Shown here in pieces: positions 1-64,000 of a stretch of 64,000 nucleotides of DNA. The stretch comes from a phage. The position numbers were made by a program, and so were the translations under genes. The stretch is taken from sequence record PX393110.1. One strand, written 5' to 3'. The notes beneath the pieces were generated by a model. The model had not been told where the DNA came from. It was given only the letters and a program-made list of their open reading frames with translations, and made no database searches. The number at the start of each line of letters is the position of its first letter. Within the stretch, counting starts at the first letter, position 1.

Positions 1-1675
1 CCAGCTCAGGAGCATGGATGAGGAAGATTGAACTGATGAGATTACTGATGTGCTGACCATCCACATCCAGGTCAGTCATAATGATGACCTTACCGTAGCG
101 TGCTTTATCCAGGTCGAACATAGAACCCATGCCGCAGCCGATAGTGTTAATGATCGCCAGCAGTTCTGGGTTATTCACGAACTCCATAATATCCATGGAA
201 GCCGAGTTACGCATCTTACCACGGAGCGGAAGCACCGACTGATACTCGTTACGCAGTTTGATGATGTTACCCGAAGCAGACGGACCCTCTGTGATGAACA
301 GTTCACGAAGATCCCAGCGGTCAGACGGAGATTCGTAGATCTTCGCCATGTCTCCGTCCATAGCGGCCTTACGATGATCGTCACCCATCACCAGCTTGGA
401 TTTAATGAAGTCCATGTTGGAGAGTTTATTCAGGCTGGCTTTGTAAGCCAGGATCTTGGCAATCAGAGCATCGAAGAACTGCTTATTCTGCTCATAAACC
501 AGGCTGAAGTAGAATGTGAGCTGACTAAGGCATTCTTTCTCATAGAAGAAGTACTCGCCATAATAGTCGTAATCATTGATCTGCTCATCATCCAGCATCA
601 GCTGATTCTTGGCATAGATTTCCCAGTCGCTCCAGGACATACCGAGACCAGTCAGCTTCTCCTTAGTCTGGGAGGAGAATGCAGTACGGTAGCTGGAGAA
701 GACGTTAGTGAACACGATCAGACCCAGCTTAGCATCACCAACAGTGATGGCCGAGTTGATTTTATTCAGCATGCCGCCGAGCGCTCTCGTGACCAATTTC
801 TCATGCAGACCACCATGCGGGTTATTGATCAAGTTGATCATGTCCACGTGGGAGTAAGACATATTCTTATCAGAATAGCCCAGCTCTCCGGAGAATGTCA
901 GACGATCGTTGAACGAGAACTCATACTTAACAGTAGAGTCCAGGAACAGCTTCTCATTTTCGGCAACATCCGCACGGAAGTCCCAGGTAGCCAGAGCTTC
1001 ACCATTTACGGTGATAGTGGCATCTCGACCAATCAGGGAGATCTTCAGAGGAACCGTGTCCACATCAGACCAGATGCTGCGGTACAGAGTAGCATCAGGA
1101 ACCAGGAAGACTGCTGTAGAGAAGTCAGTAGCCTTTAAGGTCTCCAGCACTTCATCCGGAATACCGTCATCGTGAAGATCGTTCAGATCATTGATTACGG
1201 CATCAATCTGCATGATACCACGACGGAAGCCAAGCACGTAGAACTGACCAGGCTCCATAGGGATGTGTGCCTTATCACCCTGCATAACACGGCGAATCAC
1301 GATAAAGCGCTCAGACACTGCGTTAACAGCAGAGCTACCTACACCGTGAGTACCGGAAGTGATTTCGCGGTTATCACCCAGCTTGGAACCTGCGTGAAGA
1401 TCTGTTACAGTAGAGAACAGGATTGACTTAGTCGGATCTTCCGGATCAGCGTAGATAGGAATGCCGCGACCGTTGTCGGTAACCAATTTATAGGATTCAC
1501 GGTTAATGATCTGCACCAGGTTGGCATGACCATTAAGCAGCTCATCCTCCGCGTTATTGATTATTTCCTGGAGAGGATGAGTGTAGTTAATCGGGTCGCC
1601 CAGATACATCGACACGTTCTGACGAACGTTATCAGGGTAACGCAATCTTGTGATTTCAATAGCATGTTCTGACAT
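1..1675 (-). CDS. DNA topoisomerase II ATPase/Toprim subunit (GyrB / T4 gp39-like); 3' end lies outside the window
   Basis: Minus-strand ORF open to the window edge, so absent from the ORF track. ATG at 1675-1673 preceded by GGAGAA. Translation MSEHAIEITRLRYPDNVRQNVSMYLGDPINYTHPLQEII... verified by hand at both ends; contains DNGRGIP (GHKL ATPase), EGPSASG (Toprim), PLRGKMRN and IMTDLDVDGQHI motifs. Confidence 0.8.
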   Translation of the reverse strand, partial: MSEHAIEITRLRYPDNVRQNVSMYLGDPINYTHPLQEIINNAEDELLNGHANLVQIINRESYKLVTDNGRGIPIYADPEDPTKSILFSTVTDLHAGSKLGDNREITSGTHGVGSSAVNAVSERFIVIRRVMQGDKAHIPMEPGQFYVLGFRRGIMQIDAVINDLNDLHDDGIPDEVLETLKATDFSTAVFLVPDATLYRSIWSDVDTVPLKISLIGRDATITVNGEALATWDFRADVAENEKLFLDSTVKYEFSFNDRLTFSGELGYSDKNMSYSHVDMINLINNPHGGLHEKLVTRALGGMLNKINSAITVGDAKLGLIVFTNVFSSYRTAFSSQTKEKLTGLGMSWSDWEIYAKNQLMLDDEQINDYDYYGEYFFYEKECLSQLTFYFSLVYEQNKQFFDALIAKILAYKASLNKLSNMDFIKSKLVMGDDHRKAAMDGDMAKIYESPSDRWDLRELFITEGPSASGNIIKLRNEYQSVLPLRGKMRNSASMDIMEFVNNPELLAIINTIGCGMGSMFDLDKARYGKVIIMTDLDVDGQHISNLISSIFLIHAPEL

Positions 1676-1710
1676 AGTTTCTCCGGTCAGGTTTAAATAA
1701 GCTCGCACAG

Positions 1711-1742
1711 TTTAACAGCCTTTGGAGGGCTCAAAGGAGCGG
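1711..1742 (-). promoter_or_regulatory. Conserved promoter-like motif, copy 1 (TTTAACAGCC...AAAGGAGCGG on plus strand)
   Basis: About 35 nt upstream of the topoisomerase ATG at 1675; on the minus strand reads TGTTAAACT, an extended -10-like element. Confidence 0.5.
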
Positions 1743-1994
1743 TTCTGGAAGAGCGTACCAACCAGACAGCTCAAAGAACTCATCCAGAGTTCCATTAAAG
1801 AAGGAGTCCAACTCCTTAGCCATTTCCCTGGCGAAGCGACCAGATTCGGTCGACATAACCACACGAGCTTCCTTCATGGGCTCCTTAACCACTTCGTACT
1901 GATCCTGGTTAGGGTAATATACAATGGCGCATTTCAGGTTTACCGACATAACCACCACCGTATTGAATTTAGTGACTTCGAGAAGCTTAACCAT
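1731..1994 (-). CDS. hypothetical protein (87 aa)
   Basis: ORF track; co-oriented with neighbours, abuts the next ORF; no recognisable motif. Confidence 0.4.
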   Translation of the reverse strand: MVKLLEVTKFNTVVVMSVNLKCAIVYYPNQDQYEVVKEPMKEARVVMSTESGRFAREMAKELDSFFNGTLDEFFELSGWYALPEPLL

Positions 1995-2236
1995 TATGCA
2001 GCTTCCCCTGTGACTTTCAGGAACTCGGCCACTTCTTCTGCATCAAATTTGCAGGAAAACTTAGCGCATTCCATAACCGCTTCGAACAGGGTATTGAAGC
2101 TGGAGTCATAACCACCGATTTGGCTAGAGAAGTGAACATTGAACTTTGTATCGAGGCCTGGGGTGTGCTGAATTTCAGCAGAGTTAGCGATTGCAACCAG
2201 AACAGCACCACCACGTGAACTTTTGATTATAGCCAT
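1994..2236 (-). CDS. hypothetical protein (80 aa)
   Basis: ORF track; co-oriented; start/stop overlap with the downstream ORF at 1994. Confidence 0.4.
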   Translation of the reverse strand: MAIIKSSRGGAVLVAIANSAEIQHTPGLDTKFNVHFSSQIGGYDSSFNTLFEAVMECAKFSCKFDAEEVAEFLKVTGEAA

Positions 2237-2354
2237 GATTTTATCCCAAATTAGAAGAGCCGCAGCGGGAACGCCCCGCCACCCAAAAGAACGGGCTTAA
2301 AGACGGCTCATAAATCGTTTTATTTTTCATTATTTGAAAAATAAAATAATCTAC

Positions 2355-2378
2355 ACAAAAATGGGGTCCGAAGACCCC
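2355..2378 (-). terminator. Rho-independent terminator (GGGGTC-loop-GACCCC with T-run on minus strand)
   Basis: Perfect 6-bp GC-rich stem 2363-2368/2373-2378 with a 4-nt loop, followed on the minus strand by ATTTTTG; lies directly 3' of the 921-aa gene. Confidence 0.6.
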
Positions 2379-2384
2379 ATCTAA

Positions 2385-5150
2385 CTACTCTTCCATAAAC
2401 GTAGTTACGTTATTGGAAAGGTAGGCACCGATTTTAGTATTATATCTCTGGAACGTAGGTACATGAGTAACCAGGATGATGTGATTAACCGGAATGTCCT
2501 GGAGAGCATCGATAGCTATGTCCAGAGTATTCACATCCAGATTCTTCAACGACTCATCCAGAATCAGGCATCCAGCACCTTTACTAAGGCTAATCAGCTT
2601 ACCGATGAACAGTACGTCCACCAGGTTCTGCTGACCACCAGAGAGATCAGAATACGGAATCAGGAACTCACCGACTTTGTATTGAACATCAAAGTCAATC
2701 TTGATATTTCCATTAGCCTGTTCACGAACGGTAGAGATGACCATATCACCACCAGTCATCATCGCAGCCACTTCCTTAAAGATAGAAGCAGTTACGTCAC
2801 CGCTATTAGTGAACAGATTCTGATACTCCACCAGCTTCTGATACTTAGGCTGAAGAGTAGCCAGCTCAGAGTTAGCCTTATCCAGCTTCGTCTGAGCATC
2901 GTCCATACGAGACTTAAGACTACGAAGAGTAGCCATAGCTCCGATAGTGGAGTTAATCTCGATAAGCTCTTGTTCCAGCTTAGCGACTTCCTCTTCCAGA
3001 ACTTGCACGGAGGAATAGGACTTAGTCTTATTCTTAAGCACTTCCACATCGCTATTGACGGTATGAATCTTCTGGCGAAGAGTGGCCACATCGTTTAGCA
3101 GACCGGACTTACGACGGAGTTCGACTAATTCGTTATTCTTAAGAGCCAGCTTCTGTCGGATTTCATCAGACTTAGGAGCCTTACTTATCTCAGCTTCCAC
3201 AGCATCCAACTTAGACACAGATACAGATCCCTGTGTCTCGAGCTCATCCATCTTACTTCTGATAGAGCTCTGTACCTGCTTAATGTCCTCTTCCTTAAGA
3301 GACTGTTTACAGGTAGGACAGGTAGTGGGAATATTCCGCATTTCTGTCTCTAACTTAGTCAACTCCTGTTCCAGACGAGTCAACTCCTTAGTTAGAGATT
3401 CGCTCTGGTTATGGAGCGAACGAATATTCCCTTCTACTTCCGACACTTCGGCATCTAGCAGAGTAATTTCGCCACGGACATTAGCGAGTGCGGAGTTAAC
3501 CTCTTCTTCGCTAAAGTCTATATTGAACGCAGCCAGCGAGTCTTCCAACATCTGAAGACTCTGTAGCTTACTATCCAAATTACCCAGCTCCCGGATCTTC
3601 TGACGAATATCATCAATCTGAGGAAGGATTCGGGATTTAGCCTCTTCCAGATCACTTACGTCCTTGAGTCTGGAGAAATCGTGATCCTCCATCGTCTTAA
3701 GGACTTCTTCCTGAGCAGTAACCTGAGTCTGGAGATTACCGATCTCTACCTTACAGTTCTTAGCCGAGGCCTTTGCGACAGCTTCGTACTGGTTAATTAC
3801 GGTAAGACCAAGCATCTTCGTTATCAGGTTGATACGCTCGTTGAATCCGAACTGGCTAAGGAACGGAGGACTGTTCTGGGAGCGGTACAGAAGATCGAAG
3901 TGTTCGAGGAATGGCAGCATCTCCCAGAGCTTAGCTTCACGCTCACGAATACTTCCGCCATCCATCTCATCGCCATCAATCCAGACTCGGAACGTCTGAC
4001 CACCAGCCCAATGGCGACTGATCAGGAATTCACGACCACCATACTCCAGCATCACTTCTACCAGAAGATGGTCCTGACCGAGTCTCACCACGTTACGAGG
4101 ACTGTCGCTACCAGTTAAGCAGTAGTTCAGAGCTCGTAACAGCGAGGATTTACCATTACCGGTTTCGCCGTAGAGATAAGTCAGACCTTTCTTAAAGTCC
4201 AGCTCCAACTTATCGATGCTACGGAAGTTCTCTACCTTAATGCTATTTAAGGTAAAGTTGAGGTCGAATACCGACTCGGAACGATCAACGTGGGTAGACA
4301 TCTCATCATGGATATCTTTAAGACCTTTAGCCCGAACGACTTTATCGATAACTTCTTCGACATCAATAGACTTAACCGAGATGCGTGAAGCATCCATCAT
4401 CTGAGCTCGTTCACGAACTACCAGATGTGGGTAATTGTCCAATCCGACAGGAACCTCATCTTCCCAGTACATCTTTAAGTACTTAAAGGAATCAGACTCT
4501 ACCGGAACCCGCTGCCAGGAAAGATCTTTGAGATCCAGCAGTACCAGACTGCCTTCCTGACTATCACCCATCCCATGAGGAATAGGCACGTTCACCGAGT
4601 GAGTATGACCGATGCTGATAGGACGGTGGATGTCACCCGCAAATCCCAGATCGTACTTAGTATCGTCGAACTCCTGACCGAACATCGAGGACAGGGTAAT
4701 ATGGCCGATTAGGACATCTACTTTATCCTGGATGAAGCTAAAGTCCTGAGTCGGACGCCAGTCGCTGAAGGCGACCTTACGGCCACCTAAGTTCAGGATC
4801 TTACCATCGACATACTCCGCCTTACCAGCCAGGATCGGCACCAGCGAGTTCTGATAGTGATCAGCATCTACCGATTTGGAGTTAATGTCGTGGTTACCCA
4901 GAATGTAGTAAATCTCGGAGAACTGCTCACCGAGGATGTCCATAAACTGGGAAGTAGCATGTGCAATCTTAGGCTCGTGCTGAGCCTTATGCACCAAGTC
5001 GCCAGCGATAGATAGGCAAGTAACTTTATGTTCCTTACCCATCTCCACCATACGATGAGCCAATCTGATAAACTGCTTTAGCCGAAACCCTTCCGAGTTA
5101 TGTTGCTGAAACTCATGAATATGAATATCAGCAGCAATTAACATTTTCAT
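2385..5150 (-). CDS. Fused Mre11/SbcD-like nuclease and Rad50/SbcC-like ATPase (single 921-aa polypeptide)
   Basis: N-terminal calcineurin-like phosphoesterase motifs (DIHIHE, GDLVH, GNHD, GDIHRP, GHTH); then Walker A GETGNGKSS, a long heptad-rich region with a CPTC zinc-hook, ABC signature LSGGQQ, Walker B CLILDE and H-loop VTHV. RBS GGAG before the ATG at 5150. Confidence 0.75.
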   Translation of the reverse strand: MKMLIAADIHIHEFQQHNSEGFRLKQFIRLAHRMVEMGKEHKVTCLSIAGDLVHKAQHEPKIAHATSQFMDILGEQFSEIYYILGNHDINSKSVDADHYQNSLVPILAGKAEYVDGKILNLGGRKVAFSDWRPTQDFSFIQDKVDVLIGHITLSSMFGQEFDDTKYDLGFAGDIHRPISIGHTHSVNVPIPHGMGDSQEGSLVLLDLKDLSWQRVPVESDSFKYLKMYWEDEVPVGLDNYPHLVVRERAQMMDASRISVKSIDVEEVIDKVVRAKGLKDIHDEMSTHVDRSESVFDLNFTLNSIKVENFRSIDKLELDFKKGLTYLYGETGNGKSSLLRALNYCLTGSDSPRNVVRLGQDHLLVEVMLEYGGREFLISRHWAGGQTFRVWIDGDEMDGGSIREREAKLWEMLPFLEHFDLLYRSQNSPPFLSQFGFNERINLITKMLGLTVINQYEAVAKASAKNCKVEIGNLQTQVTAQEEVLKTMEDHDFSRLKDVSDLEEAKSRILPQIDDIRQKIRELGNLDSKLQSLQMLEDSLAAFNIDFSEEEVNSALANVRGEITLLDAEVSEVEGNIRSLHNQSESLTKELTRLEQELTKLETEMRNIPTTCPTCKQSLKEEDIKQVQSSIRSKMDELETQGSVSVSKLDAVEAEISKAPKSDEIRQKLALKNNELVELRRKSGLLNDVATLRQKIHTVNSDVEVLKNKTKSYSSVQVLEEEVAKLEQELIEINSTIGAMATLRSLKSRMDDAQTKLDKANSELATLQPKYQKLVEYQNLFTNSGDVTASIFKEVAAMMTGGDMVISTVREQANGNIKIDFDVQYKVGEFLIPYSDLSGGQQNLVDVLFIGKLISLSKGAGCLILDESLKNLDVNTLDIAIDALQDIPVNHIILVTHVPTFQRYNTKIGAYLSNNVTTFMEE

Positions 5151-6004
5151 GCCGACTCCAGTATCTTAGCCGTAACGCATCTGTTGTACTTACCCAGTAC
5201 ACCATGGAAATACGGAGGAAATCTGTGACCTGGACAGAACTCTTCCAGAGTCGGTAAGATACGCTGTTGCATCTGTACCTTAGACTCCTGCTCCTTAATG
5301 ATGTTGTGGACTTCGGTATCAGTCAGAATCCTGTCGAGTCGCATTAGCTCCATATTGGAACGAACACGGAACTCTACCGATTGGCTTAGCGAACCATCTT
5401 TGTAAGCGTTAATCGCTTCCTTAACAGTCTTCAAGCCAGTAGCCACTCCTGGAATGTTGTCGGAGCCGTCCCCGACGATGGCTTTGTAGATGAGGTAATC
5501 CTTATGATCATCCAGATCGTAGGTCTTCATCAACCAGGGAAGATCTACTAAACCATCATCCGGATTCAGGACACAAGTATTCTCATTAATGGATAAGTAC
5601 CAGTCTCGGTCTCGTGAGTGTAACATGACCGGACGACCAGAATGAGCATAGTAGTAGCCTAAATCATCGGCTTCCACACCAGACACCTGGATACATTTAA
5701 TACCCAGCGACGGGAAGATCTGCTCGTGAAGAACATTCATAGCAGCCCACAATGCTTCGAAACTCTCGTCGTACTCACGATTGGCCTTATACTCTGGATT
5801 CTTATCCTTAGGTCTGTATCGCCACTTACCCCGATCGTACAGCATGATTAGTTCGGAGCTATATCCGTCTTCCTTAATCAACTTCGCTACACTACCGATA
5901 GTAGAGGCGACTGTAGGACCTAAATCCTGAGACTTACCGGCTGCGAACCAGTTACGAAGCGTCAACCACTGACAATCGACTGGTATTAACGGTATATCAT
6001 TCAT
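5147..6004 (-). CDS. 5'-3' exonuclease / flap endonuclease (RNase H-like, FEN family)
   Basis: GVEADDLGYY and GDGSDNIPGV motifs typical of Pol I-type 5' nucleases (T4 RNase H / T5 D15 class). Confidence 0.75.
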   Translation of the reverse strand: MNDIPLIPVDCQWLTLRNWFAAGKSQDLGPTVASTIGSVAKLIKEDGYSSELIMLYDRGKWRYRPKDKNPEYKANREYDESFEALWAAMNVLHEQIFPSLGIKCIQVSGVEADDLGYYYAHSGRPVMLHSRDRDWYLSINENTCVLNPDDGLVDLPWLMKTYDLDDHKDYLIYKAIVGDGSDNIPGVATGLKTVKEAINAYKDGSLSQSVEFRVRSNMELMRLDRILTDTEVHNIIKEQESKVQMQQRILPTLEEFCPGHRFPPYFHGVLGKYNRCVTAKILESA

Positions 6005-6020
6005 AGTCTACCTAGAGCGT

Positions 6021-6047
6021 CAAAAATAAAGGGACCGAAGTCCCTTT
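6021..6047 (-). terminator. Rho-independent terminator (AAAGGGAC-loop-GTCCCTTT)
   Basis: Hairpin 6028-6047 with a 4-nt loop; T-run on the minus strand; directly 3' of the 6061-7095 gene. Confidence 0.6.
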
Positions 6048-6060
6048 ATTAGTTAATTAA

Positions 6061-7095
6061 TTATTTACGGAATTTGGCGAAGCGAGAGGCAGCACCACCT
6101 TCTTCTTTGTCTTCGTCAGACTTATCGTCGCCGGCATCTTCAGTTTTATCTTCAGATTTGGCGTCAGATTTGTCGTCAGCAGCGTCTTCTTTAGACTCGC
6201 CTTTATCTTCAGACTTATCTTCGGCAGAGCTCGCGTCGGACTTAACATCAGACTTAGCGTCAGATTTGTCGTCGGCTTTCTGATCACCGGACTCTTCCTT
6301 AGATTCTTCGGCCTTAGCCTCTTCTTCAGCTTTAAGCTCTTCGAAGCCATCTTCGCCAACCAGCGGCAGACCTTTAGCCTTACGCTGGGAACGAATTTCG
6401 TCCAGATCTTTACGGACACGCTTGACCAGACCTACGTATTTGTCTTTGTCGAAGCCTTCACGGATGTACGCCTGAGCCAGCGGCTGGTAGGTCTGATCTG
6501 CAACTACCGGATCAGCTTTGCTGAACAGCGGAGTGAAGGTTACAGAACCCTGATTACCACGTACTACGGTAATCTTAACCGGAGAGCCTTTGATGTCTTT
6601 ATCCAGCATACCTTCCAGAACTTCCGGAGAGTCTTCCGCCAGCGCCGTAATGAAGTCGGTCAGTGCGTTAGCCACCTTACCGTTACCGATCACCGCATAC
6701 AGAGTATTCGGCTTCCAGTTATCAGACGGAGTGTCGGTTTTCTGCAGGAAGAAGTAGAACAGGATGTTGTACTTCAGACCGTATTTCCAGTGATTGTATT
6801 CGTTCAGCTCGTCGAGCATGTCATCCAGCTCGGCATAGTTGAAGTTTTCCGGCAGATCTTCACAGTCGGACGGAGTCTGAATACCATAGCTGAAGTAACC
6901 GTGAGTACGGACTTCACGATACAGGTTACCGACGGGGTCAGTTATGATACGACCCTGATGGCTACCTTCCGGAAGGAAAGTCGCGTTAGGGAAGTTACCG
7001 GTACCACCGGATTTCTCTTTACGCTCTTTCATTTTACCTGCGAGGGCTTTGATACCAGCTACGTCTAACTTCTTAACTTGAACTTGTTCAGTCAT
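6061..7095 (-). CDS. Putative ssDNA-binding protein with a long acidic K/D/S/E low-complexity C-terminal tail
   Basis: 344 aa; position between nuclease and helicase genes; C-terminal 90 aa is a repetitive KSD/KSE acidic tract like SSB tails. No zinc-binding motif seen, so function is inferred. Confidence 0.35.
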   Translation of the reverse strand: MTEQVQVKKLDVAGIKALAGKMKERKEKSGGTGNFPNATFLPEGSHQGRIITDPVGNLYREVRTHGYFSYGIQTPSDCEDLPENFNYAELDDMLDELNEYNHWKYGLKYNILFYFFLQKTDTPSDNWKPNTLYAVIGNGKVANALTDFITALAEDSPEVLEGMLDKDIKGSPVKITVVRGNQGSVTFTPLFSKADPVVADQTYQPLAQAYIREGFDKDKYVGLVKRVRKDLDEIRSQRKAKGLPLVGEDGFEELKAEEEAKAEESKEESGDQKADDKSDAKSDVKSDASSAEDKSEDKGESKEDAADDKSDAKSEDKTEDAGDDKSDEDKEEGGAASRFAKFRK

Positions 7096-7154
7096 CTTTG
7101 TGATCTCTATTTAAACAATGTTTTAACAATCTTAATCAGAGTTGCCCTCTGACA

Positions 7155-7187
7155 CCTTAACAGCCTTTCGACCCTCCAAAAGAGCGG
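7155..7187 (-). promoter_or_regulatory. Conserved promoter-like motif, copy 2
   Basis: CCTTAACAGCCTTTCGA...AAAAGAGCGG; intergenic, about 60 nt upstream of the ATG at 7095. Confidence 0.5.
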
Positions 7188-7191
7188 CGGA

Positions 7192-8232
7192 CTACACCTT
7201 ACGCAGTCGGTCTATCATTTTAGCCCGATGCTGCTCTTCTGTATTGATGATCGAGTACATACGAACCAATACTGACGGATCATTATCTACTCGGTTGGCT
7301 AACTTATCCAGAGCACCTAAGTAGATACTGGTCTCTTCCTTGATTACCTTACGAACTGAGTCAGCAAAGGTAAATCCAATACTGTCTGGGTTGAACGTAA
7401 TACCGTCCAGCATCACAGCCAGCATCACATTGTCCTGGAAGATGTCCGATTTAATAGAATCCAGTACACTATTCTTGCGGACTGTTTCCAATATCGAGAC
7501 GACCTTAGACACCTTCGGGAACCCTTTCCGGCCATTCAGTAGTTCCAGGAAGGTAAAGAATTTGCCTATGTCTTTGATAGATGTAAGCAGCAGGAATAGT
7601 TCAGGATGGTGCTCTGCCAGAATCGACAGGAACATCATCTTCTCTGTATTCGTCTTAGGAATCAGATCCTGTATCGCTTTAATATCTACGTCGGTCACGA
7701 TTGCTCCCATATGTTCGAGTATACGAGTCACGATGATCCTGTCTGTCAGATCAAGATGCTCGACCATAACCACTCCCCAGTCTAAATATAGCTGGATGAT
7801 AGGTTTGAATCGGTTAGGGAGGAACTGATTCCAAAGATTAACATAGCGATGGACAGCCACTTCCTGTCTAACGCTGTAACTATTGCCTAACTCCAGAGCC
7901 TTGTAAAAATCTGAGTTCTCGGCTAATTCGGGTTCTAGCATGTCGATCGATACTTGCTTTACTTCTTTCTTAATTATCGACTCGAGATGATCCCGTGTAA
8001 CTTCTTCTGTGGTAGTGAGCAGCATGTAGGTTAAGCTGGTCACTGCAGAAGATAATGCCTCTTCGGTCTGTCCTCTGAATTTATAATAGGTACACACCCG
8101 TCGGACTATGGCTAGTGATAAGGTGAATAGGGTACGAGAATCCCTCTTCACAGAATTGATCTCCCTATTCACCAATTCAACTAGCTTTTCGACGGTAGCG
8201 TTCTCGAGGATCTCTACCATCTCTTTTATCAT
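7192..8232 (-). CDS. hypothetical protein (346 aa), replication-module context
   Basis: ORF track; RBS GGAAGA; no diagnostic motif recognised. Confidence 0.5.
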   Translation of the reverse strand: MIKEMVEILENATVEKLVELVNREINSVKRDSRTLFTLSLAIVRRVCTYYKFRGQTEEALSSAVTSLTYMLLTTTEEVTRDHLESIIKKEVKQVSIDMLEPELAENSDFYKALELGNSYSVRQEVAVHRYVNLWNQFLPNRFKPIIQLYLDWGVVMVEHLDLTDRIIVTRILEHMGAIVTDVDIKAIQDLIPKTNTEKMMFLSILAEHHPELFLLLTSIKDIGKFFTFLELLNGRKGFPKVSKVVSILETVRKNSVLDSIKSDIFQDNVMLAVMLDGITFNPDSIGFTFADSVRKVIKEETSIYLGALDKLANRVDNDPSVLVRMYSIINTEEQHRAKMIDRLRKV

Positions 8233-8456
8233 TTAAATATCTTCCTCAGACCAGCATCCGGATCACCCTCATCCACGAAATCCTGCTTAATGCTAACTGC
8301 ATCGTTGATAGATATTTTGAACTCCTCGTCGGAAACACGAGTAATAGTTCCGTATTTACTCTCTATGGAGTTGCCTGGACTTATGGAACTCAGCACCATA
8401 AATACCATGGCTTCGTTGGGTAGGGTACCTACGATATCGGACAGCTTTACACTCAT
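8229..8456 (-). CDS. hypothetical protein (75 aa)
   Basis: ORF track; overlaps downstream gene by 4 nt; N-terminus MSVKLSDIVG resembles the N-terminus of the helicase at 11818. Confidence 0.4.
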   Translation of the reverse strand: MSVKLSDIVGTLPNEAMVFMVLSSISPGNSIESKYGTITRVSDEEFKISINDAVSIKQDFVDEGDPDAGLRKIFK

Positions 8457-8459
8457 ACA

Positions 8460-8909
8460 TTACCCCATACTTGATAAAGAGATAGACTTTTCGTCTAGTT
8501 CGCATACCTCCGTGATTAAAATCAGGTATTCGTAATTATCTTTATCATTGATTAGTTTATCCATATTCAAGGTGATCGTGAATCGATCATCTATGCTAAT
8601 AGCTTCCTTGACCGCATCTTCCACTGCTTTAATCAGGTTAGATACATCGCGAGTCCAGAATGATTGGCTGAACGAGAATATCATGCGGATATTCAACATC
8701 ACGGACTTACCTTTATATGGCAGAAATGCTTCTCTAGCTCCCTGCATATCTAAGGAGGATTTCACCCACTCCTTAAAGTCCTTGATGCTAGGGTCGAGAT
8801 AGACCCACGATCTTCCTCCACGAGCCCTCCCGACTTTATACATTTCGTTCACGGAGGGGAAATTCCCTCCGTATTGCAGAATGTAGTTATGAGTTCCTAA
8901 TACTTCCAT
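8460..8909 (-). CDS. Possible RusA-like Holliday junction resolvase
   Basis: 149 aa; NEMYK and RDVSNLIKAVEDAVKEA...IDDRF segments resemble RusA catalytic-region motifs, but the D-x-D is D-x-S here. Strong RBS GGAGGAA. Confidence 0.4.
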   Translation of the reverse strand: MEVLGTHNYILQYGGNFPSVNEMYKVGRARGGRSWVYLDPSIKDFKEWVKSSLDMQGAREAFLPYKGKSVMLNIRMIFSFSQSFWTRDVSNLIKAVEDAVKEAISIDDRFTITLNMDKLINDKDNYEYLILITEVCELDEKSISLSSMG

Positions 8910-10168
8910 TAGTTCCTCCGACCACCTCTGCCACCATAAGTCTGTAGGCGAGAATACACATCACGAGTAATCTGTTCGATTTCACCATGAGCTCTCATGA
9001 TCCAAGGTGAGCTAATTCCGTCCTTACCACGACGGCACTTAGCCACTTTAAGAATACCGCAGTGCTTCTCACTACGAGGACTCAGACCGACCGTAACCAT
9101 CATATCTACGTTCTGCTGCTTACGAGCAGATTCACCAGCAGAATCGATATTCAGTTCTTCCTCTCCCCAGTATTGAATCTTAGGCTGAGAGGCAACGAAC
9201 ACCAGGCGAGCAGGTTCGTAGATAGGTTTAGCTATGGAAGTCAGGATGTCATAGATATGACCACCATCGTCATACATACTTCCTGTTTCCGGACGCTTAA
9301 GGTTGGAGTCATAGTCCACTACCAGACAGTCGTAGCGCTTCTTACCTCGACAACTATCCAGGTATTCTTCCAGATCTTCAGCACCGAGACTACGAGAAGG
9401 CACTGTAATCAGGTCGATATAGTTCAGGATCTCACGAACGTCGTCGGTAAGGTGTTTATTCAGTTCGGCGACAACCTTAGCATAAGGAGTACCGGTGATC
9501 ACCGCCGTAGCACGAGATAAGAAGTCGTAGCGAGTTAAGTCGCCAAGAGCTACCCATAAAGTGCGACGACCCTGTGTAGCGAATCCGAGGACTTCCTGTA
9601 GCATGATAGCAGATTTACCACCACCAGGACGACCTACGAACTGAATTACCTGACCAGGAATATAGCCATTAAATACCGAGGCTTCAGTAACCACATCCAG
9701 AGTAGACTGGAATACGCCATCTAAGCCACCGATGTCATGTTCCATTACAGTATCTACATCCAGACCACCCAGAGTATGTACCGGAATAGTCGAAGTCAGA
9801 CTACGTGGAATATCACGAATCAGATCAATCAACATACCGGTATCTTCGGAGTTAGCTTTCATGATCTCTGTCAGTTTACGCTCCTGATAGAATCGGAAGA
9901 AGTTATTCACAATCTTCTCAATTTCTTTAGGATCGTTAACCAGACGGAAATTCTCGGCCAACTCAACAAAGTTAGATATGTCCTCTGCAGGACATACCTC
10001 ACCAAGTATCGAGTGAATTACAGCTGGGGTGGCATCCTGTAACTTAATACCGGACTCCACGAGGGTTCTTGCAATCTCAGTAGACCAGGGAAGATCATTA
10101 ATCGTGAGTCCCATAGACTCTTTGATCTTAGGGTTAAACAAACTTGCTACGTGTGTGATCTCTGACAT
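8909..10168 (-). CDS. DnaB-like replicative DNA helicase
   Basis: Walker A GRPGGGKSAIML, Walker B-like CLVVDYDSNL, RecA-fold C-terminal domain. Confidence 0.7.
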   Translation of the reverse strand: MSEITHVASLFNPKIKESMGLTINDLPWSTEIARTLVESGIKLQDATPAVIHSILGEVCPAEDISNFVELAENFRLVNDPKEIEKIVNNFFRFYQERKLTEIMKANSEDTGMLIDLIRDIPRSLTSTIPVHTLGGLDVDTVMEHDIGGLDGVFQSTLDVVTEASVFNGYIPGQVIQFVGRPGGGKSAIMLQEVLGFATQGRRTLWVALGDLTRYDFLSRATAVITGTPYAKVVAELNKHLTDDVREILNYIDLITVPSRSLGAEDLEEYLDSCRGKKRYDCLVVDYDSNLKRPETGSMYDDGGHIYDILTSIAKPIYEPARLVFVASQPKIQYWGEEELNIDSAGESARKQQNVDMMVTVGLSPRSEKHCGILKVAKCRRGKDGISSPWIMRAHGEIEQITRDVYSRLQTYGGRGGRRN

Positions 10169-10177
10169 TTCTATGTC

Positions 10178-11818
10178 CTATTTGCGAAATGATACCTTAG
10201 TGTGACTGATTACTTTCAGTCTACTTTTAATAGTTTCCATCTTGGACTTCATCTGCTTATTCAGCATATAATTATGCTTATCGAAGAAGAGTCCTACCTT
10301 AACCGCATCACCACGAGCCGAACGACCGATAGTCTGGATTACGCTCTTGTATGACTTGCCAGTTAAGGGTATAATAGAATCTAAGTTAGGGATGTCGATC
10401 CCTTCGGTACCAACGGAAGTAGTGATCAGCACTTTGAATGCTAAATCCTCAGCCAGTTCCTTGAGCTCGTCAAGTCCTAACCCTTCCGCTTCGCCTACAG
10501 GTGTCCAAACTACCGAACTCGAGAAGAATACAGTATCGATACCGATAGCATTCAGATTTCTAGCCATCTGAACACCATCTTCGACCTGAACCATCGGGAT
10601 ATAGGTTATACCTTTACCACCGAATACTTCATTATAAGTTCGTTTAATAGCCTCAGCAGTCATCATGCTACCCATATGCAGGTACAAACTACCTAACATA
10701 TACTCGGGTCGCTCTTTCTGATACTTGGCAATAACAGATCTGTCTTCTGACATCTCAACTAATATTTCGGTTAACTCTACCGGAACAGGTAGGTCATGCT
10801 CGATAATAGATGGTCCACAGTATGCTAATACCGCCATCCCCTTACTCGAAGCACCAAACTTAAATCCCTCGACGAGTAAACTGACGCCCTCCAGAGAATC
10901 CCCAGTGGCCGTAGTTCCCCAGATATACTCGGGATCGATAAGTTCTGTAAGTCTCTGCCAACCAGATGCAGAGAAGTGGTGAGCCTCGTCGGCTATAATA
11001 CAGTTAACCTGATTAAAGAACTCGGAGTACTCACCTTTCTTGTACTTATTGGTTCTCTGGAGTCCCGCCGGATTAATAACGTTAATCGGACTATTTACAT
11101 CCAGATCCCACGGAATAGTTACCCCGTACTTAGCAGCACGTAGAATAATCTCTTCCTTAACTCGGTTAGCGAAAGTATAGATCAACACTTTCTCTGTCAG
11201 ACCCGCTTCCAGTACAGACTCAGCAGTACCGATCAGCAGTTCTGTTTTACCAGCACCCGTATATAACCCGATGATCCCGAACTTAGAGTGACAGATAGCA
11301 TCTGCCGCACTCATCTGAATCTTACCCTTTTCAGGCTTAGGGTGATTTTCGAATACATCCAGCCATTTACGACTGAACTCGAATGCTGGCTCTTCCAGAC
11401 TATTATCGAACTGGGTAGGATCATCAGACGTAGCTATCGCAGTAGCACCAGGAATTACCTGAGCTCCTGAGTTGATCAGCTGATATAACATCTGACCTAC
11501 ACCGAGCTGGCAATTAACTTCACCAGCAAATAGACTCGTATATTTAATCTCTTTACGAGTCGGGAACATCCGTTTCATTCTCCAGTTATATTCCATCACA
11601 TCTTCGATGGCTGTGGAGAACATATGAATCTGTTTCAGTGCTTCCTGATCGTCAGCTGTGATCTTGCACAACATCCGAGACTCACGAGTAAAGTGTATAG
11701 TATACTCTTTACCAGCCGACTCGTTCTGAATCTTGGCTAATTCCATACGAATGGCTTTAGACACATCCGGATTTACCTTAGCCTTCTTCCCTACAAGATC
11801 CTCTAGCTTTACAGACAT
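10178..11818 (-). CDS. SF2 DEAH-box helicase (UvsW-like)
   Basis: Motif I GAGKTE, motif II IIADEAHH, motif III TTATG, motif V TTSVGTEGIDIP, motif VI QTIGRSARG; RBS AAGAGGAG. Confidence 0.75.
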   Translation of the reverse strand: MSVKLEDLVGKKAKVNPDVSKAIRMELAKIQNESAGKEYTIHFTRESRMLCKITADDQEALKQIHMFSTAIEDVMEYNWRMKRMFPTRKEIKYTSLFAGEVNCQLGVGQMLYQLINSGAQVIPGATAIATSDDPTQFDNSLEEPAFEFSRKWLDVFENHPKPEKGKIQMSAADAICHSKFGIIGLYTGAGKTELLIGTAESVLEAGLTEKVLIYTFANRVKEEIILRAAKYGVTIPWDLDVNSPINVINPAGLQRTNKYKKGEYSEFFNQVNCIIADEAHHFSASGWQRLTELIDPEYIWGTTATGDSLEGVSLLVEGFKFGASSKGMAVLAYCGPSIIEHDLPVPVELTEILVEMSEDRSVIAKYQKERPEYMLGSLYLHMGSMMTAEAIKRTYNEVFGGKGITYIPMVQVEDGVQMARNLNAIGIDTVFFSSSVVWTPVGEAEGLGLDELKELAEDLAFKVLITTSVGTEGIDIPNLDSIIPLTGKSYKSVIQTIGRSARGDAVKVGLFFDKHNYMLNKQMKSKMETIKSRLKVISHTKVSFRK

Positions 11819-11820
11819 AA

Positions 11821-12339
11821 TTACTCCTCTTTACTCTGGTAAAGTAACTGGACATCTGCCGCATTCTCGACATATTCCTGAGCTATACGAATAGCCCTAA
11901 CGACCATAGCCTTCTCTCCCCAGCTTAAGAACTCAGGAGTAGCGGCCATCTTAACGATCAACTCACGAGACAGATCTTCGATACACTTAATCTTGTTCGA
12001 GACCTTAGGAAACGCGAGTCTGTTATTGATGGTGATACGATCAGCAGGAATCTGGGTGAAGGTCTCGCCGAACAGTCTATCGAAATCTCCGATGTCGAGT
12101 TCAGTGAAGTAACCCTTACCTTCTTCCGTATCAAATATCCCATGAACTACTACGTTCTGTCGGATAGACACATTTAGTAAGTACTTAGAGTTCAGTAAGA
12201 TAACGTAGATACTCGAATAGCTTCGGAGATCACGTTTCCATGCTGATAACGACTCAGTAGGTGAGCCTTTGTATTCTACTCCCGAATTAAGAAGCATCTT
12301 AGCAAATGGGTCTAGGCTGTTAATTACTACAGTACTCAT
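11821..12339 (-). CDS. hypothetical protein (start refined to the ATG at 12339)
   Basis: Track ORF begins at a GTG at 12360, which would abut the promoter-like motif; the in-frame ATG at 12339 has an AAGGAG RBS 7 nt upstream. Confidence 0.45.
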   Translation of the reverse strand: MSTVVINSLDPFAKMLLNSGVEYKGSPTESLSAWKRDLRSYSSIYVILLNSKYLLNVSIRQNVVVHGIFDTEEGKGYFTELDIGDFDRLFGETFTQIPADRITINNRLAFPKVSNKIKCIEDLSRELIVKMAATPEFLSWGEKAMVVRAIRIAQEYVENAADVQLLYQSKEE

Positions 12340-12362
12340 TGTATTCTCCTTGGGTGCCACAG

Positions 12363-12395
12363 TTTAACAGCCTTTCGACGCTAATTAAAGGTGGT
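12363..12395 (-). promoter_or_regulatory. Conserved promoter-like motif, copy 3 (upstream half degenerate)
   Basis: TTTAACAGCCTTTCGA conserved; the AAAAGAGCGG half is replaced by AAAGGTGG. Confidence 0.4.
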
Positions 12396-12696
12396 CTTTA
12401 ACAGTTCCCAGAATATTATCTCTGGTATGGATTACGCCACTACGATTGGCTTCAATACGTGTGGTAGCTACTATTTCAAATACTTCTAATTGGATAGTAG
12501 GATGAATCATGCAAGTACGGATCAACATAGACAGAGCATCTTCGTAGCTCTGATAACCAGTCGCGTTCTTGTGATTATCCTGCCAAAGTCTATCTGTCGC
12601 CTGAGCTCGCTCCGAGATGTAAGAGATCTTACCATCTTTCATCTGACCAACACAATACTTAGCTTCAGAACTATCTGAAATATGTAACGTTTCCAT
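12385..12696 (-). CDS. hypothetical protein (103 aa)
   Basis: ORF track; co-oriented. Confidence 0.4.
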   Translation of the reverse strand: METLHISDSSEAKYCVGQMKDGKISYISERAQATDRLWQDNHKNATGYQSYEDALSMLIRTCMIHPTIQLEVFEIVATTRIEANRSGVIHTRDNILGTVKDHL

Positions 12697-12739
12697 AATT
12701 TCTCCTAATGGGGAGTTTTACCTCCCCTGAGTAAACATA

Positions 12740-12988
12740 TTAGAATGGGCGGTGACGAGATTCCGTTACCTGAAGACCTTCGAAGATCTTACCAACGAAG
12801 TCAAAGCTTACACCATCTTCTACCGATGTAATCTTGACACTATTGGTATCATCGATCTTCTGACCAGTCGCCAGGAGGCCGTTGGGGAGGACTACGCCTA
12901 CGAATTCACGAGTATCAGGTGGTCTACGGAAGTGTTTCTTCCCAGCAGGTTTCTTGTGTCTCGAGAACGGATTATTATTATAAGGCAT
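12740..12988 (-). CDS. hypothetical protein (82 aa, basic N-terminus)
   Basis: ORF track; co-oriented. Confidence 0.35.
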   Translation of the reverse strand: MPYNNNPFSRHKKPAGKKHFRRPPDTREFVGVVLPNGLLATGQKIDDTNSVKITSVEDGVSFDFVGKIFEGLQVTESRHRPF

Positions 12989-13349
12989 TGTCTAGCTCCT
13001 CTTTTATAGTATGATCTTTGTACATTCTTAAACTATACGGGTTCTCTATCTCTTCGAATTGAAGACCATCGAATCCATGTATCATGTTAGCGAATCGCAT
13101 ATTATACATGGTAATCCTGATCTGCCAAATCATAGAATTAGAGGCTTTACGGAATACTTTACACGGCTCACTAACTACAGCACCCTGGATCTTCTTTAGC
13201 TCGTTAACGATGTTCGACACATCTTCAAGTTCGCAATATGACTGAAAGATCCGTGATGGACATCGTCTTATTTGACTAACGTCTGAACCATACATAATTT
13301 TTACACAACGAGTAGATTGAACACAGAAGGACGTTGGATACGCCTCCAC
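12978..13349 (-). CDS. hypothetical protein (start uncertain)
   Basis: ORF track; the GTG start abuts the promoter-like motif, and an internal ATG at 13295 lacks a clear RBS. Confidence 0.3.
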   Translation of the reverse strand: MEAYPTSFCVQSTRCVKIMYGSDVSQIRRCPSRIFQSYCELEDVSNIVNELKKIQGAVVSEPCKVFRKASNSMIWQIRITMYNMRFANMIHGFDGLQFEEIENPYSLRMYKDHTIKEELDNAL

Positions 13350-13352
13350 CGC

Positions 13353-13383
13353 TTTAACAGCCTTTTAGGTCATTAAAACGGCG
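13353..13383 (-). promoter_or_regulatory. Conserved promoter-like motif, copy 4
   Basis: TTTAACAGCCTTTTAGG...AAAACGGCGG. Confidence 0.45.
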
Positions 13384-13392
13384 GAGTTCAGA

Positions 13393-14184
13393 TCAATACC
13401 GTGGGTCGGTATCCTGATAATCGCGAATCAAGTCATAGACGAGCACATCCAGACGAGTAGCATCTTCACGCTTCATGCGGGTAGGTCTGTACATATGAAT
13501 ACATACACAGTGCTTAGACCATACCTTAGCAGTCTGACGTTCCGTAAGTTCTTTACGGTCGACGATGTACTTCTCGAATGCGTGATAAGAGATAGGCTTT
13601 GATACTTCGATATATTGGCACATATCGAGGAATTGCGGGTAGTCGTCAGTCAGGTAACGACTGAATACATCCTGGTAATAGGAGTAGTTAGGGAACTTAC
13701 CACCATTTTCCAGAGATAAAGCATGAGTCTCTATCTCCTTCAGCATCAGAGACATGAATGCCTGATTATTGCTGGGGGAGGTCCACATGTTGATTTCGCA
13801 GTAGTCTAACCGAGGGGAATAAACGCGTACCTGAGTCTCGTGAGGAGTGTAGGTTTCGTGAGGGCTTCGGATAAAGAGTGTATCAGCATCAACATAGGAG
13901 TAACCACGAAGATCCATCATTACCTGAATCTTGAGTCGCAGGTAATCACATACAGAGGCCATCTTAGCCTTAGTCTTCAGGATATTATACGCTTTCTCCA
14001 TGATAGGATCTCTGGCGAATAAATCCTGGATCATAATGCATCGGCACCCTTCGATAATGTTTTCAGTATTATCGATCACCAGCACATGGTCCTTAGGTCC
14101 ATATTTCTGTAAGGATTTAATGCATTCCCGAACATGGATAGGCATCTTTGGTCCTACCCAAAGCTGGAAATAATTCTGACTCAT
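13393..14184 (-). CDS. Putative glycosyltransferase (GT32 / Gly_transf_sug-like)
   Basis: SVCDYLRLKIQVMMDLRGYSYVDADTLF matches the D-x-x-R-x-x-x-L...G-x-Y-x-D-x-D signature of GT32-type sugar transferases; RBS AGAGGTAA. Confidence 0.5.
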   Translation of the reverse strand: MSQNYFQLWVGPKMPIHVRECIKSLQKYGPKDHVLVIDNTENIIEGCRCIMIQDLFARDPIMEKAYNILKTKAKMASVCDYLRLKIQVMMDLRGYSYVDADTLFIRSPHETYTPHETQVRVYSPRLDYCEINMWTSPSNNQAFMSLMLKEIETHALSLENGGKFPNYSYYQDVFSRYLTDDYPQFLDMCQYIEVSKPISYHAFEKYIVDRKELTERQTAKVWSKHCVCIHMYRPTRMKREDATRLDVLVYDLIRDYQDTDPRY

Positions 14185-14817
14185 AGTTACCTCTATGTTA
14201 TTTATTTTAAACTGGATAGGGACCTAATAGAGTAAATTAGTAAATAAATACTTATTAGTTACCTCTTACCTATGCTAAGGGAAGCGTACTCGAGGAGTAC
14301 AGAGGCTTAGCGAAAGAGCGGAGTAACACCTTTATCCCAATTAGTCAAAGTAGAGAGCGAAGGAGTCGCGCCCGCTTGAGGCGGCGCGACCTCCGCTTCA
14401 CCAATCCTACCGGATGAGCGCCTGCGACCACCCGAGCCTACCCCTGCATCACTCTCTAAAGCCACTTCGGGCTTTACCTCGTTCTGCTACGCGATACGCA
14501 GGCGATAGCTACACTAAGTCCCCTGGAGATGGCTAGTAAGCATCCGCTACCAGTCATATCCAACCTAACATTGGCGAAGCCAGGGACTAGGCACTCCGCG
14601 CCAATAAGCTACATTAGGATTTATGTCCGTATTCGAAGATAGGCCGATCGGTGAGACTATGCATTCATCTCTGCTCAACCAGGAAGCGCCGATTAGGGTA
14701 AATACCCAAACTACCTTCTTAATGTCACTCCTCCCAGACCGCTTCGGGACTTAGCTTAAGTCATATCCGAATAATCTGGCATCTACGACGGACCGTAGTG
14801 TATGGAGCGTACTGCAA

Positions 14818-14849
14818 TTTAACAGCCTTTCGATTCATCAAAAGAGCGT
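14818..14849 (-). promoter_or_regulatory. Conserved promoter-like motif, copy 5
   Basis: TTTAACAGCCTTTCGATTCATCAAAAGAGCG; faces about 600 nt of ORF-free sequence before the glycosyltransferase gene. Confidence 0.5.
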
Positions 14850-14978
14850 AATTAGGGACCCGATTATTCCACTTAGCTGCCATCCGTTCGGGTCAACACA
14901 GATCGTTCCAGGTCTTAGGCATCATACCAGACCGTTTCAGTACACTCGGATTATTAGTTCCCGGTGACCATTTAAAGA

Positions 14979-15054
14979 TGGTGGCCCATACTGGTTTCGA
15001 ACCAGTGACCAATCGATTATGAGTCGACTGCTCTCACCACTGAGCTAATGGGCC
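14979..15054 (-). tRNA. tRNA-Met (anticodon CAT; elongator-type, or Ile2 if lysidinylated), CCA encoded
   Basis: Hand-folded cloverleaf: acceptor GGCCCAT/ATGGGCC, D-stem GCTC/GAGC, anticodon stem GTCGA/TCGAT, loop CTCATAA, T-stem ACTGG/CCAGT, T-loop TTCGAAA, 3' ACCA; 76 nt. Confidence 0.85.
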
Positions 15055-15199
15055 GAACTGGTCGGGACCGTGGCCCACACTAGAGGATTTGCCAAACTCC
15101 CCATTATCATGGCCTAAGCCATCCAGACAGCCGTGACTACCCTGCTCCGGTACATGTGATAATGGGGACGTATCCAAAAATGTGGAGATCCCGTTAAGG

Positions 15200-15276
15200 T
15201 GGTACTCCCTACAGGATTCGAACCTGTGACCAATAGCTTAGAAGGCTACTGCTCTATCCAGCTGAGCTAAGGGAGC
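15200..15276 (-). tRNA. tRNA-Arg (anticodon TCT), CCA encoded
   Basis: Hand-folded cloverleaf: acceptor GCTCCCT/AGGGAGT (G1-U72), D-stem GCTC/GAGC, anticodon stem GTAGC/GCTAT, loop CTTCTAA, T-stem ACAGG/CCTGT, T-loop TTCGAAT; 77 nt. Confidence 0.85.
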
Positions 15277-15457
15277 TTATTAATTCTTCTACCTGCTTAA
15301 CAGATTTATTCATGCCTGTTCCGTGACACTCCCCGCAGACCCAAGTCCGACAGAAGATATCACCAGGCTCAGCATCGTCACACTCTCCTAAACCTCCACA
15401 TTCTGGACATTTAGCTTCATTAACAATACTTCTTAGCTTATGAAAAGTAGTTTCCAT
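15254..15457 (-). CDS. Small zinc-ribbon protein (CPEC...CGEC)
   Basis: 67 aa with two CxxC pairs; RBS GGAGGA before the ATG at 15457; the 3' end overlaps the tRNA-Arg 5' end by 23 nt. Confidence 0.45.
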   Translation of the reverse strand: METTFHKLRSIVNEAKCPECGGLGECDDAEPGDIFCRTWVCGECHGTGMNKSVKQVEELISSLSSAG

Positions 15458-15473
15458 AAATCCTCCATTTTAG

Positions 15474-15541
15474 GATGACCTCTTAGCTTACCATCGCGAA
15501 AAGCTACATGGAGTGTAGTTAACGTGAACTAAGAGGTCATC
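15474..15541 (-). promoter_or_regulatory. Structured element closed by a 13-bp perfect inverted repeat
   Basis: GATGACCTCTTAG (15474-15486) pairs with CTAAGAGGTCATC (15529-15541); the enclosed 42 nt hold two further hairpins (TAGCTT/AAGCTA and CTACA/TGTAG). Lies directly 5' of the RBS of the zinc-ribbon gene. Confidence 0.4.
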
Positions 15542-15547
15542 ATAAAA

Positions 15548-15649
15548 TCAGCTATTGAAAGCTAATATAATACTGTCCCAACCATCTACATAAATTGCGT
15601 TGGCTACATATAATACGAAGAATATAGCAACGACTATTGGATTAATCAT
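15548..15649 (-). CDS. Possible small hydrophobic membrane peptide (33 aa)
   Basis: Track ORF 15548-15757 has an Arg-rich N-terminus with no RBS; the internal ATG at 15649 has AGGAGAG 7 nt upstream and encodes MINPIVVAIFFVLYVANAIYV..., a single predicted TM helix. Confidence 0.3.
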   Translation of the reverse strand: MINPIVVAIFFVLYVANAIYVDGWDSIILAFNS

Positions 15650-15989
15650 CGTACTCTCCTGAGAAATATTATCCTGCTTACTGTTACAGGGACGCCGTTC
15701 GTCGCGCCAGATTACCAATCGGCGATTAAGCCGATCTCGCCAACCGCGTAACGCCATTGGCTGGTATCACATAGGCTTGTAGCCCTCAGTCAACCTGTCC
15801 TGAGGAGGTAGGAAGAGCCATACGCCAAATCCGGGATTGATAGTCCCATATAGCTTCCTACTTTGCCATTCTCGTATGGCCTCGGATACGACTGTCTCTG
15901 GGTAAGGAGTCCCGACAGCTGATACGGTTTAGTTTATTTTTAATTTGAGTCCCACTCATACCTTACAGACTCAAGCACTGCAGACCACC

Positions 15990-16019
15990 GAAAAACCGAC
16001 TGGTACGCTAGCAGTCGGT
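15990..16019 (-). terminator. Rho-independent terminator about 30 nt downstream of promoter-like motif copy 6
   Basis: Stem ACCGACTG/CAGTCGGT (8 bp) with a 9-nt loop, followed on the minus strand by TTTTT. Confidence 0.5.
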
Positions 16020-16049
16020 CCCACGGATCCCATGAACAACTTATGACAA

Positions 16050-16080
16050 TTTAACAGCCTTTCGAGTCATCAAAAGAGTG
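16050..16080 (-). promoter_or_regulatory. Conserved promoter-like motif, copy 6
   Basis: TTTAACAGCCTTTCGAGTCATCAAAAGAGTG; no ORF of 60 aa or more within about 290 nt downstream. Confidence 0.5.
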
Positions 16081-16231
16081 TTAAGTTGCCCGCTCCCTAT
16101 CACCGAGCACTGTGATGATGGGAAATAGGGAGCGAAACGATTCCTAAGTTTTATCTTCTTCTCTAAGTGATTAACCGTTACATACGATATACCTTCTTAG
16201 TTAGATAAGCCGGAATTGGCACTTCGAACAC

Positions 16232-16263
16232 TTTAACAGCCTTTCGACCGTACAAAAGAGCGG
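16232..16263 (-). promoter_or_regulatory. Conserved promoter-like motif, copy 7
   Basis: TTTAACAGCCTTTCGACCGTACAAAAGAGCGG; tandem with copy 8, 58 bp apart. Confidence 0.5.
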
Positions 16264-16268
16264 CGTAA

Positions 16269-16811
16269 TTAGACGCTCGCCTCAGACACTTTAACAGCCT
16301 TTGGAACTGTAAAAAGAGCGGGTTTATACCATTCGGGAGTGCGGTAGAAAGTAATGGTACGACCCTCTTTCTCCCAGATATAGTATTTATCGTTCAGGTA
16401 GTTACGATACTTCTCGTAAACTGTTTCGCCAGGAGCACCTGCCACACACGCATAAGGTGTCATGTCAGTCTCCGGACCGACCTTCAAGTTCTTAGGCAGT
16501 TTGCTGAGTCGCGACAGAATAATATCTGTGGCATGCATACGACCGGTACGTTCATAGAACAGGATACACAGATAGTTAGCCAGCTCTTTAACGAAGTTGT
16601 AGTTACCGGAAGATTCACGGACCCAGCGTGCTGATGGGTGATTTACGTGAGTCTGTTTGTAAATACCCTCGATAGCTTGATCGCCATCCAGAACATGATG
16701 AGCTGTGGACAACAGCTGAGCACATTCGATAATCATTTTATTCTGGTGCATTGGCATACAATGGTCCATAGCACATTCTAACGCATCTTCGTGAGTACGG
16801 AAAATATTCAC
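16269..16811 (-). CDS. hypothetical protein (180 aa; GTG start)
   Basis: ORF track; AGGAG 8 nt upstream of the GTG at 16811. Confidence 0.5.
   Translation of the reverse strand: MNIFRTHEDALECAMDHCMPMHQNKMIIECAQLLSTAHHVLDGDQAIEGIYKQTHVNHPSARWVRESSGNYNFVKELANYLCILFYERTGRMHATDIILSRLSKLPKNLKVGPETDMTPYACVAGAPGETVYEKYRNYLNDKYYIWEKEGRTITFYRTPEWYKPALFTVPKAVKVSEASV
16290..16321 (-). promoter_or_regulatory. Conserved promoter-like motif, copy 8 (overlaps the 3' end of the upstream CDS)
   Basis: TTTAACAGCCTTTGGAACTGTAAAAAGAGCGG; the last codons of the 16269-16811 ORF read through it. Confidence 0.45.
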
Positions 16812-16896
16812 TATAATTACTCCTAACGTGGTTTGCTTACTTTAAGTCTCTCGTAAAAGATTTAGAGTAAGCATCGGAGGTAACCACCTCCGACAC

Positions 16897-16928
16897 TTTA
16901 ACAGCCTTTCGACGGTACAAAAGAGCGG
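16897..16928 (-). promoter_or_regulatory. Conserved promoter-like motif, copy 9, followed by a 5' hairpin GGAGGTGGTTACCTCC
   Basis: TTTAACAGCCTTTCGACGGTACAAAAGAGCGG; the hairpin at 16876-16891 would sit at the predicted 5' end of the transcript. Confidence 0.5.
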
Positions 16929-16930
16929 TT

Positions 16931-17086
16931 TTAAATCTTACATGCGTCCCCGCAGTCGTCGTCACCAGGCTGGCTGATAACTTCGTCTACGTTAACCATG
17001 CGATCTTCGACACGCTTAGATGCTTCGTCGAGTTCTTCCTGAGAAGGAATATTATTGAAGTCCAACTCTTCAGCAGATTTGCTCAT
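16931..17086 (-). CDS. Small acidic protein (51 aa; start refined)
   Basis: The track ORF 16931-17299 overlaps the neighbouring gene in another frame; the ATG at 17086 has GAGGAA upstream; product MSKSAEELDFNN...DDDCGDACKI. Confidence 0.4.
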   Translation of the reverse strand: MSKSAEELDFNNIPSQEELDEASKRVEDRMVNVDEVISQPGDDDCGDACKI

Positions 17087-17093
17087 AGTTTCC

Positions 17094-17429
17094 TCATAAG
17101 AACATTTTGACAAGATGTTTAGTACCGTTGATAGCAGCTTTCTTAGCAGCCGACTTAACATGAGCTTTAACTTTCTTATGTAAAGTCTTGGACTTAGCCT
17201 TATTTTTAAGGAGTCGTCCGGCAGCTTTAGCCCTACGCTTGATTCTGTTAGCTGATTCGGAAATAGCAATACCTTCCTCATCAGTAACATCATCAACATT
17301 AGACGAAGCTATCATCAGTAACTGATCATCGGTTAAACCAGCTGCTATGGTTTTGACGAATATTCCTTCATCGACATCACCAACAGCATTAAGGAGATCC
17401 TGTGATTTTGACATAATCTTCCCATACAT
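17094..17429 (-). CDS. hypothetical protein (111 aa, lysine-rich C-terminus)
   Basis: ORF track; AAGGAAG 7 nt upstream of the ATG at 17429. Confidence 0.45.
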   Translation of the reverse strand: MYGKIMSKSQDLLNAVGDVDEGIFVKTIAAGLTDDQLLMIASSNVDDVTDEEGIAISESANRIKRRAKAAGRLLKNKAKSKTLHKKVKAHVKSAAKKAAINGTKHLVKMFL

Positions 17430-17883
17430 TAATTACTTCCTTACCCAGAGATTTAGCATGGGTTACACAGTTACCTGTACCACCCTTGCTGCCATCCCAT
17501 AAGGCTAATCCCTTCTGACTACGGTTAACCATGTAACGGTTACGCACCATCATCTTGAAAGAATCATACCCAGGCTCGGAAACTATAATTGTGCGACGAC
17601 TTCTCCTGCAGAGCTCAGTCCATTTTTCTACATCTGCAGATCGCCACATCTTGGGCTGGTCAATCATAGGGACTGCTGCGAAATATGGTATTCCGAGGTT
17701 AGCACATGCTTGAGCACATGCCATGTCCCATCCTAAAGCCATACCCACGAACCAGCAGTCGACCTTATTTTCTTCGGTCAACCTCTGGATATGATGTTCG
17801 GCAAACTGGGTAAGCTGATCATGGCTAAAGATATCCCAGCCACCCAGTTTATCTGGCCTATGACCAGTGACGAACATAAACAT
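17389..17883 (-). CDS. Possible SLOG/YpsA-like Rossmann-fold protein
   Basis: 164 aa; TGHRP near the N-terminus and WDGSKGGTGN near the C-terminus, recalled as typical of YpsA/DUF1273-type SLOG domains; assignment from memory only. Confidence 0.3.
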   Translation of the reverse strand: MFMFVTGHRPDKLGGWDIFSHDQLTQFAEHHIQRLTEENKVDCWFVGMALGWDMACAQACANLGIPYFAAVPMIDQPKMWRSADVEKWTELCRRSRRTIIVSEPGYDSFKMMVRNRYMVNRSQKGLALWDGSKGGTGNCVTHAKSLGKEVINVWEDYVKITGSP

Positions 17884-18224
17884 TACTTCTTCTCTATCTT
17901 GGCCTGCTTAGCCTTAACTAAAGCCAATGCGTTAGCCAGTTTAGCAGAAGTATCCTGCGGACCATCTTCTTCGAGCTGTTTCTTCAGGGACTCCATACGA
18001 TCGGTAGTCCCTTTAGTATCCATCTCGATTAATTCGTTGATGGTCGACCCGCCGACGTTAGGTAACTTGCCGAGTTGCGACAAATCCTTAACTTCGGGGA
18101 TCTTAACGTGAAGTTGAATAGACTGGGATGCTCTCGCGAATGACCCAGCACGACGATTGTCTCCTACCTTATTATATAGGGAAGATAGGTTACCCAGGAA
18201 CGTAATGATATCAGCAGTTTTCAT
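17883..18224 (-). CDS. hypothetical protein with a helix-hairpin-helix-like motif (start refined)
   Basis: Track start at 18239 is a TTG; the ATG at 18224 has GGAGGA 6 nt upstream; LGKLPNVGGSTINELIE is HhH-like. Confidence 0.45.
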   Translation of the reverse strand: MKTADIITFLGNLSSLYNKVGDNRRAGSFARASQSIQLHVKIPEVKDLSQLGKLPNVGGSTINELIEMDTKGTTDRMESLKKQLEEDGPQDTSAKLANALALVKAKQAKIEKK

Positions 18225-18242
18225 ATTTGATTCCTCCAACGG

Positions 18243-18274
18243 TTTAACAGCCTTTGGACCTTACAAAAGAGCGG
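18243..18274 (-). promoter_or_regulatory. Conserved promoter-like motif, copy 10 (at the strand-switch region)
   Basis: TTTAACAGCCTTTGGACCTTACAAAAGAGCGG, about 20 nt upstream of the ATG at 18224. Confidence 0.5.
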
Positions 18275-18420
18275 TTTTTATTCAAAAAGAGTGTTAAAAT
18301 TAGGTTTTTGAGCTTTACAGGACGCCCCTGCGCTCTAAAGATAGGCCTCAAAAGGGTGTTTTTGTGAAGGTTGTCCGAGCCCCGTCCGGGACGTCTTCAA
18401 CTATAAACAGGAGAAATACA

Positions 18421-18894
18421 ATGGGCGAGTTAGCTAAGCAAAACTTAAGTACTATTCAAAAGGGTCTTTCCTTAGTTAATTCGGAGGGTTCTGAATCCGT
18501 TAACGTCAAAGCCCTACAAGGTAAAGAGATAGGCTTACAGATTCTCCAGCTAGGTCTGGCTGAGTCTGAGGCTAACCGAGTAGCCAAGCTTAACGGGATT
18601 ATCGAGATCCTCGAAAAGAAAATCTTTGATCCTGAGCGTCTGGACAGACTCACCGAGAAGGAGCAGATCGAGAGATATCAACTGGCATTAGCTAGTGCAT
18701 CTCAGTCGGCAGCATTCGTTAAATCGACCATTGGTTCGATTAACTGGACAGCTATCGAAGTATCTCTGCTGAGTCTGGCTTCCGCCATAGAGACTGCCAA
18801 TGAAGGTCAGTCTCCTAAGGATCGTAAAGATATGTCTACTATCGCCAATAACTTGATTAAGCAATTGGCGGAAGGCATTGGTCCTAAGGGGTAA
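18421..18894 (+). CDS. Putative terminase small subunit (by position)
   Basis: First gene of the plus-strand block, immediately upstream of the large terminase; ATG at 18421 with AGGAGA RBS (the track start at 18364 lacks an RBS). Confidence 0.35.
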   Translation: MGELAKQNLSTIQKGLSLVNSEGSESVNVKALQGKEIGLQILQLGLAESEANRVAKLNGIIEILEKKIFDPERLDRLTEKEQIERYQLALASASQSAAFVKSTIGSINWTAIEVSLLSLASAIETANEGQSPKDRKDMSTIANNLIKQLAEGIGPKG

Positions 18895-18897
18895 ACC

Positions 18898-20724
18898 ATG
18901 ACTGATGCATTAGATGAGTTTATTGAAGCATGTGGCTCTAGACTCGAAGCTATGCATCAGTTAGCGTTGATGAGTGGCTACGAGGAGCGGGTTCCGACGA
19001 TCCAGGATTTCATAATGGATCCGTACTACCTGGGTAAGTCTCTGGTAGATGCTGACGGTGTCTGCTCGGTCTATCCTATATGGATGGATGCTCTAGCTAA
19101 GATTTACCCTACTCCTTACACTTCACCAGCTGTAGAGATTTATCTAACTGGTGGTATCGGTCTGGGTAAGTCAACTGCTGCTAAGATTATCACTCTCTAC
19201 GACCTGTGCAAATTGCTATGTCTTAGAGATCCTCGCGCTCATTTTAAACTTCTGCCATCCACAGTAATTCGTTGGATGTTGATGAACGCCACTAAAGGTC
19301 TATCCTACGATGTACTCTACGCAGAGATCATCGAGTGGATAGAGAACAGTCCATTCTTCAAAGGTAAGATGACTGGTGGTAAGAATCCTCGTACTTTGTT
19401 CATTAAGAATGTGGACTTAGGATTCGGTTCTCGTGGTCAGGATGCTCTGGGGCAGGCTACCGTAGGTGCTATCTTCTCAGAGATAAACGACATGACCGTA
19501 GTTCATGGTCAGGCAGAAGATAACTTCGACACCATCTATACTCGTATGAACTCTCGTTTCGGGGGTAAAGGGGTAGAGATGATTGGCCACTTGATTCTAG
19601 ACTCTTCGAATAAGGGAAACCGTTCCTTTATCGATGTTCGTCTAGAGGATAAAGCCAAGAAAGGAATTAACGACTATCTGTTATTCAGATATGCCCACTG
19701 GGAAGCTAAATGGCACCTCGGAGGGTATTCTGGGGAAATGTTCTACGTCTATGCTGGTGACCAGTATCGAGATCCGTTTATCTTTGATGAGAATACTCTC
19801 AAGATTAAAGACGGTCTGGAGCCATCTCGTATTATCTCTGTACCTGTTGAACATAGACAGGAATTCGAGACTAACATTGTTAAGTCTCTCAGGGATCTTG
19901 CTGGTGTGTCTACATTCGGTACATGGTCGTTCATCTCGTCCTACGAGGTGCTTAACCGAGCAGCTGACCACATTAACCCTACTGAATCTAACGTGGTAGT
20001 TCTGGACTTCTTCGATAAGGAGCAGACTCTTCACCAGACTATAGATGTCCCCAGACTTGCCTTCCTTAATAAGAAGGATCGGTTCATCCATATTGACTTG
20101 GGTCTTAAGAACGACTCAACTGGTATAGCCTGTTCTTATCTCGATGGTTATGTAGACCAAGAGACCTATGATCCTCTGACCAGTACTCGCATGGTTACTC
20201 GTGAACCTAAGATTGTTACTGAGTGGGCATTAGAAATTACCTGCCAGCCTGGTCAGGAAGTCCCTATCTACAAGATTAAGAACTTCTTAATAGAAGCATC
20301 TCAGCAAGGTTACCCAATTAAAATGGTAACCACAGATGGATACCAATCCACGAACTTACGTCAGGATTTAACTCTGGCTGGGTTCGAGACTGCTCTGCTA
20401 TCTGTAGACCGGACTAAAGACCCGTATAACTACTTAAGAAACTCGATTCTCGAAGGTCGCAGCACTATTCCTGCTGTACCTAAACTGATCAAGGAGCTTA
20501 AAGAGTTGGAGGAAGGAGAAGGTAAGTTCGACCACCCTCCGTCGGGGAGTAAAGATATCGCGGATGCTGTCTGCGGATCTCAGTGGTCAGTTAAAGAGAA
20601 TATCCATAAGATAGGGTCTACTGCCACGGTTGAAGATCTTCAAGTTGCACTCCACGAACTTAATAAGTCTAGGGATGCGAAGGAGATGTTTCGGAACATT
20701 ATTAAGCAACGAGTGGGTGGCTAA
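18898..20724 (+). CDS. terL: Terminase large subunit
   Basis: 608 aa; Walker A GGIGLGKST in the N-terminal ATPase domain; C-terminal nuclease-like domain with conserved acidic residues (HIDLGLKNDSTG, VTTDGYQS). Confidence 0.8.
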   Translation: MTDALDEFIEACGSRLEAMHQLALMSGYEERVPTIQDFIMDPYYLGKSLVDADGVCSVYPIWMDALAKIYPTPYTSPAVEIYLTGGIGLGKSTAAKIITLYDLCKLLCLRDPRAHFKLLPSTVIRWMLMNATKGLSYDVLYAEIIEWIENSPFFKGKMTGGKNPRTLFIKNVDLGFGSRGQDALGQATVGAIFSEINDMTVVHGQAEDNFDTIYTRMNSRFGGKGVEMIGHLILDSSNKGNRSFIDVRLEDKAKKGINDYLLFRYAHWEAKWHLGGYSGEMFYVYAGDQYRDPFIFDENTLKIKDGLEPSRIISVPVEHRQEFETNIVKSLRDLAGVSTFGTWSFISSYEVLNRAADHINPTESNVVVLDFFDKEQTLHQTIDVPRLAFLNKKDRFIHIDLGLKNDSTGIACSYLDGYVDQETYDPLTSTRMVTREPKIVTEWALEITCQPGQEVPIYKIKNFLIEASQQGYPIKMVTTDGYQSTNLRQDLTLAGFETALLSVDRTKDPYNYLRNSILEGRSTIPAVPKLIKELKELEEGEGKFDHPPSGSKDIADAVCGSQWSVKENIHKIGSTATVEDLQVALHELNKSRDAKEMFRNIIKQRVGG

Positions 20725-22302
20725 ATGGCAGAAAACGAAGTGGTCTCTAAGCAAGACTTAGATGACAAACCTGGTTCTCGCCAGGAGGTCTTAGCAAAGT
20801 TGCTAGACGATACCATCACTATGAAGCATAGCGATGGATTGTTGGGCACGGTACAGGCTTACCTTACCGATCGCCTTACCAATATGGTAACCACTCGTGA
20901 AAAGTATTTCAACGAGCTGGCGAGATTTCGCTATAACTATATCACAGCTGGTATCTATGATATCATCTGTAATGACGTGCTCACCAATACGGATGATGGT
21001 GGATTCGTCATAGAAATTGAAGGTGATGAAGAACTGACTCGGGAGGCAAATGAGCTAATTAAAGCTCTAGCTATCCCAGACTTCCTCACTTCCATTTTGC
21101 CGGAGTTACTGCATTATGGATCATACCCCTTAAGACCGTCACTGGAAGATGGCGAGGGATTGATTGGGTTGGTGGATGATTTTGATCCTCGTGATGTTAT
21201 CGCAGTAACTGATTCATCCGGCCTTCCTATTTTCTTCTTCGTAAACTATACGACGAAGGATGCTGGGTATATAGACTATGAGTCTCGTCAGAAAATGGAG
21301 TATCTAGGCCCTCAAGAGGTATCTTACCTCTCTCTGGATCAGAACTTCATTAAGCTGCCGATTCCCGATAAAGTCACTGCCCAGATGAAGCGTAAAATCA
21401 CGGAAGAGCTGGGTGAAGATGAACCCATGGTTAAGCTCATGGGTAAGTCGATTAAAATTCGTTCGTCCTTATCATTCTTATGGGGATCTCTGGATAAGCT
21501 CAAGAATATCTTGATGCTGGATAAGGTTAACGTCTATAAGACGCTGGCTAACCTCCTAAGTCCGTCTGTAATCGGTGTTCCTCTTCCGAACAATAACGAC
21601 ATTAAGCAGATGAAGTCTATAGTCAACGACTATGACCAAATCATTAACAGTACTAACCTGTTTGCTGCTGATATGAGTAACCTCCAGTTTAATCTGCAGG
21701 ATATCGTATCAGTTAAAGTCGTTCCTATCTCTGGAGATCGGTCTGTACCTCAGATCCTGGATACTGGTAAGTCGGATAACACTATCGATCCGGAGAAGAT
21801 CAGATCCGAGTTAGAGGTTCTGTTACAGTCCTATGGTATTCCTCTGGAATTATTCCTTGGAAGCCTTTCCTCTAAGGATAACCTAAGGACGAATATTCGT
21901 TACGCTAAGAAGATCAAGCGCATCGGTAAGAGTCTGTGTAAATGGCTGCAGTATCTGCTGCTGTTACACTTCGGCTTTAAATACGAAAATCTGGATCTAG
22001 AGTTATCTGAAATTAAGGTAACCCTGAAGTCCTCGATTAACGTAGATGCTCTTGAGAATATGGAGACTCAAGATCTTCTTATCACAAGTATTAATGGTAT
22101 GACTGGAATGCTGGATTCTCTGAAGAACGAGATCGAGAACTCCAATTATACTATTGATAACGATGCTCTGCTTAAGGTAGTCGCGGATACTCTCGCAGAT
22201 ATAGGCTCTCCGTTCCATGGAGTAATTAAGCTTAAGTCTGAGGTACCAGTAACCCAGCAGACTCCTCCTGCTCCCCCAGAAGATGGTGAAGAGAATGAAT
22301 AA
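20725..22302 (+). CDS. Portal protein
   Basis: 525 aa, directly downstream of the large terminase with start/stop overlap; acidic C-terminus; assignment by size and synteny. Confidence 0.6.
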   Translation: MAENEVVSKQDLDDKPGSRQEVLAKLLDDTITMKHSDGLLGTVQAYLTDRLTNMVTTREKYFNELARFRYNYITAGIYDIICNDVLTNTDDGGFVIEIEGDEELTREANELIKALAIPDFLTSILPELLHYGSYPLRPSLEDGEGLIGLVDDFDPRDVIAVTDSSGLPIFFFVNYTTKDAGYIDYESRQKMEYLGPQEVSYLSLDQNFIKLPIPDKVTAQMKRKITEELGEDEPMVKLMGKSIKIRSSLSFLWGSLDKLKNILMLDKVNVYKTLANLLSPSVIGVPLPNNNDIKQMKSIVNDYDQIINSTNLFAADMSNLQFNLQDIVSVKVVPISGDRSVPQILDTGKSDNTIDPEKIRSELEVLLQSYGIPLELFLGSLSSKDNLRTNIRYAKKIKRIGKSLCKWLQYLLLLHFGFKYENLDLELSEIKVTLKSSINVDALENMETQDLLITSINGMTGMLDSLKNEIENSNYTIDNDALLKVVADTLADIGSPFHGVIKLKSEVPVTQQTPPAPPEDGEENE

Positions 22303-22549
22303 ATCTGAGCTGCTTATGCAAGCTGTTGATGAGTCTGCTGCTACTACGTACACGCTGACTCGCCTTGCAAAAGATAACAGCGATACCGTAAATGGTGTGC
22401 TGGATAACTTCCTCCGTGACGTGCAGATCCACGATGCTGGCGCTACTGCATCTATCGATGACAATGGCGATCTCATAGTAACTACTCGCCTCGGCGATGG
22501 TCTGACTTATATCATGGAAAAGTACGGCTTCGGCTACACTAAGTCGTAA
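22295..22549 (+). CDS. hypothetical protein (84 aa; start refined)
   Basis: ATG at 22295 overlaps the portal stop; the track ORF begins upstream inside the portal gene. Confidence 0.4.
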   Translation: MNKSELLMQAVDESAATTYTLTRLAKDNSDTVNGVLDNFLRDVQIHDAGATASIDDNGDLIVTTRLGDGLTYIMEKYGFGYTKS

Positions 22550-22561
22550 TAAGGAACCGCT

Positions 22562-23998
22562 ATGGAAGTAGTAGACTCGGTCAATGCTGTTGACTTAGTT
22601 GAGGTATCCGAGGCAGTCCAATTCGACGTAGTTGAAAATGCATCCGAAGTTGATGGAAAATACGTCCTAGCTAAAGCCGTAGGTCCTGCGTTCTTTCCTG
22701 GTCAAACCTCTGGTAATAAAGTTTATTACCCAGAGGCGCTCTGGGAAAAAGTGCTGGCTGATGGGGACGTTAATTCCCGGCTGCAAAACCGTACCATGTT
22801 TGGTACGATTGGTCACGACATTGAAGATATCAATGACGAGGTCATCCGTCGAGGCGAACTGTCTCATATCGTAACTAAACTTTTTGTAGATGATGCTGGT
22901 GTAGGTCGAGCTGAGTATCTGGTAGTCAATACCCCGACTGGTCAGATTCTCAACACGCTACTCCGAGCAGGCTCTAAGCTGCGGGTGTCTACAAAGGCTA
23001 AGGGAGCGCTATCCCATCCAGATGAGAATGGGGTCAAAACTCTCAGAAGCTACTATCTTAAAAGGATAGACTTCGTACTTACCCCCGGATTCGAGCAGGC
23101 ACTGCCCGAAGTAGCAGAGTCTCTGAACAAAATCCGTAACCAACTACCAGATCCCGTCGAGGAGAGTAAAATGGAACAGAACGAATTCATTGAGCACCTT
23201 AAGACTGAGAATGCTCAGCTGAAGGCTCAGGTTGATGAATCTAAACAGGCCAATACGGTCCTGAAAACTCAGCTGGAAGAAGCGAAGACCCAACTGGCTA
23301 CCGCTACCACCCAGCTGGCCGAAGTTAGCGAGTCCCTGGCTAAATACCAGACTCTGGGCACCTTCGAGCAGGTAGATGAGGCATTGACTAAAGGTGCTGA
23401 AACTATCACTTCTCTGAAAGAATCTCTGAACGAGACTATTGAAGAGTCTGCTCACGACATCCACGATCTGGAAGTCGTAGAAGAAGCTCTGGAGAAATAT
23501 AAAGAGCTGGGTACTCCAGAAGAGATCTCTGAAGCTATCGCCACCCTGAATGGACTGATCGAAGAGAAAGAGACCCAGGTCTGCGAATCTCTGGCCAAGA
23601 AATTCAAACGTAGCCCTAACATGATTAAAACCATGCAGACTGCGTTGGGTGGTCTGGATAAAGTCGAAGAAGCTCTGTTAGCCGAAGCTGCTGAACTGGG
23701 CATCAAAATCGACGAATCCGACGATGGCGAAGATAAAGGCGACGGTAAAGACGATAAGGGTGATGACAAATCCGACAAGAAAGATGGTGGGGATGACAAA
23801 GGCGACGACGCTGATGAATCCAAGAAAACTCCATCTAAAGTCGAAGAGTCTCTGAATCGCGTAAATCGCCTGGGTTCTCTGATGTCTACCAGACAGATCC
23901 GTACCAATCTGATTAATACTCAGAAAGTAGACGAGTCTGCCGGTAAAACTGCCGACGCACCTCAATCTCGTGCCGGTAAACTGATGTCTCGTCGATAA
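22562..23998 (+). CDS. Prohead protease / scaffold protein (N-terminal protease-like domain, C-terminal coiled-coil and acidic repeats)
   Basis: 478 aa; position between portal and capsid; central heptad-rich helical region; D/G/K-rich repeat DKGDGKDDKGDDKSDKKDGGDDKGDD. Confidence 0.5.
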   Translation: MEVVDSVNAVDLVEVSEAVQFDVVENASEVDGKYVLAKAVGPAFFPGQTSGNKVYYPEALWEKVLADGDVNSRLQNRTMFGTIGHDIEDINDEVIRRGELSHIVTKLFVDDAGVGRAEYLVVNTPTGQILNTLLRAGSKLRVSTKAKGALSHPDENGVKTLRSYYLKRIDFVLTPGFEQALPEVAESLNKIRNQLPDPVEESKMEQNEFIEHLKTENAQLKAQVDESKQANTVLKTQLEEAKTQLATATTQLAEVSESLAKYQTLGTFEQVDEALTKGAETITSLKESLNETIEESAHDIHDLEVVEEALEKYKELGTPEEISEAIATLNGLIEEKETQVCESLAKKFKRSPNMIKTMQTALGGLDKVEEALLAEAAELGIKIDESDDGEDKGDGKDDKGDDKSDKKDGGDDKGDDADESKKTPSKVEESLNRVNRLGSLMSTRQIRTNLINTQKVDESAGKTADAPQSRAGKLMSRR

Positions 23999-24053
23999 CA
24001 GACTCAGTATCCGTAAGTGTAATTTGACTTTCCATGATTAAGGACTAATTTTC

Positions 24054-25481
24054 ATGACTAAGCAGAATATCGTGCTGTCTAACGTCGACGAGGCTTCCGC
24101 AGATGTAATGGCTAACGCCTACTTCGACAAATACAGCGAACAAATGGATGCATACGCATCTAACTCCATCCTGGCTCGCGTTAACGAAAGCCTGTCTCCG
24201 TTCGAAATGATCGCTGTAGGTCAGACTCTGGACCAGTACCAAGGTTACCAGAAGTATGTCAACGAATCCATGAGCGGCCTGGCATCTATGGGTGCTATTC
24301 CGGCAATCGCTCTGGATGTTATCACCGCATCTGTCGGTAACTCTATCCTGCCTCTGGTCTGCTCTATCCAGCCGATCCCTGAAGAGCATGGTATTGTTTA
24401 CTATCGCCAGATTAAAGCATCCCAGACCTCCGGCGGTTACACTGCAGGCGACGTGATCCGTGATCCGCTGTCTCGTGATAATCCTGGTGAAGGTACCCTG
24501 GGTGCCCAGCGTCGTCAGCAGGTAATTGGTACCGGTAACGGCAGCGAAACTAACTTCGCCGCTACTCTGGAACTGTATCCGGTTCGTCCGAACATGGTCT
24601 TCGTCAACATCCCTGGTGTTGGTAACGGTCAGGACGACGGTAACGGTAAGATCCTGGGCTTCGGCTTCGATGGTACCATCAACTACAAAACTGGCGCGAT
24701 CACTATCGCAGCTAAAGCAGCTGTTCCTAACACTGCTCAGGTTGCTGTTCGCTTCGACGTTGATGTTGATCTGCTGGATAACCTGGATAAAATCCAGGCT
24801 GGCCTGATCTCCAAAGATATCCGTGCGGAAATCTGGACCCTGGCTGCTGATATCGGTACCTTCGCTAACTTCGCCTTCCAGAACCGCTTCGGTCGTTCTG
24901 CAGAAGATGAAGTCGCATCCGATCTGTCCAACGAAATCACTAACGTTCTGAACGTTCGTGCTATCAAACAGATCGCTGCGATGGCTATCGGCGAAACTAT
25001 CTGGGATCAGACTCCTCCTGCTGGTGTTTCCTATGCGGAACACAAACTGACTCTGGTTGATACCTTCGCTCGTGCTGAATCCGTGTTGCACAACAACGCT
25101 GGTGTAGGCTCGGTGAACCGTATCATCTGCGGTCGCTCTGCTGCTGCGGTATTCCGTGGTATGCCTGAGTTCACCCCAGCAGGTCAGTCTGTCGGTACTT
25201 CCGTATCTCTGTATGGCTTCTACGACGGCGTGCCGGTAATTCGTGCAACTGGTGTTATCGAAGATAACGCTGCTTATCTGATCTGCAACCCGGACGGTTA
25301 TTTCAACTGCCCGCTGGCATACTCTCCGTTCATGCCGCTGATCGTTACCGATACCATCCAGAACCCGAACAACCCGTTCCGCGGTACTAAAGCTGCTGGC
25401 GTTTGGGCTGGTATGACCCAGCTGAACCCGAACCTGGTAACCAAACTGACCTTCAAACTGGCTAACTTCTCTGGTAGCTAA
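24054..25481 (+). CDS. Major capsid protein
   Basis: 475 aa immediately after the scaffold and followed by a strong terminator; codon usage biased toward a highly expressed gene. Confidence 0.7.
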   Translation: MTKQNIVLSNVDEASADVMANAYFDKYSEQMDAYASNSILARVNESLSPFEMIAVGQTLDQYQGYQKYVNESMSGLASMGAIPAIALDVITASVGNSILPLVCSIQPIPEEHGIVYYRQIKASQTSGGYTAGDVIRDPLSRDNPGEGTLGAQRRQQVIGTGNGSETNFAATLELYPVRPNMVFVNIPGVGNGQDDGNGKILGFGFDGTINYKTGAITIAAKAAVPNTAQVAVRFDVDVDLLDNLDKIQAGLISKDIRAEIWTLAADIGTFANFAFQNRFGRSAEDEVASDLSNEITNVLNVRAIKQIAAMAIGETIWDQTPPAGVSYAEHKLTLVDTFARAESVLHNNAGVGSVNRIICGRSAAAVFRGMPEFTPAGQSVGTSVSLYGFYDGVPVIRATGVIEDNAAYLICNPDGYFNCPLAYSPFMPLIVTDTIQNPNNPFRGTKAAGVWAGMTQLNPNLVTKLTFKLANFSGS

Positions 25482-25507
25482 GATTTGATGCGTTAAGTTG
25501 GCATTAG

Positions 25508-25537
25508 CTACGGCCTCTTATTGAGGCCGTAGTTTTT
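25508..25537 (+). terminator. Rho-independent terminator after the capsid gene
   Basis: Stem CTACGGCCTC / GAGGCCGTAG (10 bp), loop TTATT, followed by TTTTT. Confidence 0.75.
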
Positions 25538-25630
25538 CTTGTTTTAATTTACTTTGACATATCTCGATTAGTCAAACTAAATTTAGTCAGGACGACACAC
25601 TAGCACTAACCACCAACCAAAGAGGTAGAT

Positions 25631-26341
25631 ATGTATAAGGTAACTAATAAGTCCGAGTACACTGTTCAAGCTAACCTGTCCGCAGACGGTCCGGTAAGCA
25701 TCGCTCCTAAAGAGAGTCTGACCATTCGTAACCCGTCTCGCGATTTCGTTAAAGAGATCGGTCGCGTATCTAACCTGCTTTCCTATACGGAAGTAAGTGG
25801 TGATGCGTCTGGCGATCAGACCGATAAAGACGAAGTGGTCGCAGCTGAGCCTGAACATCCGAACTCTCTGGACAAAGAGCCAGGTACTGTTATCCAGGGT
25901 ACTGCTCTGACCAAAGAAGAAATTAACACTGCTGCTGAGCGCTCTGATCATAAGATCAATGACAAAGTGCCCGATACTGCGGTAGTTGGCGCTAACCAGG
26001 ATGCTGCTGCACCTAAAACTGGTGGCGAGTCTAACGTCGCTCCTAAAGAAGTGACCGACGCAGAATTAAATAACGCTGGCGCTGCTGCTGGTGGTGAAGA
26101 TCAGGGTGCTGGTAATGCGGAAGATGCTTCTGCAGATAAATCCGACTCTGGCATCCGTCAGTTTACCGGTGAAGAACCCACCAAATCTGAAGAAGATGGC
26201 GAAGGTGAGCAGTACACTCGCGAAGAGCTGGAATCTACTCACTGGGCCACCGTTAAGAGCATCGCGGAATCTAACGGTATTGATTACACCAACAAAGGTG
26301 AAGCGATCACCGCTATTCTGGATGCTAAAGTAACCAAGTAA
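25631..26341 (+). CDS. Acidic low-complexity structural protein, possibly capsid-associated
   Basis: 236 aa; Ala/Asp/Glu-rich; C-terminal ELESTHWATVKSIAESNGIDYTNKGEAITAIL resembles a small helical Rho-N/SAP-like module. Confidence 0.35.
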   Translation: MYKVTNKSEYTVQANLSADGPVSIAPKESLTIRNPSRDFVKEIGRVSNLLSYTEVSGDASGDQTDKDEVVAAEPEHPNSLDKEPGTVIQGTALTKEEINTAAERSDHKINDKVPDTAVVGANQDAAAPKTGGESNVAPKEVTDAELNNAGAAAGGEDQGAGNAEDASADKSDSGIRQFTGEEPTKSEEDGEGEQYTREELESTHWATVKSIAESNGIDYTNKGEAITAILDAKVTK

Positions 26342-26374
26342 TAGCTAAAATTCAACGAGCCTACGGAGCATAGT

Positions 26375-26911
26375 ATGGATATTCGCAGTTTAGTTCTCCA
26401 GGGAACAGATACTCTCAGGAAGAATCAATATCCTACTGGTAAAGTAGGCTCGTTCGATTTTAACTATGTTATGAGAAATAAACAGCTCATCGTTAAATCT
26501 CAGGCACGCCCTTCCAGTGGTGAATCGTATTCGGCATATCAGTCCCAGATTGTATTCTCTGGAGTAGGTTATTCTGATGTTCCGTCTCCTGATTTCCCTC
26601 TGACGTACAATTCTCCTAACGGGAAGATTTATCTTCAGAAGCCTACCACTCGGAATACTGTCCAGATCAGATGTTCTTGTAAGGACGATTATTTCATGTG
26701 GCAGTACCCTAATAAGTCTAAGGGTGCTCTCCTGGGTAGATTTAAGCCGTATGTACGTAAAACAACGGATCGTCCTCCTAGAAACCCAGGCAACGTACCA
26801 GGAATGTGTAAACATGCTCTGGCTCTCGTGAAGAATCTGTTTTCTATGGGAGTTCTCCAGCCTGATTCTCAGGTACAAGAGTACTTATCAAGACCAACTA
26901 GGAGTATATAA
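26375..26911 (+). CDS. hypothetical structural protein (178 aa)
   Basis: ORF track; RBS; head-to-tail packing with neighbours. Confidence 0.45.
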   Translation: MDIRSLVLQGTDTLRKNQYPTGKVGSFDFNYVMRNKQLIVKSQARPSSGESYSAYQSQIVFSGVGYSDVPSPDFPLTYNSPNGKIYLQKPTTRNTVQIRCSCKDDYFMWQYPNKSKGALLGRFKPYVRKTTDRPPRNPGNVPGMCKHALALVKNLFSMGVLQPDSQVQEYLSRPTRSI

Positions 26912-27198
26912 TGGTAACTGCAGCAGAAGTTCTTTCGTCTGTTGACGAAGCCACTTATACGATCAAGCGCATCAAACAGATTCGTGACGGTCGTCTGGTG
27001 ATTCGTCAGAAGCGTCAGTACGCTGGTCCGGCACCTAAGCCAGGATTTAAGCGTAATCCTCAGACTGGCAACATCGAGAAGATGACAGCTACTGAGCACC
27101 GTAAGCGTTCTAAAGCTGTCCGTAAGGTACAGCGTAAGGCCACGGTTAAGCTGAAACGCGCTAAATCAATTCGTCGCAGAGAGGCTATGGGGTTATGA
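26911..27198 (+). CDS. hypothetical protein (95 aa, basic)
   Basis: ORF track; start/stop overlaps on both sides. Confidence 0.45.
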   Translation: MVTAAEVLSSVDEATYTIKRIKQIRDGRLVIRQKRQYAGPAPKPGFKRNPQTGNIEKMTATEHRKRSKAVRKVQRKATVKLKRAKSIRRREAMGL

Positions 27199-27824
27199 GT
27201 CTGAGCTATGATGAACTCGTTGAATCGTTCCTGTTAGAATCAGGGCAATTTATTCTGGATAGTCTGGATGATACTGCTCTTACGCAGGACCGAGTGGAGC
27301 TTATCATAGCTAAAGAGCTGGCCACCTACTCCAGATATAAACCTAATCTGGTTACTGGAGCTTTGAATCTCTGGAATAACCGAAGATTTACTGGTAAGGA
27401 TGAGCACGGTAATCCTGAGCCCATCCCTATCGTAATTCACCGACTATTCGTTAATGGTGGTTTTACTCGCTTGATCACCAACAATAGATTCGGTACCATC
27501 TCCCAGAACTACTGGCGCTTCGATAACGGGGTGTTCAATATGTATATGGAAGATGGGCAGTACTTGTGTGAGTATGCAGTAGCGCACGCCTATAATAAAG
27601 AAACTAAGTTAATCGACTCCTTAGACTTAACAGCAACTACGTTCATGAGCATGGTTCATGGTAAGATGATGCAAGTCTTAGGCAGGTCCCGACGAGCCTT
27701 CCAGATTAGTGATAGTCCTATACTGATGGATGGTGATGCACTAATAGCGGACGGCCAACAGATGTATGATCAGGCTATGGAAGATCTTAAAACCCAGAGC
27801 GATTACATGTTGGCTTCTATGTAA
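27195..27824 (+). CDS. hypothetical structural protein (head-tail connector region)
   Basis: ORF track; ATGA overlap with the upstream gene. Confidence 0.45.
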   Translation: MSLSYDELVESFLLESGQFILDSLDDTALTQDRVELIIAKELATYSRYKPNLVTGALNLWNNRRFTGKDEHGNPEPIPIVIHRLFVNGGFTRLITNNRFGTISQNYWRFDNGVFNMYMEDGQYLCEYAVAHAYNKETKLIDSLDLTATTFMSMVHGKMMQVLGRSRRAFQISDSPILMDGDALIADGQQMYDQAMEDLKTQSDYMLASM

Positions 27825-27833
27825 GAGGCTTTT

Positions 27834-28397
27834 ATGGAGAAGAGAACTCACCAGGATAGACTGGAGGAGGCTTCCCGCAAGTTCGCATTAGTTCAAATAC
27901 CGTTAGCAGTGAAAACTGCTGGTATATATTGTCGGTTGTACCGTAAAGTCAACGACCTACGTGATGAGGTCTACGGCAATTACGGCGGAGTCGACGAACT
28001 AATCCCCATTACAGCGAACTCGGTGTATTCTGGCATGGATAATGCCGTTGCATCGGCATCAGGTTCGTCGCTGGACTTATCCAGCTTGGGTACTTTAGAG
28101 GACGGTGCGCTAGCTCAGAACGAAATAGACGTCTCTTCTGGCTACGAAGTAGAAGACGAGTTCCGAGTACTGCTTACCGCATCTCAATGGCGAATAGTAG
28201 CGGGCTATGAGGGAGGCTTCCTCGAGGATAGCGGATATGCTTTTGCTCTTACCTCAAAGGACTTAAAGACAGGTGATGTCGTAGAGTTCGATAGGAAAGA
28301 CGGAGCTCTCGCGAGATTCCGAGTAATTAAGCCGGTATCTCTTGGTCGTAAGGTGGATATCGTAACCAGATTTCAATTATCGAACATAGGGGATTGA
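27834..28397 (+). CDS. hypothetical structural protein
   Basis: ORF track; RBS AAGAGG. Confidence 0.45.
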   Translation: MEKRTHQDRLEEASRKFALVQIPLAVKTAGIYCRLYRKVNDLRDEVYGNYGGVDELIPITANSVYSGMDNAVASASGSSLDLSSLGTLEDGALAQNEIDVSSGYEVEDEFRVLLTASQWRIVAGYEGGFLEDSGYAFALTSKDLKTGDVVEFDRKDGALARFRVIKPVSLGRKVDIVTRFQLSNIGD

Positions 28398-28398
28398 T

Positions 28399-29064
28399 AT
28401 GTCTAGCTTGTCAATTACCCCAGCTGATGTAGTGGCTGCTCTTAATAAGTGGATAGCTTTAAACTATAAAACTGTTAGGAGTATTGTGTTCGATCCTATG
28501 GCTGGTTACGAGACTTCCATAGAGAATGTAAGGTCCACGAGTGTCCAGCTGAATAAATATCGTGAACCTAAATCCACGATGCCTATTCTGTCGTGGAACC
28601 GGACGCCCTTCCGCAGAGGAGATATGGGTAAGACCATAACTCAGAAGATGAAAGGTGCCGATGGCAAATGGTACAACGTAACTGTAGCCATGATGAAGAT
28701 GGACTACAGATTCGTATTCTTCGCCACGAATATGAAAGATGTTGAGCAGTTTGAGGTTGACTGGTTAACGCAGCGTGGGTTAAACGGGATTACGAATGCT
28801 ACAGTGAACATGGGGCAGTCGCTAGGTGAATTTACCTTCGCCTTAAACTGGGGCATGTCTCTGGAAGATATAACCTTTAATCTGGAGACTAATTACTACA
28901 AAGCCTTAACTGGCTCTGCGGAGATTAGTGGACCGGTTATATCAGCCACGGAACTGGGTGAGGATGACCTCAATAACCTTATCGAGGTGGTTGAGTTCCA
29001 ACTCCAGTCCTGTAATGGCGGAGTACTTCCGGATAAGTTTACAATTACAGATCTCGGAGATTAA
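28399..29064 (+). CDS. hypothetical structural protein (neck / tail completion region)
   Basis: ORF track; RBS AGGGGA. Confidence 0.45.
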   Translation: MSSLSITPADVVAALNKWIALNYKTVRSIVFDPMAGYETSIENVRSTSVQLNKYREPKSTMPILSWNRTPFRRGDMGKTITQKMKGADGKWYNVTVAMMKMDYRFVFFATNMKDVEQFEVDWLTQRGLNGITNATVNMGQSLGEFTFALNWGMSLEDITFNLETNYYKALTGSAEISGPVISATELGEDDLNNLIEVVEFQLQSCNGGVLPDKFTITDLGD

Positions 29065-29066
29065 GA

Positions 29067-29257
29067 TGTCTGAACAAAATAAAACCGACGCCCCAGTTAG
29101 CGAAAAGGTTCGCCTGTTCTCTATTGTGGATCATGACGTCGAGATCACCATTAAAGGTGGTCAAACTATCCTCGTTCCTCCGAAGGGCATCCTGAAAGAT
29201 GTTCCTAAAGAGTGGCTGGAAGATGTCAAACTTCCCGCTGGCGTTAAGATGAAATAA
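29067..29257 (+). CDS. hypothetical small protein (63 aa; start refined)
   Basis: The track ORF begins inside the upstream gene; the ATG at 29067 follows the upstream stop and has a GGAGA RBS. Confidence 0.4.
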
Positions 29258-29267
29258 GGAGATTTAA

Positions 29268-31067
29268 ATGTCTGCACCACGCGTAAGCTATGCGGAGCGC
29301 GATCTGAGTGCGTACGTTCCTGCTACTGAGACTATTTATGCGGCTATCGTAGTTGATGCTGTTAAAGGTCCGGTAGAGAAACCGATCGTGCCTGGCAATG
29401 CTCCCAACTTCCTGAAAATCTTTACGCCAAATGAGCAAATCGACATCGGTATGTCTACTGCGCACTTCTCTGCGCTGACCGTGTTGGAGAAATACTCCAG
29501 CGTGGTAGTAGTCCGTGCTGCCTCTGCTGATGCTCGCTATTCCGGCGCTCTGGTAAATAACGACGGTACCGTCGTTACCGCCAGTGATATTAAAGATCCG
29601 TCTGCAGTGGATATGGACGATGAGTCCTTCCTGATTGCCGCAGCTAACCAGGGTCTTTGGGGTGATGAACTCCGCTTCCAGGTACTCGGCTATAAAGCTA
29701 CTGAGACTGTCTCTGTAACTGGCGGTATTCTTAAGTCTACCCAGAAATGGGGTGCTGGTTATCCGGTTAAGTTGGCTGGGTCTAACCTGCCTGCTGAAGT
29801 AAATGATTATACCACTTACTTCGCAGTTCCGGCTACCGGTGGTATTAAACTGGCTACCAGCCGAGCTAATGCTACTGCATCTACTCCGGTCACACTGACC
29901 GTGTCCGATGCCACTGGCGTTATCGTATCTCCGGCTGTGGAGTACACCAAGACTCCTAATACCTTCAATCTGCGGGTATTTAAAGCAGACGATCTGGTTA
30001 ATCCGGTGCTGGATGTAATCGGTTCTAAGATCAATGGTCTTAAGGATCCGGACAATAAGTCTCTGTACATCGAAGATGTTACTGCCGACAATATCTATGC
30101 TCAGGTGTTTAACAACCCTCTGAATACTGATCCGGTAGCCGACATCGTTATCCCAGCAGCATTGGGTGGTGGTTCTAACGGATCTCCGGTTACCGATGGC
30201 GACTGTATTCGTGCTCTGAACAAGCTCAACAACCCTCGTGAATTCGCCATTAAAGTGATCATGAACGGTGGCCGTACTTCTCAGGCTTACGGTTCGGCAA
30301 TCATCGCTCTGGCAGAGTCCCGTGCTGACTGCGTCGGTATTACCTCGGTTCCTCTGACTGCACAGGGTGGCGTATCTCCTGCTCAGTCTATGGTTAACTA
30401 TCGTAAGCACGACACTAACTGGGATACCAGTTATGCTGCCATGTATGCGCCTCACGTTAAGATCTACGATCGTTACAACGACCGTAATCTGTGGGTATCT
30501 CCGGACGGTGTTGCGACGAAGGCTATCTTCGATACTGCGTCTAACTTCGAGATCTGGTACCCAGTTGGTGGTAACAAGCGCGGTGTGGTTAACGTGCTGG
30601 ATACGTACGTACACCTGCTCGATTCTGACCAGGATCTTCTGTATGATGCGGGTATTAACCCTATCGTATTCGAAGAAGGCGAAGGTATCAAGATCTGGGG
30701 TCAGAAGACTCTTCAGTATGCCAGCTCCATGCTGGATCGTCTGAACGTCCGACTCCTGCTGGTTACCATCGGTCCGGCTATCCGTAAACTGTTGGCGAAC
30801 TTCCTGTTCGAATTCAACGATGCGGATACTCGTGCACTGGCTAAAGGTATGGTCGATACCTATATGGATTCGATCATGGCTCGTCGTGGTGTTACTAAGT
30901 ACGTCACTATCTGTGATGATACCAACAACACTGCAAGCGATGTGGATAACCATATCCTGAGAGTAAGCCTGCTGGTTTGCCCGAATAATTCGACCGAATA
31001 CATCCCTCTGACTATTGGTATTACCAATAACAGTGTGGACTTCGATCTGGCCGCGGAAGCACTGTAA
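29268..31067 (+). CDS. Tail sheath protein
   Basis: 599 aa, strong RBS AAGGAG, immediately upstream of a 174-aa tube-sized protein; myovirus synteny. Confidence 0.6.
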   Translation: MSAPRVSYAERDLSAYVPATETIYAAIVVDAVKGPVEKPIVPGNAPNFLKIFTPNEQIDIGMSTAHFSALTVLEKYSSVVVVRAASADARYSGALVNNDGTVVTASDIKDPSAVDMDDESFLIAAANQGLWGDELRFQVLGYKATETVSVTGGILKSTQKWGAGYPVKLAGSNLPAEVNDYTTYFAVPATGGIKLATSRANATASTPVTLTVSDATGVIVSPAVEYTKTPNTFNLRVFKADDLVNPVLDVIGSKINGLKDPDNKSLYIEDVTADNIYAQVFNNPLNTDPVADIVIPAALGGGSNGSPVTDGDCIRALNKLNNPREFAIKVIMNGGRTSQAYGSAIIALAESRADCVGITSVPLTAQGGVSPAQSMVNYRKHDTNWDTSYAAMYAPHVKIYDRYNDRNLWVSPDGVATKAIFDTASNFEIWYPVGGNKRGVVNVLDTYVHLLDSDQDLLYDAGINPIVFEEGEGIKIWGQKTLQYASSMLDRLNVRLLLVTIGPAIRKLLANFLFEFNDADTRALAKGMVDTYMDSIMARRGVTKYVTICDDTNNTASDVDNHILRVSLLVCPNNSTEYIPLTIGITNNSVDFDLAAEAL

Positions 31068-31077
31068 GGAGATCAGG

Positions 31078-31602
31078 ATGCCGCCTATTACTTTGGATCA
31101 AGTCCGCAATCTGGGAGACTTCGCCACGATCGTCGACTGGGAATTACAGTTCATCACTGTACCTTCCGGCCTGAATAATCTGTCGGATGCAGTCTTCCTG
31201 CGTTGCGAATCTTCGGATATTCCGAAAAAGACTGGTACTTCCACATCTATCCAGATTCGTGGTCTGGTACCGGTTAAACAGCCTGGGATTTACGCTCCTC
31301 CGCAGACTCTTACACTCACCTGTAACGAAACTGTGGATAACGCAATCGCTCAGCAGATTGCTAACTGGCGTGAAATGTGCTATCAGACTGGTACTGGCGT
31401 TGCTGGTCGTACTCAGGATGTTAAGGCGAAACTGCGTCTTAAACGTCTGAATCGTCAGAAAGTCGGTATCTGGTATTATGATCTCGAAGGTGTATTCCTG
31501 GAAGATTATGATGCTGGTGGCCAGCTGGGCTCTACTTCGGCTGACGTACTGAAACCAGTCCTGACGTTGTCCTACGACGACTTCAAGGAAGGAGCTCTTT
31601 AA
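31078..31602 (+). CDS. Tail tube protein
   Basis: 174 aa from the ATG at 31078 (RBS AGGAGA); the track start at 31015 lies inside the sheath gene. Confidence 0.5.
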   Translation: MPPITLDQVRNLGDFATIVDWELQFITVPSGLNNLSDAVFLRCESSDIPKKTGTSTSIQIRGLVPVKQPGIYAPPQTLTLTCNETVDNAIAQQIANWREMCYQTGTGVAGRTQDVKAKLRLKRLNRQKVGIWYYDLEGVFLEDYDAGGQLGSTSADVLKPVLTLSYDDFKEGAL

Positions 31603-31616
31603 TAGAGAGGTAGACC

Positions 31617-32093
31617 GTGTTTTTGAATAATGTTCAACAAGTACGGTCTATCGAATGGGGACAAATGCACTTATGGGATGTAAGATTCCCTGATGCTCCG
31701 TCCCCATTCTCCGACTGGTTTCCTGCTACGGATTATCAGTTGAACTCAGTAACTGGGCTAGCTATGTCTCAGCAGTTTTACATGCGAGATTTTAAGTTCC
31801 CCCAGAGTAAAGGATCTCCGGATTTAACTTTCCAGGTATTGGACGATGAGAAGATGACACTCCACGAGTGGTATCATCATTGGTTCGACGAAATATACCA
31901 GGAGTCTTCCGGAGTACTTACTTTAGCTGAGTGCGTTAGACCAGTTATAGTAGCTACCCTAAATCGTCAGAGACAGAGAGTGTTGTTAGAGACATTCTAT
32001 GTATTCCCAGACGGTGCGGTAAATAGAAGTGGCTCGTCCAATTCGGACCAAGTCAACTTCACAATGAACTTCATCATAGCAGGTAAGAACTAA
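31617..32093 (+). CDS. hypothetical protein, possible tail assembly chaperone (GTG start)
   Basis: Position between tube and tape measure. Confidence 0.35.
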   Translation: MFLNNVQQVRSIEWGQMHLWDVRFPDAPSPFSDWFPATDYQLNSVTGLAMSQQFYMRDFKFPQSKGSPDLTFQVLDDEKMTLHEWYHHWFDEIYQESSGVLTLAECVRPVIVATLNRQRQRVLLETFYVFPDGAVNRSGSSNSDQVNFTMNFIIAGKN

Positions 32094-32099
32094 GGATCA

Positions 32100-32930
32100 A
32101 TGATGGAAACTGTATCTCGTGAAGAATTAGCGTCCCAGAAGGCTTCCGAGGAAGTCGTTGCTGCGACTCCTGTAGTCGATCCGGCTACGTCAGACTCTAC
32201 TGGTATTCTGATTACCGCGGAACAGCTTCCGTCTAGGTTCTTAGCTTACCCTGCTGGTACCACTATTTCGTATAAGCCCTACAGCTTCGGCGAAGTAGAA
32301 AGATGGTCCCACGGTAAGATGACTCTTGAGCAGAAGATTGAACTAACCTTCGCCAACATCGAAACTCGCGGTATCACTAAGGGACAGATCGTATTCGAAG
32401 ATCTCCTCCTTATTATGGTACTCCGTAAGTTAACCACGTTTTCTAAGAACGAGTGGCGTCTTTCCTACACATGCCCAGGTTGCCAGGAATATATCTCCTC
32501 TAGCCGTAGCTTAAGCGAGATTATCTTCCAGGACTTAACCGAAATAGAAGAATTGCCTATTATCCTCGATCTTCCTAATGGGGATACTCTGGAATTCACT
32601 CCGTTTACTGTTGATGATATGATGGTGTGCCGTCGTATCTCTCCAGAGCGCTCTGCGGAAGTAGAGTTGCCTAAGATGGTCCGTAATAAGACCTACGAAG
32701 AAGCCAAGAAGATTATCCTCGAGAATAAAGACTCTGATGTAATTCAGGCTCTCCAGATGATCGACGAAATTCTTGACTTTGGTCGCCAGTATATCGAATG
32801 TGCTTGCCCTAAGTGTGGACATAAGGCCGAAGTAACGGTCAAGGGGGTAAGCCAGCTGGCGGAACCGTTTCGTAGAGATGAAGTCTCTATTAAACATCTC
32901 ATCTCTTTTGGCAAGAAGAAACATGGTTGA
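32100..32930 (+). CDS. Zinc-ribbon-containing protein, possible tail assembly chaperone
   Basis: CPGC and CPKCGH pairs; position immediately upstream of the tape measure. Confidence 0.35.
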   Translation: MMETVSREELASQKASEEVVAATPVVDPATSDSTGILITAEQLPSRFLAYPAGTTISYKPYSFGEVERWSHGKMTLEQKIELTFANIETRGITKGQIVFEDLLLIMVLRKLTTFSKNEWRLSYTCPGCQEYISSSRSLSEIIFQDLTEIEELPIILDLPNGDTLEFTPFTVDDMMVCRRISPERSAEVELPKMVRNKTYEEAKKIILENKDSDVIQALQMIDEILDFGRQYIECACPKCGHKAEVTVKGVSQLAEPFRRDEVSIKHLISFGKKKHG

Positions 32931-33008
32931 TCTTTACCACGTGAAAAGGATGGACTTTTCCGAGGCATTCCACCATTATCAAGAAATAGTTGCTGCGGAG
33001 AGTAAATA

Positions 33009-35930
33009 ATGGTTAGCATAGTTAGAGGCATATCTGGGATTGCTCGTACAGAAGCTACCGATCCGGTTAAGGATGCCTCTGATTACGAGCATGCCAGGTC
33101 TAAATTGGAAGAAGATCTTATCGGGATTCGTTCTACTGTTAAGATACTCTCCAGCAACGATGTAGATGTAGGTCTTAGCTCTGATGAAGTTAAGACCCTG
33201 AATACACTGATGGGTAAGTTTTATGGTAGGGCTAAGTTCTCTACCCAGGAAGCTGAGCAGCTGATCTCCTTAAGAGATAAAGTCGGCCAGGTTGCGGATA
33301 TGTACGCTACTGCCGAGGATCAAAAGGCCATCGCTGCAGAATCTTTACTCGACACCTATCAGTCAATACTGAATGACTCTAGACTTACTCGTGGCGTCCG
33401 TATGACTGCTATGAGAGAACTGAGTGGGTTACTTCGGGTACTTAACGTATCCAATTCCTCACTCAGTACTATCAATATGCGGAAGAATAACCGCATTATT
33501 GAGCAAGCTAGAGCCGAGTTAGCCAACCAGAACGTAAAGATTAAGTATTCTGATACGGTAAAAGTTGCTAACTTAACGAACAGGAGTAAGGATGAGAGGG
33601 ATACTCTTGACAGATTTAACATACGTCAAACTGGCCGTAATTTAAGGGACTCGTTCCTTAATACCCCATCGCAGTTTTCCGTAGGTTCTGTCCGCAAGGA
33701 AGCACTCTCATCTGGTCTAGGTGCCCTAGGTTTAGGAGACCTGGATAGTGTATTCGGTATATCTGATAAATTGGATGGTGCTATATCATCCATGTTCCGT
33801 AAAAGGAAAGATGAACCGGATACTACTGACGAAGAATTAAAGGCCATATCTCGAGAGATTCTTAAATCGGAAAATAAGCCCGATGGAGAATCTTCCACTG
33901 AGGCCTCTGCTAAAGTTGACGGTAAAGAGACTAAGGTCGAGATTACCACTCCAGATGCTACTGTAAATCCAAAACCCAGTTTCGGCCCTACTCCAGAAGA
34001 GGAGCAGAATCAGAAGCTGGATGAGATTAACAATAGCATTCGAGAGTTAATTAATGAGACTAGGTCTGGTCAGGACGAAATGTCCCGTAAGCAGACTCAG
34101 CTAATTAATGGTCAGTCTACTTTGGTGGATATCGACGAGCAATTGGTGTCGGTAACCAGAGCTAATGGAAGAGCTAACCATGAAGAAATTGATCCTTTCG
34201 CTAACGAACAGAAGCAGGGTGCTGCTGATTCTATCTTTGATGATCTTCTCGGTGGTGATGAGCGTGGCCGTAGAGGTAGAAGAGGTCGTGGAAGAAGAGG
34301 CAGGACTCGTCTCGGTCGTGGACTCAGTAAGTTCGGTAGACTCGGTAGGATGGCAGGCGGAGCAGTCGACGCAGCTGCCACCGGAGGACTTGCGAGAGGT
34401 GCTGCTCGTGGAGGCGGCGCGCTTCTGAGAGCTGGTCTTAAGGGAGCTAAGTTCATCCCAGGAATAGGGTTAGCCGTAACTGCTGGTATGGGAGTTTACG
34501 ATGCTGTCTCTGGATGGGATGGAGATAAGGCTAAAGAGCTATTCGGTAGGGACGATAACTGGGCTAAGGCTGGCTCGTCGGCAGCTTCATTAGCGTCTGG
34601 GTTAACTTTCGGGTTAGCATCTCCAGAGGATGTGGTGAATGTCGCTAAGTCTGCTGTAGATACTGTACAGAAGACATACGAAGGTGCGGTTAATATTGCA
34701 AATAACCTGACGGCATCATTCTCGGGGATGTATAAGAATGCATCTGACTGGCTTTCCCAGACCGCCTCCGATACATCTAAGTGGTTCTCCGATAAGTATA
34801 ATGATTCAGCTAACTGGTTATCCAGTAAGATGGATGATACGACTAAATGGTTTTCCGATAGTTACGATTCGGTAACCAAGTCCATAACAGGAGAAATCAG
34901 TGAATTATCTAACTTGGTTACAGAATTTATCAATGACCCTATGAAGTCTATAGGCGAGGGTATTGGTGGATTGTTCGACTGGCTATCAGACTTACCAGTA
35001 GTCGGTGACTTCTTTAAAGGACTTAAGAAAGGAGCTGCTGCGGTATCCAATGGGATTATCGGAGCAGGTGCCTCCATAGTTAATGGCGCAAGAACTGTTG
35101 GTGGTATAATCTCCAATGGTTATGATAGTGCTGTTGATGCTGGTGGCGGTATCCTACAGTCCGCTATGCAGAATGCCTCTCGATACCTCCCCAGCTCTAA
35201 AGAGCAGACGGAGCGTAAGAATAATCTGGCAGAGTATGCTAAGCAGCAAGGAATCGACGATAAAGAACTGGCTCTATTCATGGGTCAGGTTCAGCACGAA
35301 TCTGGTAACTTCCGTTATAATAAAGAGCTAGCCTCTGGTAGAGCGTACGAAGGTCGTAAAGATCTGGGTAATGTAAATGCTGGTGACGGGGTTCGTTATA
35401 AGGGTCGTGGATGGATACAGCTGACTGGTAGAGCTAATTACCAGAAATATGGTAAGATGCTGGGTATAGATCTCGAGAATAATCCTGAGATGGCCGAAGA
35501 TCCCGAAATCGCCAATAAACTGGCGGTCGCATACTGGAAAGACCGTGTGCAACCTCAGCTGGAGAAGAAAGGAGCTACTGTTGAAGTGGCAACTAAGGCA
35601 GTCAATGGTGGGTATAATGGGTTAGCAGACCGTGCTGCATACACTGCAGAATGGATGAAGAATGGCTCTGATGCTGAGGCATCTAAGTCAGGAGCTACCC
35701 AGGTTGCTCAGAACGTACCTCTCGAGGTTCCTAAAGCTCCTACCCCTACAGACGATGTTAATAAACAACGTCAAGATCAGAATAATCAATTGGCTGCTAT
35801 GGCTGCTGGTTCCACCAGGAACCAGGATCCTGCTGCTACAACTCCTAACGTACCATCAGTGGTTACGGATAAGAGTGACACTATTGATGACTATGGTCTG
35901 GCGTTCTTCAACAAGATGGTGTTCTCATAA
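33009..35930 (+). CDS. Tail tape measure protein with a C-terminal GH19-type lysozyme-like domain
   Basis: 973 aa; long helical region; Arg/Gly tract GRRGRRGRGRRGRTRLGRG; internal repeats (SKWFSDKYNDSANWLSSKMDDTTKWFSDSYDS); C-terminal QVQHESGNF...YKGRGWIQLTGRANY matches the GH19 catalytic region. Confidence 0.65.
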   Translation: MVSIVRGISGIARTEATDPVKDASDYEHARSKLEEDLIGIRSTVKILSSNDVDVGLSSDEVKTLNTLMGKFYGRAKFSTQEAEQLISLRDKVGQVADMYATAEDQKAIAAESLLDTYQSILNDSRLTRGVRMTAMRELSGLLRVLNVSNSSLSTINMRKNNRIIEQARAELANQNVKIKYSDTVKVANLTNRSKDERDTLDRFNIRQTGRNLRDSFLNTPSQFSVGSVRKEALSSGLGALGLGDLDSVFGISDKLDGAISSMFRKRKDEPDTTDEELKAISREILKSENKPDGESSTEASAKVDGKETKVEITTPDATVNPKPSFGPTPEEEQNQKLDEINNSIRELINETRSGQDEMSRKQTQLINGQSTLVDIDEQLVSVTRANGRANHEEIDPFANEQKQGAADSIFDDLLGGDERGRRGRRGRGRRGRTRLGRGLSKFGRLGRMAGGAVDAAATGGLARGAARGGGALLRAGLKGAKFIPGIGLAVTAGMGVYDAVSGWDGDKAKELFGRDDNWAKAGSSAASLASGLTFGLASPEDVVNVAKSAVDTVQKTYEGAVNIANNLTASFSGMYKNASDWLSQTASDTSKWFSDKYNDSANWLSSKMDDTTKWFSDSYDSVTKSITGEISELSNLVTEFINDPMKSIGEGIGGLFDWLSDLPVVGDFFKGLKKGAAAVSNGIIGAGASIVNGARTVGGIISNGYDSAVDAGGGILQSAMQNASRYLPSSKEQTERKNNLAEYAKQQGIDDKELALFMGQVQHESGNFRYNKELASGRAYEGRKDLGNVNAGDGVRYKGRGWIQLTGRANYQKYGKMLGIDLENNPEMAEDPEIANKLAVAYWKDRVQPQLEKKGATVEVATKAVNGGYNGLADRAAYTAEWMKNGSDAEASKSGATQVAQNVPLEVPKAPTPTDDVNKQRQDQNNQLAAMAAGSTRNQDPAATTPNVPSVVTDKSDTIDDYGLAFFNKMVFS

Positions 35931-36565
35931 TGGCAGTATTAGACATCGAGAAGCTATACGCGAATCCAGATGCTAGAATTGTCTTAGTCCATCCTGGTAA
36001 CAAAGCCCGTACTGTAGGTCTGATAGAGACGGATTTCGGATTCGATATTTCGTCTCTGTTTGAATCTGGTGAGAACCTGATGGCTGGCACCTTAACTCGT
36101 GGTGCTAATGCGGTAGCTAATACCGTAGGTATGGATCAGATGGTTATACGAAATATTCGTGAGACCATCGCTCAGTGGCGTGGGAGTACTAAACCGGTAT
36201 TCCCTATACCTCTGACAATTATCTCATACAATCCATCCATCAGACCTCTGGACATAGTTAAAGAGTTCCTGGCTGGGGTAACTTACACCACCAGGAACGG
36301 ACTTATGTTCGGAGCTCCTAATGGGTACTCTGTAACCAAGGCGACTGGTAATTTCAATCCGGATACCGCTATAACAGGTACATGGACTCTGCAGATCGGC
36401 CAGTGGTTCAGGGCAACTAGCCTTATACTCGTGAACGTGTCGACTCAGTACAGCAAGGAAATAGCTCGCTCTACTGGTCAGCCGTTATGGGCTAAGGTTC
36501 AACTGTCCTTTACCCCAGCATATCTGCCGGATGAGGATCATGTAAGATCCTGGTTTATTAAATAG
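35930..36565 (+). CDS. hypothetical baseplate/tail protein
   Basis: ORF track; start overlaps the tape measure stop. Confidence 0.45.
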   Translation: MAVLDIEKLYANPDARIVLVHPGNKARTVGLIETDFGFDISSLFESGENLMAGTLTRGANAVANTVGMDQMVIRNIRETIAQWRGSTKPVFPIPLTIISYNPSIRPLDIVKEFLAGVTYTTRNGLMFGAPNGYSVTKATGNFNPDTAITGTWTLQIGQWFRATSLILVNVSTQYSKEIARSTGQPLWAKVQLSFTPAYLPDEDHVRSWFIK

Positions 36566-36572
36566 GTGACTT

Positions 36573-36950
36573 ATGTTCAAGATAGACTCAGACAAATTGG
36601 CTCAGAGATATGATATCTCTAAATTCATGTCTAATGAGAATGGGTCTATCTTGGACTCTGTCGATTCTGAATTTATGTACAAACTGAAGAATCTTTCTCG
36701 GTATGGTACATATACAGTGATCTCAGAAGTGGGTAGACCCGACCTCCTCTCAGAACGAATCTATGGTGCTGGATTGACTCAGTACTGGTGGATTCTTATG
36801 ATGGTGAATGAGTTGCGGTTCCCATGGGACTTAACCATGAACTTAGTTCTGAGATATCCACTGATTGACGATCTGGAAGATATTTACTTCTCGCTAACTC
36901 CAGATGTGTCATCTGTCTCCGCTACTGCTAAAGTGGAGAGCTTATCATGA
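36573..36950 (+). CDS. Possible LysM-like tail protein (P2 gpX-like)
   Basis: YTVISEVGRPDLLSERIYGAGLTQYWWILMMVNEL resembles a LysM fold segment; baseplate synteny. Confidence 0.3.
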   Translation: MFKIDSDKLAQRYDISKFMSNENGSILDSVDSEFMYKLKNLSRYGTYTVISEVGRPDLLSERIYGAGLTQYWWILMMVNELRFPWDLTMNLVLRYPLIDDLEDIYFSLTPDVSSVSATAKVESLS

Positions 36951-38071
36951 TAGGTGTAAAAGGTCAATATGTTGCCATGTTCAAGATTGGCGACTTTAAA
37001 GACTTCATCGGCCCTAGAGATCTTATCCAGTTTAAGATCATCGAAGAGGCTGGTAACGTTATGCCTACATATGAGCTAGTTTTCGAGTGCCGAGATGAGC
37101 AAATAGTTTCGGTACTTAAGGAAGGTAACTTCATTTATGCTAGTTTCGGTCGTAACGAAGCCAGCATGATTAACGTTAAGTTAGCTATCCTAAAACGTCA
37201 GAAAACTAATTTCGGCGTAGGGTCTCAAATCCTCAGAGTCCTGGGAGTCTTCGGAGCTGTTCCGTACAGAATAGATTCCCAGGCAGCAAGTCATACTGGT
37301 ACCTCGATAGAGGTAATGAAGTCTATAGTCTCTAAGTATTTTAAGGCTGACTTCAACTGCCCAGCATCTGATAACAAGATGAACTGGTTGCAGAATAACA
37401 TTAACGATCGAGATTTCGTTAACCAGTTATGGCTTCACAGTAATTTAAACTCCGATACGCCATTGGTGGGTATTACTACCGATGGTTTGTTTAGGGTCCG
37501 GTCTATCTCTACAGCAGTGGACAGGAATAATCCTAACTGGAAGTTAACTTCCCTAGAGACCAAAGATGCTGGTGCTATCTATTATGACAAGCCACCTAAC
37601 ATCTATAGCGATTCAGGGGCAGTAAATGCTCTTGGTGGCTATGCCAAATCCAGGATTGTTCACAATCAGAGCGACAATCAGTCGTTCTACTCCACTCCTC
37701 AGGGATCCCCTATCCTATCAGTATCGAGTAATCAGGAAGTCTCGGATACGGGACGGCGTCTGGGAGGAGTGTCTATCCTTAATGAGAATGTACATTCTTC
37801 CTACCATTCGTCCTTCGATTACAACATCCGAAACCTCCTCCGATTATCCATGATGAAAGCTAAAGTCGAGATTACTGGGTATTATTTCAACATCCGAGTT
37901 CTCGATTCTGTATTACTTAAAGAAGACTCCGATGCTCGTCGTAAGGAAGCCAACATGGATTCGTCAGGTCTTTGGCTAACCCAGAAGGTGTGCAGGATCT
38001 TCACTAATAAAGACTTATGTACCGTCCTTACGTTGTGCAGAGATGGGATGAATAATTCCAGAGAGGTTTAA
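36947..38071 (+). CDS. Baseplate hub / late-control-D-like tail protein
   Basis: 374 aa; located between the gpX-like and gpV-like genes as in P2-type baseplate clusters. Confidence 0.35.
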   Translation: MIGVKGQYVAMFKIGDFKDFIGPRDLIQFKIIEEAGNVMPTYELVFECRDEQIVSVLKEGNFIYASFGRNEASMINVKLAILKRQKTNFGVGSQILRVLGVFGAVPYRIDSQAASHTGTSIEVMKSIVSKYFKADFNCPASDNKMNWLQNNINDRDFVNQLWLHSNLNSDTPLVGITTDGLFRVRSISTAVDRNNPNWKLTSLETKDAGAIYYDKPPNIYSDSGAVNALGGYAKSRIVHNQSDNQSFYSTPQGSPILSVSSNQEVSDTGRRLGGVSILNENVHSSYHSSFDYNIRNLLRLSMMKAKVEITGYYFNIRVLDSVLLKEDSDARRKEANMDSSGLWLTQKVCRIFTNKDLCTVLTLCRDGMNNSREV

Positions 38072-38073
38072 GT

Positions 38074-38733
38074 ATGATAAATATGATAGACCTCATGCGC
38101 AATGGTCAGGATCCTCTGAAGGCCATCCATAAGGGAGTAGTCGTTGATAATAACGATCCTGCCCAAAAGTGTAGAGTAAAGGTTAGGGTTCCTGGGGTAC
38201 TCGATGGCGAGGGTATCCCATGGGCCATGCCTATTGCATCTGCATTCCTGGGGGATGGGGAATCTGACCGTGTGGAAATACCAGAAGTAGGTACCGAGGT
38301 ATCTGTATCGTTCCCCACGGGAGATCAGCATTTCCCATTCTACACTGGGAGATGGCACTCTAAGGAAGTGCCAGAAGAGTTTAAAGAGAATTATCCTAAC
38401 AGGTACGGATTTAAGGATTCTACCGGCACTGTATTCTATATAGATAAAGTGTCTAAGGAAGTTCATTTTAAGCACTGTTCTGGATTTCAGTTCGATATTG
38501 ACCAAGAGGCTAATTGGACTCTCACCACTCCAGGAGGAGGTAAGGTCGATATCGCTAAAGCTCTGGAGATAATCGCCAAAGAGCATATCAAACTGGATAC
38601 TCCTCTTGTCGATGGAACAGGAGAGATCAAGGACAAGGTTCGCAAGATGTCGGAAGATCGCGCTATCTACAACGGTCACGATCATGTTGGCGATAGTGGT
38701 GGTAGCACATCTCCGCCTAACTCTAAACAGTAG
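38074..38733 (+). CDS. Baseplate spike protein (gpV / gp5 OB-fold-like)
   Basis: N-terminal GVVVDNNDPAQKCRVKVRVPGVLDGEGIPWAMP matches the conserved gpV/Mu gp45 spike N-terminus. Confidence 0.55.
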   Translation: MINMIDLMRNGQDPLKAIHKGVVVDNNDPAQKCRVKVRVPGVLDGEGIPWAMPIASAFLGDGESDRVEIPEVGTEVSVSFPTGDQHFPFYTGRWHSKEVPEEFKENYPNRYGFKDSTGTVFYIDKVSKEVHFKHCSGFQFDIDQEANWTLTTPGGGKVDIAKALEIIAKEHIKLDTPLVDGTGEIKDKVRKMSEDRAIYNGHDHVGDSGGSTSPPNSKQ

Positions 38734-38737
38734 GTTC

Positions 38738-39109
38738 ATGATGGTTCAGCCAATTTATCGAGATATAGACCAGACTCTTAAGCGTAACTCGCTTAAGGAT
38801 GGTGATGCAGTATTTCAGTCCATAGTTAATGTACTGAAGACTCGCAAAGGTACCAGAATGTTTAATATGGAGTTTGGTTCTAATCTCGAAGATATCATCA
38901 TGGAACCATGCGACGATATAACTGGTCTGCAGGTTTACGCAGAGGTGGTCGACGCTGTTACGAGATGGGAGCCAAGAGCCCTGTTAGACAGAGGTAAAAC
39001 TAAGGTTACTCCTGATCCGGATAATCACATATTCTGGGTAGACTTATGGTTCTCTGTTAAAGGAATCGATGGTCAAGAATTTAACTATGAGGTGGGTCTG
39101 AAACGATGA
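38738..39109 (+). CDS. Baseplate wedge protein (gp25 / gpW-like)
   Basis: 123 aa from the ATG at 38738; KGTRMFNMEFGSNLEDIIMEP resembles the GPW/gp25 core motif; the track start lies inside the upstream gene. Confidence 0.5.
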   Translation: MMVQPIYRDIDQTLKRNSLKDGDAVFQSIVNVLKTRKGTRMFNMEFGSNLEDIIMEPCDDITGLQVYAEVVDAVTRWEPRALLDRGKTKVTPDPDNHIFWVDLWFSVKGIDGQEFNYEVGLKR

Positions 39110-40479
39110 ACATAATTCAAGATTCCTCTCTATCCTTCGACCAGATCAGAACGGATTTAGAGAACTATATTAAGTCTCTGCCAGATTATGAGACTAAGTG
39201 GAAGGACTTCTACGAAGCTGGTGCTGGTGAAACGGTACTTAATACTGGTGCTGGTATTACCGCATTCCTGGCCTATGCTGCCTATATGAACCGCCGAGAT
39301 TCATTACTGGATTTCGGCAACATGACTTCGACCATCGTGTCGATTGGTTCAGCATTAGGTTATGTATATAATCGTAAATCTGCTCCTCTTCTCCAGATTA
39401 CGTTCACATCTACGGAGCAAGTTTACTGGGATAAGGAAGATCCCATCGGTAACTACATGGGCCGCTCCATGGTTCTCACCAGCTCTACCCAAATAGAAGT
39501 CGGTGTGAATACTATTGTAGTTGCTATCGGTGATTGGGTCTCTCAAGAGATAACCATCACAGATGCTAAGGATTTTAAAGGTATCAACGTACCTATCCAG
39601 CCTGATAACAACCTGGTTAACCTGTATATTGATGGAGAGAAGATCTCCTACACTACAGCTGCTGAAGATATGGATTCGGATAATGTCCTAATTCGTTCTT
39701 ACTTCTCGGGAATATTCATTATCTTCGGGAACGGCGCACTGGGCAGGAAGGCTGCTGTTAACCAGGTACTTAAGATAGAGTACGTTGCTCCTGCTGATAA
39801 ATTAGATGGGTTAACTCTGGATCCTACCAAGATTCAGTTATACGTTGAAAATACGAGTAACTCATCTGAAGTTAAATACCCTGGATCAGATCCTGATAGT
39901 CCTGAGAAAATCGTCGCTATTGCTCCTGGTTATTATTCAGCCAAGAGACGTCTGGTTACTCTGGACGATTACGCCTCGATAGGTGCTTCTTATCAGGGTG
40001 TGGTAAGTGCTAACGCTGCTCTTCCGACTACTTCTTGCTGCTCGGTTAACGTCTCGTACCTACGAGCCGACGAATTAACCATGAATGATGCTATGAAGGC
40101 AGATTTCGAGAAGTACATGCTTCAGTACGCCATGTTGGGTTCTAATATAAATGTTATAGACCCTATCAGGATCATGGTCGATGTTAAGATGCGAGTGGTT
40201 ATTGATTCCGGAGCTGATACGGACGCCATTACCAAGAAGATTCGCGAAACCATCAATAAAAAGTGCATGACTAGCGGTGCATTCTTTACGGTTAACGATA
40301 TGACTCTGCCAGAGTCTCTTCGCGTTAGACGTATCTACATTAAGCAGCCTATTCTCGACAGACAGGCTAAGTACAATGAGTACTATAAGCTCCGCAAACT
40401 GGAGATAAGTTATACGGAAGATCGAACTCTGGTAGATTCCGGAGGCACAGATAAGAATGCGGGGTATGAGTATGGCTAA
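39106..40479 (+). CDS. Baseplate wedge protein (gpJ / gp6-like)
   Basis: 457 aa directly after the gp25-like gene with ATGA overlap. Confidence 0.45.
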   Translation: MNIIQDSSLSFDQIRTDLENYIKSLPDYETKWKDFYEAGAGETVLNTGAGITAFLAYAAYMNRRDSLLDFGNMTSTIVSIGSALGYVYNRKSAPLLQITFTSTEQVYWDKEDPIGNYMGRSMVLTSSTQIEVGVNTIVVAIGDWVSQEITITDAKDFKGINVPIQPDNNLVNLYIDGEKISYTTAAEDMDSDNVLIRSYFSGIFIIFGNGALGRKAAVNQVLKIEYVAPADKLDGLTLDPTKIQLYVENTSNSSEVKYPGSDPDSPEKIVAIAPGYYSAKRRLVTLDDYASIGASYQGVVSANAALPTTSCCSVNVSYLRADELTMNDAMKADFEKYMLQYAMLGSNINVIDPIRIMVDVKMRVVIDSGADTDAITKKIRETINKKCMTSGAFFTVNDMTLPESLRVRRIYIKQPILDRQAKYNEYYKLRKLEISYTEDRTLVDSGGTDKNAGYEYG

Positions 40480-41950
40480 GTTCAACACTCTAGATTACTT
40501 CTCTCCTAACCTTAGAGGGAACGAGTTATATAAGTTCTTCTCGCAGGTGCTGGATCATGGTCTAGAGACTGTTGTCTTTCCGGAGATGGATAAAAATACG
40601 GCGATTTATGATCCTAGTAAACCGTCGTATGATCCGATTTACATCCTGGAGCTACTGGGTCAACCAGACTTAGCAGATCTCATAACTACCGAGGTAGACC
40701 AGAACTCAGTATCTGTACTCCTCCCAAGTATCCTAGATAATAAGGGTATGAAGGATGGGGTTGATCTTATCTTTAAACTGATAAATGTAGAGATAGACGA
40801 GATCCTGTATCAGAAGACTCCGGAAGGGTGCTCACTAGCAACCATCCTGCTTCCTAAGAACGTGATCTTGTCTACTCGACAAATTAAGCTAATTGATCGT
40901 CTGTCGCGTAAGGTATTTCCGATATGCGTCAGACTTACCGGTATCGCTAACTGTCTTCCAGATGGTGTTGAGTCTCTCGGAAGCGCCTCGCTGGACACCA
41001 GCTGGTTGTTGGACACATCAATCCTGGATGGTTCGGTAGGTATACGAGTACCTGATATTTCAGATACTCTATGGTTAAGATTCTGTCTCGACATTATGTC
41101 AGAGATGGAAGTACCTCTTGAAGTGCTGATTGATCGCTTCTCGGATCGTCTGATTAACTCTTATCTGACCGTATTCGACAGAAGAACTATCAGATTGGAT
41201 AATGGTCTTATTCTGGACATGGGTACGTACTATGATCTCCAGAATACTGACACTACTCATAGCAGGCTTTATAGCTCATTAGCTGAGTTTAATGTCGATT
41301 TAAGCACCGACTCTAGAACTACCGAGATTGAGTCCTTACTGGACTTATCAGACCTGGTAGCTGGTCTGGAGTTTAAGTCCTCTATGCTGCGTGAGATCTT
41401 CCTATTCTTGGATATCGACCTCTCAGAGTTCGGATTCGGGAATTACATGGATAGGAAGATAGAGCACTTATCCAAGGGGATAGAGCAAGTAAATTACGGC
41501 TATGAGGGTGGTAATTACGCTGATGGTTACGATTTAACTAACTATCAGAGTTTCGAATACGAGAACTTATACGTAATCCAATCTCATCATGATGGCCAAA
41601 CTCAGCGTAGCGGGATGGCTTATTACGGATTGCCGGAAATAGACTGGCTACACTTCGAAGGTATGGACTTCATTAATGGGTCTTACCTGCTGGATGGTAC
41701 TCGCTATCTTCACCAGGAGTTCATTAAAAAGATCAAAGTGTACGATTGGTATACTCATTGGTCTAGCTACCGAGAAGCTATGTTCCTAACCACTCATAAG
41801 ACCGAAAGACTCTTAGAGAAACGGGATGGGACTATTCTCCATGACGGAACTTATAATCGCGGTGAGAAAGTAACTCGTTACGGATTCGAACCTCTGTACA
41901 ACGACGTTATTAGTCACGATGATACTTACTATCGCGATGCCAATCTATAG
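40457..41950 (+). CDS. Baseplate/tail fibre-associated protein (start uncertain among ATGs at 40457, 40466, 40472)
   Basis: 497 aa; position between baseplate genes and fibre genes. Confidence 0.4.
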   Translation: MRGMSMAKFNTLDYFSPNLRGNELYKFFSQVLDHGLETVVFPEMDKNTAIYDPSKPSYDPIYILELLGQPDLADLITTEVDQNSVSVLLPSILDNKGMKDGVDLIFKLINVEIDEILYQKTPEGCSLATILLPKNVILSTRQIKLIDRLSRKVFPICVRLTGIANCLPDGVESLGSASLDTSWLLDTSILDGSVGIRVPDISDTLWLRFCLDIMSEMEVPLEVLIDRFSDRLINSYLTVFDRRTIRLDNGLILDMGTYYDLQNTDTTHSRLYSSLAEFNVDLSTDSRTTEIESLLDLSDLVAGLEFKSSMLREIFLFLDIDLSEFGFGNYMDRKIEHLSKGIEQVNYGYEGGNYADGYDLTNYQSFEYENLYVIQSHHDGQTQRSGMAYYGLPEIDWLHFEGMDFINGSYLLDGTRYLHQEFIKKIKVYDWYTHWSSYREAMFLTTHKTERLLEKRDGTILHDGTYNRGEKVTRYGFEPLYNDVISHDDTYYRDANL

Positions 41951-41958
41951 GTGATTAG

Positions 41959-42726
41959 ATGAGCAATTATACTGGGGCATTTAACTTCCCTGCTCAGGTG
42001 TACCAATTTGAAGAGAGTGATGTGGTTAAAGGTGGTCCGGACGGCGTTGATAACGTGCCTCTTACCCAGCTTTCCGACCGTACGTTTTATCTTAAGGCTC
42101 TTGCAGATTTCACATTCCTTAAGCTGTTCAATCTGAACCCTCTCGGATCATTCAAAGAAGGATTCCAGATTAACGTGGCTGGGTATGCAGTCTTCGACGA
42201 GGCCTCCGGTAAGTGGTTTAAGTGGACAGGATCTCTGCCTAAAGTGGTGGTTAAGTCTTCTAAGCCCGAAACTACTGGCGGTATCTATGATCCGGTCACT
42301 AATCCGAGCGGTAAGTGGGTGGCTATTGACTTCAGTGTTCTAGACCTTGGCGCTGGGGTTAAGATCCCTACAGCAGCTGCTCTTGGTAATCTGTATAGCG
42401 GTAAGTACAATCCTGCCTTCGTTAAGATTGAGAATGTCTCCAATCTGGACATAGCAGAAGCTACATATACCCGACTCGGGAATGTAGTTACTGTTAATGG
42501 CAAGATCACTGCTTCTGCTACTGATGCTGGAGAAGTAATGAAAATCGGAATTGGCTTACCTATTAACTCTACCTTCTCAGATGACTCAAGTCTCTCAGGA
42601 GTTGGTGTTGGTGTAGTAGCTGGTCAGATTTATGCCGATGTGGACAGTAGCGTGGCTGTTCTTGAGATTAATCAGGGTAGTACAGACGAGCTGTCTCTGA
42701 GATACACGTTCTCTTACACTGTATAA
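41959..42726 (+). CDS. Tail fibre protein carrying the shared N-terminal module
   Basis: N-terminal segment (GGPDGVDNVPLTQLSDRTFYL...SGKWFKWTGSLPKVVVKSSKPETTGGIYDP) is shared with the 42739 protein. Confidence 0.55.
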   Translation: MSNYTGAFNFPAQVYQFEESDVVKGGPDGVDNVPLTQLSDRTFYLKALADFTFLKLFNLNPLGSFKEGFQINVAGYAVFDEASGKWFKWTGSLPKVVVKSSKPETTGGIYDPVTNPSGKWVAIDFSVLDLGAGVKIPTAAALGNLYSGKYNPAFVKIENVSNLDIAEATYTRLGNVVTVNGKITASATDAGEVMKIGIGLPINSTFSDDSSLSGVGVGVVAGQIYADVDSSVAVLEINQGSTDELSLRYTFSYTV

Positions 42727-42738
42727 TAGGATATCGAA

Positions 42739-45648
42739 ATGGGTGCTTATCAGGGTAAAAATCAGTACGTAGAGGACATCTATACCTTCGAACGTACTGA
42801 CAAAGTGTCGGGTGGAGATGACGGTATTGATAACGTACCCATTAAGAATCTCACCGACAGAACTACATATCTCCGTAGTTTAGCATTGAATTCATTCCTG
42901 GATATCTATGGGGTTAATCCTGTAGGTACTTTCGGAATAGGGTTTGATCTTCAGGAATCTGGGGACGGAGTGTACGATGAGGTATCTGGCAAATGGTATT
43001 ACTGGCTGGGCTCCTTCCCCAAATCTGTTGCCGAGAACTCATCTCCGGAAGATACTGGAGGTATTTTCGACCCAGAAAGTAATCCTGATGGGTTATGGAC
43101 TGAGGTAATTCCGGTAAACCAGCGTCAGGTGGACATGATAGCTCGGGCATTCAGAGTTAAGACAGAGGAAGTCCAGTTCATGAAAGTAGGTCGTCCTCTC
43201 GACGGCTTTCGTGTACTGTATGACTTAACTTCTCAGGAAGCCTATCGTTTGCCGATGGATATTCCAGAAGGATCAACTGTCGTCAGTCTAACAGCTGGTG
43301 GATGGCTCGTACACAGCAATGGTGGGGTGGACTTATCTGCCTATGCTGTTGAATTAGAAGAGTACAAGCACTTTACTGGGGGAGACTTCAGTACTGGCTT
43401 TACTCTACGTCAGAACCACTGCGTAGTTATGTATGACGGTGTTATGTATCGCTGGGATGGGGATTTTCCTAAAACAGTAAATGACAACAGTACTCCCGAA
43501 GAAGATGGTATCGGTGAAGGTAAATGGGTGGCGGTGGGTCCAAATTCCAAATTGCTTTATAACATTACCTGGGATGGATCATATCCAGATCAACCAGTTA
43601 TGGACGACCGCACCCAGAGATTAAATCTACCACTACCGGTTCAAACTAATAAACTGGTGGATGACGTTGTACGTCTGCGCGAGACCATTTCAACTCTGGA
43701 CGAGAAGGTGGCTACCGTTGGAAACGATGGTAAGATCCCGGTCGAGCAGATCCCAGCAGTAGCTATAACTGAAACATTTCCTGTCTCGAGCCAGGATGAG
43801 ATGTTGGCTCTCAATGCCCAGAAGGGAGACATTGCCATCCGTGACGACAATAGCCTGAGCTACATTCTGATGAATGAGCCAGCTTCCACGTTGGAAAACT
43901 GGAAGAAGTTCAAGAATGACGCTCTGGTGCAGTTAGGTAAGAACGGCGGTGTGAATCTGGTTAGTGGAGCTATCCATGCAGCCACGGATCAGGATTCACT
44001 TACTTTCGAGAACATAACAATTTCCGGTGAAGTATATAGTCACGACCCTAGCATATCTGGATTGGTTGAAGGATTCTCTGTCTATAACGGTAATTTATAT
44101 CTCACTCGCAATCAGATATCTTACAAGCTGTTGTCCAAAAGAAATAAGTTGCGCTGGCCTGGTCTGTACCTCTCTGGTGTAACTGATATGAAATCTTCGA
44201 TTGAGGCCATTATGAGCCATGGCCTCCACGTTGATCTTGATGGGAATGCTATCAGCGTATCTACCTTAAATATCACCAAAAATCTTTATAATGGTGAAAT
44301 CATTGCTACTGGAGATACCGGCTCGTTCATTACTGTGAACTCGTGCAAGCTGCTTAGAACCAGGATCAACTGTAACAATAAGGCTATACGCCGTGCTGTG
44401 CATCTGAAAACTGGTTCAATCCGTCCTACTTTGAAAAACACTGAGATTTTTGACAGTTCCGGAGCTACTAATGCAAATGGTGTCTTTATTGACGCGAATA
44501 ACATCACCGATTTCCTAGTAGAGGGCGTGTATGTCCATAATCTCACCTCTGTAGCTAATGGATCACAGGGAGATGCAGATGGTCCGTGCCGTGGGATTAT
44601 CGTTGGCACGGCTCTTGACCCAGCGCCATCTGAGGCCACGGTATCTAGCGGAGAAATTAATAATGTACGTATCCGCGACTTGGCACCTTTCGAGGACTGC
44701 GATGGTGTTGTGGTTCAGATTTACGATGCCTCGTCTGTAATGCTTAGAGCATCTAAAATCCGCGTCAAAAACGTTGATACTCACAATGTCAGGAAGAGAG
44801 CCGTCAAGATTCAGGCGAACGATGTCACCGTGAGCAACGTCTATGCTTATTGCGATACAACCGATACAGCAATGTATTCAATCGTCAGTCTATATGGTGA
44901 TAATGGGTATGCTGAGAATGTCACCGGACGAGGACGCATCAGTAATGGCATAGATTGCGCTTACGGCTTCAACAGAGTTAGCACACTTCACCTTAAAACC
45001 GAACGCACGGGTGCCGATACCCTTGCTGGGATTGGAGCAGGGTTGCTTATCAACTCCGGGCAAGTGGAAGCCAGTGGTATCTATTCCGAAGGTGCGGAAT
45101 ATGTTCTTGCTATCAGGGATGCCCTTGGCGTGACACCTTACGTCAAAGTCTCTGGTCTTCGCGGGCAGGGTTACAGCGGAGTGGCTCGTTTCCAGATACG
45201 AGCCGGAAACTCTATCGGCAGCGTTTACATTGACGACGTTTCGGCAAATTCCTCGGCAACAAATAAATCGGCGATATCCGTAGACATAACGTCCAATGGA
45301 ATAGGACTGGTAAATATCTCGGACGTGAAACGACTAAGTCAGCCATTCACCGGAGCAGACATTAATATGTCTGGGGCTGTCACGGAGGCAATTTTCCGCG
45401 ATTGTATTCTAAATTCTGGAAGCTCTACTGTTGGTATTTCCATGGCAACAGGAAAACTGACTGTTGAGAATATCAGTGCCCCTAGTAAGACGTATGCAGT
45501 TCAAGCTGTTCAGACGAGTAATTCATGGCTGAATAATATCGACGGAATAGTGCGTCTTGAGAATACGGCGAACACCAGACTTGGCCTCTATCGCGGAGTT
45601 TCTTCAGCTGGCACAAACACTGGTCTTCTCACGTTGAATTATGCGTAA
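42739..45648 (+). CDS. Tailspike protein (969 aa) with shared N-terminal module and beta-helix-like C-terminal region
   Basis: N-terminus GGDDGIDNVPIKNLTDRTTYL...SGKWYYWLGSFPKSVAENSSPEDTGGIFDP; long repetitive region consistent with a depolymerase-type spike. Confidence 0.55.
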   Translation: MGAYQGKNQYVEDIYTFERTDKVSGGDDGIDNVPIKNLTDRTTYLRSLALNSFLDIYGVNPVGTFGIGFDLQESGDGVYDEVSGKWYYWLGSFPKSVAENSSPEDTGGIFDPESNPDGLWTEVIPVNQRQVDMIARAFRVKTEEVQFMKVGRPLDGFRVLYDLTSQEAYRLPMDIPEGSTVVSLTAGGWLVHSNGGVDLSAYAVELEEYKHFTGGDFSTGFTLRQNHCVVMYDGVMYRWDGDFPKTVNDNSTPEEDGIGEGKWVAVGPNSKLLYNITWDGSYPDQPVMDDRTQRLNLPLPVQTNKLVDDVVRLRETISTLDEKVATVGNDGKIPVEQIPAVAITETFPVSSQDEMLALNAQKGDIAIRDDNSLSYILMNEPASTLENWKKFKNDALVQLGKNGGVNLVSGAIHAATDQDSLTFENITISGEVYSHDPSISGLVEGFSVYNGNLYLTRNQISYKLLSKRNKLRWPGLYLSGVTDMKSSIEAIMSHGLHVDLDGNAISVSTLNITKNLYNGEIIATGDTGSFITVNSCKLLRTRINCNNKAIRRAVHLKTGSIRPTLKNTEIFDSSGATNANGVFIDANNITDFLVEGVYVHNLTSVANGSQGDADGPCRGIIVGTALDPAPSEATVSSGEINNVRIRDLAPFEDCDGVVVQIYDASSVMLRASKIRVKNVDTHNVRKRAVKIQANDVTVSNVYAYCDTTDTAMYSIVSLYGDNGYAENVTGRGRISNGIDCAYGFNRVSTLHLKTERTGADTLAGIGAGLLINSGQVEASGIYSEGAEYVLAIRDALGVTPYVKVSGLRGQGYSGVARFQIRAGNSIGSVYIDDVSANSSATNKSAISVDITSNGIGLVNISDVKRLSQPFTGADINMSGAVTEAIFRDCILNSGSSTVGISMATGKLTVENISAPSKTYAVQAVQTSNSWLNNIDGIVRLENTANTRLGLYRGVSSAGTNTGLLTLNYA

Positions 45649-45653
45649 CAGTG

Positions 45654-45673
45654 CCCCCGCTGCTTGGCGGGGT
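45654..45673 (+). terminator. Possible terminator or structural hairpin after the tailspike gene
   Basis: CCCGC-TGCTTG-GCGGG hairpin immediately after the stop; no clear U-run. Confidence 0.3.
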
Positions 45674-45863
45674 CCCACCAACCGGAGGTCAACTACACTT
45701 ATGAATAAGGTATCCATAAAGTTTAGTAGCCTGATTTATGGCAGGTTCACGCTATCTACAAAAAGTGAAAATCATAGTCATAATGTAGGTGATTATGATT
45801 TTAACCAAGAGGAACTTACTCTCTGGTTTGGGAATTAGTATATAATATATTATAGGTGAATAA

Positions 45864-48848
45864 ATGTCTTATAATCCGATCTTAGAAGGATCAACCTGGC
45901 CGGAGACTATTCGTCGCTTAGAAAAGACGGATAGGGCGGAAGGTGGGCCACTAGTTACTAATTCTGAGGATGAACCAGTATCTGGACATATTAATCATCC
46001 AATAACTCAGTTAGCTACCAGAACTTCCATTTTAAAAAAGTATAATTTATCGATAATTAATAACACTAAAGAACAGTGGAAATTATTACTCGGTGACTTA
46101 GGACTAACTCTTGTTGGTACTTTTGAAGAAGGCGCTACTACTAACAGCAAGACTGATGCTGTTTGGCATATTGCTGGTGGTCAGTGTTACGTGTGGGGTG
46201 GTTTACTCCCTAAGACTGTATATGCTAACTCCACACCGCTAACTACTGGTGGTATCTCTGCTGATGCTTGGGTTAGTATTGGTGATGCCGCACTGCGAGG
46301 GCAAATATCAGACCCGGACGGTGCGACAAAATACCCTGAATTGCAGATTGCTAGATGGCGTGACACTTTTGACCCTCGCGGTTGGGGAGCTAAAGGTGAT
46401 GGATTAGTTGATGATACTGTGGCTCTTAATAATCTGTTAAACGCTGCGCCAGTGGGTCAGAAAATTAATGGTAACGGTAGAACCTATAAAGTATCTGTGC
46501 TTCCAGATATTAGCCGATTCGTCAACACTCGTTTCGTTTATGAGCGTATTCCTGGCCAGACGCTTTATTATGTGTCTGACGAGTTTGTTCAGGGTGAGTT
46601 AATTAAAATAACCGACACGCCTTATTACAATGCCTGGCCGCAGGATAAAGCGTTCGTTTACGACGATGTTATTTACTGTCCGTTCATGGCTAGCGATCGG
46701 CACGGGGTTAGCAGGCTGCATGTATCCTGGGTTCGCTCAGGTGATGACGGACAGACCTGGACGACCCCGGAGTGGCTAACCGACCTGCACCCTAATTACC
46801 CGACAGTTAACTATCACTGTATGAGTATGGGTGTGATGCGCAACCGCCTATTTGCGATGATTGAAACCCGTACATTGGCATCTAACGCACTGGTGACTTG
46901 CGAGTTATGGGATCGGCCCATGTCCCGTAACTACCATCCGACAGGTGGCATCACAAAAGCCGCCAACCAGCCTGTGGCTGTAATTACCATCCCTGAACAC
47001 GGTCTTTTTGCTGGGGATTTTGTTAACTTCTCAAACTCTGGGGTGACTGGCGTTTCAGGGAATATGACTGTAACTTCAGTTATTGACCGCAACACGTTTA
47101 CAGTTACCACGCCAAATCAACAAGCATTCGACCAAAATAACTCTACCAGCCGCTGGCATATGGGGACATCGTTCCATCAGTCACCATGGCGTAAAACCAG
47201 CCTTGGATTGATCCCCATGGTTACCGAGGTTCACAGTTTTACCGCCATCAATAACGATTCATTCATGATGGGATATCACCAGGGTGATGTTGCTCCGCGT
47301 GAAGTCGGTATGTTGTATTTTCCGGATGCGTTCAACAATCCTGGGCTTTATCAGAAACGGCATATTCCTGCTGAATATGAGCCAGATGCGGCAGAACCCT
47401 GCGTTAAGTATTTTGACGGTGTTCTTTATGTTGTAACCCGTGGAACCAGGTCTGATCGTCTTGGTAGTTCTCTGCATCGCAGTAGCGACCTGGGGATTAC
47501 CTGGCAATCACTGAGGTTTCCGAATAACGTCCACCACTCTACCCTGCCATTCGCTAAGGTAGGAAACGAACTGATTCTTTTCGGCACCGAACGCGCCGAC
47601 AACGAGTGGGAAGCAAACGCACCGGATCAACGATATTTCAGTTCTTACCCACGGACGTTCTACACGAGAGTGAACCTCGACACCTGGAACCTGAATAATA
47701 CTCAGTGGGTAAATATCACTGATCAGATTTATCAGGGTGGTATTGTTAACTCTGGCGTCGGTGTCGGATCGGTCGTCGTGAAAGATAGTTATATCTATTA
47801 CATGTTCGGTGGGGAAGACCATCTGAACCCATGGACATATGGAGATAACTTAGAGAAAGACCCATTCAAATCAGACGGTCATCCCTCAGATTTGTATTGT
47901 TACAAAATGCAGATCGGTCCAGACAATCGTGTTTCTCGTGATTTCAGGTACGGTGCTGTACCTGACAGAGCGGTTCCAGTGTTTTTTGATACGAATGGAA
48001 TTCGCACTGTTCCTGCGCCTATGGAGTTCACCGGTGATTTAGGGTTAGGTCATGTGACCATTAGAGCCAGCACCAGTAATAACGTTCGCTCTGAAGTTTT
48101 AATGGAAGGTGAGTATGGGTTTATTGGGAAATCTGTACCTACTAATAACCCAGCAGGACAGCGCACCATATTTTGCGGTGGCGAAGGAACCAGTTCTTCT
48201 ACTGGTGCACAGATTACGCTTTATGGTGCTAATAACACAGCTTCTCGCAGGATAGTTTACAACGGAGCTGAGCATCTGTTCCAGACTGCTGACGTTAAGC
48301 CTTATAACGATAACGCGATTGCGCTCGGTGGGCCTAGCAACCGATTCACTACTGCATACCTCGGAAGCAACCCTATTGTTACTTCTAACGGGGAGAAGAA
48401 AACAGAGCCGGTATTTTTTGACGATGCTTTTTTAGATGCTTGGGGCGACGTTCATTACATCATGTACCAGTGGTTGGATTCTGTACACTTGAAAGGAAAT
48501 GACGCTAGAATTCATTTTGGCGTAATTGCTCAGCAGATCCGCGATGTATTCATTGCTCACGGTCTGATGGATGAGAATAGCACGGATTGCCGCTATGCCG
48601 TTCTGTGTTACGACAAATATCCTCGCATGACAGACATGGTGTTCTCTCACAATGAAATCGTTGAACACACTGACGAGGAGGGTAATGTAACTACCACGGA
48701 AGAACCTGTATACACCGAGGTGGTTATTCACGAAGAGGGTGAGGAGTGGGGTGTGCGGCCTGATGGAATTTTCTTTGCTGAGGCAGCATTCCAGAGAAGA
48801 AGACTGGAGAGAATCGAAGCCAGACTTTCCGATCTTGAAAAGAAATAG
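45864..48848 (+). CDS. Endosialidase-like tailspike with C-terminal intramolecular chaperone domain
   Basis: 994 aa; N-terminal W-G-P-K module variant (GQCYVWGGLLPKTVYANSTPLTTGG); two Asp-box (BNR) repeats SGDDGQTW and SSDLGITW; C-terminal DDAFLDAWGDVHYIMYQW...IHFGVIAQQIRDVFIAHGL typical of peptidase S74-type chaperone domains. Confidence 0.65.
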   Translation: MSYNPILEGSTWPETIRRLEKTDRAEGGPLVTNSEDEPVSGHINHPITQLATRTSILKKYNLSIINNTKEQWKLLLGDLGLTLVGTFEEGATTNSKTDAVWHIAGGQCYVWGGLLPKTVYANSTPLTTGGISADAWVSIGDAALRGQISDPDGATKYPELQIARWRDTFDPRGWGAKGDGLVDDTVALNNLLNAAPVGQKINGNGRTYKVSVLPDISRFVNTRFVYERIPGQTLYYVSDEFVQGELIKITDTPYYNAWPQDKAFVYDDVIYCPFMASDRHGVSRLHVSWVRSGDDGQTWTTPEWLTDLHPNYPTVNYHCMSMGVMRNRLFAMIETRTLASNALVTCELWDRPMSRNYHPTGGITKAANQPVAVITIPEHGLFAGDFVNFSNSGVTGVSGNMTVTSVIDRNTFTVTTPNQQAFDQNNSTSRWHMGTSFHQSPWRKTSLGLIPMVTEVHSFTAINNDSFMMGYHQGDVAPREVGMLYFPDAFNNPGLYQKRHIPAEYEPDAAEPCVKYFDGVLYVVTRGTRSDRLGSSLHRSSDLGITWQSLRFPNNVHHSTLPFAKVGNELILFGTERADNEWEANAPDQRYFSSYPRTFYTRVNLDTWNLNNTQWVNITDQIYQGGIVNSGVGVGSVVVKDSYIYYMFGGEDHLNPWTYGDNLEKDPFKSDGHPSDLYCYKMQIGPDNRVSRDFRYGAVPDRAVPVFFDTNGIRTVPAPMEFTGDLGLGHVTIRASTSNNVRSEVLMEGEYGFIGKSVPTNNPAGQRTIFCGGEGTSSSTGAQITLYGANNTASRRIVYNGAEHLFQTADVKPYNDNAIALGGPSNRFTTAYLGSNPIVTSNGEKKTEPVFFDDAFLDAWGDVHYIMYQWLDSVHLKGNDARIHFGVIAQQIRDVFIAHGLMDENSTDCRYAVLCYDKYPRMTDMVFSHNEIVEHTDEEGNVTTTEEPVYTEVVIHEEGEEWGVRPDGIFFAEAAFQRRRLERIEARLSDLEKK

Positions 48849-48968
48849 TAAATAAAGCTTTTTTACCGTAGGTAGGGGGGCTTCAATTTAAGATTTAACT
48901 TAAACCAATTACCACTCTAAAGTTACTAAGTATTTGTACATCATGTAATATTTTTATGGAGATCACCA

Positions 48969-51590
48969 ATGGGCGGTCGTTCTAGGTTATTTAGCGAACT
49001 GGGCGGAGCTCCTCTTAATACTTATCAGCATGATAATCAGACTCTCGATATTCGCGAGTTAGAGAGTCAGCAGAAAGTATTAGACGAGACTCTTGCCGAA
49101 ACAATCGGCGATGTTAGCGAACTACAGCAGACTGCTGGACAGTCTATGTATATCCTCGGTAACTACGCTGCTGGAATGGTGATCGAGAACGACCGCCAGT
49201 ACGTCAGACATGAGAATCTGCTGTACTACTGGACTGGTCCTGTACCGTTTACCACTACTGGTAACTTCTACGAAGAATCCTACTGGACTGGTGGGGTGCA
49301 GAGTGGTATCGAATGGAGCTACGAAGTACAGGAAGATGGTGAGTTTGAGTTTGAAGTACCATACTCCTTCACCAGCGTACGCCTGTTCGTGGGTGGCGCT
49401 CGCCTTACTCGCGTAGAAGATTACACTATCGATGTGATTAATCGCAAGATCACTCTGACTAAGATTAAACTGTCGAAGGGCGTCCTGGTAACTGCCGAGC
49501 TGAATTCTCGTGATGCTCTCAGCGTTACCCAGGATCGCATCGATAGCCTTACCAGAGAGATCTCAGAGAAAGTAGGCTTTGTTAACTACAAACTTACTGA
49601 TCTGTCGGAAGGTCAGAGCCTTACCCTAACTACCAGAGTTCAGACTGTAAGCTTCTCACTAAATGGGGAGTATTACAAATGGGATGGTGTTCTTCCTAAA
49701 GTCGTTAACTATGGAGATCCGGAACCAGCTCAATCTGAGCAGGGTACTGGTAAGTGGATTCCTGTAGGTTCTGGCGCCTTGAAATCAGAACTGGGCAAAG
49801 TCAGCGACACTACTGGAGCGGTTCTTGTAGCTCTACCACAAGGCGGTAACGTGGCGAACGGTATTCGCTATGTAACTCCCGAAATGGCTGGTGCTAAAGG
49901 AGATGGTACCACTGATGACACCACAGCCGTTCGTAACGTTGTAGCTCTCGCCAAATTAACTGGTCTTAAAATCACCGGTGGAGCGAACTATAAGATCTCG
50001 AATGCTTCAATCGATATCTCTGGTACTGTCATTGAGAACCTACGTCTTAAAGGAAGTGGGTCTAGCTCTATACTGCTAGTTAATGGCAATACTGCCATAT
50101 CTAATCTAACCCTAAATAGGGTAGGTATTAGACACACTAACGGTATCTTAAACCTGGACAAATTTGAGATCAATGACTGTAGTGCTACTGCGGCTATTTT
50201 AAGCCTTCAGCTAACATCACCTGGACAAATATTTCTCACCAATGGTGTTATGCGTCGTTGTAATTACGGTTACCTTCGTCAGGGATCTCCAGCTTCTTCC
50301 CAGCCGCTGACTACTTCATTACTTCGGAATTTACAATTCTTCGATATGAAGGGTGATCCAATCGAGATCAATCTGGCGATAGCTGATACCAACACTACTA
50401 TCGATCAAATAACCATAGATAACGTGGACTCCACAGCTACCGGGAATACTAACTGGGGTATTGCTATAGGCTTAGCTGGGATGGGTAACTACTCACCCAC
50501 TGCCGCAGACTCAGAGTACATGTCTGATGTAACCATAAGTAATATTAAGATTACCGGAGCCAAACAGTGTCTGCACTTGGAGAAATGCAGAAACATTAGA
50601 ATCAGAAATATCGACATACATCCGGATTCCACTAAGTCAACCGGAGTTGGGTTGGATACTGGTGGTTTCATAGCTTATGGATGTAAAGAGATATACGTGG
50701 ATGGTGTAACTGGGTCTCCAACCAACGGAACGGAAGATATGATTCGTTTCGCTTGGGGATCTGTTAACAATGCGTTTACCTTCGCTCATCGAAATGTGCA
50801 CTTAAGAAACGTCAATGTAACAGGTACTGTTAAAGTGGAGGTTAGCTGTTCTGATACCCTAGCTTCGACTGTAGAGATGAGAAATATCAATGCAACAACG
50901 ATATCTCTCCAAGGCATGGCGTCTGAATACCAGCTGTCAGATTGGTCCGCTGAGAAGATGGTGTTGGATTTCAGATATGTTAGCGGAGATGCTAGAGATA
51001 ATTACCGTAGAAATGCGTGGTCAATTGCTACCATCAGTAATTTGAAATGCCTGAATTCTAACACTGGCGCTCCTGAGGTTACTGTACAGAACATCACTGT
51101 GGATACATTGGAAGTTTCTGGGTGTAACTTCCCTATCCAGAAGACTTTAACTGCTACCCATTGGAGAGGAACTCCTGCATGGCGGCAGAATGGTATTATT
51201 TACCACTCTAAGACCGGAACTCCTTATGGCATGGCTCTTCTTGCTGGTGACACTATCGTTGCTAGTGACGGAACTATGTTCACGGTGACCTCCCCTGGAG
51301 CTCTGTTCTACTCAAACGAAACTGTTGCGGCCGCTACTGCTGGGTCTAACGCTATTCGTTCTAAAACTAACCTTAACTGGACTGGTCAGTATTATAAGAC
51401 TGCTGGGTGTAAGGTTAAAATAGCAGGAGGTGGAGGTGCTGACGGCTCTGATTACATCGGTACTATTGTCCGCAGTGGTTATATTAACAGTGGTAATTAC
51501 TACTTTGATGTTTACCCACCACTTCAGTCTAACGTACCTGATGGCGCAGTATTAACTTCCGTAGAAGTACCAGCCTTTAAAACAGTTTAA
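48969..51590 (+). CDS. Tailspike / tail fibre protein (873 aa), beta-helix-like
   Basis: W-G-P-K motif (YYKWDGVLPKVVNYGDPEP); repeated short beta-rung-like segments. Confidence 0.5.
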   Translation: MGGRSRLFSELGGAPLNTYQHDNQTLDIRELESQQKVLDETLAETIGDVSELQQTAGQSMYILGNYAAGMVIENDRQYVRHENLLYYWTGPVPFTTTGNFYEESYWTGGVQSGIEWSYEVQEDGEFEFEVPYSFTSVRLFVGGARLTRVEDYTIDVINRKITLTKIKLSKGVLVTAELNSRDALSVTQDRIDSLTREISEKVGFVNYKLTDLSEGQSLTLTTRVQTVSFSLNGEYYKWDGVLPKVVNYGDPEPAQSEQGTGKWIPVGSGALKSELGKVSDTTGAVLVALPQGGNVANGIRYVTPEMAGAKGDGTTDDTTAVRNVVALAKLTGLKITGGANYKISNASIDISGTVIENLRLKGSGSSSILLVNGNTAISNLTLNRVGIRHTNGILNLDKFEINDCSATAAILSLQLTSPGQIFLTNGVMRRCNYGYLRQGSPASSQPLTTSLLRNLQFFDMKGDPIEINLAIADTNTTIDQITIDNVDSTATGNTNWGIAIGLAGMGNYSPTAADSEYMSDVTISNIKITGAKQCLHLEKCRNIRIRNIDIHPDSTKSTGVGLDTGGFIAYGCKEIYVDGVTGSPTNGTEDMIRFAWGSVNNAFTFAHRNVHLRNVNVTGTVKVEVSCSDTLASTVEMRNINATTISLQGMASEYQLSDWSAEKMVLDFRYVSGDARDNYRRNAWSIATISNLKCLNSNTGAPEVTVQNITVDTLEVSGCNFPIQKTLTATHWRGTPAWRQNGIIYHSKTGTPYGMALLAGDTIVASDGTMFTVTSPGALFYSNETVAAATAGSNAIRSKTNLNWTGQYYKTAGCKVKIAGGGGADGSDYIGTIVRSGYINSGNYYFDVYPPLQSNVPDGAVLTSVEVPAFKTV

Positions 51591-51614
51591 TAGATTAAAC
51601 TGAGGAGATTATTG

Positions 51615-53066
51615 ATGTCCACCCAATTGCCAGATAGTCTGCAGCCAAGCAGCCTTAAGTATAAAGGTGACTATGCGGCTGGTATTTACCTTAACGGAAA
51701 CCACTGCATCCTTCGCTTTGTACGCACTGATGGTAAGAAGGTGTTGGTTAAGTGGGTGGGGGAAGTCCCCCACACCACCGACGGCGAGACTCCGTATACC
51801 GATACCGACCAAACTACTCTTAAAGCTGGTTACGAGCTCTTCTCCCAGACGAATGCAGTAGACTTCATTATTTCAATGTTCAGTTCCTCCACATCCTGGC
51901 GCTATATCGGCCAGGTTAACTCTGTGGAAGATCTGAAGACTATCACTCCTAAGGATGGCGATCGAGTGATAGTTAAAGGCTACTTCGGGGAAGGTACTCC
52001 CGGAGGTGGTGAGTTCCGAGTTAAGACTACCAATGACTCTATTCCTTCGGACAGTAAGGATGTAGTCAATGGTTGGGTACGAGTTCGTCGTAGCAAGGAG
52101 TATCACGCTACCGAGTTTGGTGCTGTTCCTGATAAGTTAACTGACTCTACTGGTCAGGTTCAGGATATGCTCACTACTATCACCACTGGTCTGGCTATAA
52201 TTGATCCTGGTGTTAAGTATACCCTAGCTAACTTAACTATCAAGCCTGGCGTCCAGATTCTGGATATGTCTGGATGGGACGGTAGTTCATGGACGGCTGC
52301 AGTGAGATTCATCAGTAACTCTACTGATGGGTTGATAATCTCTTCTGCATCCAATGCTAACCTTAACCTCAACAGTAACAACGGGTTAGCCAGAGCTAAG
52401 GTATCTTACAGCGTAAGCGGAACTAAGATCTGGGAATCGGGTATGAGCGATGACTCTAACCGAGACTGGCATGTTCTTCGAGGATCTGAGTCTCGTTACC
52501 GTGTGGTATCTGCTTCCCAGGCTCACGCATGGAACAGAGATACCATAGTTGAAGGTGTCGATTACCACTACGGTAAGAGAGCATCTGAGAATCATGTTCT
52601 TCGCTACGATGCAGTGAGTACTGGCTATGATATCATTCATACCTATTACCACGGTACCACTCTCACCTCTAAGATAACCCATAAAGGCGATGGATCAGTA
52701 ATCCTGACCCAGAATGGTAAGGATACCATCAAGATAGTAGATGGTGTAATGACTGGTGCCCTGAAGAAGATCATCACGTCTACAGCTAACGTAACTCTTA
52801 CTGCAGCTGATACTGGTGCTATTTGCACTACTGATGGTGCCACTTCTTCGGTTACCATTACCCTGCCAGTAGCTGTTCCTGGTATGACCTATGATGTACT
52901 CGTAGGTGCCAACTACAGCGTATCAGTGAAAACTGGCGGTACAGATCTCTTCCGTAATGGGAACGCTACTGTTTCTAACTCGGATAAGGGATCCTGGTTA
53001 CGCTTAGTTTGCGCTATCTCCGGTTACTGGGAGATGGATACTGTTCAGGGTACCTGGGCAAGTTAA
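51615..53066 (+). CDS. Tail fibre protein (484 aa)
   Basis: ATG at 51615 with GAGGAG RBS (the track begins 3 nt earlier at a TTG); Ser/Thr/Gly-rich fibre-like composition. Confidence 0.45.
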   Translation: MSTQLPDSLQPSSLKYKGDYAAGIYLNGNHCILRFVRTDGKKVLVKWVGEVPHTTDGETPYTDTDQTTLKAGYELFSQTNAVDFIISMFSSSTSWRYIGQVNSVEDLKTITPKDGDRVIVKGYFGEGTPGGGEFRVKTTNDSIPSDSKDVVNGWVRVRRSKEYHATEFGAVPDKLTDSTGQVQDMLTTITTGLAIIDPGVKYTLANLTIKPGVQILDMSGWDGSSWTAAVRFISNSTDGLIISSASNANLNLNSNNGLARAKVSYSVSGTKIWESGMSDDSNRDWHVLRGSESRYRVVSASQAHAWNRDTIVEGVDYHYGKRASENHVLRYDAVSTGYDIIHTYYHGTTLTSKITHKGDGSVILTQNGKDTIKIVDGVMTGALKKIITSTANVTLTAADTGAICTTDGATSSVTITLPVAVPGMTYDVLVGANYSVSVKTGGTDLFRNGNATVSNSDKGSWLRLVCAISGYWEMDTVQGTWAS

Positions 53067-53082
53067 TTAAACGGAGACTACT

Positions 53083-53904
53083 ATGTCCTTTATGGTATTG
53101 GCCGAAAGTGGCCACATAGCTTTAGCTAAAACGGTGCATGATGCAAATCTGCACTTTGCATGGGGCACCATCCCAGATGCTGTAGCTGCTCCAGAAACCA
53201 TGTCTGCCTCCGCGGTAGATGGTGGTACTCTGGATCCTGCCACGTATACTTATGTGGTTACTGCAGCCAACAAATTCGGTGAAACCACCGCATCCATGGC
53301 TGCTACTGCTACTATCGTTGCTTCGGCTTCTCAGCAGTCTATTCAGTTAAACTGGGGTGCATCTGCGAATGCTGAGAAATACATCATCTATCGCCAGGGC
53401 ACCAACTCCTATGATAAAATTGGTGAGTCTACTTCTAATACTTTTACTGATAACGGCAGCACTACTCCAGATAGCTCGGTTAATCCTCCTACGACGAACA
53501 CTACATTCCCGTCTGCATGGACTAAACCAGCACCTAACCCGGACCCGTCGCTACCTGATATGTATGCTGAAGTCGGACGCCGTAAGATCCTCACCAAGGA
53601 ATATGTGAAACAGGATCCTAATGGTACCATCGAGACTTCAGAAGGAAAGTGGTCTATCTCCGATAAGCCAACTAAGCATCTGTATCTGCATGTTCAGTTT
53701 AACTATACTGATGCTCCAGATGACATGATCTACCAGTTCGCTATCTTCATAGGGACTGTACCTACTGATGGTAATGAGAATGCTCTTTACCTCACCCCAG
53801 ATATGATTAAGGAAAAGGGAGAGATGCTCGGAATTGAGAACCATACCCTGATTATTCGTGAGTCCACTACCCGCGAAGGTCATTCCGTCATCCTCACGTT
53901 CTAA
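53083..53904 (+). CDS. Tail fibre-associated protein with an FN3-like segment
   Basis: 273 aa; YTYVVTAANKFGETTAS...QSIQLNWGASANAEKYIIYRQ resembles a fibronectin type III beta-sandwich. Confidence 0.35.
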   Translation: MSFMVLAESGHIALAKTVHDANLHFAWGTIPDAVAAPETMSASAVDGGTLDPATYTYVVTAANKFGETTASMAATATIVASASQQSIQLNWGASANAEKYIIYRQGTNSYDKIGESTSNTFTDNGSTTPDSSVNPPTTNTTFPSAWTKPAPNPDPSLPDMYAEVGRRKILTKEYVKQDPNGTIETSEGKWSISDKPTKHLYLHVQFNYTDAPDDMIYQFAIFIGTVPTDGNENALYLTPDMIKEKGEMLGIENHTLIIRESTTREGHSVILTF

Positions 53905-53915
53905 CGGAGTAATAA

Positions 53916-56900
53916 ATGGCAACTTTACCGTCTGATTACTTTAACAGATTCGCGGCTAAGAAGAACTATGCCAAGCATCTGTTTATCGCGGACAGACCGC
54001 TCCAGAGCTCGGAGCTAAATGAAATTCAGGATCAGCAGCTCAATAACGTCTCTACACTGTCCGGCTTCTTGGTCGGTGATGGTGCCATTACTGATGGGGC
54101 GGATATTTCCGCTCTTGGGGACGGTGTGATCTCTATCACTGAGGGTACGTTAATCTATGCCGGTATGGCTATGAACGTACCCGCTGTTACGGATGCATCG
54201 TTCCCGACTGCTGGAGAGGCTGTTTTAGGTGTATCTATCTCTGATAAGGTAATCACCTATCTCGATGATCCTGAGCTTCTCATGCAGTATCAGAACTCTC
54301 CGAGCTATGGTTCAGCTGGTGCTGACCGTCTCCAGAAGGTGACTACTTGGCTGTTAGCCGATGATGTCCCAGAGGGAGATACCTTCTTCCCAGTATTCTA
54401 CTTCAAGAATGGCGTACTGGTAAAAACCACTAAGTCTCGTAACGATCTCGACCAGTTCTCTGGTCTTCTGGGTCGCTACGACTCTGATACCCATGGTAAC
54501 TACGTACTGGATGGCCTTACTCTGTCCTATGCAGGTATCGATGGTTCCACCCAGCAGATCATGTTGAACATGGCTGCGGGCAAGGCTCGTGTACTTGGCA
54601 ACGAAGCACTGTTCGCCTATGAAAGTACCGTGCGTCTGGACCCTATCAACGATACCGGTAACGTAGCTTCCGAGCCGTATGTGTTTACAGCAGGTACTTA
54701 TACCTATCAATTGCGCTACTCTGTAATTGATCAGGTAACTGCTGTTTCTGGTACTAAGCAGGTAACTCGTACGGTAACTCATGGCTCCGCAACGGGTTCG
54801 TCTGACTTACTTCCGGATACTCCTGTTCTGCAGATTATTTCTGTGCAGCAGGGTGGTACTGTCTACGTTAAAGGTAGTGACTATGTACAGAACGGGGACT
54901 CTGTAGACTGGTCACCTACTGGTAACGAACCATCTCCTGGTTCTACTTATCAGGTTACGTACCAGTACATTGACCAGTTCATCCCGACCTGGAACGATAC
55001 CTCTATCACTATTTCCACCAGTGATGCTCTGGTATCTGGGTCTACGTTCTACGTAACCTACTCTTACTTCCTGTCTCGCTATGACCGTGTATCTATCGAT
55101 GCCTCCGGCGCGGTGCAGATTACTAAGGGTATTCCAGCAATCCTGGCGAATGCTCAGTTGCCAGGTACTTCCGCTACGTTGCTGTCCATTGCAACTATTC
55201 GTCTGACTAAAGGTCAGGATCCGGTCATCAACAATGATCGTATCGAAGTAGTTACTTATAATGAGCTGAAAGATCTGATGTCTCTGGTAAGCGACATGCA
55301 GTACAACATCGCCCAGCTTTCGCTTCGTGATGAAACTCGCTCTACCGATCCGACTACGACTAAGAAAGGTGTGGTAGTTGACTCTCTGCTTAACGGTAAC
55401 ATGCGTGATGATGGTCTTACCAACAACGCCATCGTTGATGAAGGTCAGCTGTTCATCGGAGCATCTTTCTCTCGTCAGTCTAGCCTGGCTCCTGATGGTC
55501 TTATGTTATCGTTTACCGATACCGTAATTCAGTCTCAGGAATTCCGTACCAAGGATACTCGCATCAACCCGTATGCTGGTTCCGGCCAGGTACCTCAGGC
55601 GATGATCTCTGTGTCTCCAGCTAAGATCGATACTCGTGGCTTCTGGTCGTACTTCCATGGTGGATTCCTGCCAGTGGATACTACGATTACGATTAAGCTG
55701 TCTGGGTATGCTGCTAATGAGCAGATTGATCTTACGTTCCGTAACCTCGCAGTGGTTACCTTGGTTGCGGATGACAACGGTACAGCACAGTATGCTCATA
55801 TGCTATCTGGTGGCTTGATTAACGGTACGTATCAGTATGTTGCTACCGGTAAGACTACTAAGGCTGTGACTCGCGGTACAGTAACCATCTACAACTCCGG
55901 TAGGGTCGACTACGGTCAGAACTGGACTGGTGGTGCTGTGCCATGGGGTTACGACCCAGTAGCTCAGACTTTCACTATCCAGGCTACTCGTGATATTAAC
56001 GCAGTGTCTATCTACCTAACTGAACTGCCTACTAACACGCTCCAGATTAAACTGGTTCCGACTAAGGTCGGTATTCCGGACTCTACCCAGCTTTACGGCT
56101 TCGGTGAAGTTCCGGCTAATAAATGCGTGCTGGGATGGAACAAGATCAATCTTCGTTATCCAGTAACGGTAACTGGCGGTACTGAGTACTCCATCATCGT
56201 CGCTACGGCTAACTATCAGGGTAAGGTGGCTACAGCTAAGATTAACGGGTACGATACCGATAAGAAACAGTATGTAGTGAATCAGCCAGCGCAGGGTGTA
56301 CTGTTAACTTCTGCGAACGAATCTACCTGGTCTCCGGTTCAGGATGAAGACTTGATGTATCGTCTCCATGCCACTAACTATGGCTCTACCCGTACCGTGA
56401 ACTTAGGTTCTGTAACAGTAGCTAGCAATACCAACAGTCTGTCACTGACTGCTGATATTGAGACTCCGGCAAATACCTCCGTGAGATTCTACCTCACTAA
56501 CGGTACTGATAACATTAACCTCAACGTTAACTCTGAAACGTACACTGAGAACTTCTCTGGTACTTTCAGTCTGATGGCAGAGTTTAATACTGGTGATCCT
56601 ACTGTATCTCCGAAGGTCTTCGGTGGCGTCATCTTCCGTTCTGGCACTACTGATACTCCTGGGGTATATACCCAGCGTCAGTTCAGTATTCCTAACGGTA
56701 ACGTTACTCCGGTAACGCTTAACGTCATCCTGGATCAGTATGTGCCATCTGGTGCCAGCGTAACTGTTCAGTACCAGAATGGTAGTAACTGGGTAGCCTT
56801 GACTGGGGGCACCGGAACCGCTCTGGGAGATGGGTGGTATACCGTACCTTACAAACTGTCAGGAGTCAATGTGGCTAATACCCGCATCCGTATCATCCTG

Positions 56901-56960
56901 TCTCTGTCTAACCCAGTTAACCGTCCGTTCGTTAAGAACGTTCGCGCATACTTTAGCTAA
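53916..56960 (+). CDS. Large tail fibre / tailspike protein (1014 aa)
   Basis: Largest ORF of the fibre cluster; Thr/Ser/Gly/Val-rich beta-type composition. Confidence 0.5.
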   Translation: MATLPSDYFNRFAAKKNYAKHLFIADRPLQSSELNEIQDQQLNNVSTLSGFLVGDGAITDGADISALGDGVISITEGTLIYAGMAMNVPAVTDASFPTAGEAVLGVSISDKVITYLDDPELLMQYQNSPSYGSAGADRLQKVTTWLLADDVPEGDTFFPVFYFKNGVLVKTTKSRNDLDQFSGLLGRYDSDTHGNYVLDGLTLSYAGIDGSTQQIMLNMAAGKARVLGNEALFAYESTVRLDPINDTGNVASEPYVFTAGTYTYQLRYSVIDQVTAVSGTKQVTRTVTHGSATGSSDLLPDTPVLQIISVQQGGTVYVKGSDYVQNGDSVDWSPTGNEPSPGSTYQVTYQYIDQFIPTWNDTSITISTSDALVSGSTFYVTYSYFLSRYDRVSIDASGAVQITKGIPAILANAQLPGTSATLLSIATIRLTKGQDPVINNDRIEVVTYNELKDLMSLVSDMQYNIAQLSLRDETRSTDPTTTKKGVVVDSLLNGNMRDDGLTNNAIVDEGQLFIGASFSRQSSLAPDGLMLSFTDTVIQSQEFRTKDTRINPYAGSGQVPQAMISVSPAKIDTRGFWSYFHGGFLPVDTTITIKLSGYAANEQIDLTFRNLAVVTLVADDNGTAQYAHMLSGGLINGTYQYVATGKTTKAVTRGTVTIYNSGRVDYGQNWTGGAVPWGYDPVAQTFTIQATRDINAVSIYLTELPTNTLQIKLVPTKVGIPDSTQLYGFGEVPANKCVLGWNKINLRYPVTVTGGTEYSIIVATANYQGKVATAKINGYDTDKKQYVVNQPAQGVLLTSANESTWSPVQDEDLMYRLHATNYGSTRTVNLGSVTVASNTNSLSLTADIETPANTSVRFYLTNGTDNINLNVNSETYTENFSGTFSLMAEFNTGDPTVSPKVFGGVIFRSGTTDTPGVYTQRQFSIPNGNVTPVTLNVILDQYVPSGASVTVQYQNGSNWVALTGGTGTALGDGWYTVPYKLSGVNVANTRIRIILSLSNPVNRPFVKNVRAYFS

Positions 56961-56969
56961 GGAGTAAAC

Positions 56970-57146
56970 ATGTCTAGCAACGAACCATGGTTCAAGACTG
57001 GATTCGAAACCGAGATACCGGCCGTAGCGCCGGTAAACTCAATCTTCCAGTCCTTACAGGGTAAAAGATGGAGATTTGATGGCCAGGGATGGGTCGAAAT
57101 AGAGTCTCTACAGGCGGCTCTCCAGAGAAAACAGGCTCAGAAATGA
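56970..57146 (+). CDS. Small protein (58 aa), below the ORF-track threshold
   Basis: ATG at 56970 preceded by AAGGAGTAAAC; translation MSSNEPWFKTGFETEIPAVAPVNSIFQSLQGKRWRFDGQGWVEIESLQAALQRKQAQK; fills the gap between the fibre and endolysin genes. Confidence 0.4.
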   Translation: MSSNEPWFKTGFETEIPAVAPVNSIFQSLQGKRWRFDGQGWVEIESLQAALQRKQAQK

Positions 57147-57170
57147 GTCTTAACTAGGTAGGGGTATAAT

Positions 57171-57818
57171 ATGGGCGTTACACTTGACCAGCTGAAGAAG
57201 TTCCTCCCAACGACTTCAACGGAAGTACTGGAAAAGCTACTGCCTGCCATTAATACTACTATCGAGCGTTACGGTATCAATACCAATCGTCGTCTGCGCT
57301 ATTTTATGGCGCAGACTGCTTTTGAAACTCGGGACTACACTAAATTTGTGGAGTCCCTGTATTATACCACTGCGTCTCGTCTGGTAGATGTATGGCCGAG
57401 CAGATTTACTCTTCGTGGCGAGCCTGGGAAGCTTAATGCGACTGCTTATATACGCGATTCAGAGAAATTGGCTAATCAGGTATATGCTAATCGCATGGGT
57501 AACGGGAATCCGGCCAGTGGTGATGGGTACAAGTACATTGGTCGTGGCGCGATGCATCTAACTGGCAAAGCAAACTATCGTGAAGCCTCATTGGATATCT
57601 TCGGCGATGACCGTTTGGTAGAAGACCCAGAGTTAGTCGCGACGGATTTCGAGACGATCATGCTTACTGCAGGATGGTTCTGGGATAAAAATAAATTAAA
57701 TCAATTAGCAGATCAGGACGCATTCACCAAAGTAACCCAGAAGATAAATGGGTCTGCTGCGACCGTACCTGACCGACTGCCTGTACTACGCAGAGCAAAT
57801 CAGACTTTAACTCTTTAA
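57171..57818 (+). CDS. Endolysin, GH19-type (chitinase-class lysozyme)
   Basis: FMAQTAFETRDY and GDGYKYIGRGAMHLTGKANY match the GH19 catalytic core. Confidence 0.7.
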   Translation: MGVTLDQLKKFLPTTSTEVLEKLLPAINTTIERYGINTNRRLRYFMAQTAFETRDYTKFVESLYYTTASRLVDVWPSRFTLRGEPGKLNATAYIRDSEKLANQVYANRMGNGNPASGDGYKYIGRGAMHLTGKANYREASLDIFGDDRLVEDPELVATDFETIMLTAGWFWDKNKLNQLADQDAFTKVTQKINGSAATVPDRLPVLRRANQTLTL

Positions 57819-57832
57819 TATGGTGATCAATA

Positions 57833-58249
57833 ATGGACAATATCCTGGATGTAATTGATGGCACCAAGATCGATGATTACATCGCTCTTGCACTAGCCAT
57901 CATCGGCTTCGCATCAGTGCTGGTGCAAGCTCTGGAGAAGATCGCTAAGATCACTCCTAATACTAAAGACGACGAATACATTGGGGTAATTAAGAAATAC
58001 CTCGGTTATGCATCGTCCATCTTAAACTTCGTCGCTCTGAACTTGCCTAAATCAGCTGCCAGGGTAGATAAGAAAGCTGCCGCTCAGGATGAGCAGAAAG
58101 TGCAGACCATGGATAAAGCTAAGCAGGTTCTTTCCGACGTAGTCCAAACTCAGGATGATCCGCACCTAGTGAGTAAGGCTACCCAGGCTATTGATGCCCT
58201 TGATTACGGTAAGTCTCTGATCAAAAATCCAGAGGGTAAAAAGGAGTAA
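57833..58249 (+). CDS. Membrane protein, holin candidate
   Basis: 138 aa with one hydrophobic segment (YIALALAIIGFASVLVQAL); directly downstream of the endolysin. Confidence 0.35.
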   Translation: MDNILDVIDGTKIDDYIALALAIIGFASVLVQALEKIAKITPNTKDDEYIGVIKKYLGYASSILNFVALNLPKSAARVDKKAAAQDEQKVQTMDKAKQVLSDVVQTQDDPHLVSKATQAIDALDYGKSLIKNPEGKKE

Positions 58250-58252
58250 GGT

Positions 58253-58483
58253 ATGAAAGCTCTTACTCTTATTCTTCAGCTTATTACCCTACTCGTATCT
58301 GCTATGCAGACTCGCTCTCGGGAGAAGAAAGATGAAGAAATTAAAAATGACCCTACTGGTGCTTGGGAGTCTAAGTTTGGTAAGCTGCAACAGCCTACCG
58401 GTACAGATGCAGACGCCGAAGGTAAGGTGCGACCGTCCACCGATAGCAGCGATAGCGGAAAAAGACGGGATCAGGATTCCTAA
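58253..58483 (+). CDS. Putative i-spanin (N-terminal TM segment)
   Basis: 76 aa; N-terminal hydrophobic helix ALTLILQLITLLVSAM; strong RBS AAGGAG; overlaps the lipoprotein ORF in another frame. Confidence 0.4.
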   Translation: MKALTLILQLITLLVSAMQTRSREKKDEEIKNDPTGAWESKFGKLQQPTGTDADAEGKVRPSTDSSDSGKRRDQDS

Positions 58484-58541
58484 CGCTGAATTAGCTAAAT
58501 TGGTATCTTATATAGATTGCCTAGAGAGCAATCAGAAGTGA
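58332..58541 (+). CDS. Putative o-spanin (lipoprotein, lipobox LVSC)
   Basis: 69 aa; signal peptide MKKLKMTLLVLGSLSLVSC with lipobox cysteine; starts inside the i-spanin candidate in the +1 frame and extends beyond it. Confidence 0.45.
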   Translation: MKKLKMTLLVLGSLSLVSCNSLPVQMQTPKVRCDRPPIAAIAEKDGIRIPNAELAKLVSYIDCLESNQK

Positions 58542-58551
58542 GGAATCTTGT

Positions 58552-58884
58552 ATGCGCGAGAGGGAAGAGTCTGAGTTCGGTGGACACCAACTCGATAGGC
58601 TAGCGAGACTTGAATCTAACCAGAAGTTTCAGGGAGTAATCCTTGATCAACTTATGGAGTCTTCTCGTAAGCAGACGGAGATATTAGCGGATATCCGTGA
58701 GCTAGTCGTTGCACAGAATTTCATGTCTAAGAAGATTTCTGACCTTGAAGATGAGCAGGATGATCTAAGGAAGGAGATTAAGGAAGTAAATGACAAGATT
58801 AAATTCTGGAGTGGTGCGTTAGCAATTATTAGTGTACTGGTAGGATTGTTTAACGACGCCATCATCGGCATCTTTAAGCACTAA
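58552..58884 (+). CDS. Coiled-coil protein with C-terminal transmembrane anchor (lysis-associated?)
   Basis: 110 aa; heptad-rich N-terminal region, C-terminal hydrophobic segment WSGALAIISVLVGLF; last gene of the plus-strand block. Confidence 0.35.
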   Translation: MREREESEFGGHQLDRLARLESNQKFQGVILDQLMESSRKQTEILADIRELVVAQNFMSKKISDLEDEQDDLRKEIKEVNDKIKFWSGALAIISVLVGLFNDAIIGIFKH

Positions 58885-58890
58885 ATAAAT

Positions 58891-58925
58891 GGGACTCACT
58901 CGTGATAGAGTGAGTCCCATTTTTG
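58891..58925. terminator. Bidirectional rho-independent terminator at the convergent junction
   Basis: 11-bp stem GGGACTCACTC / GAGTGAGTCCC with a 7-nt loop; TTTTT on the plus side and an A-rich run on the other side. Confidence 0.7.
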
Positions 58926-58936
58926 TGTAGATTAAT

Positions 58937-59179
58937 TTAGTTATGACGATTCCACATCTCGACCATAAGCCCCAGCTCACGATCAGCAACTGCTTCATCT
59001 TCCATATCTAAATCAGTAACCACTTCATGGTCGTCCCATTTACAGTTAGGACACTCCAGATGTAAGTGGTTATTCTCGTCAAGACGTAGAGTGGGGTGCT
59101 CTTTACAGTTATAGCATACCTTCACTATCCCTGCCTTACACACTCCCTCTAGTTTGATGTTTAATTTCATCAAGTCCAT
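58937..59179 (-). CDS. Small zinc-ribbon protein
   Basis: 80 aa; CYNC...CPNC pairs. Confidence 0.45.
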   Translation of the reverse strand: MDLMKLNIKLEGVCKAGIVKVCYNCKEHPTLRLDENNHLHLECPNCKWDDHEVVTDLDMEDEAVADRELGLMVEMWNRHN

Positions 59180-59733
59180 CAGATACTCCGTACAAATAAT
59201 TCCCGGAATGGTTTAATTACCTTCTCTACTTCAGCATCCATCTTGGTTTCTGACTTACCAGATAAGATATTGAAAAGAGATACACGAACGGCCTCCCGAA
59301 CCGACTCTTGAGTCATATCGACCTTGCCTTCATACGCTGAATAAATAGTCTGGCAGTTGCTAAGTAAAAATACTAGCTCTACCGCCTGATGAACGACTTC
59401 TTGATACTGCTGGTCGCGCTCGATAGCTTCGTTCATCTTAGGAGTGTGTGGATTATCGCAGATTTCCCAGGTCTTTACGATATCAGGATTAGCGAATACA
59501 TCGGACGATTTAATACCTATCGACACTTTAAGTAGACGGTGCTTAATACCGTTATTGGTAATAGTCAGATCGTGCATAGCATGACGAAGAGCTTGCTCGA
59601 ATTCAAAGCTAGACTCTCGGACTACTATATCATAGCTCTCAGCCTGGTCGATAGGACGGACTGTTAGAACGAGTACTGCTGTACCTCCCAACATACCGAT
59701 TAGGTTGTCTATATCCATATTACTCAAAGTCAT
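59179..59733 (-). CDS. hypothetical protein (184 aa)
   Basis: ORF track; start/stop overlaps with neighbours. Confidence 0.45.
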   Translation of the reverse strand: MTLSNMDIDNLIGMLGGTAVLVLTVRPIDQAESYDIVVRESSFEFEQALRHAMHDLTITNNGIKHRLLKVSIGIKSSDVFANPDIVKTWEICDNPHTPKMNEAIERDQQYQEVVHQAVELVFLLSNCQTIYSAYEGKVDMTQESVREAVRVSLFNILSGKSETKMDAEVEKVIKPFRELFVRSI

Positions 59734-60092
59734 TTCTTTACCTTCTTATAGAACTTGTGGTCGCCTATTCTGGCTGTCATTCTATAGCCCTTCCAGTTAG
59801 GCCTAACCTTTACATTATGAAAGTGAGTAGCCCCGAATGTGGGATCTTCACTGTATTTAACTCTTGCCGCAATATGAATAGCAGATGCCTTAGATTTAGG
59901 ATCTTTCATATTCTGGTAAGAGATGTGACGGTACCACGGAAAGGTATTCCTGTTTTTAACTACCTTACATGGGCTTATACCGTATTTCTTCGCTCGGTTG
60001 AGTACCACGTGGGCTACAGCTAACTGCCCACGTTCCGACTCTCCCCTGGCCTCATAGTAGACGACCATAGCTACGCAATCGGCAGAAGTCAT
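59730..60092 (-). CDS. Cell-wall hydrolase, SleB/CwlJ-like (Hydrolase_2 family)
   Basis: MVVYYEARGESERGQLAVAHVVLNR matches the conserved N-terminal motif of SleB-type hydrolases. Confidence 0.55.
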   Translation of the reverse strand: MTSADCVAMVVYYEARGESERGQLAVAHVVLNRAKKYGISPCKVVKNRNTFPWYRHISYQNMKDPKSKASAIHIAARVKYSEDPTFGATHFHNVKVRPNWKGYRMTARIGDHKFYKKVKK

Positions 60093-60123
60093 AGTTCATT
60101 CCAAATTAATCATCCGTGACGGA

Positions 60124-60501
60124 TTACAGAGATTTCTCTGTGGTGGGCTCTTCCAGTAGCCCACCCAGAGCTGAGAATACCATGTTCACCGAGTCGTCAA
60201 TCTCTTTGATTAACGATTGGAGATTATTGGTATCTGCGACCATGCCTCTGACCTGGTCGCTAATATCAGCCGCACCCAACTTAGTACCTTCACCAGCCAG
60301 ACTGTCGATTAAACGAACTTTGGCCTTATTTAACTGGTCGATTTTATCCTGGATAGCAGCTTTACGCTGATTACATGCCAGAACTATGATTTGTTTTAAA
60401 TCAACCTGGCTAGCATAGCTCTCGCGGAAGCGCTTTACCAGATTAGCTTCGTCGATTACCGGCAGAGCCTCTGGATGAGGTCCGTTGAATGCGTTGTACA
60501 T
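60124..60501 (-). CDS. hypothetical protein (125 aa)
   Basis: ORF track; co-oriented. Confidence 0.4.
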   Translation of the reverse strand: MYNAFNGPHPEALPVIDEANLVKRFRESYASQVDLKQIIVLACNQRKAAIQDKIDQLNKAKVRLIDSLAGEGTKLGAADISDQVRGMVADTNNLQSLIKEIDDSVNMVFSALGGLLEEPTTEKSL

Positions 60502-60513
60502 AATTTCTCCTAA

Positions 60514-61137
60514 TTAGAAACGATCGCGACCTATGATTGGTGCGACTGGTTTAAAGTCAGTCTGGTCGTAACCTTTGTAAAGGTCGTAGCCACCACCAGC
60601 AACCTCAGTAAAGTAAATCTGACCGATGCGCATGTTAGAACGCAGTCGGATAGTGTTAGGGCTTAGGTTAACAATCTCTAGAGTAAATGCTCCCTTGAAT
60701 CCAAAGTCCCCGAAACCTGCACTGACATGGCTCAGTATTCCCAGACGACCCATAGTGCTGCGACCGTCGTAATGCTGACAGAATGCCACACCACGGTCTA
60801 CAGTGCTGTTACGGTATCGTGGGTCATAATGCTCGAACCACTTCTCAGGCAACATGGTAGTACAGTCGATACGTTCAGATGCTGAGCCTAAGATGAACTC
60901 CCCAGGTTTAAGATCGTAGTATAGTGCCTCTACCTCGCGATACTCCGGAAGAGTACATGGTTTATAGGGATCTACTACATGGCCATCAGGCATCTTTTGA
61001 GGAACCAGGAAGAACGGAGCTAAGCGTACATCTACACTATTCTGTCCGATTCGTGGTTCCTGATTGTCCAGATAACTGTGATAGGTCCATAATCCTTGAG
61101 TAATTGCCTGCTCAATATAAGATTTACCAAGGATCAT
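60514..61137 (-). CDS. dcd: dCTP deaminase family protein
   Basis: VDVRLAP and GRSTMGRLGILSHVSAGFGDFGFKGAFTLEIVNLS align with the dCTP deaminase/dUTPase-fold signature. Confidence 0.65.
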   Translation of the reverse strand: MILGKSYIEQAITQGLWTYHSYLDNQEPRIGQNSVDVRLAPFFLVPQKMPDGHVVDPYKPCTLPEYREVEALYYDLKPGEFILGSASERIDCTTMLPEKWFEHYDPRYRNSTVDRGVAFCQHYDGRSTMGRLGILSHVSAGFGDFGFKGAFTLEIVNLSPNTIRLRSNMRIGQIYFTEVAGGGYDLYKGYDQTDFKPVAPIIGRDRF

Positions 61138-61340
61138 TACGGATGCTCCAGCATGTTCTTAACAGATTCTTCATCTGTAGCTTCTACAGTAGCATTATTA
61201 TTATTATTATTATTATTATTCTTGAATGTGCCCCAGATATCATCAGACACGATCATAGTCTTGGGAGCTAAGTGCTCCGAACGAATAACCGTAATCTGGT
61301 TACGATTAAGATCCTTAGTTAGTTGCTCAATATCCATCAT
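61137..61340 (-). CDS. Small protein with a 9-residue poly-Asn tract (start refined)
   Basis: The track ORF begins at a TTG at 61391; ATG-ATG at 61340 has GAGGAA upstream; the poly-N is encoded by (AAT)9. Confidence 0.35.
   Translation of the reverse strand: MMDIEQLTKDLNRNQITVIRSEHLAPKTMIVSDDIWGTFKNNNNNNNNNATVEATDEESVKNMLEHP
61184..61210 (-). repeat. Perfect trinucleotide repeat (AAT)9, i.e. (ATT)9 on the plus strand, inside a CDS
   Basis: 27 bp of uninterrupted ATT units read directly from the sequence. Confidence 0.95.
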
Positions 61341-61422
61341 ATTCCTCGGTTCTATGGTAGAATAACATTGACCTCTCCGCAAAGAGGTCAATAGTAATTA
61401 CCGTAGTCTAACTACCCCAGGA

Positions 61423-61893
61423 TTACTTAATCCCGGAATGGCCAAACCCACCGTCGCCACGTTCAGAAACATCAGAGAATTTATCCACAAGCTGGAGCTC
61501 TGGATGGATAACGGGAAGAAACACCATTTGAGCGATACGGTCGCCGTGGTTAATAACGAAAGATTCGTTACTACGGTTCCACACAGACACCATCAGTTCT
61601 CCTTGATAGCCGGAGTCGATAAGACCAACCAAGTTACCCAGTACGATGCCATTTTTATGGCCGAGGCCGCTGCGGGGAAGAATCACAGAAGCGATGTTCG
61701 GATCGCCGATGTTGATCGCTAGACCGGTAGGGACCAGGATAGTTTCGCCAGGATTTACAGCGATTTTATCGATTTCGTCAGTCTTAATCATCGCACGAAG
61801 ATCAAGACCAGCATCACCAGCTTTAGCGTATTTCGGTAACTCCAGAGAGTCGTCCCAGTTAATAGTTTTCTTTACTTGAACTACGGTCATCAT
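61423..61893 (-). CDS. dut: dUTPase (deoxyuridine 5'-triphosphate nucleotidohydrolase)
   Basis: Canonical motifs [30 protein letters not shown] and C-terminal [10 protein letters not shown]. Confidence 0.9.
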
Positions 61894-62270
61894 GATGCCC
61901 TTTTGTACTGTTTAATGAATGCTGCGCAGATGCTGGTGAAGAGGTGATCTTTGACTCGATGCTCTTCCGGCAACCGTGAATATGGAACCATACACGGGTG
62001 CGTCTTAGCTGCGAGATCTTTGATTTCTCCATACTTCCAGCCCTGCTCCTTTTTAGTTTTAACCCAGAATTCATGGGACTCTTCTGGGCTGATACGGTTA
62101 TTGTGTAAGCAGTTATACGCTCCATCAATAGCCGACTGTTTTATTTCATCGGATGTTGCTTCCCAGCTTAATTGGGTGAAGTCTCCGATAGAATGGCAGT
62201 ATGCACGATTAGCTTCGTGACACACCTTAGCCACCATCAATACGATTTCTTCTCGGGTCATATGAGACAT
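61890..62270 (-). CDS. hypothetical protein (126 aa)
   Basis: ORF track; ATGA overlaps on both sides. Confidence 0.45.
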
Positions 62271-62494
62271 TATTTACCCTTGTGACGTTGCTTATTAACC
62301 TTACGGCCTTTAGCCTTCTTAGCCGCACGCTTTAATGCAGATGCTGTAGTAGTCTTAGGGCAGCTTACCTTGGTACAGGCGCGACGGAATCCGTCATAGC
62401 CTTTAGCAGACACTGCTGGGGTGGGCCACATATGACCTAATCCAGCCAGAACCATACCGATACCGCTTAACAAACCAATACGACGTGATTGCAT
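62270..62494 (-). CDS. Small basic protein with N-terminal hydrophobic segment
   Basis: 74 aa; RBS AAGGAAA; promoter-like motif directly upstream. Confidence 0.45.
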   Translation of the reverse strand: MQSRRIGLLSGIGMVLAGLGHMWPTPAVSAKGYDGFRRACTKVSCPKTTTASALKRAAKKAKGRKVNKQRHKGK

Positions 62495-62514
62495 AGAGAT
62501 TTCCTTTCCAACAG

Positions 62515-62546
62515 TTTAACAGCCTTTGGAGGCTACGAAAGAGCGG
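62515..62546 (-). promoter_or_regulatory. Conserved promoter-like motif, copy 11
   Basis: TTTAACAGCCTTTGGAGGCTACGAAAGAGCGG; its -10-like element lies about 25 nt upstream of the ATG at 62494. Confidence 0.5.
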
Positions 62547-62856
62547 AATCTTCGTCAGGTAATGAATTAACGAAGTCAGCTATAACTTGAGCATGACATG
62601 GTAACGGTAAGCAGGAGCACCCTAAAGTCTTACCCTTAAGAGTCCGTAAGTAGGAGATGCTTATGTGGCCATCTTTTACTTGCTGGTGGAACCATAGTCT
62701 GTATTTCGCGATGGCTAATGTTCGGGAACCTACGTTAATAGCGTTAGGTAAATCTTTATGGCTCCACTTATTCCCGAATATAGTACCTCTCCCAACATAT
62801 AAATCGTAGTTAGGATTGGTACGTATATTAACCACCCGACAAAGCTTACTCTCCAT
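62533..62856 (-). CDS. Possible DUF4326-like protein (start uncertain: ATG 62856 or TTG 62883)
   Basis: YDLYVGRG...GNKW...LGCSCLPLPCHAQVI pattern recalled from DUF4326-type phage proteins; the 3' end overlaps promoter-like motif copy 11. Confidence 0.3.
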   Translation of the reverse strand: MESKLCRVVNIRTNPNYDLYVGRGTIFGNKWSHKDLPNAINVGSRTLAIAKYRLWFHQQVKDGHISISYLRTLKGKTLGCSCLPLPCHAQVIADFVNSLPDEDSALS

Positions 62857-63559
62857 CTTCCACAGAGTTACCCTGCATAGCAATCATGGTATTCACCTCG
62901 TGCTCCAGATCCTGTAACTCTTTTACACGATTGATGGTGCGAACCCAAGTCTTAGCTTCCAGCATCGCATCGAACAATGCATGGTGATCAGACATAGACT
63001 CGTGCTGGCTACTCAGTTCTTCTTTAATCATGCGACGATCATCGAATGAGATCAGCTGCAGACTAGCCAGAGTGCGGTAATCTCGATTCATCCAGTGTAG
63101 GAACGGGGTCTTACGTCCTTTAGCCTTAAAGTACCAATCCAGGAATCCCTGGTCGAACTCTGGTGCGTTACCGATGAAGTTCAACATCTGGCAACCAGGA
63201 TCCTGTAGTACCTTAGCTACGTACTCTTCGATGATATCCAGAGCTTCGTCAACAGATACTGGATTAGCATATGCAGCATCACGGACGGGTTTCGGGAGAG
63301 TGTTGAGCCATTCAACTACGTTAGGGTCAGACTTCATACCCAGAGCCAGCGACTCTTCTCGATCAATAGTGAAGTAGACGTGGGAGTAGTGATCAGGACC
63401 AACCGTCACCATACCTACAGATAGAACTACCCCAGGCTCTTTAAAATCGAGATACTCGGTCTCGATGTCAATTGCGCAGTGGTAGGAGTCGTGATATGAC
63501 AGGAATCGGTTAAACAGTTTATTCGGAGCCAGATGGTGTGGCATCATCTTAGTAGACAT
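62846..63559 (-). CDS. DEDDh-type 3'-5' exonuclease (DnaQ/RNase T-like)
   Basis: Exo I motif AIDIETE near the N-terminus and Exo III-type HHALFDA near the C-terminus; RBS AAGGATAA. Confidence 0.55.
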   Translation of the reverse strand: MSTKMMPHHLAPNKLFNRFLSYHDSYHCAIDIETEYLDFKEPGVVLSVGMVTVGPDHYSHVYFTIDREESLALGMKSDPNVVEWLNTLPKPVRDAAYANPVSVDEALDIIEEYVAKVLQDPGCQMLNFIGNAPEFDQGFLDWYFKAKGRKTPFLHWMNRDYRTLASLQLISFDDRRMIKEELSSQHESMSDHHALFDAMLEAKTWVRTINRVKELQDLEHEVNTMIAMQGNSVEDGE

Positions 63560-63588
63560 CGGTTATCCTTATCAGTTGAGGTGCAACA

Positions 63589-63620
63589 ATTTAACAGCCT
63601 TTCGAGGGTAAGAAACGGCG
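63589..63620 (-). promoter_or_regulatory. Conserved promoter-like motif, copy 12
   Basis: TTTAACAGCCTTTCGAGGGTAAGAAACGGCGG, about 30 nt upstream of the ATG at 63559. Confidence 0.5.
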
Positions 63621-63623
63621 GAA

Positions 63624-63977
63624 TTAATCCTTATCCACAGTATACCCTAGACTGGTTAATAATGTATCTACTTCAACGGCATCATATACTGGAGATGCCT
63701 TACCTATTGTGATATGATCTGTGTAATGAATTTTAGGGGTAGTTACTTTACGCTCTCTACCCGATAGGAATTTTACTGCATCCTCAACATTACTATTATG
63801 ATCACCAGTCCAGCCATCATCAATAGCCATCTGAATAATACGATGATGCATAGCTCGGTTTTCAGCATTCTCTACTCTAGCCTTACTCAGATTAGCCTTA
63901 GTAGTGTCTAATTCCTGTCGTACTGAGTTATATCGATCTTCCCAGCGTCCGTCATGAATCCCAGTATCTTCAGCCAT
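63624..63977 (-). CDS. hypothetical protein (117 aa)
   Basis: ORF track; RBS AAGAAGG upstream of the ATG at 63977. Confidence 0.45.
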   Translation of the reverse strand: MAEDTGIHDGRWEDRYNSVRQELDTTKANLSKARVENAENRAMHHRIIQMAIDDGWTGDHNSNVEDAVKFLSGRERKVTTPKIHYTDHITIGKASPVYDAVEVDTLLTSLGYTVDKD

Positions 63978-64000
63978 TACGTGCCTTCTTAAGATGCCAT

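Follow-up and report, generated by a model that had tools for sequence, protein, structure and literature searches.

A promoter-like motif on the minus strand of this phage is followed within tens of nucleotides by a hairpin and a run of Us, and the locus raises the question of what such a hairpin would do to transcripts that begin at the motif. The initial annotation took it for a canonical terminator, predicting either a very short primary transcript or a conditional termination/attenuation site that controls expression downstream; this interpretation is partly supported by the analysis described here. We examined the locus in the context of the window, by which we mean the whole 64-kb stretch of DNA analysed, and of the relatives that carry the same region.

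The window comes from a tailed phage whose DNA is ~86% identical to that of two E. coli myoviruses, vB_EcoM_IME392 (116 kb; hereafter IME392) and EP_H11 (111 kb). Positions 1-18300 and 59000-64000 carry minus-strand genes for replication, recombination and nucleotide metabolism, and positions 18364-58884 carry packaging and structural genes on the plus strand. IME392 and EP_H11 have been placed among phages thought to carry hypermodified thymidine (PMC12686479). The clade is rare: our searches of protein, genome and metagenome collections yielded ~9 of its genomes or contigs in total. The phage collection contained no match to the region of interest beyond IME392 and EP_H11, and blastn revealed no sequence similarity to phages outside the IME392 group. 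Queries with terminase peptides, the motif or a 20-mer of the RNA described below gave zero matches in IMG/VR. In JGI metagenomes an invariant 22-mer was unmatched, while the motif query returned one true but uninformative 1.2-kb contig together with four chance matches. GTDB genomes yielded chance matches only, in high-GC bacteria, and the RNA region was unmatched in E. coli genomes.

Alignments of the RNA region comprise five sequences from three lineages: the window, EP_H11, IME392, and two further phages referred to as L004 and L005, the latter being 99% identical to the window outside one replaced module. In terminase relatives at 59-72% identity, synteny is lost or the sequence stops at the small terminase gene, and one more sequence (L043) stops short of the RNA region.

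A strand-specific family of promoter-like motifs

The motif copy in question, copy 6 (P6), is a 36-nt phage-specific promoter-like element, ACACTCTTTTGATGACTCGAAAGGCTGTTAAATTGT, located at 16081-16046 on the minus strand. The presence of a promoter-like motif at this position, as initially annotated, is borne out. Its 17-nt core, AAAGGCTGTTAAAKTGT, occurs 12 times in the window when up to three mismatches are allowed, every time on the minus strand (12/12), against a chance expectation of 0.21 occurrences on average in shuffled sequences (maximum 2). The consensus of the family is CCGCTCTTTTG-N8-AAAGGCTGTTAAAnTGT, within which the parts CTCTTT and AAAGGCTGT are invariant. The copies end 14-56 nt 5′ of start codons. 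One of them (18239-18274) lies ahead of the gene that comes first on the minus strand at the divergent junction, a position that transcription from further upstream cannot reach, and the 40-kb structural block on the plus strand contains zero copies.

The same arrangement is seen in relatives. Another 15 copies occur in IME392, and all of them share the orientation of genes for DNA polymerase, helicase, topoisomerase, thymidylate synthase and similar functions. P6 itself is 95-97% identical in EP_H11, IME392 and L004, being as well conserved as the other copies. A more distant phage, L026 (large terminase 88% identical), carries the motif variant CGCTTCTTTGATACnCTAAAAGGCTGTTAA, and L038, whose large terminase is 72% identical, also keeps a variant. 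Being repeated, strand-specific, located upstream of co-oriented genes and conserved in relatives, the motif behaves like a phage-specific promoter; at P6, transcription would be expected to start at about 16046-16040.

The TGnTAAAnT stretch of the motif resembles an extended -10 element, which would suit a sigma-70 reading. Its key -12/-11 positions are altered in the variants TGTGAACTT (L038) and TGTTGAATT (EP_H11), and split RNA polymerase beta and beta′ genes are annotated in IME392, outside the range covered by the window. Given this variation and the presence of the split polymerase genes, both the host and a phage RNA polymerase are possible readers of the motif.

Two further features of the motif were considered and set aside. 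A boxA-like half, CGCTCTTT, is treated as a coincidence. A stem-loop following motif copies does not appear to be a general rule: the 45 nt after the 12 copies fold with an average energy of -7.3 kcal/mol, compared to -7.2 kcal/mol for the window (P = 0.46).

Pairing of the leader hairpin is conserved, its U-run is not

The core hairpin downstream of P6 (ACCGACUG / CUAGCGUAC / CAGUCGGU, 16019-15995, minus strand) starts 27 nt past the motif and, with its U-run, lies ~25-55 nt past the expected start site. It consists of an 8-bp stem and a 9-nt loop, with a folding energy of about -10.5 kcal/mol, and runs into a U5 tract (TTTTT, 15995-15991), the first U of which doubles as the last stem base. 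Thus, the hairpin and the U-run of the initial description are both present; calling them canonical was too strong for a hairpin with this loop and this energy. With five G-C pairs among its 8 bp, the stem is G+C-rich as in intrinsic terminators, but the loop is longer than the 3-8 nt typical of them. A generic consensus terminator scan passed over the site only because it limits the loop to 8 nt. When loops of up to 10 nt were allowed, five terminator-like sites were found on the minus strand, among which the P6 hairpin ranked third, while about one such site is expected from first-order Markov simulations.

The folding energy of the hairpin is not exceptional (z = -1.4 to -1.7; 11-20 of 200 shuffled sequences fold at least as well), and z is -0.6 for its counterpart in EP_H11 and -1.8 for that in IME392. 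We accept the hairpin as real on account of compensatory substitutions in the relatives rather than of its folding energy. There, A-U pairs are replaced by G-C or G-U and C-G pairs by U-A or U-G: two pairs changed on both sides and four changed on one side are still paired. The core is enclosed in an extended helix (16026-15988), in which CCGUGGG pairs with UUUUUCGG, bringing the total to 15 pairs and -18.4 kcal/mol, with 88% of alignment cells paired. Immediately upstream, a small leader hairpin, CAUGG-GAU-CCGUG (16034-16022; CAUG-GAUC-CGUG in relatives), is the sole conserved stretch of the leader, as judged from alignments and fold. Taken together, leader and hairpin are 65-67% identical, with a 4-nt indel among relatives, and no other non-coding block of the region is as poorly conserved. 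By the rules that govern RNase E entry, the ~7-12 unpaired nucleotides before the first helix are too many for a classic 5′-end protective hairpin.

The U-run behaves differently from the helix. U5 is found in the window, L005 and EP_H11, i.e. in two of the three lineages, and in the remaining one, represented by IME392 and L004, UUUUUC is changed to CUUCAU. The extended helix of IME392 nevertheless has the same energy, -18.4 kcal/mol. Stability of the helix is therefore kept while the U-tract is lost, which argues for selection acting on the helix and not clearly on the U-tract. The retention of U5 in two lineages leaves room for some selection for termination.

We compared the P6 hairpin with the terminators found at the ends of the phage's own genes and operons. 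Two operon-end terminators are located on the minus strand (2380-2361 and 6049-6026; z = -4.1 and -4.6), and two gene-end terminators with tight hairpins are on the plus strand (25507-25533 and 58889-58920). The phage's own gene-end terminators have stems of 8-12 bp, loops of 4-8 nt, including tetraloops, and energies of -13 to -24 kcal/mol. The P6 hairpin resembles these in having a G+C-containing stem followed by a T-run on the transcribed strand, but differs from them in its larger loop, weaker folding (z = -1.7), promoter-proximal location and poorly conserved sequence. Both operon-end terminators, which were the two checked in this respect, are 100% conserved in IME392, U-tracts included. 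The status of the P6 hairpin as an intrinsic terminator is thus not established, and we refer to it as terminator-like.

These observations bear on the possibility that the hairpin with U5 is a dedicated regulatory terminator, either producing a functional trans-acting RNA of ~50 nt or working as a switchable attenuator or antitermination gate that times expression of the RNA and tRNA genes located downstream. We regard this as unlikely. Its distance from the promoter-like motif, its rank among the terminator-like sites of the strand and the occurrence of U5 in three of the five sequences all speak for it. What speaks against it is that IME392 and L004 have lost the U-tract while their helix is equally stable, and that the hairpin is far weaker than the terminators at the phage's gene and operon ends.

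As to the small RNA, the distance from the expected start site to the U-run would indeed allow a transcript of ~50-55 nt, close to the ~45-55 nt predicted initially, but a dedicated small RNA is hard to reconcile with a leader that is the least conserved part of the region. The search for antisense complementarity that had been suggested found no complementary site for the leader anywhere in the 64-kb window. The conserved single-stranded seed together with a U-tailed terminator hairpin that marks trans-acting (Hfq-type) small RNAs is not seen here. As to attenuation, the one alternative pairing found for the leader (AGUUG with CGACU, plus the small leader hairpin) would sequester the 5′ arm of the terminator-like hairpin and is partly conserved in relatives. 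It reaches -9.1 kcal/mol vs -18.4 kcal/mol for the terminator-like form, being weaker by ~9 kcal/mol. The 25-nt leader contains no ORF and hence encodes no leader peptide, and no leader or riboswitch family of Rfam matches. Of the earlier proposal, partial termination is possible; a classic attenuator is not supported.

A similar configuration is present in L026, where a hairpin with U5 comes after another motif copy in a position that is not homologous, an arrangement that would favor a dedicated terminator. However, this hairpin starts 2-3 nt past its motif copy; as a consequence, it cannot terminate transcripts initiated at that copy and could act only on those coming from upstream.

A conserved region with the pattern of a structured RNA lies downstream

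The stretch beyond the U-run had been described as ORF-poor, and correctly so: none of the ORFs in the ~315-nt segment 15987-15673 (minus strand) exceeds 33 aa. The gene start that the initial annotation placed ~250 nt further on corresponds to an ATG at 15757, which opens a 69-aa ORF (15757-15548). This ORF was rejected as a conserved gene, its frame being broken by one-base indels in IME392 and L004 and by the module swap in L005. Another ORF of 33 aa (15959-15858) was rejected likewise, as its frame is broken in relatives by one-base indels and module swaps.

This ORF-poor stretch is a highly conserved segment with the features of a structured RNA, followed by two tRNA genes. Conservation rises sharply at 15987, directly after the U-run, and the conserved blocks of the segment are 92-100% identical to EP_H11, IME392 and L004, compared to 81-89% for flanking coding sequences. 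Local helices are proposed at 15972-15947, 15918-15892, 15881-15865 and 15805-15784, with an A-rich linker containing the run AAATTAAAAATAAACTAAACC at 15946-15926. In these helices 94.8% of alignment cells are paired, against 31-46% when the partners are slid. Pairs changed on both sides number 6, vs 2.5 ± 1.2 in shuffled alignments, a value reached by 3 of 500 shuffles; with five sequences from three lineages this statistic is weak. Related sequences may do better than a shuffle control even when no structure exists. In most or all sequences, G-U occupies at least eight of the helix positions. Such pairs would be A-C mismatches on the other strand, which indicates that the RNA belongs to the minus strand.

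Individual parts of the segment differ in the way they are conserved. A 7-nt loop, CUCCUUA (15909-15903), is invariant, and the pair that closes it covaries (G-C and U-A); the loop resembles the anti-Shine-Dalgarno 3′ end of 16S rRNA. The stem at 15861-15808 is made of unrelated sequence in EP_H11, IME392 and L004, yet pairing is kept, and its apical hairpin UGGGA-CUAUCAA-UCCCG (15848-15832) is invariant. A second variable module (15760-15715) contains the helix AUCGGC/GCCGAU, which covaries (C-G, U-A, U-G); L005 has swapped this module for ~110 unrelated nucleotides. At the 3′ end, twin hairpins GGCGC-GACGAACG-GCGUC and CCUGU-AACAGUAAG-CAGG (15708-15673) are 100% identical in all five sequences.

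The apical CUAUCAA hairpin, whose shape looks like that of an anticodon stem-loop, is also present in the more distant L026. The idea that L026 carries the same RNA was rejected; what it has in common with the window is the motif family, a start-stop element, the CUAUCAA hairpin, the second structured element described below and tRNAs.

A cmscan search of positions 15600-16150 against Rfam 15 (4227 families) returned nothing at E ≤ 10, and the same search of 12000-19000 returned the two tRNAs and two sub-threshold chance matches outside the RNA region, and nothing else. Neither ARAGORN nor Rfam models detected a tRNA, tmRNA, group I intron or known ribozyme in 15660-16045. Overall, segment 15987-15673 shows the pattern of a structured RNA of an unclassified type, in which the core is conserved and the peripheral arms vary, although the statistics behind this assignment are thin.

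The boundary between this RNA and the P6 hairpin matters for another explanation, in which the hairpin belongs to the RNA as one of its arms, held in a multi-helix junction that 16031-16020 and 15773-15761 close by pairing with each other; in that case the U-run would serve as a linker and termination would play no part. RNAalifold does place the hairpin inside such a closing helix, with 12 invariant pairs, the insertion in L005 begins exactly at the 3′ edge of this helix, and other arms of the RNA are likewise variable in sequence. Nevertheless, the long-range helix has no positive covariation, two of its 12 pairs break in some sequences, and the extended local helix is a competitor for the same bases. 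In addition, conservation changes so sharply at 15987 that the hairpin seems to be a separate module, and we find the integral-arm explanation very unlikely.

Still less probable, to the point of being far-fetched, is that the locus works at the level of DNA, as a protein-binding site or as an origin of replication that, like those of T7 and T4, combines tandem promoters with an A-rich element for unwinding, so that the hairpin is incidental. The region does lie among replication genes, and three motif copies within 280 nt are followed by the A-rich run at 15946-15926. However, the compensatory changes and whole-stem swaps point to RNA and not to recognition of duplex DNA, and the G-U pairs would be mismatched on the opposite strand.

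P6 opens a conserved array of non-coding RNA and tRNA genes

Downstream of the structured RNA, the minus strand contains a small ORF of 33 aa (15649-15548), hydrophobic and preceded by a good ribosome-binding site, which is present in four of five relatives and absent from EP_H11; it was the only ORF called within this stretch when a gene caller was run on L005. Next comes a second structured element (15548-15467), a long stem enclosing the conserved CUCCAUGUAGCUUUUCGCGAUGGUAAGC (-32.7 kcal/mol, z = -5.4), the outer stem of which has been swapped in sequence and yet remains paired in EP_H11 and L026. A 67-aa ORF between this element and the first tRNA is missing from relatives. The two tRNA genes, tRNA-Arg (UCU) at 15276-15200 and tRNA-Met (CAU) at 15054-14979, were both identified by ARAGORN and Rfam and lie ~400-700 nt downstream of the RNA on the same strand. 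Motif copy 5 (14849-14814, minus strand) then marks the start of the next transcription unit.

The order of P6, hairpin, RNA, two to three tRNAs and next motif copy is the same in all five genomes, with no motif copy in between. A scan of the minus strand from 16045 to 14979 found no sigma-70-like site. Because the tRNAs have no other motif-type promoter in the five genomes, substantial read-through past the hairpin would be required; transcription of the tRNAs from a promoter of an unrecognised type would remove this argument.

Since P6 opens a conserved operon for a structured RNA and tRNAs, a leaky leader element is a likelier identity for the hairpin than the terminus of a dedicated 50-nt RNA. 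The best explanation, to which we give an even chance, is that P6 heads a stable-RNA/tRNA operon and that the hairpin is a leader stem-loop terminating transcription at most partially. According to this model, P6 would drive a largely untranslated operon consisting of the leader hairpin, the ~315-nt RNA, the small ORF, the second structured element, tRNA-Arg and tRNA-Met. The nascent leader would fold into the small hairpin (16034-16022) and the extended hairpin (16026-15988), the latter serving as a leader module in which pairing is selected and neither sequence nor U-tract is. The U5 tail present in this phage probably halts some of the polymerases, leaving a ~50-nt by-product; alternatively or additionally, the U-rich linker may mark an RNase processing site that would yield a fragment of the same size. 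Most polymerases would read through, and host RNases (of RNase P/E type) could then release the structured RNA and the tRNAs from the precursor.

Conserved non-coding sequence also lies upstream of P6, and this allows a different assignment for the hairpin. Two tandem motif copies (16321-16286 and 16263-16228, minus strand) head a non-coding unit that is conserved at 87-94%, partly even in L026, and that includes a strong invariant hairpin between them and P6 (16134-16091; -23.6 kcal/mol, z = -4.2). Were the hairpin with U5 the terminator of this unit, it would insulate the operon downstream, and its position after P6 would be incidental. The unit so defined is ~230 nt long and comprises a start-stop mini-ORF, the 16134-16091 hairpin and the P6 sequence as RNA. 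Such an insulator is quite unlikely, in our opinion, even though the upstream unit is without any other terminator and the L026 hairpin with U5 directly abuts its motif copy. Further, at positions 14796-14735 of the IME392 record a motif core forms one arm of a strong terminator-like hairpin, which implies that motif sequences can be transcribed. Insulation at this point, on the other hand, would mean that, in this phage, no promoter has an open path to the structured RNA and the tRNAs; it also fits poorly with a U-tract that IME392 and L004 have lost and with P6 being conserved to the same degree as the other motif copies.

A more ambitious reading keeps P6 as the operon promoter and makes the RNA a member of a new class of phage RNAs, which would either target the translation apparatus in trans or serve to decoy host defences directed at tRNAs or ribosomes, with the hairpin as a regulated gate that a phage polymerase or factor reads through to time the RNA and the tRNAs. 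We consider it a long shot. The scaffold of such an RNA would be made up of the anticodon-like CUAUCAA hairpin, the anti-Shine-Dalgarno-like CUCCUUA loop and the exchangeable peripheral modules.

Comparison with known systems

At the PR′-tR′ locus of phage lambda, a promoter-proximal intrinsic terminator is overcome by Q-dependent antitermination, and the short 6S RNA arises as a by-product. The proposed operon resembles lambda and Stx phage PR′-tR′ in its terminator-like hairpin close to a promoter, in a short RNA as a possible by-product and in the need for read-through to reach downstream cargo. It differs in that the cargo consists of a stable RNA and tRNAs and not of late genes, and in that the hairpin is weak and its U-tract dispensable in one lineage. 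A screen of the neighbouring genes against PHROGs found no antiterminator match.

In Stx phage the small RNA StxS arises from PR′-tR′ (PMC7547250). In jumbo phage 201phi2-1, ONT-cappable-seq attributed 8 of 11 small RNAs to premature termination in 5′ UTRs, and one such RNA lies immediately 5′ of a tRNA (PMC11512511). Both are precedents for a dedicated terminator. As in 201phi2-1, a promoter-like element is followed here within tens of nucleotides by a terminator-like hairpin with a tRNA downstream, and the split RNA polymerase genes annotated in IME392 parallel the multisubunit polymerase that 201phi2-1 itself encodes. Unlike the mapped RNA ends of 201phi2-1, our assignments derive from sequence; the U-tract is unconserved, and a long structured RNA stands between hairpin and tRNAs.

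ROOL and GOLLD are large structured RNAs of phages and prophages, often found beside tRNA islands, whose function is unknown (PMC12286853). The RNA described here is likewise a conserved, phage-borne, multi-helix RNA with conserved and variable regions located upstream of tRNA genes. In contrast to those families, it is ~315 nt long rather than ~580-800 nt, has no covariance-model match at E ≤ 10 and is known from ~5 genomes. As the ROOL and GOLLD covariance models fail to match it and it is half their size or less, we conclude that it does not belong to either.

In phage T4, the tRNA cluster is co-transcribed with small stable RNAs, species 1 and 2, which are released by host RNases. The locus analysed here would resemble this cluster in that its tRNA genes share a putative precursor with extra RNA to be released by processing; it differs in that blastn finds no sequence similarity beyond the IME392 group. 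We file the whole as a putative phage operon for stable RNA and tRNAs, in which a leader stem-loop is followed by a structured RNA of an unclassified type.

Taken alone, the hairpin is of modest interest, and if it proves not to be a terminator it is an ordinary leader stem-loop; the unclassified RNA, the promoter-like family and the rarity of the clade add to its interest. Should it turn out to terminate transcription in a leaky or regulated manner, it would offer a simple handle on the dosing of tRNAs and non-coding RNAs in such phages. For this clade, a family of 36-nt promoter-like motifs, a first candidate for a stable-RNA transcription unit and an unclassified ~315-nt RNA beside tRNAs can now be put to the test.

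Conserved elements upstream of P6

The RNA region lies immediately downstream of a minus-strand gene (16269-16811) for a pyrimidine-dimer glycosylase that resembles DenV (T4 endonuclease V) and whose homologues carry PF03013; this gene is not at the syntenic position in L026, a more distant relative. Downstream of the tandem copies of the promoter-like motif, on the same strand, there is a start-stop mini-ORF (16178-16198; 1458-1480 in L026), in which a Shine-Dalgarno-like AAGAAGG is followed by an 8-nt spacer, an ATG and, immediately after it, TAA. The mini-ORF is kept in all five close relatives and also in L026, where it has been retained although most other non-coding sequence has diverged.

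Between the tandem copies and P6, the next copy of the motif, the minus strand can form a strong hairpin (16091-16134; –23.6 kcal/mol, z –4.2). It is nearly invariant among relatives and is not followed by a U-run at its 3′ side. One A-to-G change, in a phage of the IME392 lineage (L004), yields a U-G pair, as would fit a minus-strand RNA.

Loops and an exchanged module of the structured RNA

Two loops of the conserved non-coding RNA downstream of P6 are invariant, CUAUCAA (in the hairpin 15832-15848) and CUCCUUA (15903-15909), both on the minus strand. The first is carried by a single-copy hairpin with a 5-bp stem that is found in L026 too. Judged by its sequence, this hairpin fits the rules for an anticodon loop (U33, A37), in which case the anticodon would be ‘AUC’. 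The CUCCUUA loop matches seven of the last eight nucleotides of 16S rRNA (the anti-Shine-Dalgarno region).

Another part of this RNA has been exchanged: in L005, which is otherwise 99% identical to the window, a 46-nt module (window 15715-15760) is replaced by an unrelated insert of ~110 nt (L005 ~1210-1320). The insert has a self-contained fold and includes a 35-codon ORF, for which no clear ribosome-binding site was seen.

A second structured element and the tRNA neighbourhood

A second structured element (15467-15548, minus strand, z –5.4; 500-560 in L026) consists of a ~19-bp stem around the conserved CUCCAUGUAGCUUUUCGCGAUGGUAAGC. In phage EP_H11 and L026 its outer stem differs in sequence (UGUGCACC/GGUGCACA) with pairing retained, and in both genomes tRNA-Gly follows immediately 3′ of the element. 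The spacer between tRNA-Arg and tRNA-Met contains a long minus-strand stem (15099-15167; –29.5 kcal/mol, z –2.95) with arms CCCCAUUAUCA...UGAUAAUGGGG, which may be a processing signal. On the minus strand of L026, between tRNA-Gly and tRNA-Met, lies a tRNA-like sequence (316-402) with recognisable acceptor, D and T arms, a CCA end and ~20 extra nucleotides in the anticodon region; ARAGORN made no tRNA call for it.

Terminators, contig ends and boxA likeness of the motif

Canonical intrinsic terminators are present at four gene or operon ends of the window, 2361-2380 (–), 6026-6049 (–), 25507-25533 (+) and 58889-58920 (+), the first two having UUCG tetraloops, upstream A-tracts and downstream T-tracts. 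Therefore, the polymerase or polymerases transcribing this phage encounter standard hairpin/U-tract signals. [quoted passage not shown]

In the IME392 record (L041 14735-14796, minus strand), the motif core AAGGCTGTTAAC pairs with its own inverted copy to form a 12-bp hairpin (–25.6 kcal/mol, z –4.7), with the core as the 5′ arm, and AUUUUUAUUU follows. This copy of the motif is thus part of a strong terminator-like structure. In all copies of the motif (e.g. window 16071-16080), its upstream half, CGCTCTTT(T), looks like boxA, the NusB/NusE binding site of rrn and lambda nut antitermination. This likeness may well be a coincidence; given the tandem arrangement, the boxA-like half would enter the transcript, in the leader of a stable-RNA operon.

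Follow-up and report, generated by a model that had tools for sequence, protein, structure and literature searches.

Analysis of the window, a 64,000-nucleotide stretch of phage DNA (record PX393110.1), confirms at the sequence level that the phage encodes three predicted peptidoglycan-cutting domains: one in the tail tape measure, one in the lysis cassette, and one forming a small stand-alone enzyme amid nucleotide-metabolism genes (Table 1). The window shares 92–96% identity with the Escherichia phages IME392 and EP_H11, and its E. coli phage is a close relative of vB_EcoM_IME392. Three ORFs had been proposed in an earlier note on this DNA; all of them exist where it placed them, and the profile searches that had been set beforehand as the test of the proposal assigned two to PF00182 and one to PF07486, all three scoring above the curated cut-offs in Pfam hmmscan. 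When about 40 further ORFs of the window were screened with Pfam, no fourth peptidoglycan hydrolase was found. The analysis supports the families, folds, catalytic residues and gene context described below, together with purifying selection on all three genes (dN/dS 0.05–0.11) and a lack of export signals. On balance, we lean towards three muralytic modules acting at different stages of the infection cycle: a GH19 domain for entry, a canonical endolysin, and an accessory holin-dependent Hydrolase_2 lysin.

Table 1. Features of the window discussed in the text.
Feature	Position	Strand	Evidence
Probable tape measure protein, 973 aa, GH19 embedded near C-terminus	33009..35930	+	Gene position, repeats, weak PHROG matches
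22-aa insertion KWFSDKYNDSANWLSSKMDDTT in tape measure	34779..34844	+	Protein alignment; blastn break at 34794-34836
GH19 muramidase-type domain, tape measure aa 736-885	35214..35663	+	Pfam PF00182, PDB match
Baseplate spike, 219 aa, OB-fold only	38074..38733	+	Pfam Phage_base_V E=1.3e-12, aa 20-95
Canonical GH19 endolysin, 215 aa	57171..57818	+	Pfam PF00182, phrog_181, PDB 9EOI
Holin candidate, 138 aa, one TMD aa 16-34	57833..58249	+	Hydropathy 2.26, directly 3' of endolysin
Spanin-like overlapping pair	58253..58541	+	Translations, PHROG
110-aa coiled-coil protein, C-terminal TMD	58552..58884	+	Hydropathy 2.26 at aa 90-108
SleB/CwlJ-type Hydrolase_2 catalytic domain, leaderless, 120 aa, pI 10.1	59730..60092	-	Pfam PF07486, AF2, Foldseek

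The tape measure protein and its GH19 domain

The 973-residue ORF is the sole long ORF between the tube gene (31078–31602) and the genes for the baseplate hub and spike, in the gene order sheath, tube, two small ORFs, 973-residue ORF, hub, spike, gp25-like, gp6-like. It matches PHROG tape-measure families weakly (E=4e-5 to 3e-4) and has Trp at positions 581, 592, 603 and 614, a spacing of 11 residues. The insertion KWFSDKYNDSANWLSSKMDDTT, which is not present in the tape measures of IME392, EP_H11 and the relative L008, consists of two 11-residue units of this Trp repeat. The full-length AF2 model is unreliable (pLDDT 37); DSSP on this low-confidence model gives nearly all long helices. Gene order, the weak PHROG matches, the Trp repeats and the two-unit indel together support the earlier identification of this ORF as the tape measure, whose gene has a dN/dS of 0.05–0.08. 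We regard it as very improbable that the ORF instead encodes a lysin distinct from the tape measure and associated with the tail or baseplate, or an unrelated protein to which a second endolysin has been fused. GenBank does name the protein ‘glycoside hydrolase’ or ‘MltD precursor’, no tape-measure domain was matched in a Pfam scan of the ORF, and the PHROG matches and AF2 model are weak as noted; however, no other ORF in the tube–baseplate interval has the length of a tape measure, the repeats and their indel between relatives are accompanied by hydrophobic stretches rich in Gly/Ala and by a C-terminal tail that is conserved, and Vibrio phage Va2 shows the same position and architecture.

Pfam PF00182 (Glyco_hydro_19) matches the ORF at residues 750–849 (nt 35256–35555) with E=2.4e-9 and 37.8 bits (cut-off 25.5), and the PHROG match is to phrog_181 ‘endolysin’ (E=2.7e-38). 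The domain had been placed at about 35220–35460, and the motifs quoted for it lie within that range, at nt 35286–35441. It has an HES...E motif with the catalytic residues Glu764 (nt 35298–35300) and Glu773 (nt 35325–35327), which is aligned in the best PDB sequence match, the PWe2 endolysin 9MS7 (E=8.6e-23). The GH19 matches are not due to chance, because both segments match solved phage GH19 endolysins. Within the tape measure this is the most conserved part (dN 0.077 vs ~0.2 elsewhere, against L008). Its closest relatives are stand-alone GH19 proteins of ~190–260 aa with 55–63% identity, much nearer than the phage's own endolysin, which is only 30% identical over 112 aa and had rightly been called divergent. 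A metagenomic tape-measure-like protein of 1450 aa also carries GH19.

Being inside the tape measure protein, the GH19 domain would therefore be a virion component, and it is presumably specific for the MurNAc–GlcNAc bond. On contraction of the sheath, the tape measure would be expelled through the tip of the tube, and its GH19 domain could then cut these bonds in the sacculus locally, giving passage to the tube and DNA. It may replace the lysozyme of gp5, the T4 spike protein. In this phage the spike has no lysozyme domain according to Pfam and PHROG (phrog_430 covers only positions 10–124 of an 868-position profile), leaving the tail tip itself without a lysin.

The GH19 endolysin and the lysis cassette

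The second PF00182 match (E=8.2e-9, 36.0 bits) covers residues 101–183 of the 215-residue protein, which also matches phrog_181 ‘endolysin’ (E=6.5e-60). It resembles the endolysin PaGH19Lys (9EOI) over its full length (E=9.5e-29), with both catalytic residues aligned: E51 and E60 of PaGH19Lys correspond to Glu52 (nt 57324–57326) and Glu61 (nt 57351–57353). The protein has no signal sequence or TMD (maximum 19-residue hydropathy 0.60), and its gene has a dN/dS of 0.05–0.11.

The adjoining holin candidate matches phrog_9685, of unknown function (E=5e-16). The spanin-like pair comprises a 76-residue ORF (58253–58483) with a hydrophobic N-terminus and, in another frame, a 69-residue o-spanin-like ORF (58332–58541) with a lipobox (LVSC), which matches phrog_3198 ‘Rz-like spanin’ (E=6e-4). 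The gene for the 110-residue coiled-coil protein closes the plus-strand lysis cluster; no Pfam or PHROG family match was found for this protein, which is a candidate second holin, antiholin or spanin. That the 215-residue GH19 protein is the dedicated endolysin, as had been suggested, is supported by the adjoining single-TMD protein and by the lipobox ORF overlapping its upstream ORF. It would be a cytoplasmic endolysin, let out by the neighboring holin candidate, with the spanin-like pair acting next.

The Hydrolase_2 protein

PF07486 matches this protein over the entire profile (positions 1–100 of 100) with E=2.5e-20 and 73.4 bits (cut-off 27), and phrog_938 with E=1e-22. The AF2 model is confident (pLDDT 92), and its best Foldseek matches are the SleB catalytic domains 4FET and 4F55 (TM 0.73–0.78), so that both family and fold bear out the SleB/CwlJ-type assignment made earlier. 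The catalytic residue is Glu14 (nt 60051–60053), where YYE is matched by YGE in the alignment with B. cereus SleB. The protein is 13.9 kDa with a Lys-rich C-terminus, and has no TMD or signal peptide (maximum hydropathy 0.50); with only 31 nt between the ORF and the upstream gene, a leader would not fit.

The gene overlaps the next gene by 4 nt and lies in the same orientation as the nucleotide-metabolism genes around it. The earlier note assigned it to an early arm away from the lysis genes. Its place on the minus strand with dCTP deaminase, dUTPase and exonuclease genes holds, and these neighbors suggest that its expression may be early; scans for promoters and terminators gave nothing above shuffled controls. 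It is indeed on the strand opposite to the lysis genes but is not distant from them: counted from the convergent junction it is the third gene, and the lysis cassette ends ~850 bp away.

Among the homologues examined, most have their own signal peptide or TMD, and the family often occurs in DNA-metabolism modules distant from holins; these features hint at a function apart from holin-dependent lysis. Some 30% of the nearest database representatives are leaderless, like the protein of the IME392 lineage.

Role of the Hydrolase_2 protein

As our default reading, we infer that the Hydrolase_2 protein is most likely a holin-dependent accessory muralytic enzyme. Having no export signal, it would reach peptidoglycan only after the holin permeabilizes the membrane. 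A bare SleB-type enzyme, of lytic-transglycosylase fold, could then aid lysis with a catalytic fold unlike that of the GH19 endolysin.

It is possible, though unlikely, that the protein is not a lysis enzyme but belongs to a widespread class of muralytic enzymes that phages express early and that target the sacculus ahead of lysis, for instance to remodel it locally, to prime the wall so that lysis is rapid, or to interfere with superinfection or cell division. The MurNAc–GlcNAc bond, which is cut by muramidases and lytic transglycosylases, exists only in polymerised glycan, so no cytoplasmic substrate is expected, and without an export signal the periplasm is out of reach in this lineage until the membrane is breached. 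Against this must be set the homologues in 1,112 phage records, the leaders of most of those examined, which would allow holin-independent export, and the toxicity of CB7_83 expression to E. coli (PMC7344957). Orphan Hydrolase_2 genes lie in DNA-metabolism or early modules of unrelated lineages (PAK_P3, T5-like SH9, phi92/PVP-SE1-like), away from the primary endolysin; the arrangement has already been described (PMC12210895, PMC11180984, PMC10793346), including for the phi92/PVP-SE1-like phages (PMC12210895). In PAK_P3 the gene for gp151 lies between ligase and DprA, and the presumed endolysin is gp28.

It seems decidedly unlikely that virions package the protein, or eject it together with the DNA, and that it aids entry beside the tape-measure GH19 domain. 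Its small size, very basic pI (10.1), Lys-rich C-terminus and leaderless state would suit such a role, and PF07486 is a domain of certain ‘polyvalent’ proteins, for which Iyer et al. proposed incorporation into the virion (PMC5512222). However, its gene is in the non-structural minus-strand arm amid nucleotide-metabolism genes, the tape measure already supplies a lysin to the virion, and mass spectrometry of PA5oct virions did not detect that phage's SleB-domain protein (PMC7318152). Va2 has no Hydrolase_2 gene, and the protein is therefore dispensable for this virion architecture. Although this absence from a distant relative and the lack of annotation of the ORF in IME392 might suggest a redundant or decaying passenger without function, that is scarcely credible given a dN/dS of 0.11 vs an 80%-identical orthologue, the invariance of the catalytic Glu and a further 25 columns among homologues of 45–99% identity, and an intact, syntenic ORF in each of the five relatives examined (IME392, EP_H11 and contigs L005–L007).

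Comparison with known systems

Phage T5 Pb2 is a tape measure with an embedded peptidoglycan hydrolase motif. In mycobacteriophage TM4, too, the tail-length ruler contains a muralytic domain (Tmp motif 3) towards its C-terminal end, which is delivered to the cell wall upon ejection of the tape measure (PMC1796659), as would be the case here. Tape measures of the TM4/T5 type have an Rpf-like, LysM or M23 peptidase motif, whereas the domain here is GH19 (muramidase/chitinase fold) and the phage is a contractile-tailed E. coli myovirus. Erwinia jumbo phage PhiEaH1 also has GH19 close to the C-terminal end of a very long structural protein, gp147 (2222 aa), where 84% of the query domain aligns at 54.7% identity, and GH19 is likewise present in giant proteins annotated ‘tail fiber protein’ in Pseudomonas phage EL and others. 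These jumbo-phage proteins are more than twice as long as the tape measure here, their phages are unrelated, and no homology to it was seen outside the GH19 part.

The same fusion of tape measure and GH19 is seen in Va2 (QPB08518.1, 1064 aa, ‘putative glycoside hydrolase’), in a matching gene order: sheath, tube, two ORFs, long ORF, hub, VgrG-like spike. Its C-terminal GH19 is 40% identical over residues 735–950, with a weakly similar tape-measure body. Va2 is distant (MCP 30% and TerL 32% identity; core proteins only 22–40%), and has neither the separate GH19 endolysin nor the Hydrolase_2 gene, both of which the window phage has.

Gram-negative phages and tailocins encode counterparts of this endolysin, GH19 muramidases such as PaGH19Lys and the SPN1S endolysin (4OK7). 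PaGH19Lys, with catalytic residues E51 and E60, is a proven muramidase without chitinase activity (PMC12329726). In the alignment, the window endolysin differs from it at two active-site positions, with Phe replacing H50 and His replacing Q127.

The Hydrolase_2 protein has its catalytic fold and conserved Glu in common with the Bacillus spore-cortex lytic enzymes SleB/CwlJ (4F55, 4FET), but sequence identity is only ~25%, and it lacks the signal peptide and N-terminal peptidoglycan-binding domain. SleB requires muramic-δ-lactam, which E. coli peptidoglycan is not known to contain, and the substrate specificity must therefore differ. A small Hydrolase_2 protein is likewise found in the replication/nucleotide-metabolism module of PAK_P3 (gp151), T5-like SH9 (gp095), phi92/PVP-SE1-like phages and Phapecoctavirus, where a different endolysin adjoins the holin, as in the window phage; gp095 and gp151 have a signal peptide or N-terminal TMD, whereas the IME392-lineage protein is leaderless. 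By analogy with Yersinia phage PYps3T (Chaseviridae), the family may also act as the primary endolysin of Gram-negative phages: gp83, of the same family, lies directly 3' of the holin, is annotated as the endolysin of a holin–endolysin pair, and has an N-terminal signal/SAR-like segment, unlike the window protein. All three enzymes thus have clear precedents among other phages, and the finding is therefore correct yet fairly ordinary.

Three peptidoglycan hydrolases and the relatives of the phage

Translation and Pfam searches confirmed the three peptidoglycan-hydrolase ORFs that the earlier note had described: a tape measure with a GH19 domain, a second GH19 protein as the endolysin, and a SleB/CwlJ-type Hydrolase_2 protein among minus-strand genes. 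The HMM searches for GH19 and Hydrolase_2, at which that description could have failed, upheld all three assignments. PF00182 (GH19) matches residues 750–849 of the 973-aa tape-measure ORF with 37.8 bits (cut-off 25.5, E = 2.4e-9) and residues 101–183 of the 215-aa endolysin with 36.0 bits (cut-off 25.5), while PF07486 (Hydrolase_2) matches the 120-aa ORF with 73.4 bits (cut-off 27), over profile positions 1–100 of 100. PHROGs gives the same picture. No fourth peptidoglycan hydrolase was found with Pfam among about 40 further ORFs, a set that covers the head genes and the ORFs under about 100 aa in part. The three domains are candidate enzybiotics with two different folds.

The segments carrying these genes (33009–36000 and 57000–61200) are 95–96% identical at the nucleotide level to Escherichia phage vB_EcoM_IME392 (MH719082), a 116 kb myovirus, and about 92% identical to Escherichia phage EP_H11 (OP688485); no other DNA-level match to the two segments was found in the phage collection. 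Word-indexed homologue searches with the full proteins gave few matches (5 and 8), and an exhaustive HMMER search and tblastn were used instead. Full-length homologues of the tape measure form only five protein clusters among 5.8 billion, which indicates a small lineage. All three muralytic parts belong to known kinds, and the phage lineage is already in GenBank. The main value of the analysis is one of annotation, in that the public labels of the relatives are incomplete or misleading for the tape measure and the Hydrolase_2 gene.

The tape measure and its GH19 domain

The 973-aa ORF is most probably the tape measure, because it is the only long ORF within this gene order, standing between the tube/chaperone position and the baseplate hub genes. 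It is preceded by the sheath, the tube and two small ORFs, and followed by ORFs of 211, 125 and 374 aa, the spike, a gp25-like protein and a gp6-like wedge protein, an order which we take to resemble the Mu/P2 type. The gene order around the tape measure is identical in a metagenomic relative (L008) and in Vibrio phage Va2. The ORF has weak matches to PHROG tape-measure families at residues 520–730 (phrog_167, 1272, 4200 and 4070; E = 4e-5 to 3e-4) and none to a tape-measure family of Pfam. The full-length AlphaFold2 model consists mostly of long helices according to DSSP, at a mean pLDDT of 37 and hence with low reliability; it was dropped as a query for fold searches on this account.

Trp581, Trp592, Trp603 and Trp614 are spaced by exactly 11 residues. 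An 11-residue aromatic repeat rule for tape measures was reportedly set out by Belcaid et al. in 2011. Two of the Trp-repeat units make up a 22-aa insertion, at which the blastn alignment breaks and which is absent from IME392, EP_H11 and L008 (75% identical). Tape measures follow a ruler rule of about 1.5 Å per residue; if the rule holds here, the insertion would make the tail roughly 3 nm longer.

The 276-aa ORF directly upstream of the tape measure has marginal matches to PF12322 (T4_baseplate, 24.9 bits, cut-off 24.5) and to phrog_150 ‘baseplate hub’. Tail assembly chaperones would be expected at this position; no chaperone pair made by frameshifting was found. The IME392 record names the tape measure itself ‘putative glycoside hydrolase’, and in EP_H11 (79881–82718) it appears as ‘membrane-bound lytic murein transglycosylase D precursor’.

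The GH19 domain is the most conserved part of the tape measure (dN 0.077 vs about 0.2 elsewhere; dN/dS 0.03–0.05). It matches 39 GH19 chains in the PDB at E < 0.01, the best solved relative being the 182-aa PWe2 endolysin. All five lineage members have H763-E764, E773 and Q804-L-T806 (motif GRGWIQLTG) unchanged; these residues correspond to H50, E51, E60, Q127 and T129 of PaGH19Lys (PDB 9EOI), a biochemically characterised muramidase in which E51 and E60 are catalytic and H50, Q127 and T129 are conserved in the cleft (PMC12329726). Because the spike consists of the Phage_base_V OB-fold alone, without a lysozyme domain, no candidate for a virion lysin other than the tape-measure GH19 is recognisable. 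Its architecture, with the TM4 tape measure as a precedent (PMC1796659), suggests that it would act at entry, and the role proposed for it in the earlier note is in this respect supported, as is that note's reading of the other two ORFs.

The two GH19 domains of the phage are 30% identical over 112 aa. The tape-measure domain is 55–63% identical to stand-alone GH19 proteins of about 190–260 aa from Acinetobacter, Sphingobium and metagenomes, and the endolysin belongs to the PaGH19Lys/SPN1S type (E = 9.5e-29). The low mutual identity and the nearer foreign relatives, of differing GH19 types, argue that the two copies are independent acquisitions, the tape-measure domain deriving from a GH19 subgroup other than that of the endolysin. 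That the endolysin was duplicated into the tape measure was rejected on the same figures. The distant phage Va2 (128 kb; MCP 30%, TerL 32% and sheath 40% identical to those of the window) shares the gene order and encodes a 1064-aa ‘putative glycoside hydrolase’ whose C-terminal GH19 is 40% identical to the tape-measure domain, but lacks both a separate GH19 endolysin and a Hydrolase_2 gene. Being common to Va2, the fusion of GH19 to the tape measure appears to predate the IME392 lineage. GH19 also occurs within a 1450-aa metagenomic tape-measure-like protein and in a 2222-aa tail protein of jumbo phage PhiEaH1.

The endolysin and the lysis cassette

Glu52 and Glu61 of the 215-aa endolysin align with the catalytic E51 and E60 of 9EOI. 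Within the cleft the T129 equivalent is kept, whereas Phe51 replaces H50 and His129 replaces Q127 (motif GRGAMHLTG). The protein has no hydrophobic segment or export signal (hydropathy 0.60). Directly downstream is a 138-aa protein with one TMD; the four ORFs downstream also include a 110-aa protein with a C-terminal TMD and a 76-aa ORF with a hydrophobic N-terminus, which overlaps a 69-aa lipobox ORF with a weak Rz-like spanin match. The lack of an export signal and the adjoining TMD and lipobox genes are the marks of a holin-dependent endolysin. Together, these genes are predicted to form a conventional holin-endolysin-spanin cluster, in which the GH19 endolysin would be released by the holin. 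A scan of 56.8–64 kb for promoters and terminators gave counts no higher than in shuffled sequence.

The Hydrolase_2 protein

The Hydrolase_2 protein was modelled by AlphaFold2 with a pLDDT of 92. The only significant PDB matches of the model in Foldseek are the catalytic SleB domains 4FET and 4F55 (TM 0.73–0.78, about 25% identity, 119 columns, probability 1.00). Glu14, in the sequence YYEARGE, is invariant in the homologue alignment and aligns with the glutamate of YGESRGE in Bacillus cereus SleB (4F55), whose catalytic Glu in the YGE motif we take to be E157. SleB proper has a signal peptide and an N-terminal peptidoglycan-binding domain and acts on muramic-lactam cortex, whereas the phage protein is 120 aa long, leaderless, and consists of the catalytic domain alone. 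We conclude that, although the fold is common to both, it is no orthologue of SleB.

The ORF is maximal: only 31 nt separate it from the upstream gene, and its Shine-Dalgarno sequence, GGA, is weak. The product is very basic, with a pI of 10.1. A SAR or signal-anchor role for the N-terminus was rejected: the hydrophobic run is of about 10 residues, the maximum 19-residue hydropathy is 0.50, and the run makes up helix 1 of the catalytic domain. Purifying selection acts on the gene (dN/dS 0.11 against an 80%-identical orthologue). Its surroundings are conserved in relatives, in the order dUTPase, 68-aa ORF, dCTP deaminase, 123-aa ORF, Hydrolase_2, 178-aa ORF, 80-aa ORF and the convergent lysis cassette. 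Counted from the lysis-cluster junction it is thus the third gene; it stands on the opposite strand, some 850 bp away from the end of the cassette, and is not co-oriented with a holin. The downstream 184-aa ORF overlaps it by 4 nt and does not encode a membrane protein; a role as dedicated holin, as proposed for phage CB7, was rejected, as its hydrophobic stretch contains an Arg in the orthologues of two related contigs (L005 and L007) and it matches no family.

At the nucleotide level, the Hydrolase_2 gene is 99.7% identical to that of IME392 (1 difference in 363 nt). Around it (59179–61137), identity is 92.6% for the adjacent 184-aa ORF and 90.2% for the dCTP deaminase, and that of the endolysin is 92.3%. 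This mosaic suggests a recent recombinational exchange of a small block. The ORF carries no annotation in IME392 (105377–105739) and is called ‘hypothetical’ in EP_H11 (58469–58831).

A leaderless enzyme would reach its polymeric substrate only after the membrane has been permeabilised, and the simplest reading is that it assists lysis as an accessory enzyme, differing from the GH19 endolysin in fold and probably also in chemistry, which would be lytic transglycosylase-like. This is the weakest step of the proposed mechanism, and we hold it tentatively, at slightly less than even confidence. The main rival readings are remodelling of the wall before lysis, which is unlikely, and packaging of the enzyme in the virion, which is less likely still; the SleB-domain protein of phage PA5oct was not detected in virions (PMC7318152).

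Other features of the window

The features are collected in the table. The run of proteins with a shared adaptor domain implies, from their domain content, a branched multi-tailspike apparatus that would include a K1-capsule depolymerase. The stretch 43529–45847, which takes in most of the 969-aa tailspike ORF (42739–45648), has no blastn match in IME392 60000–109000, where some 5 kb of other tail-fibre genes stand in its place; this looks like a receptor-binding module swapped between close relatives. ATT/AAT runs of at least four units were absent from the compared sequences of IME392, EP_H11 and contigs L005–L007. IME392 is among the phages with a YerA41-like DNA polymerase, and dCTP deaminase/dUTPase genes have been examined within the 5-hmdU/hypermodified-thymidine pathway (PMC12686479, 2025); the DNA of the lineage may be modified. 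The nuclease and ATPase fused in the 921-aa ORF are usually two separate proteins. The RyR domain is called from how Pfam annotates the orthologue in L005; the PHROG matches are strong, to function-unassigned families.

Coordinates of the features in the window
Feature	Coordinates	Strand	Remarks
Single 921-aa ORF	2385-5150	minus	Mre11/SbcD-type Metallophos nuclease (aa 1-184) and Rad50/SbcC-type ATPase with zinc-hook motif
Sheath	29268-31067		
Tube	31078-31602		
276-aa ORF	32100-32930		
Tape measure	33009-35930	plus	973 aa
22-aa insertion	34779-34844		within tape measure
Spike	38074-38733		
Tail_spike_N (TSP1/Gp66) adaptor domain	41959-42726, 42739-45648, 45864-48848, 48969-51590		four consecutive proteins
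Complete endosialidase tailspike	45864-48848		End_beta_propel (E = 9e-204) and C-terminal chaperone domain
GH19 endolysin	57171-57818	plus	215 aa
Hydrolase_2	59730-60092	minus	120 aa
dCTP deaminase and dUTPase	60514-61137 and 61423-61893	minus	close together
Perfect (ATT)9 microsatellite	61194-61220		nine-Asn run in small minus-strand ORF 61137-61391
RyR-domain protein and DUF4326 protein	61890-62270 and 62533-62883	minus	among nucleotide-metabolism genes

Comparison with Hydrolase_2 proteins of other phages

The phage records that contain a homologue of the Hydrolase_2 protein number 1,112, and 9,260 representative clusters also hold one. By a motif heuristic, at least 41 of 157 close database representatives are leaderless and 83 have a hydrophobic leader. 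Unlike the protein described here, gp095 of the T5-like phage SH9 has a classical signal peptide and gp151 of PAK_P3 an N-terminal TMD. The protein of the Certrevirus CB7 carries a signal peptide, and its expression is toxic to E. coli (PMC7344957). In Chaseviridae, the protein annotated as endolysin is a member of this family, encoded after the holin.

The function of the orphan proteins is the only element here with wider potential. Those of early or DNA-metabolism modules could be a distinct functional class whose members attack the sacculus ahead of holin-endolysin lysis or without regard to it, the leaderless protein of the IME392 lineage being a derived, holin-gated member; we regard this as decidedly unlikely. 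Such a class would span more than 1,000 Gram-negative phage genomes (T5-like, PAK_P3-like, Vequintavirinae, phi92-like, IME392-like and others), and if it were real, its roles might be, for example, wall remodelling, lysis priming or superinfection interference.

The arrangement itself has clear parallels. A second, orphan Hydrolase_2 in the replication module, with another enzyme beside the holin, is found in T5-like Salmonella phages (PMC11180984), in phi92/PVP-SE1-like phages (PMC12210895) and in Phapecoctavirus (PMC10793346). PAK_P3 likewise has an orphan second Hydrolase_2 in its replication module, its putative endolysin being gp28 (PMC5563952). Because of these orphan hydrolases in other lineages, the arrangement described here is a further instance of a recognised pattern, and its leaderless protein is a data point on why many Gram-negative phages keep a second muralytic enzyme of SleB fold among their replication genes.

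Follow-up and report, generated by a model that had tools for sequence, protein, structure and literature searches.

Gene content of the locus

Positions 41,959 to 56,960 of the window (the whole 64-kb stretch of phage DNA analysed here) hold seven contiguous open reading frames, all on the plus strand, which were designated A, B, C, D, E, X and F (Table 1). They encode five different host-recognition spikes or fibres (A to E) and two conserved baseplate proteins (X and F) of an E. coli phage. The initial annotation had described six consecutive tail fibre or tailspike genes in this interval. The genes are indeed contiguous and their starts (41959, 42739, 45864, 48969, 51615 and 53916) had been correctly placed, but a seventh frame of 273 codons, now X, had been omitted.

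Table 1. Features of the probable receptor-binding block and of the gene preceding it
Feature	Coordinates	Strand	Basis
Candidate baseplate wedge 3, 497 aa (T4 gp7 / P2 gpI position)	40457..41950	+	gene order only
A, 255 aa: anchor ~9-50, PF18668 57-125, C-terminal domain 126-255	41959..42726	+	Pfam, BLASTP
B (969 aa), adaptor part, aa 1-270	42739..43548	+	Pfam, PDB 4oj5
B, distal part: neck and presumed beta-helix domain	43549..45648	+	tblastn
C (994 aa), adaptor, aa 1-143	45864..46292	+	Pfam (55.7 bits at aa 85-141)
C, predicted endosialidase (171-840) and C-terminal intramolecular chaperone (841-994)	46374..48848	+	Pfam, PDB
D, 873 aa: adaptor 1-270, then phi92 gp150 / WcaM-like depolymerase domain	48969..51590	+	PDB, PHROG
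E, 483 aa: conserved protein resembling tail fibres or spikes, N-terminus of its own	51615..53066	+	PHROGs
X, 273 aa: BW3TFN baseplate connector with ~100-aa insertion	53083..53904	+	Pfam PF25691
F, 1014 aa: DUF4815 tripod-type baseplate protein, outside the shared-module set	53916..56960	+	Pfam, PDB, BLASTP

The block is preceded by genes for a gpV-like OB spike (38074-38733), a gp25-like protein (38606-39109) and a wedge subunit (phrog_219; 39106-40479), followed by the frame at 40457-41950, whose product is proposed to be baseplate wedge 3, the likely platform carrying the fibres. The wedge 3 assignment is based on gene order, since profile searches (no match in Pfam, PHROGs, NCBIfam or PDB) and structure modelling (an unusable AF2 model, pLDDT 29.7) both failed.

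The first gene of the block, A, probably encodes a short fibre. Residues 126-255 form a small, beta-rich C-terminal domain with no recognised fold (AF2 pLDDT 51.5; no significant Foldseek match), and neither Pfam nor Foldseek revealed a recognisable receptor-binding domain in the protein. Close homologues of A number only three among 5.8 billion proteins.

Among 50,697 phage records, the only close relatives are vB_EcoM_IME392 (MH719082) and EP_H11 (OP688485), which show 94-96% nucleotide identity to this phage through the structural module and have the same slot order. A full-text literature search found no paper analysing the tail apparatus of either phage.

An N-terminal module common to A, B and C

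The N-termini of A, B and C share a two-part module, consisting of an anchor motif of about 50 aa (GG..G..N.P...L..RT..L; with a 10-aa insertion in C) and, next to it, a PF18668 (Tail_spike_N) domain of about 65 aa, the N-terminal domain of CBA120 TSP1 and G7C gp66. In BLASTP comparisons, the N-termini of A and B are 48% identical over 123 aa (E 7e-40), those of A and C 29-33% identical over 134-143 aa (E 1e-10 to 6e-12), and B aligns with C at E values of 2e-6 to 4e-9. A and B resemble a lineage-specific duplication; EP_H11 has only one such gene, whose similarity to A and to B is roughly the same.

Membership in PF18668 was defined by the Pfam gathering threshold of 25 bits. Scores for A (37.9), B (86.3, two copies), C (55.7) and D (25.7, borderline) all lie above this value, and the same four proteins match PDB chains carrying the domain. 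In D, however, the common part is internal rather than N-terminal: residues 89-211 of C align with residues 216-344 of D (E 1e-10), and B and D are colinear over aa ~86-267 (E 3e-6). E and F gave no Pfam match to PF18668 at E<=0.01. When an HMM was built from the window's own copies, E scored 6.3 bits and F 0.6, against 7.3 for the best of 1550 shuffled decoys; the hhalign probability for E-slot N-termini versus the PF18668 domain was only 51%. Residues 215-256 of B do align with residues 18-63 of E, but the BLASTP E values (6e-5 to 1e-4) come from a tiny database and the match is insignificant; a PF18668-like domain in E is doubtful. F matched no other cluster protein by BLASTP. Pairwise alignment of the N-termini thus bears out a shared module for A, B and C, where it is complete. 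The wider distribution originally proposed does not hold, with a partial, internal copy in D, a doubtful one in E and none in F.

Regular-expression searches in all six frames of the window found the anchor motif in A, B and C only, and the W.G..PK.V signature in A, B (twice), C and D only; this confinement within 64 kb indicates that the motif is specific to the cluster. Elsewhere the module is widespread. A profile of the A, B and C N-termini was run against 1.84 billion 50%-identity cluster representatives; at E<=1e-3 it matched 2842 clusters, and 167 still matched at E<=1e-10. In many of the matched proteins the whole module occupies residues 1-124 and the full length ranges from 144 to 890 aa, which points to one adaptor type combined with many distal parts. 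By tblastn, the module was found in 150 phage records from several families, the annotation being mostly tail spike or fibre.

We envisaged that the N-terminal likeness might simply mark a trimerisation or folding unit that arose by tandem duplication and plays no part in docking or exchange, some of the genes being non-structural morons or remnants. The duplication-like relationship of A and B would fit such an origin, as would the make-up of A, with its lack of a recognisable receptor-binding domain. However, the module lies N-terminally on thousands of proteins whose distal parts differ, in many phage families, and its carriers mostly bear spike or fibre annotations; moreover, exchange breakpoints fall at module ends (see below), and all the open reading frames of the cluster are intact and conserved in relatives. 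This explanation is therefore highly improbable.

Only slightly better placed is the idea of six parallel tailspikes, each docking independently through one identical N-terminal module. In its favour, A, B and C carry the full module at their extreme N-termini, and all genes are contiguous and co-oriented. Yet F, a DUF4815 tripod homologue, bears no trace of the module, so that the idea is already contradicted for this protein. The match of E is insignificant, D and E have conserved N-termini of their own, a seventh gene, X, lies inside the block, and the D copy of PF18668, like the second one in B, lies inside the protein. Because this repeated SGKW...W.G..PK.V domain occurs at such internal positions (B 204-270, D 213-270), contact with the baseplate cannot always be made through it. 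Furthermore, D and E lack the anchor motif, and at least two further docking modes are thus needed. The designation of all six proteins as tailspikes is likewise unsupported, in view both of F, which is conserved rather than swapped, and of A, which has no recognisable enzymatic domain.

Exchange of distal domains

Six related loci were compared with the present one: those of IME392 and EP_H11 and four found on metagenomic contigs (L003, L004, L005 and L006). Throughout this set, each slot retains its N-terminal adaptor, whereas the distal parts have been swapped, the breakpoints coinciding with domain boundaries. IME392 resembles this phage closely in A, C, D, E, X and F (83-97% identical), but in place of the fused 969-aa spike encoded by B it has a bare 305-aa adaptor and five extra fibre and chaperone genes. 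EP_H11 differs in having four different spikes and no A.

B illustrates this arrangement. Residues 1-125 comprise the anchor and a first PF18668 domain; residues 127-270 resemble the N-terminus of CBA120 TSP1, end in the second PF18668 domain (204-270) and are homologous to the N-terminal domains of CBA120 TSP1, TSP3 and TSP4 (B 133-326 matches residues 21-218 of TSP1, PDB 4oj5, with E 1.7e-30). The adaptor is 88-93% identical to stand-alone proteins of 305-316 aa in IME392 and L004, and L005 and L006 have B-slot genes of the same size. Identity to these proteins is at least 80% up to aa ~260, beyond which the sequences are unrelated; DNA similarity to IME392 ends at 43529, placing the breakpoint at aa ~264, and the entire segment from 43549 to 45648 is missing from IME392. 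Searches with tblastn showed the neck of B (aa ~300-430) to be 63% identical to an Aeromonas phage ST4 tail spike. For residues 399-960 they gave 64% identity with a protein of the Agtrevirus Gloob, a Shigella phage of the Ackermannviridae; the annotation of this protein, gp168, is that of a right-handed beta helix. B itself gave no Pfam beta-helix match. Residues ~400-960 are presumed to form a beta-helix receptor-binding or depolymerase domain, both the fold and the substrate being inferred from this 64%-identical, uncharacterised homologue; B would be directed at an O-antigen or a capsule related to the one targeted by the spike of an Agtrevirus of Shigella boydii.

The bare adaptor of 305-316 aa occupies the B slot in IME392, L003, L004, L005 and L006. 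Where the contig extends further, genes for small fibres come next, together with genes for tail-fibre assembly chaperones, which belong to PF16778 (Phage_tail_APC) in L003, L005 and L006. This arrangement argues that B 1-266 may be a self-contained scaffold carrying other fibres.

In L003 the C slot encodes a protein of 740 aa; its first 155 residues share 87% identity with the adaptor of C, and the rest differs. Identity is at least 80% up to aa 140, and at the DNA level 95% over positions 45847-46286, where it breaks off (breakpoint at aa ~141). What follows in C is a predicted K1F-type (GH58) endosialidase with catalytic residues and chaperone domain intact. Pfam scores were 676.7 bits for End_beta_propel (PF12217), 256.9 for End_tail_spike (PF12219), 136.8 for End_beta_barrel (PF12195), 116.3 for End_N_terminal (PF12218) and 34.5 for Peptidase_S74 (PF13884), and PDB matches included K1F endoNF (3gvl/1v0e; E 0), its chaperone domain (3gw6; E 3e-174) and 4hiz (E 6e-232). 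Residues E581, R596, R647 and Ser911 of K1F align with identical residues of C (E511, R526, R577 and S841). The first three of these we take to be the catalytic residues, following Stummeyer et al. 2005, and Ser911 marks the site at which the chaperone is cleaved off. The boundary between mature protein and CTD in K1F (910/911) corresponds to T840/S841 of C, with identical flanking sequence. C would thus cleave alpha-2,8 polysialic acid, as found in K1-type capsule.

The nearest relatives of this distal part are K1F and N4-like endosialidases, that is, proteins of unrelated phages; nucleotide identity is 87-88% to phages YX22 and UE-S5a and 78% to K1F. From aa ~200 of K1F gp17 (endoNF, Autographiviridae) to its end, amino acid identity to C is 70-96% per 50-aa block; in contrast, the N-terminal ~150 aa of the K1F protein do not align, and C has an IME392-type anchor in their place.

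D begins with a slot-specific adaptor in which residues 213-270 form a PF18668 domain and residues ~60-100 resemble it weakly. Residues 275-866 match chain residues 27-616 of phi92 gp150 (PDB 6e0v; E 1.4e-66). D also matches phrog_6117, 'colanic acid degradation' (E 4e-170), and TIGR04004 WcaM, the latter with E 6e-21 but far under the equivalog cut-off; a near-identical homologue carries a precomputed Pfam PF27800 (WcaM) assignment. Like phi92 gp150, D probably acts as a depolymerase on colanic acid. Its N-terminus is at least 90% identical to that of IME392 up to a breakpoint at aa ~270, and nucleotides 49747-51246 only 66-74%; since the central domain is a divergent allele even with respect to IME392, its substrate could differ. 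In E, residues 84-221 match an EPS depolymerase family (phrog_4250; E 5e-11), two tail-fibre PHROGs are also matched, and a 93%-identical homologue has a precomputed PF27114 (Phage_tail_beta) assignment. The EP_H11 slot homologue of E is 40% identical over its full length.

BLASTP revealed no significant mutual similarity among the distal parts of the cluster. Their lack of relationship, noted initially, is thereby confirmed, and recombinational shuffling is supported: in the six loci N-termini stay with their position and distal parts differ. Altogether, conserved adaptors joined to exchanged receptor-binding or depolymerase parts support a swapping of specificities; what cannot be retained is a single docking module, given the internal PF18668 copies and the slot-specific N-termini of D and E. 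The locus is a clear but ordinary case of host-specificity module swapping, a kind well known from CBA120, phi92 and G7C.

Phi92 has a multivalent adsorption apparatus with gp143, an endosialidase, and gp150, a colanic-acid-degrading enzyme (PMC13450770). Judging from its genes, the present phage is likewise a myovirus combining an endosialidase, a gp150-like depolymerase and further fibres. The backbones, however, are unrelated (the 24-kb structural region matched IME392 and EP_H11 alone in a megablast search), the N-terminal adaptors differ, and C is nearer to K1F-type endosialidases than to the 4hiz chain. In CBA120 (Ackermannviridae), TSP1-4 form a branched tailspike complex (PDB 4oj5, 5w6f, 5w6h), according to Plattner et al. 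2019 (PMID 31325442) as cited in PMC10811340. There, too, several tailspikes of differing specificity have PF18668-type N-terminal domains, and the Gloob spike related to the distal part of B belongs to the same family of phages; CBA120 nevertheless represents another lineage with another baseplate, that of the present phage having the DUF4815 tripod and BW3TFN.

A strict branched hierarchy of the CBA120/G7C type could be imagined, in which one or two proteins (B and D, for example) touch the baseplate and the others hang on PF18668/TSP1-like domains. The homology of B 127-270 to three CBA120 spikes and the colinearity of B and D speak for it, as do the B-slot adaptors that stand bare in most relatives and precede fibre genes devoid of anchor, suggesting docking on the adaptor. 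On the other hand, the anchor motif common to A, B and C speaks for sockets of equal rank instead of a hierarchy, and family searches with A to E (Pfam, PHROGs, NCBIfam, PDB) gave no match to T4 gp10. Such a strict hierarchy is unlikely, if well short of negligible.

Baseplate proteins and proposed docking

A peculiarity of the locus, and its one unusual feature, is that a coliphage has a tripod and a connector of Herelleviridae type. F scores 433.8 bits against DUF4815 in Pfam (cut-off 30) and matches 9euf and related phage 812 baseplate entries in the PDB (E 5.5e-44). BLASTP aligned its residues 6-472 (E 2e-38) and 680-1009 (E 2e-12) with the 1152-aa DUF4815 protein of Kayvirus S25-3, which occupies the gp119 tripod position. 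By these matches, F is a homologue of the Staphylococcus phage 812 tripod protein (A511 gp106). It is 96-98% identical in IME392, EP_H11 and L003. X scores 88.2 bits against PF25691 (BW3TFN; cut-off 27) over aa 145-273 and matches phrog_1394 (E 1e-22); its family includes T4 gp8, A511 gp105 and the phage 812 arm segment. Its membership is based on the profile, since pairwise BLASTP with the 173-aa Kayvirus arm segment was not significant. X is 95% identical in IME392 and L003 and 66% in EP_H11.

In the Herelleviridae baseplate arm, the arm segment and the tripod are gp118 and gp119 in phage 812 and gp105 and gp106 in A511 (PMC13433997, PMC11406892). X and F are adjacent in the same order as gp118 and gp119, X ending at 53904 and F starting at 53916, and BW3TFN likewise precedes DUF4815 in Kayvirus S25-3. 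F aligns at both ends with the Kayvirus protein, being 138 aa shorter. The two systems differ in that the host here is Gram-negative, in that PF18668-type spikes are found instead of RBP1/RBP2 tower proteins, and in gene order: RBP genes follow the tripod gene in Herelleviridae, whereas the spike genes here lie between the wedge 3 candidate and the connector.

Tentatively, IME392-like coliphages might possess a hybrid adsorption machine, in which a Herelleviridae-style arm (wedge-3 scaffold, BW3TFN segments and an invariant DUF4815 tripod) racks up to five Ackermannviridae/phi92-type spikes, with the tripod as second-step contact and PF18668 ends as joints. If so, the tripod would contact the Gram-negative outer membrane in a conserved second step, and recombination would use the PF18668 domain ends as universal joints. 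Structural studies of such an arm have so far been confined to phages of Gram-positive bacteria.

The explanation we favour, and consider likely, is that the locus represents the receptor-binding block of an IME392-like E. coli myovirus, with five fibres or spikes each made of a lineage adaptor and an exchangeable distal part. Domain content, homologies, slot conservation and breakpoints were observed directly; from these we infer docking geometry, virion incorporation, the order of events and the substrates other than polysialic acid. A to E would be trimeric and follow a common design, with a lineage-specific N-terminal adaptor and a distal domain conferring a distinct glycan specificity. 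PF18668 domains would act as trimeric spacers, branching platforms and homologous joints for distal-domain exchange. F would stand apart as an invariant protein of the tripod type known from Herelleviridae baseplates, probably acting after the variable spikes, and probably binding a conserved surface component, joining in baseplate rearrangement, or both.

The anchor of A, B and C, which matches no structure showing an anchor bound to a baseplate, would plug into the baseplate periphery, namely the C-terminal half of the 40457-41950 protein and connector X. Compared with EP_H11, the former protein is unchanged over its N-terminal ~220 aa, and identity falls to 20-60% in the C-terminal half; in that phage this half and X diverge along with the N-termini of the fibres, a trend that F does not follow.

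Gene block and shared N-terminal module

Seven contiguous ORFs on the plus strand occupy the interval from 41959 to 56960. The initial annotation had described it as six contiguous tail fibre or tailspike genes; contiguity is borne out, but the count is not, the ORF here called X having been missed. On the 5' side lie genes for a gpV-like OB-fold spike, a gp25-like protein, a wedge subunit (phrog_219) and a 497-aa protein, in an order that agrees with the P2-like V-W-J-I arrangement. A GH19 endolysin gene (57171-57818) is found downstream, and the window otherwise consists of structural and replication regions of a myovirus. Between F and the endolysin gene there is a 58-aa ORF (56970-57146, plus strand); an equal-sized ORF occupies the same position in phage EP_H11 and in the metagenomic contig L003. 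A promoter and terminator scan of the 40-59 kb region gave site numbers not above those of shuffled controls and is thus uninformative on operon structure.

Genes of the block and the adjacent wedge 3 candidate (window coordinates)
Gene	Coordinates	Strand	Length (aa)	Remark
Wedge 3 candidate	40457-41950	+	497	Proposed from gene order
A	41959-42726	+	255	
B	42739-45648	+	969	
C	45864-48848	+	994	
D	48969-51590	+	873	
E	51615-53066	+	483	
X	53083-53904	+	273	Absent from the initial annotation
F	53916-56960	+	1014	

Pairwise alignment of the N-terminal regions relates A to B with 48% identity over residues 1-123 (E 7e-40), and both A and B to C over approximately 120-140 residues (E 6e-12 to 2e-6). 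The shared module consists of an anchor motif, GG..G..N.P...L..RT..L, at residues ~9-50, and a domain of about 65 residues around W.G..PK.V...S.P..TGG, corresponding to Pfam PF18668 (Tail_spike_N), which is also present in solved tailspikes such as CBA120 TSP1, TSP3 and TSP4. When all six reading frames of the window were considered, the anchor motif was restricted to A, B and C, and the core W.G..PK.V to A, B, C and D. PF18668 scores above the Pfam threshold in A, B (two copies, the second at residues 204-270), C and D (borderline, residues 213-270). The module is full in three genes and partial in one. In E, a candidate copy, WVGEVP, scored 6.3 bits with an in-window HMM, against 7.3 for the best shuffled decoy; hhalign gave a PF18668-type domain a probability of 51%, and the Pfam search returned no PF18668 match. 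Since none of these approaches gave significant support, E was left out of the module's members.

Thus, the original observation is partly confirmed: several genes share the module, E not significantly and F not at all, and the distal parts are mutually unrelated as described. Its interpretation is partly supported; the repeated domain, with internal copies in B and D, is not simply a baseplate-docking end.

At E<=1e-3 the A/B/C N-terminal profile matched 2842 representative clusters, of which 167 remained at E<=1e-10; in many of them the entire module occupies residues 1-124 of proteins of widely differing length. A tblastn search located it in 150 records of phages, among them Vequintavirinae, P2-like prophages, Drulisvirus, and N4-like and T7-like phages. 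These matches mark the module as a common, known adaptor. Few relatives of the block itself were recovered. The 24-kb structural region matched only two of 50,697 phage records by megablast, vB_EcoM_IME392 (96%) and EP_H11 (96%), and word-indexed searches with A, E and the 497-aa protein found just 1-6 homologues apiece, making deep alignments impossible. The IME392-like lineage is scarce in public data, and the literature searched for IME392, EP_H11 and DUF4815 yielded no work on this tail apparatus.

Distal domains of the spike and fibre genes

C carries all four endosialidase Pfam domains and an S74 chaperone, and matches PDB entries 3gvl and 1v0e (E 0) and 3gw6 (E 3e-174). Residues identical to the K1F catalytic E581, R596 and R647 and to the Ser911 cleavage site are found at the aligned positions, and C is classed as a K1F-type endosialidase. 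The endosialidase segment is 87-88% identical at the nucleotide level to phages YX22 (155 kb) and UE-S5a (74 kb), whose genome sizes are quite different, and 78% identical to podovirus K1F.

B is a mosaic. Residues 1-125 comprise the anchor plus a PF18668 domain, residues 127-270 resemble the N-terminal domains of CBA120 TSP1 (E 1.7e-30), the neck that follows is common to many tail proteins, and residues 399-960 are 64% identical to gp168 of Agtrevirus Gloob, a phage of Shigella boydii. In D, an NCBIfam search added a weak similarity to WcaM and nothing else. The catalytic core of D (49747-51246) shows 66-74% nucleotide identity to IME392, against about 90% in the flanks; this pattern indicates an allelic replacement inside a single gene, and the substrate of D might therefore differ from that of the IME392 enzyme.

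A consists of the module and a 130-aa beta-rich domain whose fold was not classified, the AlphaFold2 model obtained from a 6-sequence alignment being too poor (mean pLDDT 51.5). A Foldseek search of the PDB with this model gave no match at E<=0.001; the weak top matches were phage receptor-binding proteins and were not used as evidence. By PHROGs, E resembles tail fibres or depolymerases, and a near-identical homologue bears PF27114 (Phage_tail_beta). The cassette predicts activity on K1 polysialic acid, colanic acid and an unspecified O-antigen or capsule, predictions that could aid in choosing and engineering therapeutic phages and depolymerases.

Probable baseplate components adjoining the spike genes

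X matches the BW3TFN family of Pfam at residues 145-273, a family that includes T4 gp8, A511 gp105 and the arm segment of phage 812 (PMC10811340, PMC13433997). Residues ~31-132 form an extra insertion that weakly resembles FN3/GH85_C-like and esterase-PHROG sequences; in EP_H11 no other part of X is as divergent. F is a DUF4815 protein (433.8 bits) that matches chains in phage 812 baseplate structures and is colinear at both ends with a 1152-aa Kayvirus DUF4815 protein, whose gene follows the one for the arm segment, in the position of the gp119 tripod. Homologues of A511 gp106 are pyramid or tripod proteins (PMC11406892).

Assignment of F as a sixth tail fibre or tailspike, as initially made, could be rescued if its module had degenerated. 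We rejected this possibility because neither BLASTP nor the in-window HMM relates F to another gene of the cluster, because F is homologous to tripod proteins over its full length, and because it is invariant in the related loci. Most likely, both X and F belong to the conserved parts of the baseplate arm. Matches to the N-terminal half of F occurred in 804 phage records, nearly all Herelleviridae (342 Staphylococcus, 245 Bacillus, 69 Enterococcus and 54 Listeria), with a few from Rhizobium, Wolbachia and Microcystis and only three from Escherichia phages; a DUF4815 tripod-type protein is unusual in a coliphage. A tripod and connector pair of Herelleviridae type in a coliphage is a point of modest interest; through it, the baseplate model of Herelleviridae might come to cover Gram-negative hosts as well.

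The 497-aa protein preceding A has no detectable homologues outside this phage group; profile searches were empty in PDB at E<=10 and in PHROGs at E<=1, and the AlphaFold2 model (pLDDT 29.7) was unusable. Its first ~220 residues are identical in EP_H11, and its C-terminal half is only 20-60% identical. In that phage, this half and X diverge along with the fibre N-termini, a pattern that would be expected of co-evolving docking partners. The protein is a candidate docking platform (putative wedge 3).

Exchange of specificity among related loci

The window was compared with IME392 (L001), EP_H11 (L002) and four metagenomic contigs (L003-L006). The block flanks are conserved, the wedge proteins being 92-99% and F 96-98% identical, and every fibre slot (gene position in the block) has an N-terminal adaptor of its own that is retained, joined to a distal part that varies. 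DNA similarity to IME392 ends at 43529 (B residue ~264), where the second PF18668 domain finishes, and restarts at 45847; over this gap IME392 has different genes, for fibres and chaperones, amounting to 5.1 kb. In IME392 and all four contigs the B-slot gene is a bare adaptor of 305-316 aa. Where the relatives have this adaptor and small genes, the window has one fused 969-aa spike. The C adaptor (residues 1-141) shows 95% DNA identity to L003, in which it forms part of a different protein, of 740 aa, and D residues 1-270 are at least 90% identical to IME392. In EP_H11, conservation in slots C, B and D is confined to the first 60, 123 and 204 residues, respectively, and the identity there is about 50%.

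One phage backbone is represented by at least five versions of the cassette (window, IME392, EP_H11, L003 and L005/L006), and the locus, as read from these alignments, offers a clean example from nature of specificities exchanged slot by slot. The initial suggestion of swapped specificity is supported for the adaptor-bearing slots, and not for the invariant F. Multi-spike phages are already well known, and their current understanding is unchanged by the locus; the mapped adaptor boundaries (residues ~265 in B, ~141 in C and ~270 in D) offer practical splice points for receptor-binding-domain swaps.

Most likely, the products of A-E are trimeric fibres and spikes that together make up a multivalent set at the baseplate periphery. 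Attachment would occur through the anchor peptide (A, B, C) and through distinct N-termini (D, E), with PF18668 domains serving as spacers, branching platforms and recombination joints, and the distal domains would bind or degrade different surface glycans. The spikes could dock either in parallel or hierarchically as in CBA120; the bare adaptors of the relatives favour at least some branching.

In L001 (8781-14595), L003 (1-6942), L005 (5053-11588) and L006 (2011-8309), several small fibre genes come after the bare B adaptor and include CBM_4_9-like proteins and Phage_tail_APC assembly chaperones. In the window, B is followed by a 215-nt intergenic region (45649-45863) that starts with a GC-rich hairpin, GCCCCCGC...GCGGGG (about 45653-45675); as it lies within the segment absent from IME392, the hairpin probably came with the distal module of B.

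Elsewhere in the window, the minus strand carries a dCTP-deaminase-like gene (60514-61137), a dUTPase gene (61423-61893) and two phage tRNA genes, tRNA-Met (CAT; 14979-15054) and tRNA-Arg (TCT; 15200-15276). A study of thymidine-hypermodified genomes (PMC12686479) lists IME392 with the phages whose DNA polymerases are YerA41-like, and the window phage may thus carry modified DNA.
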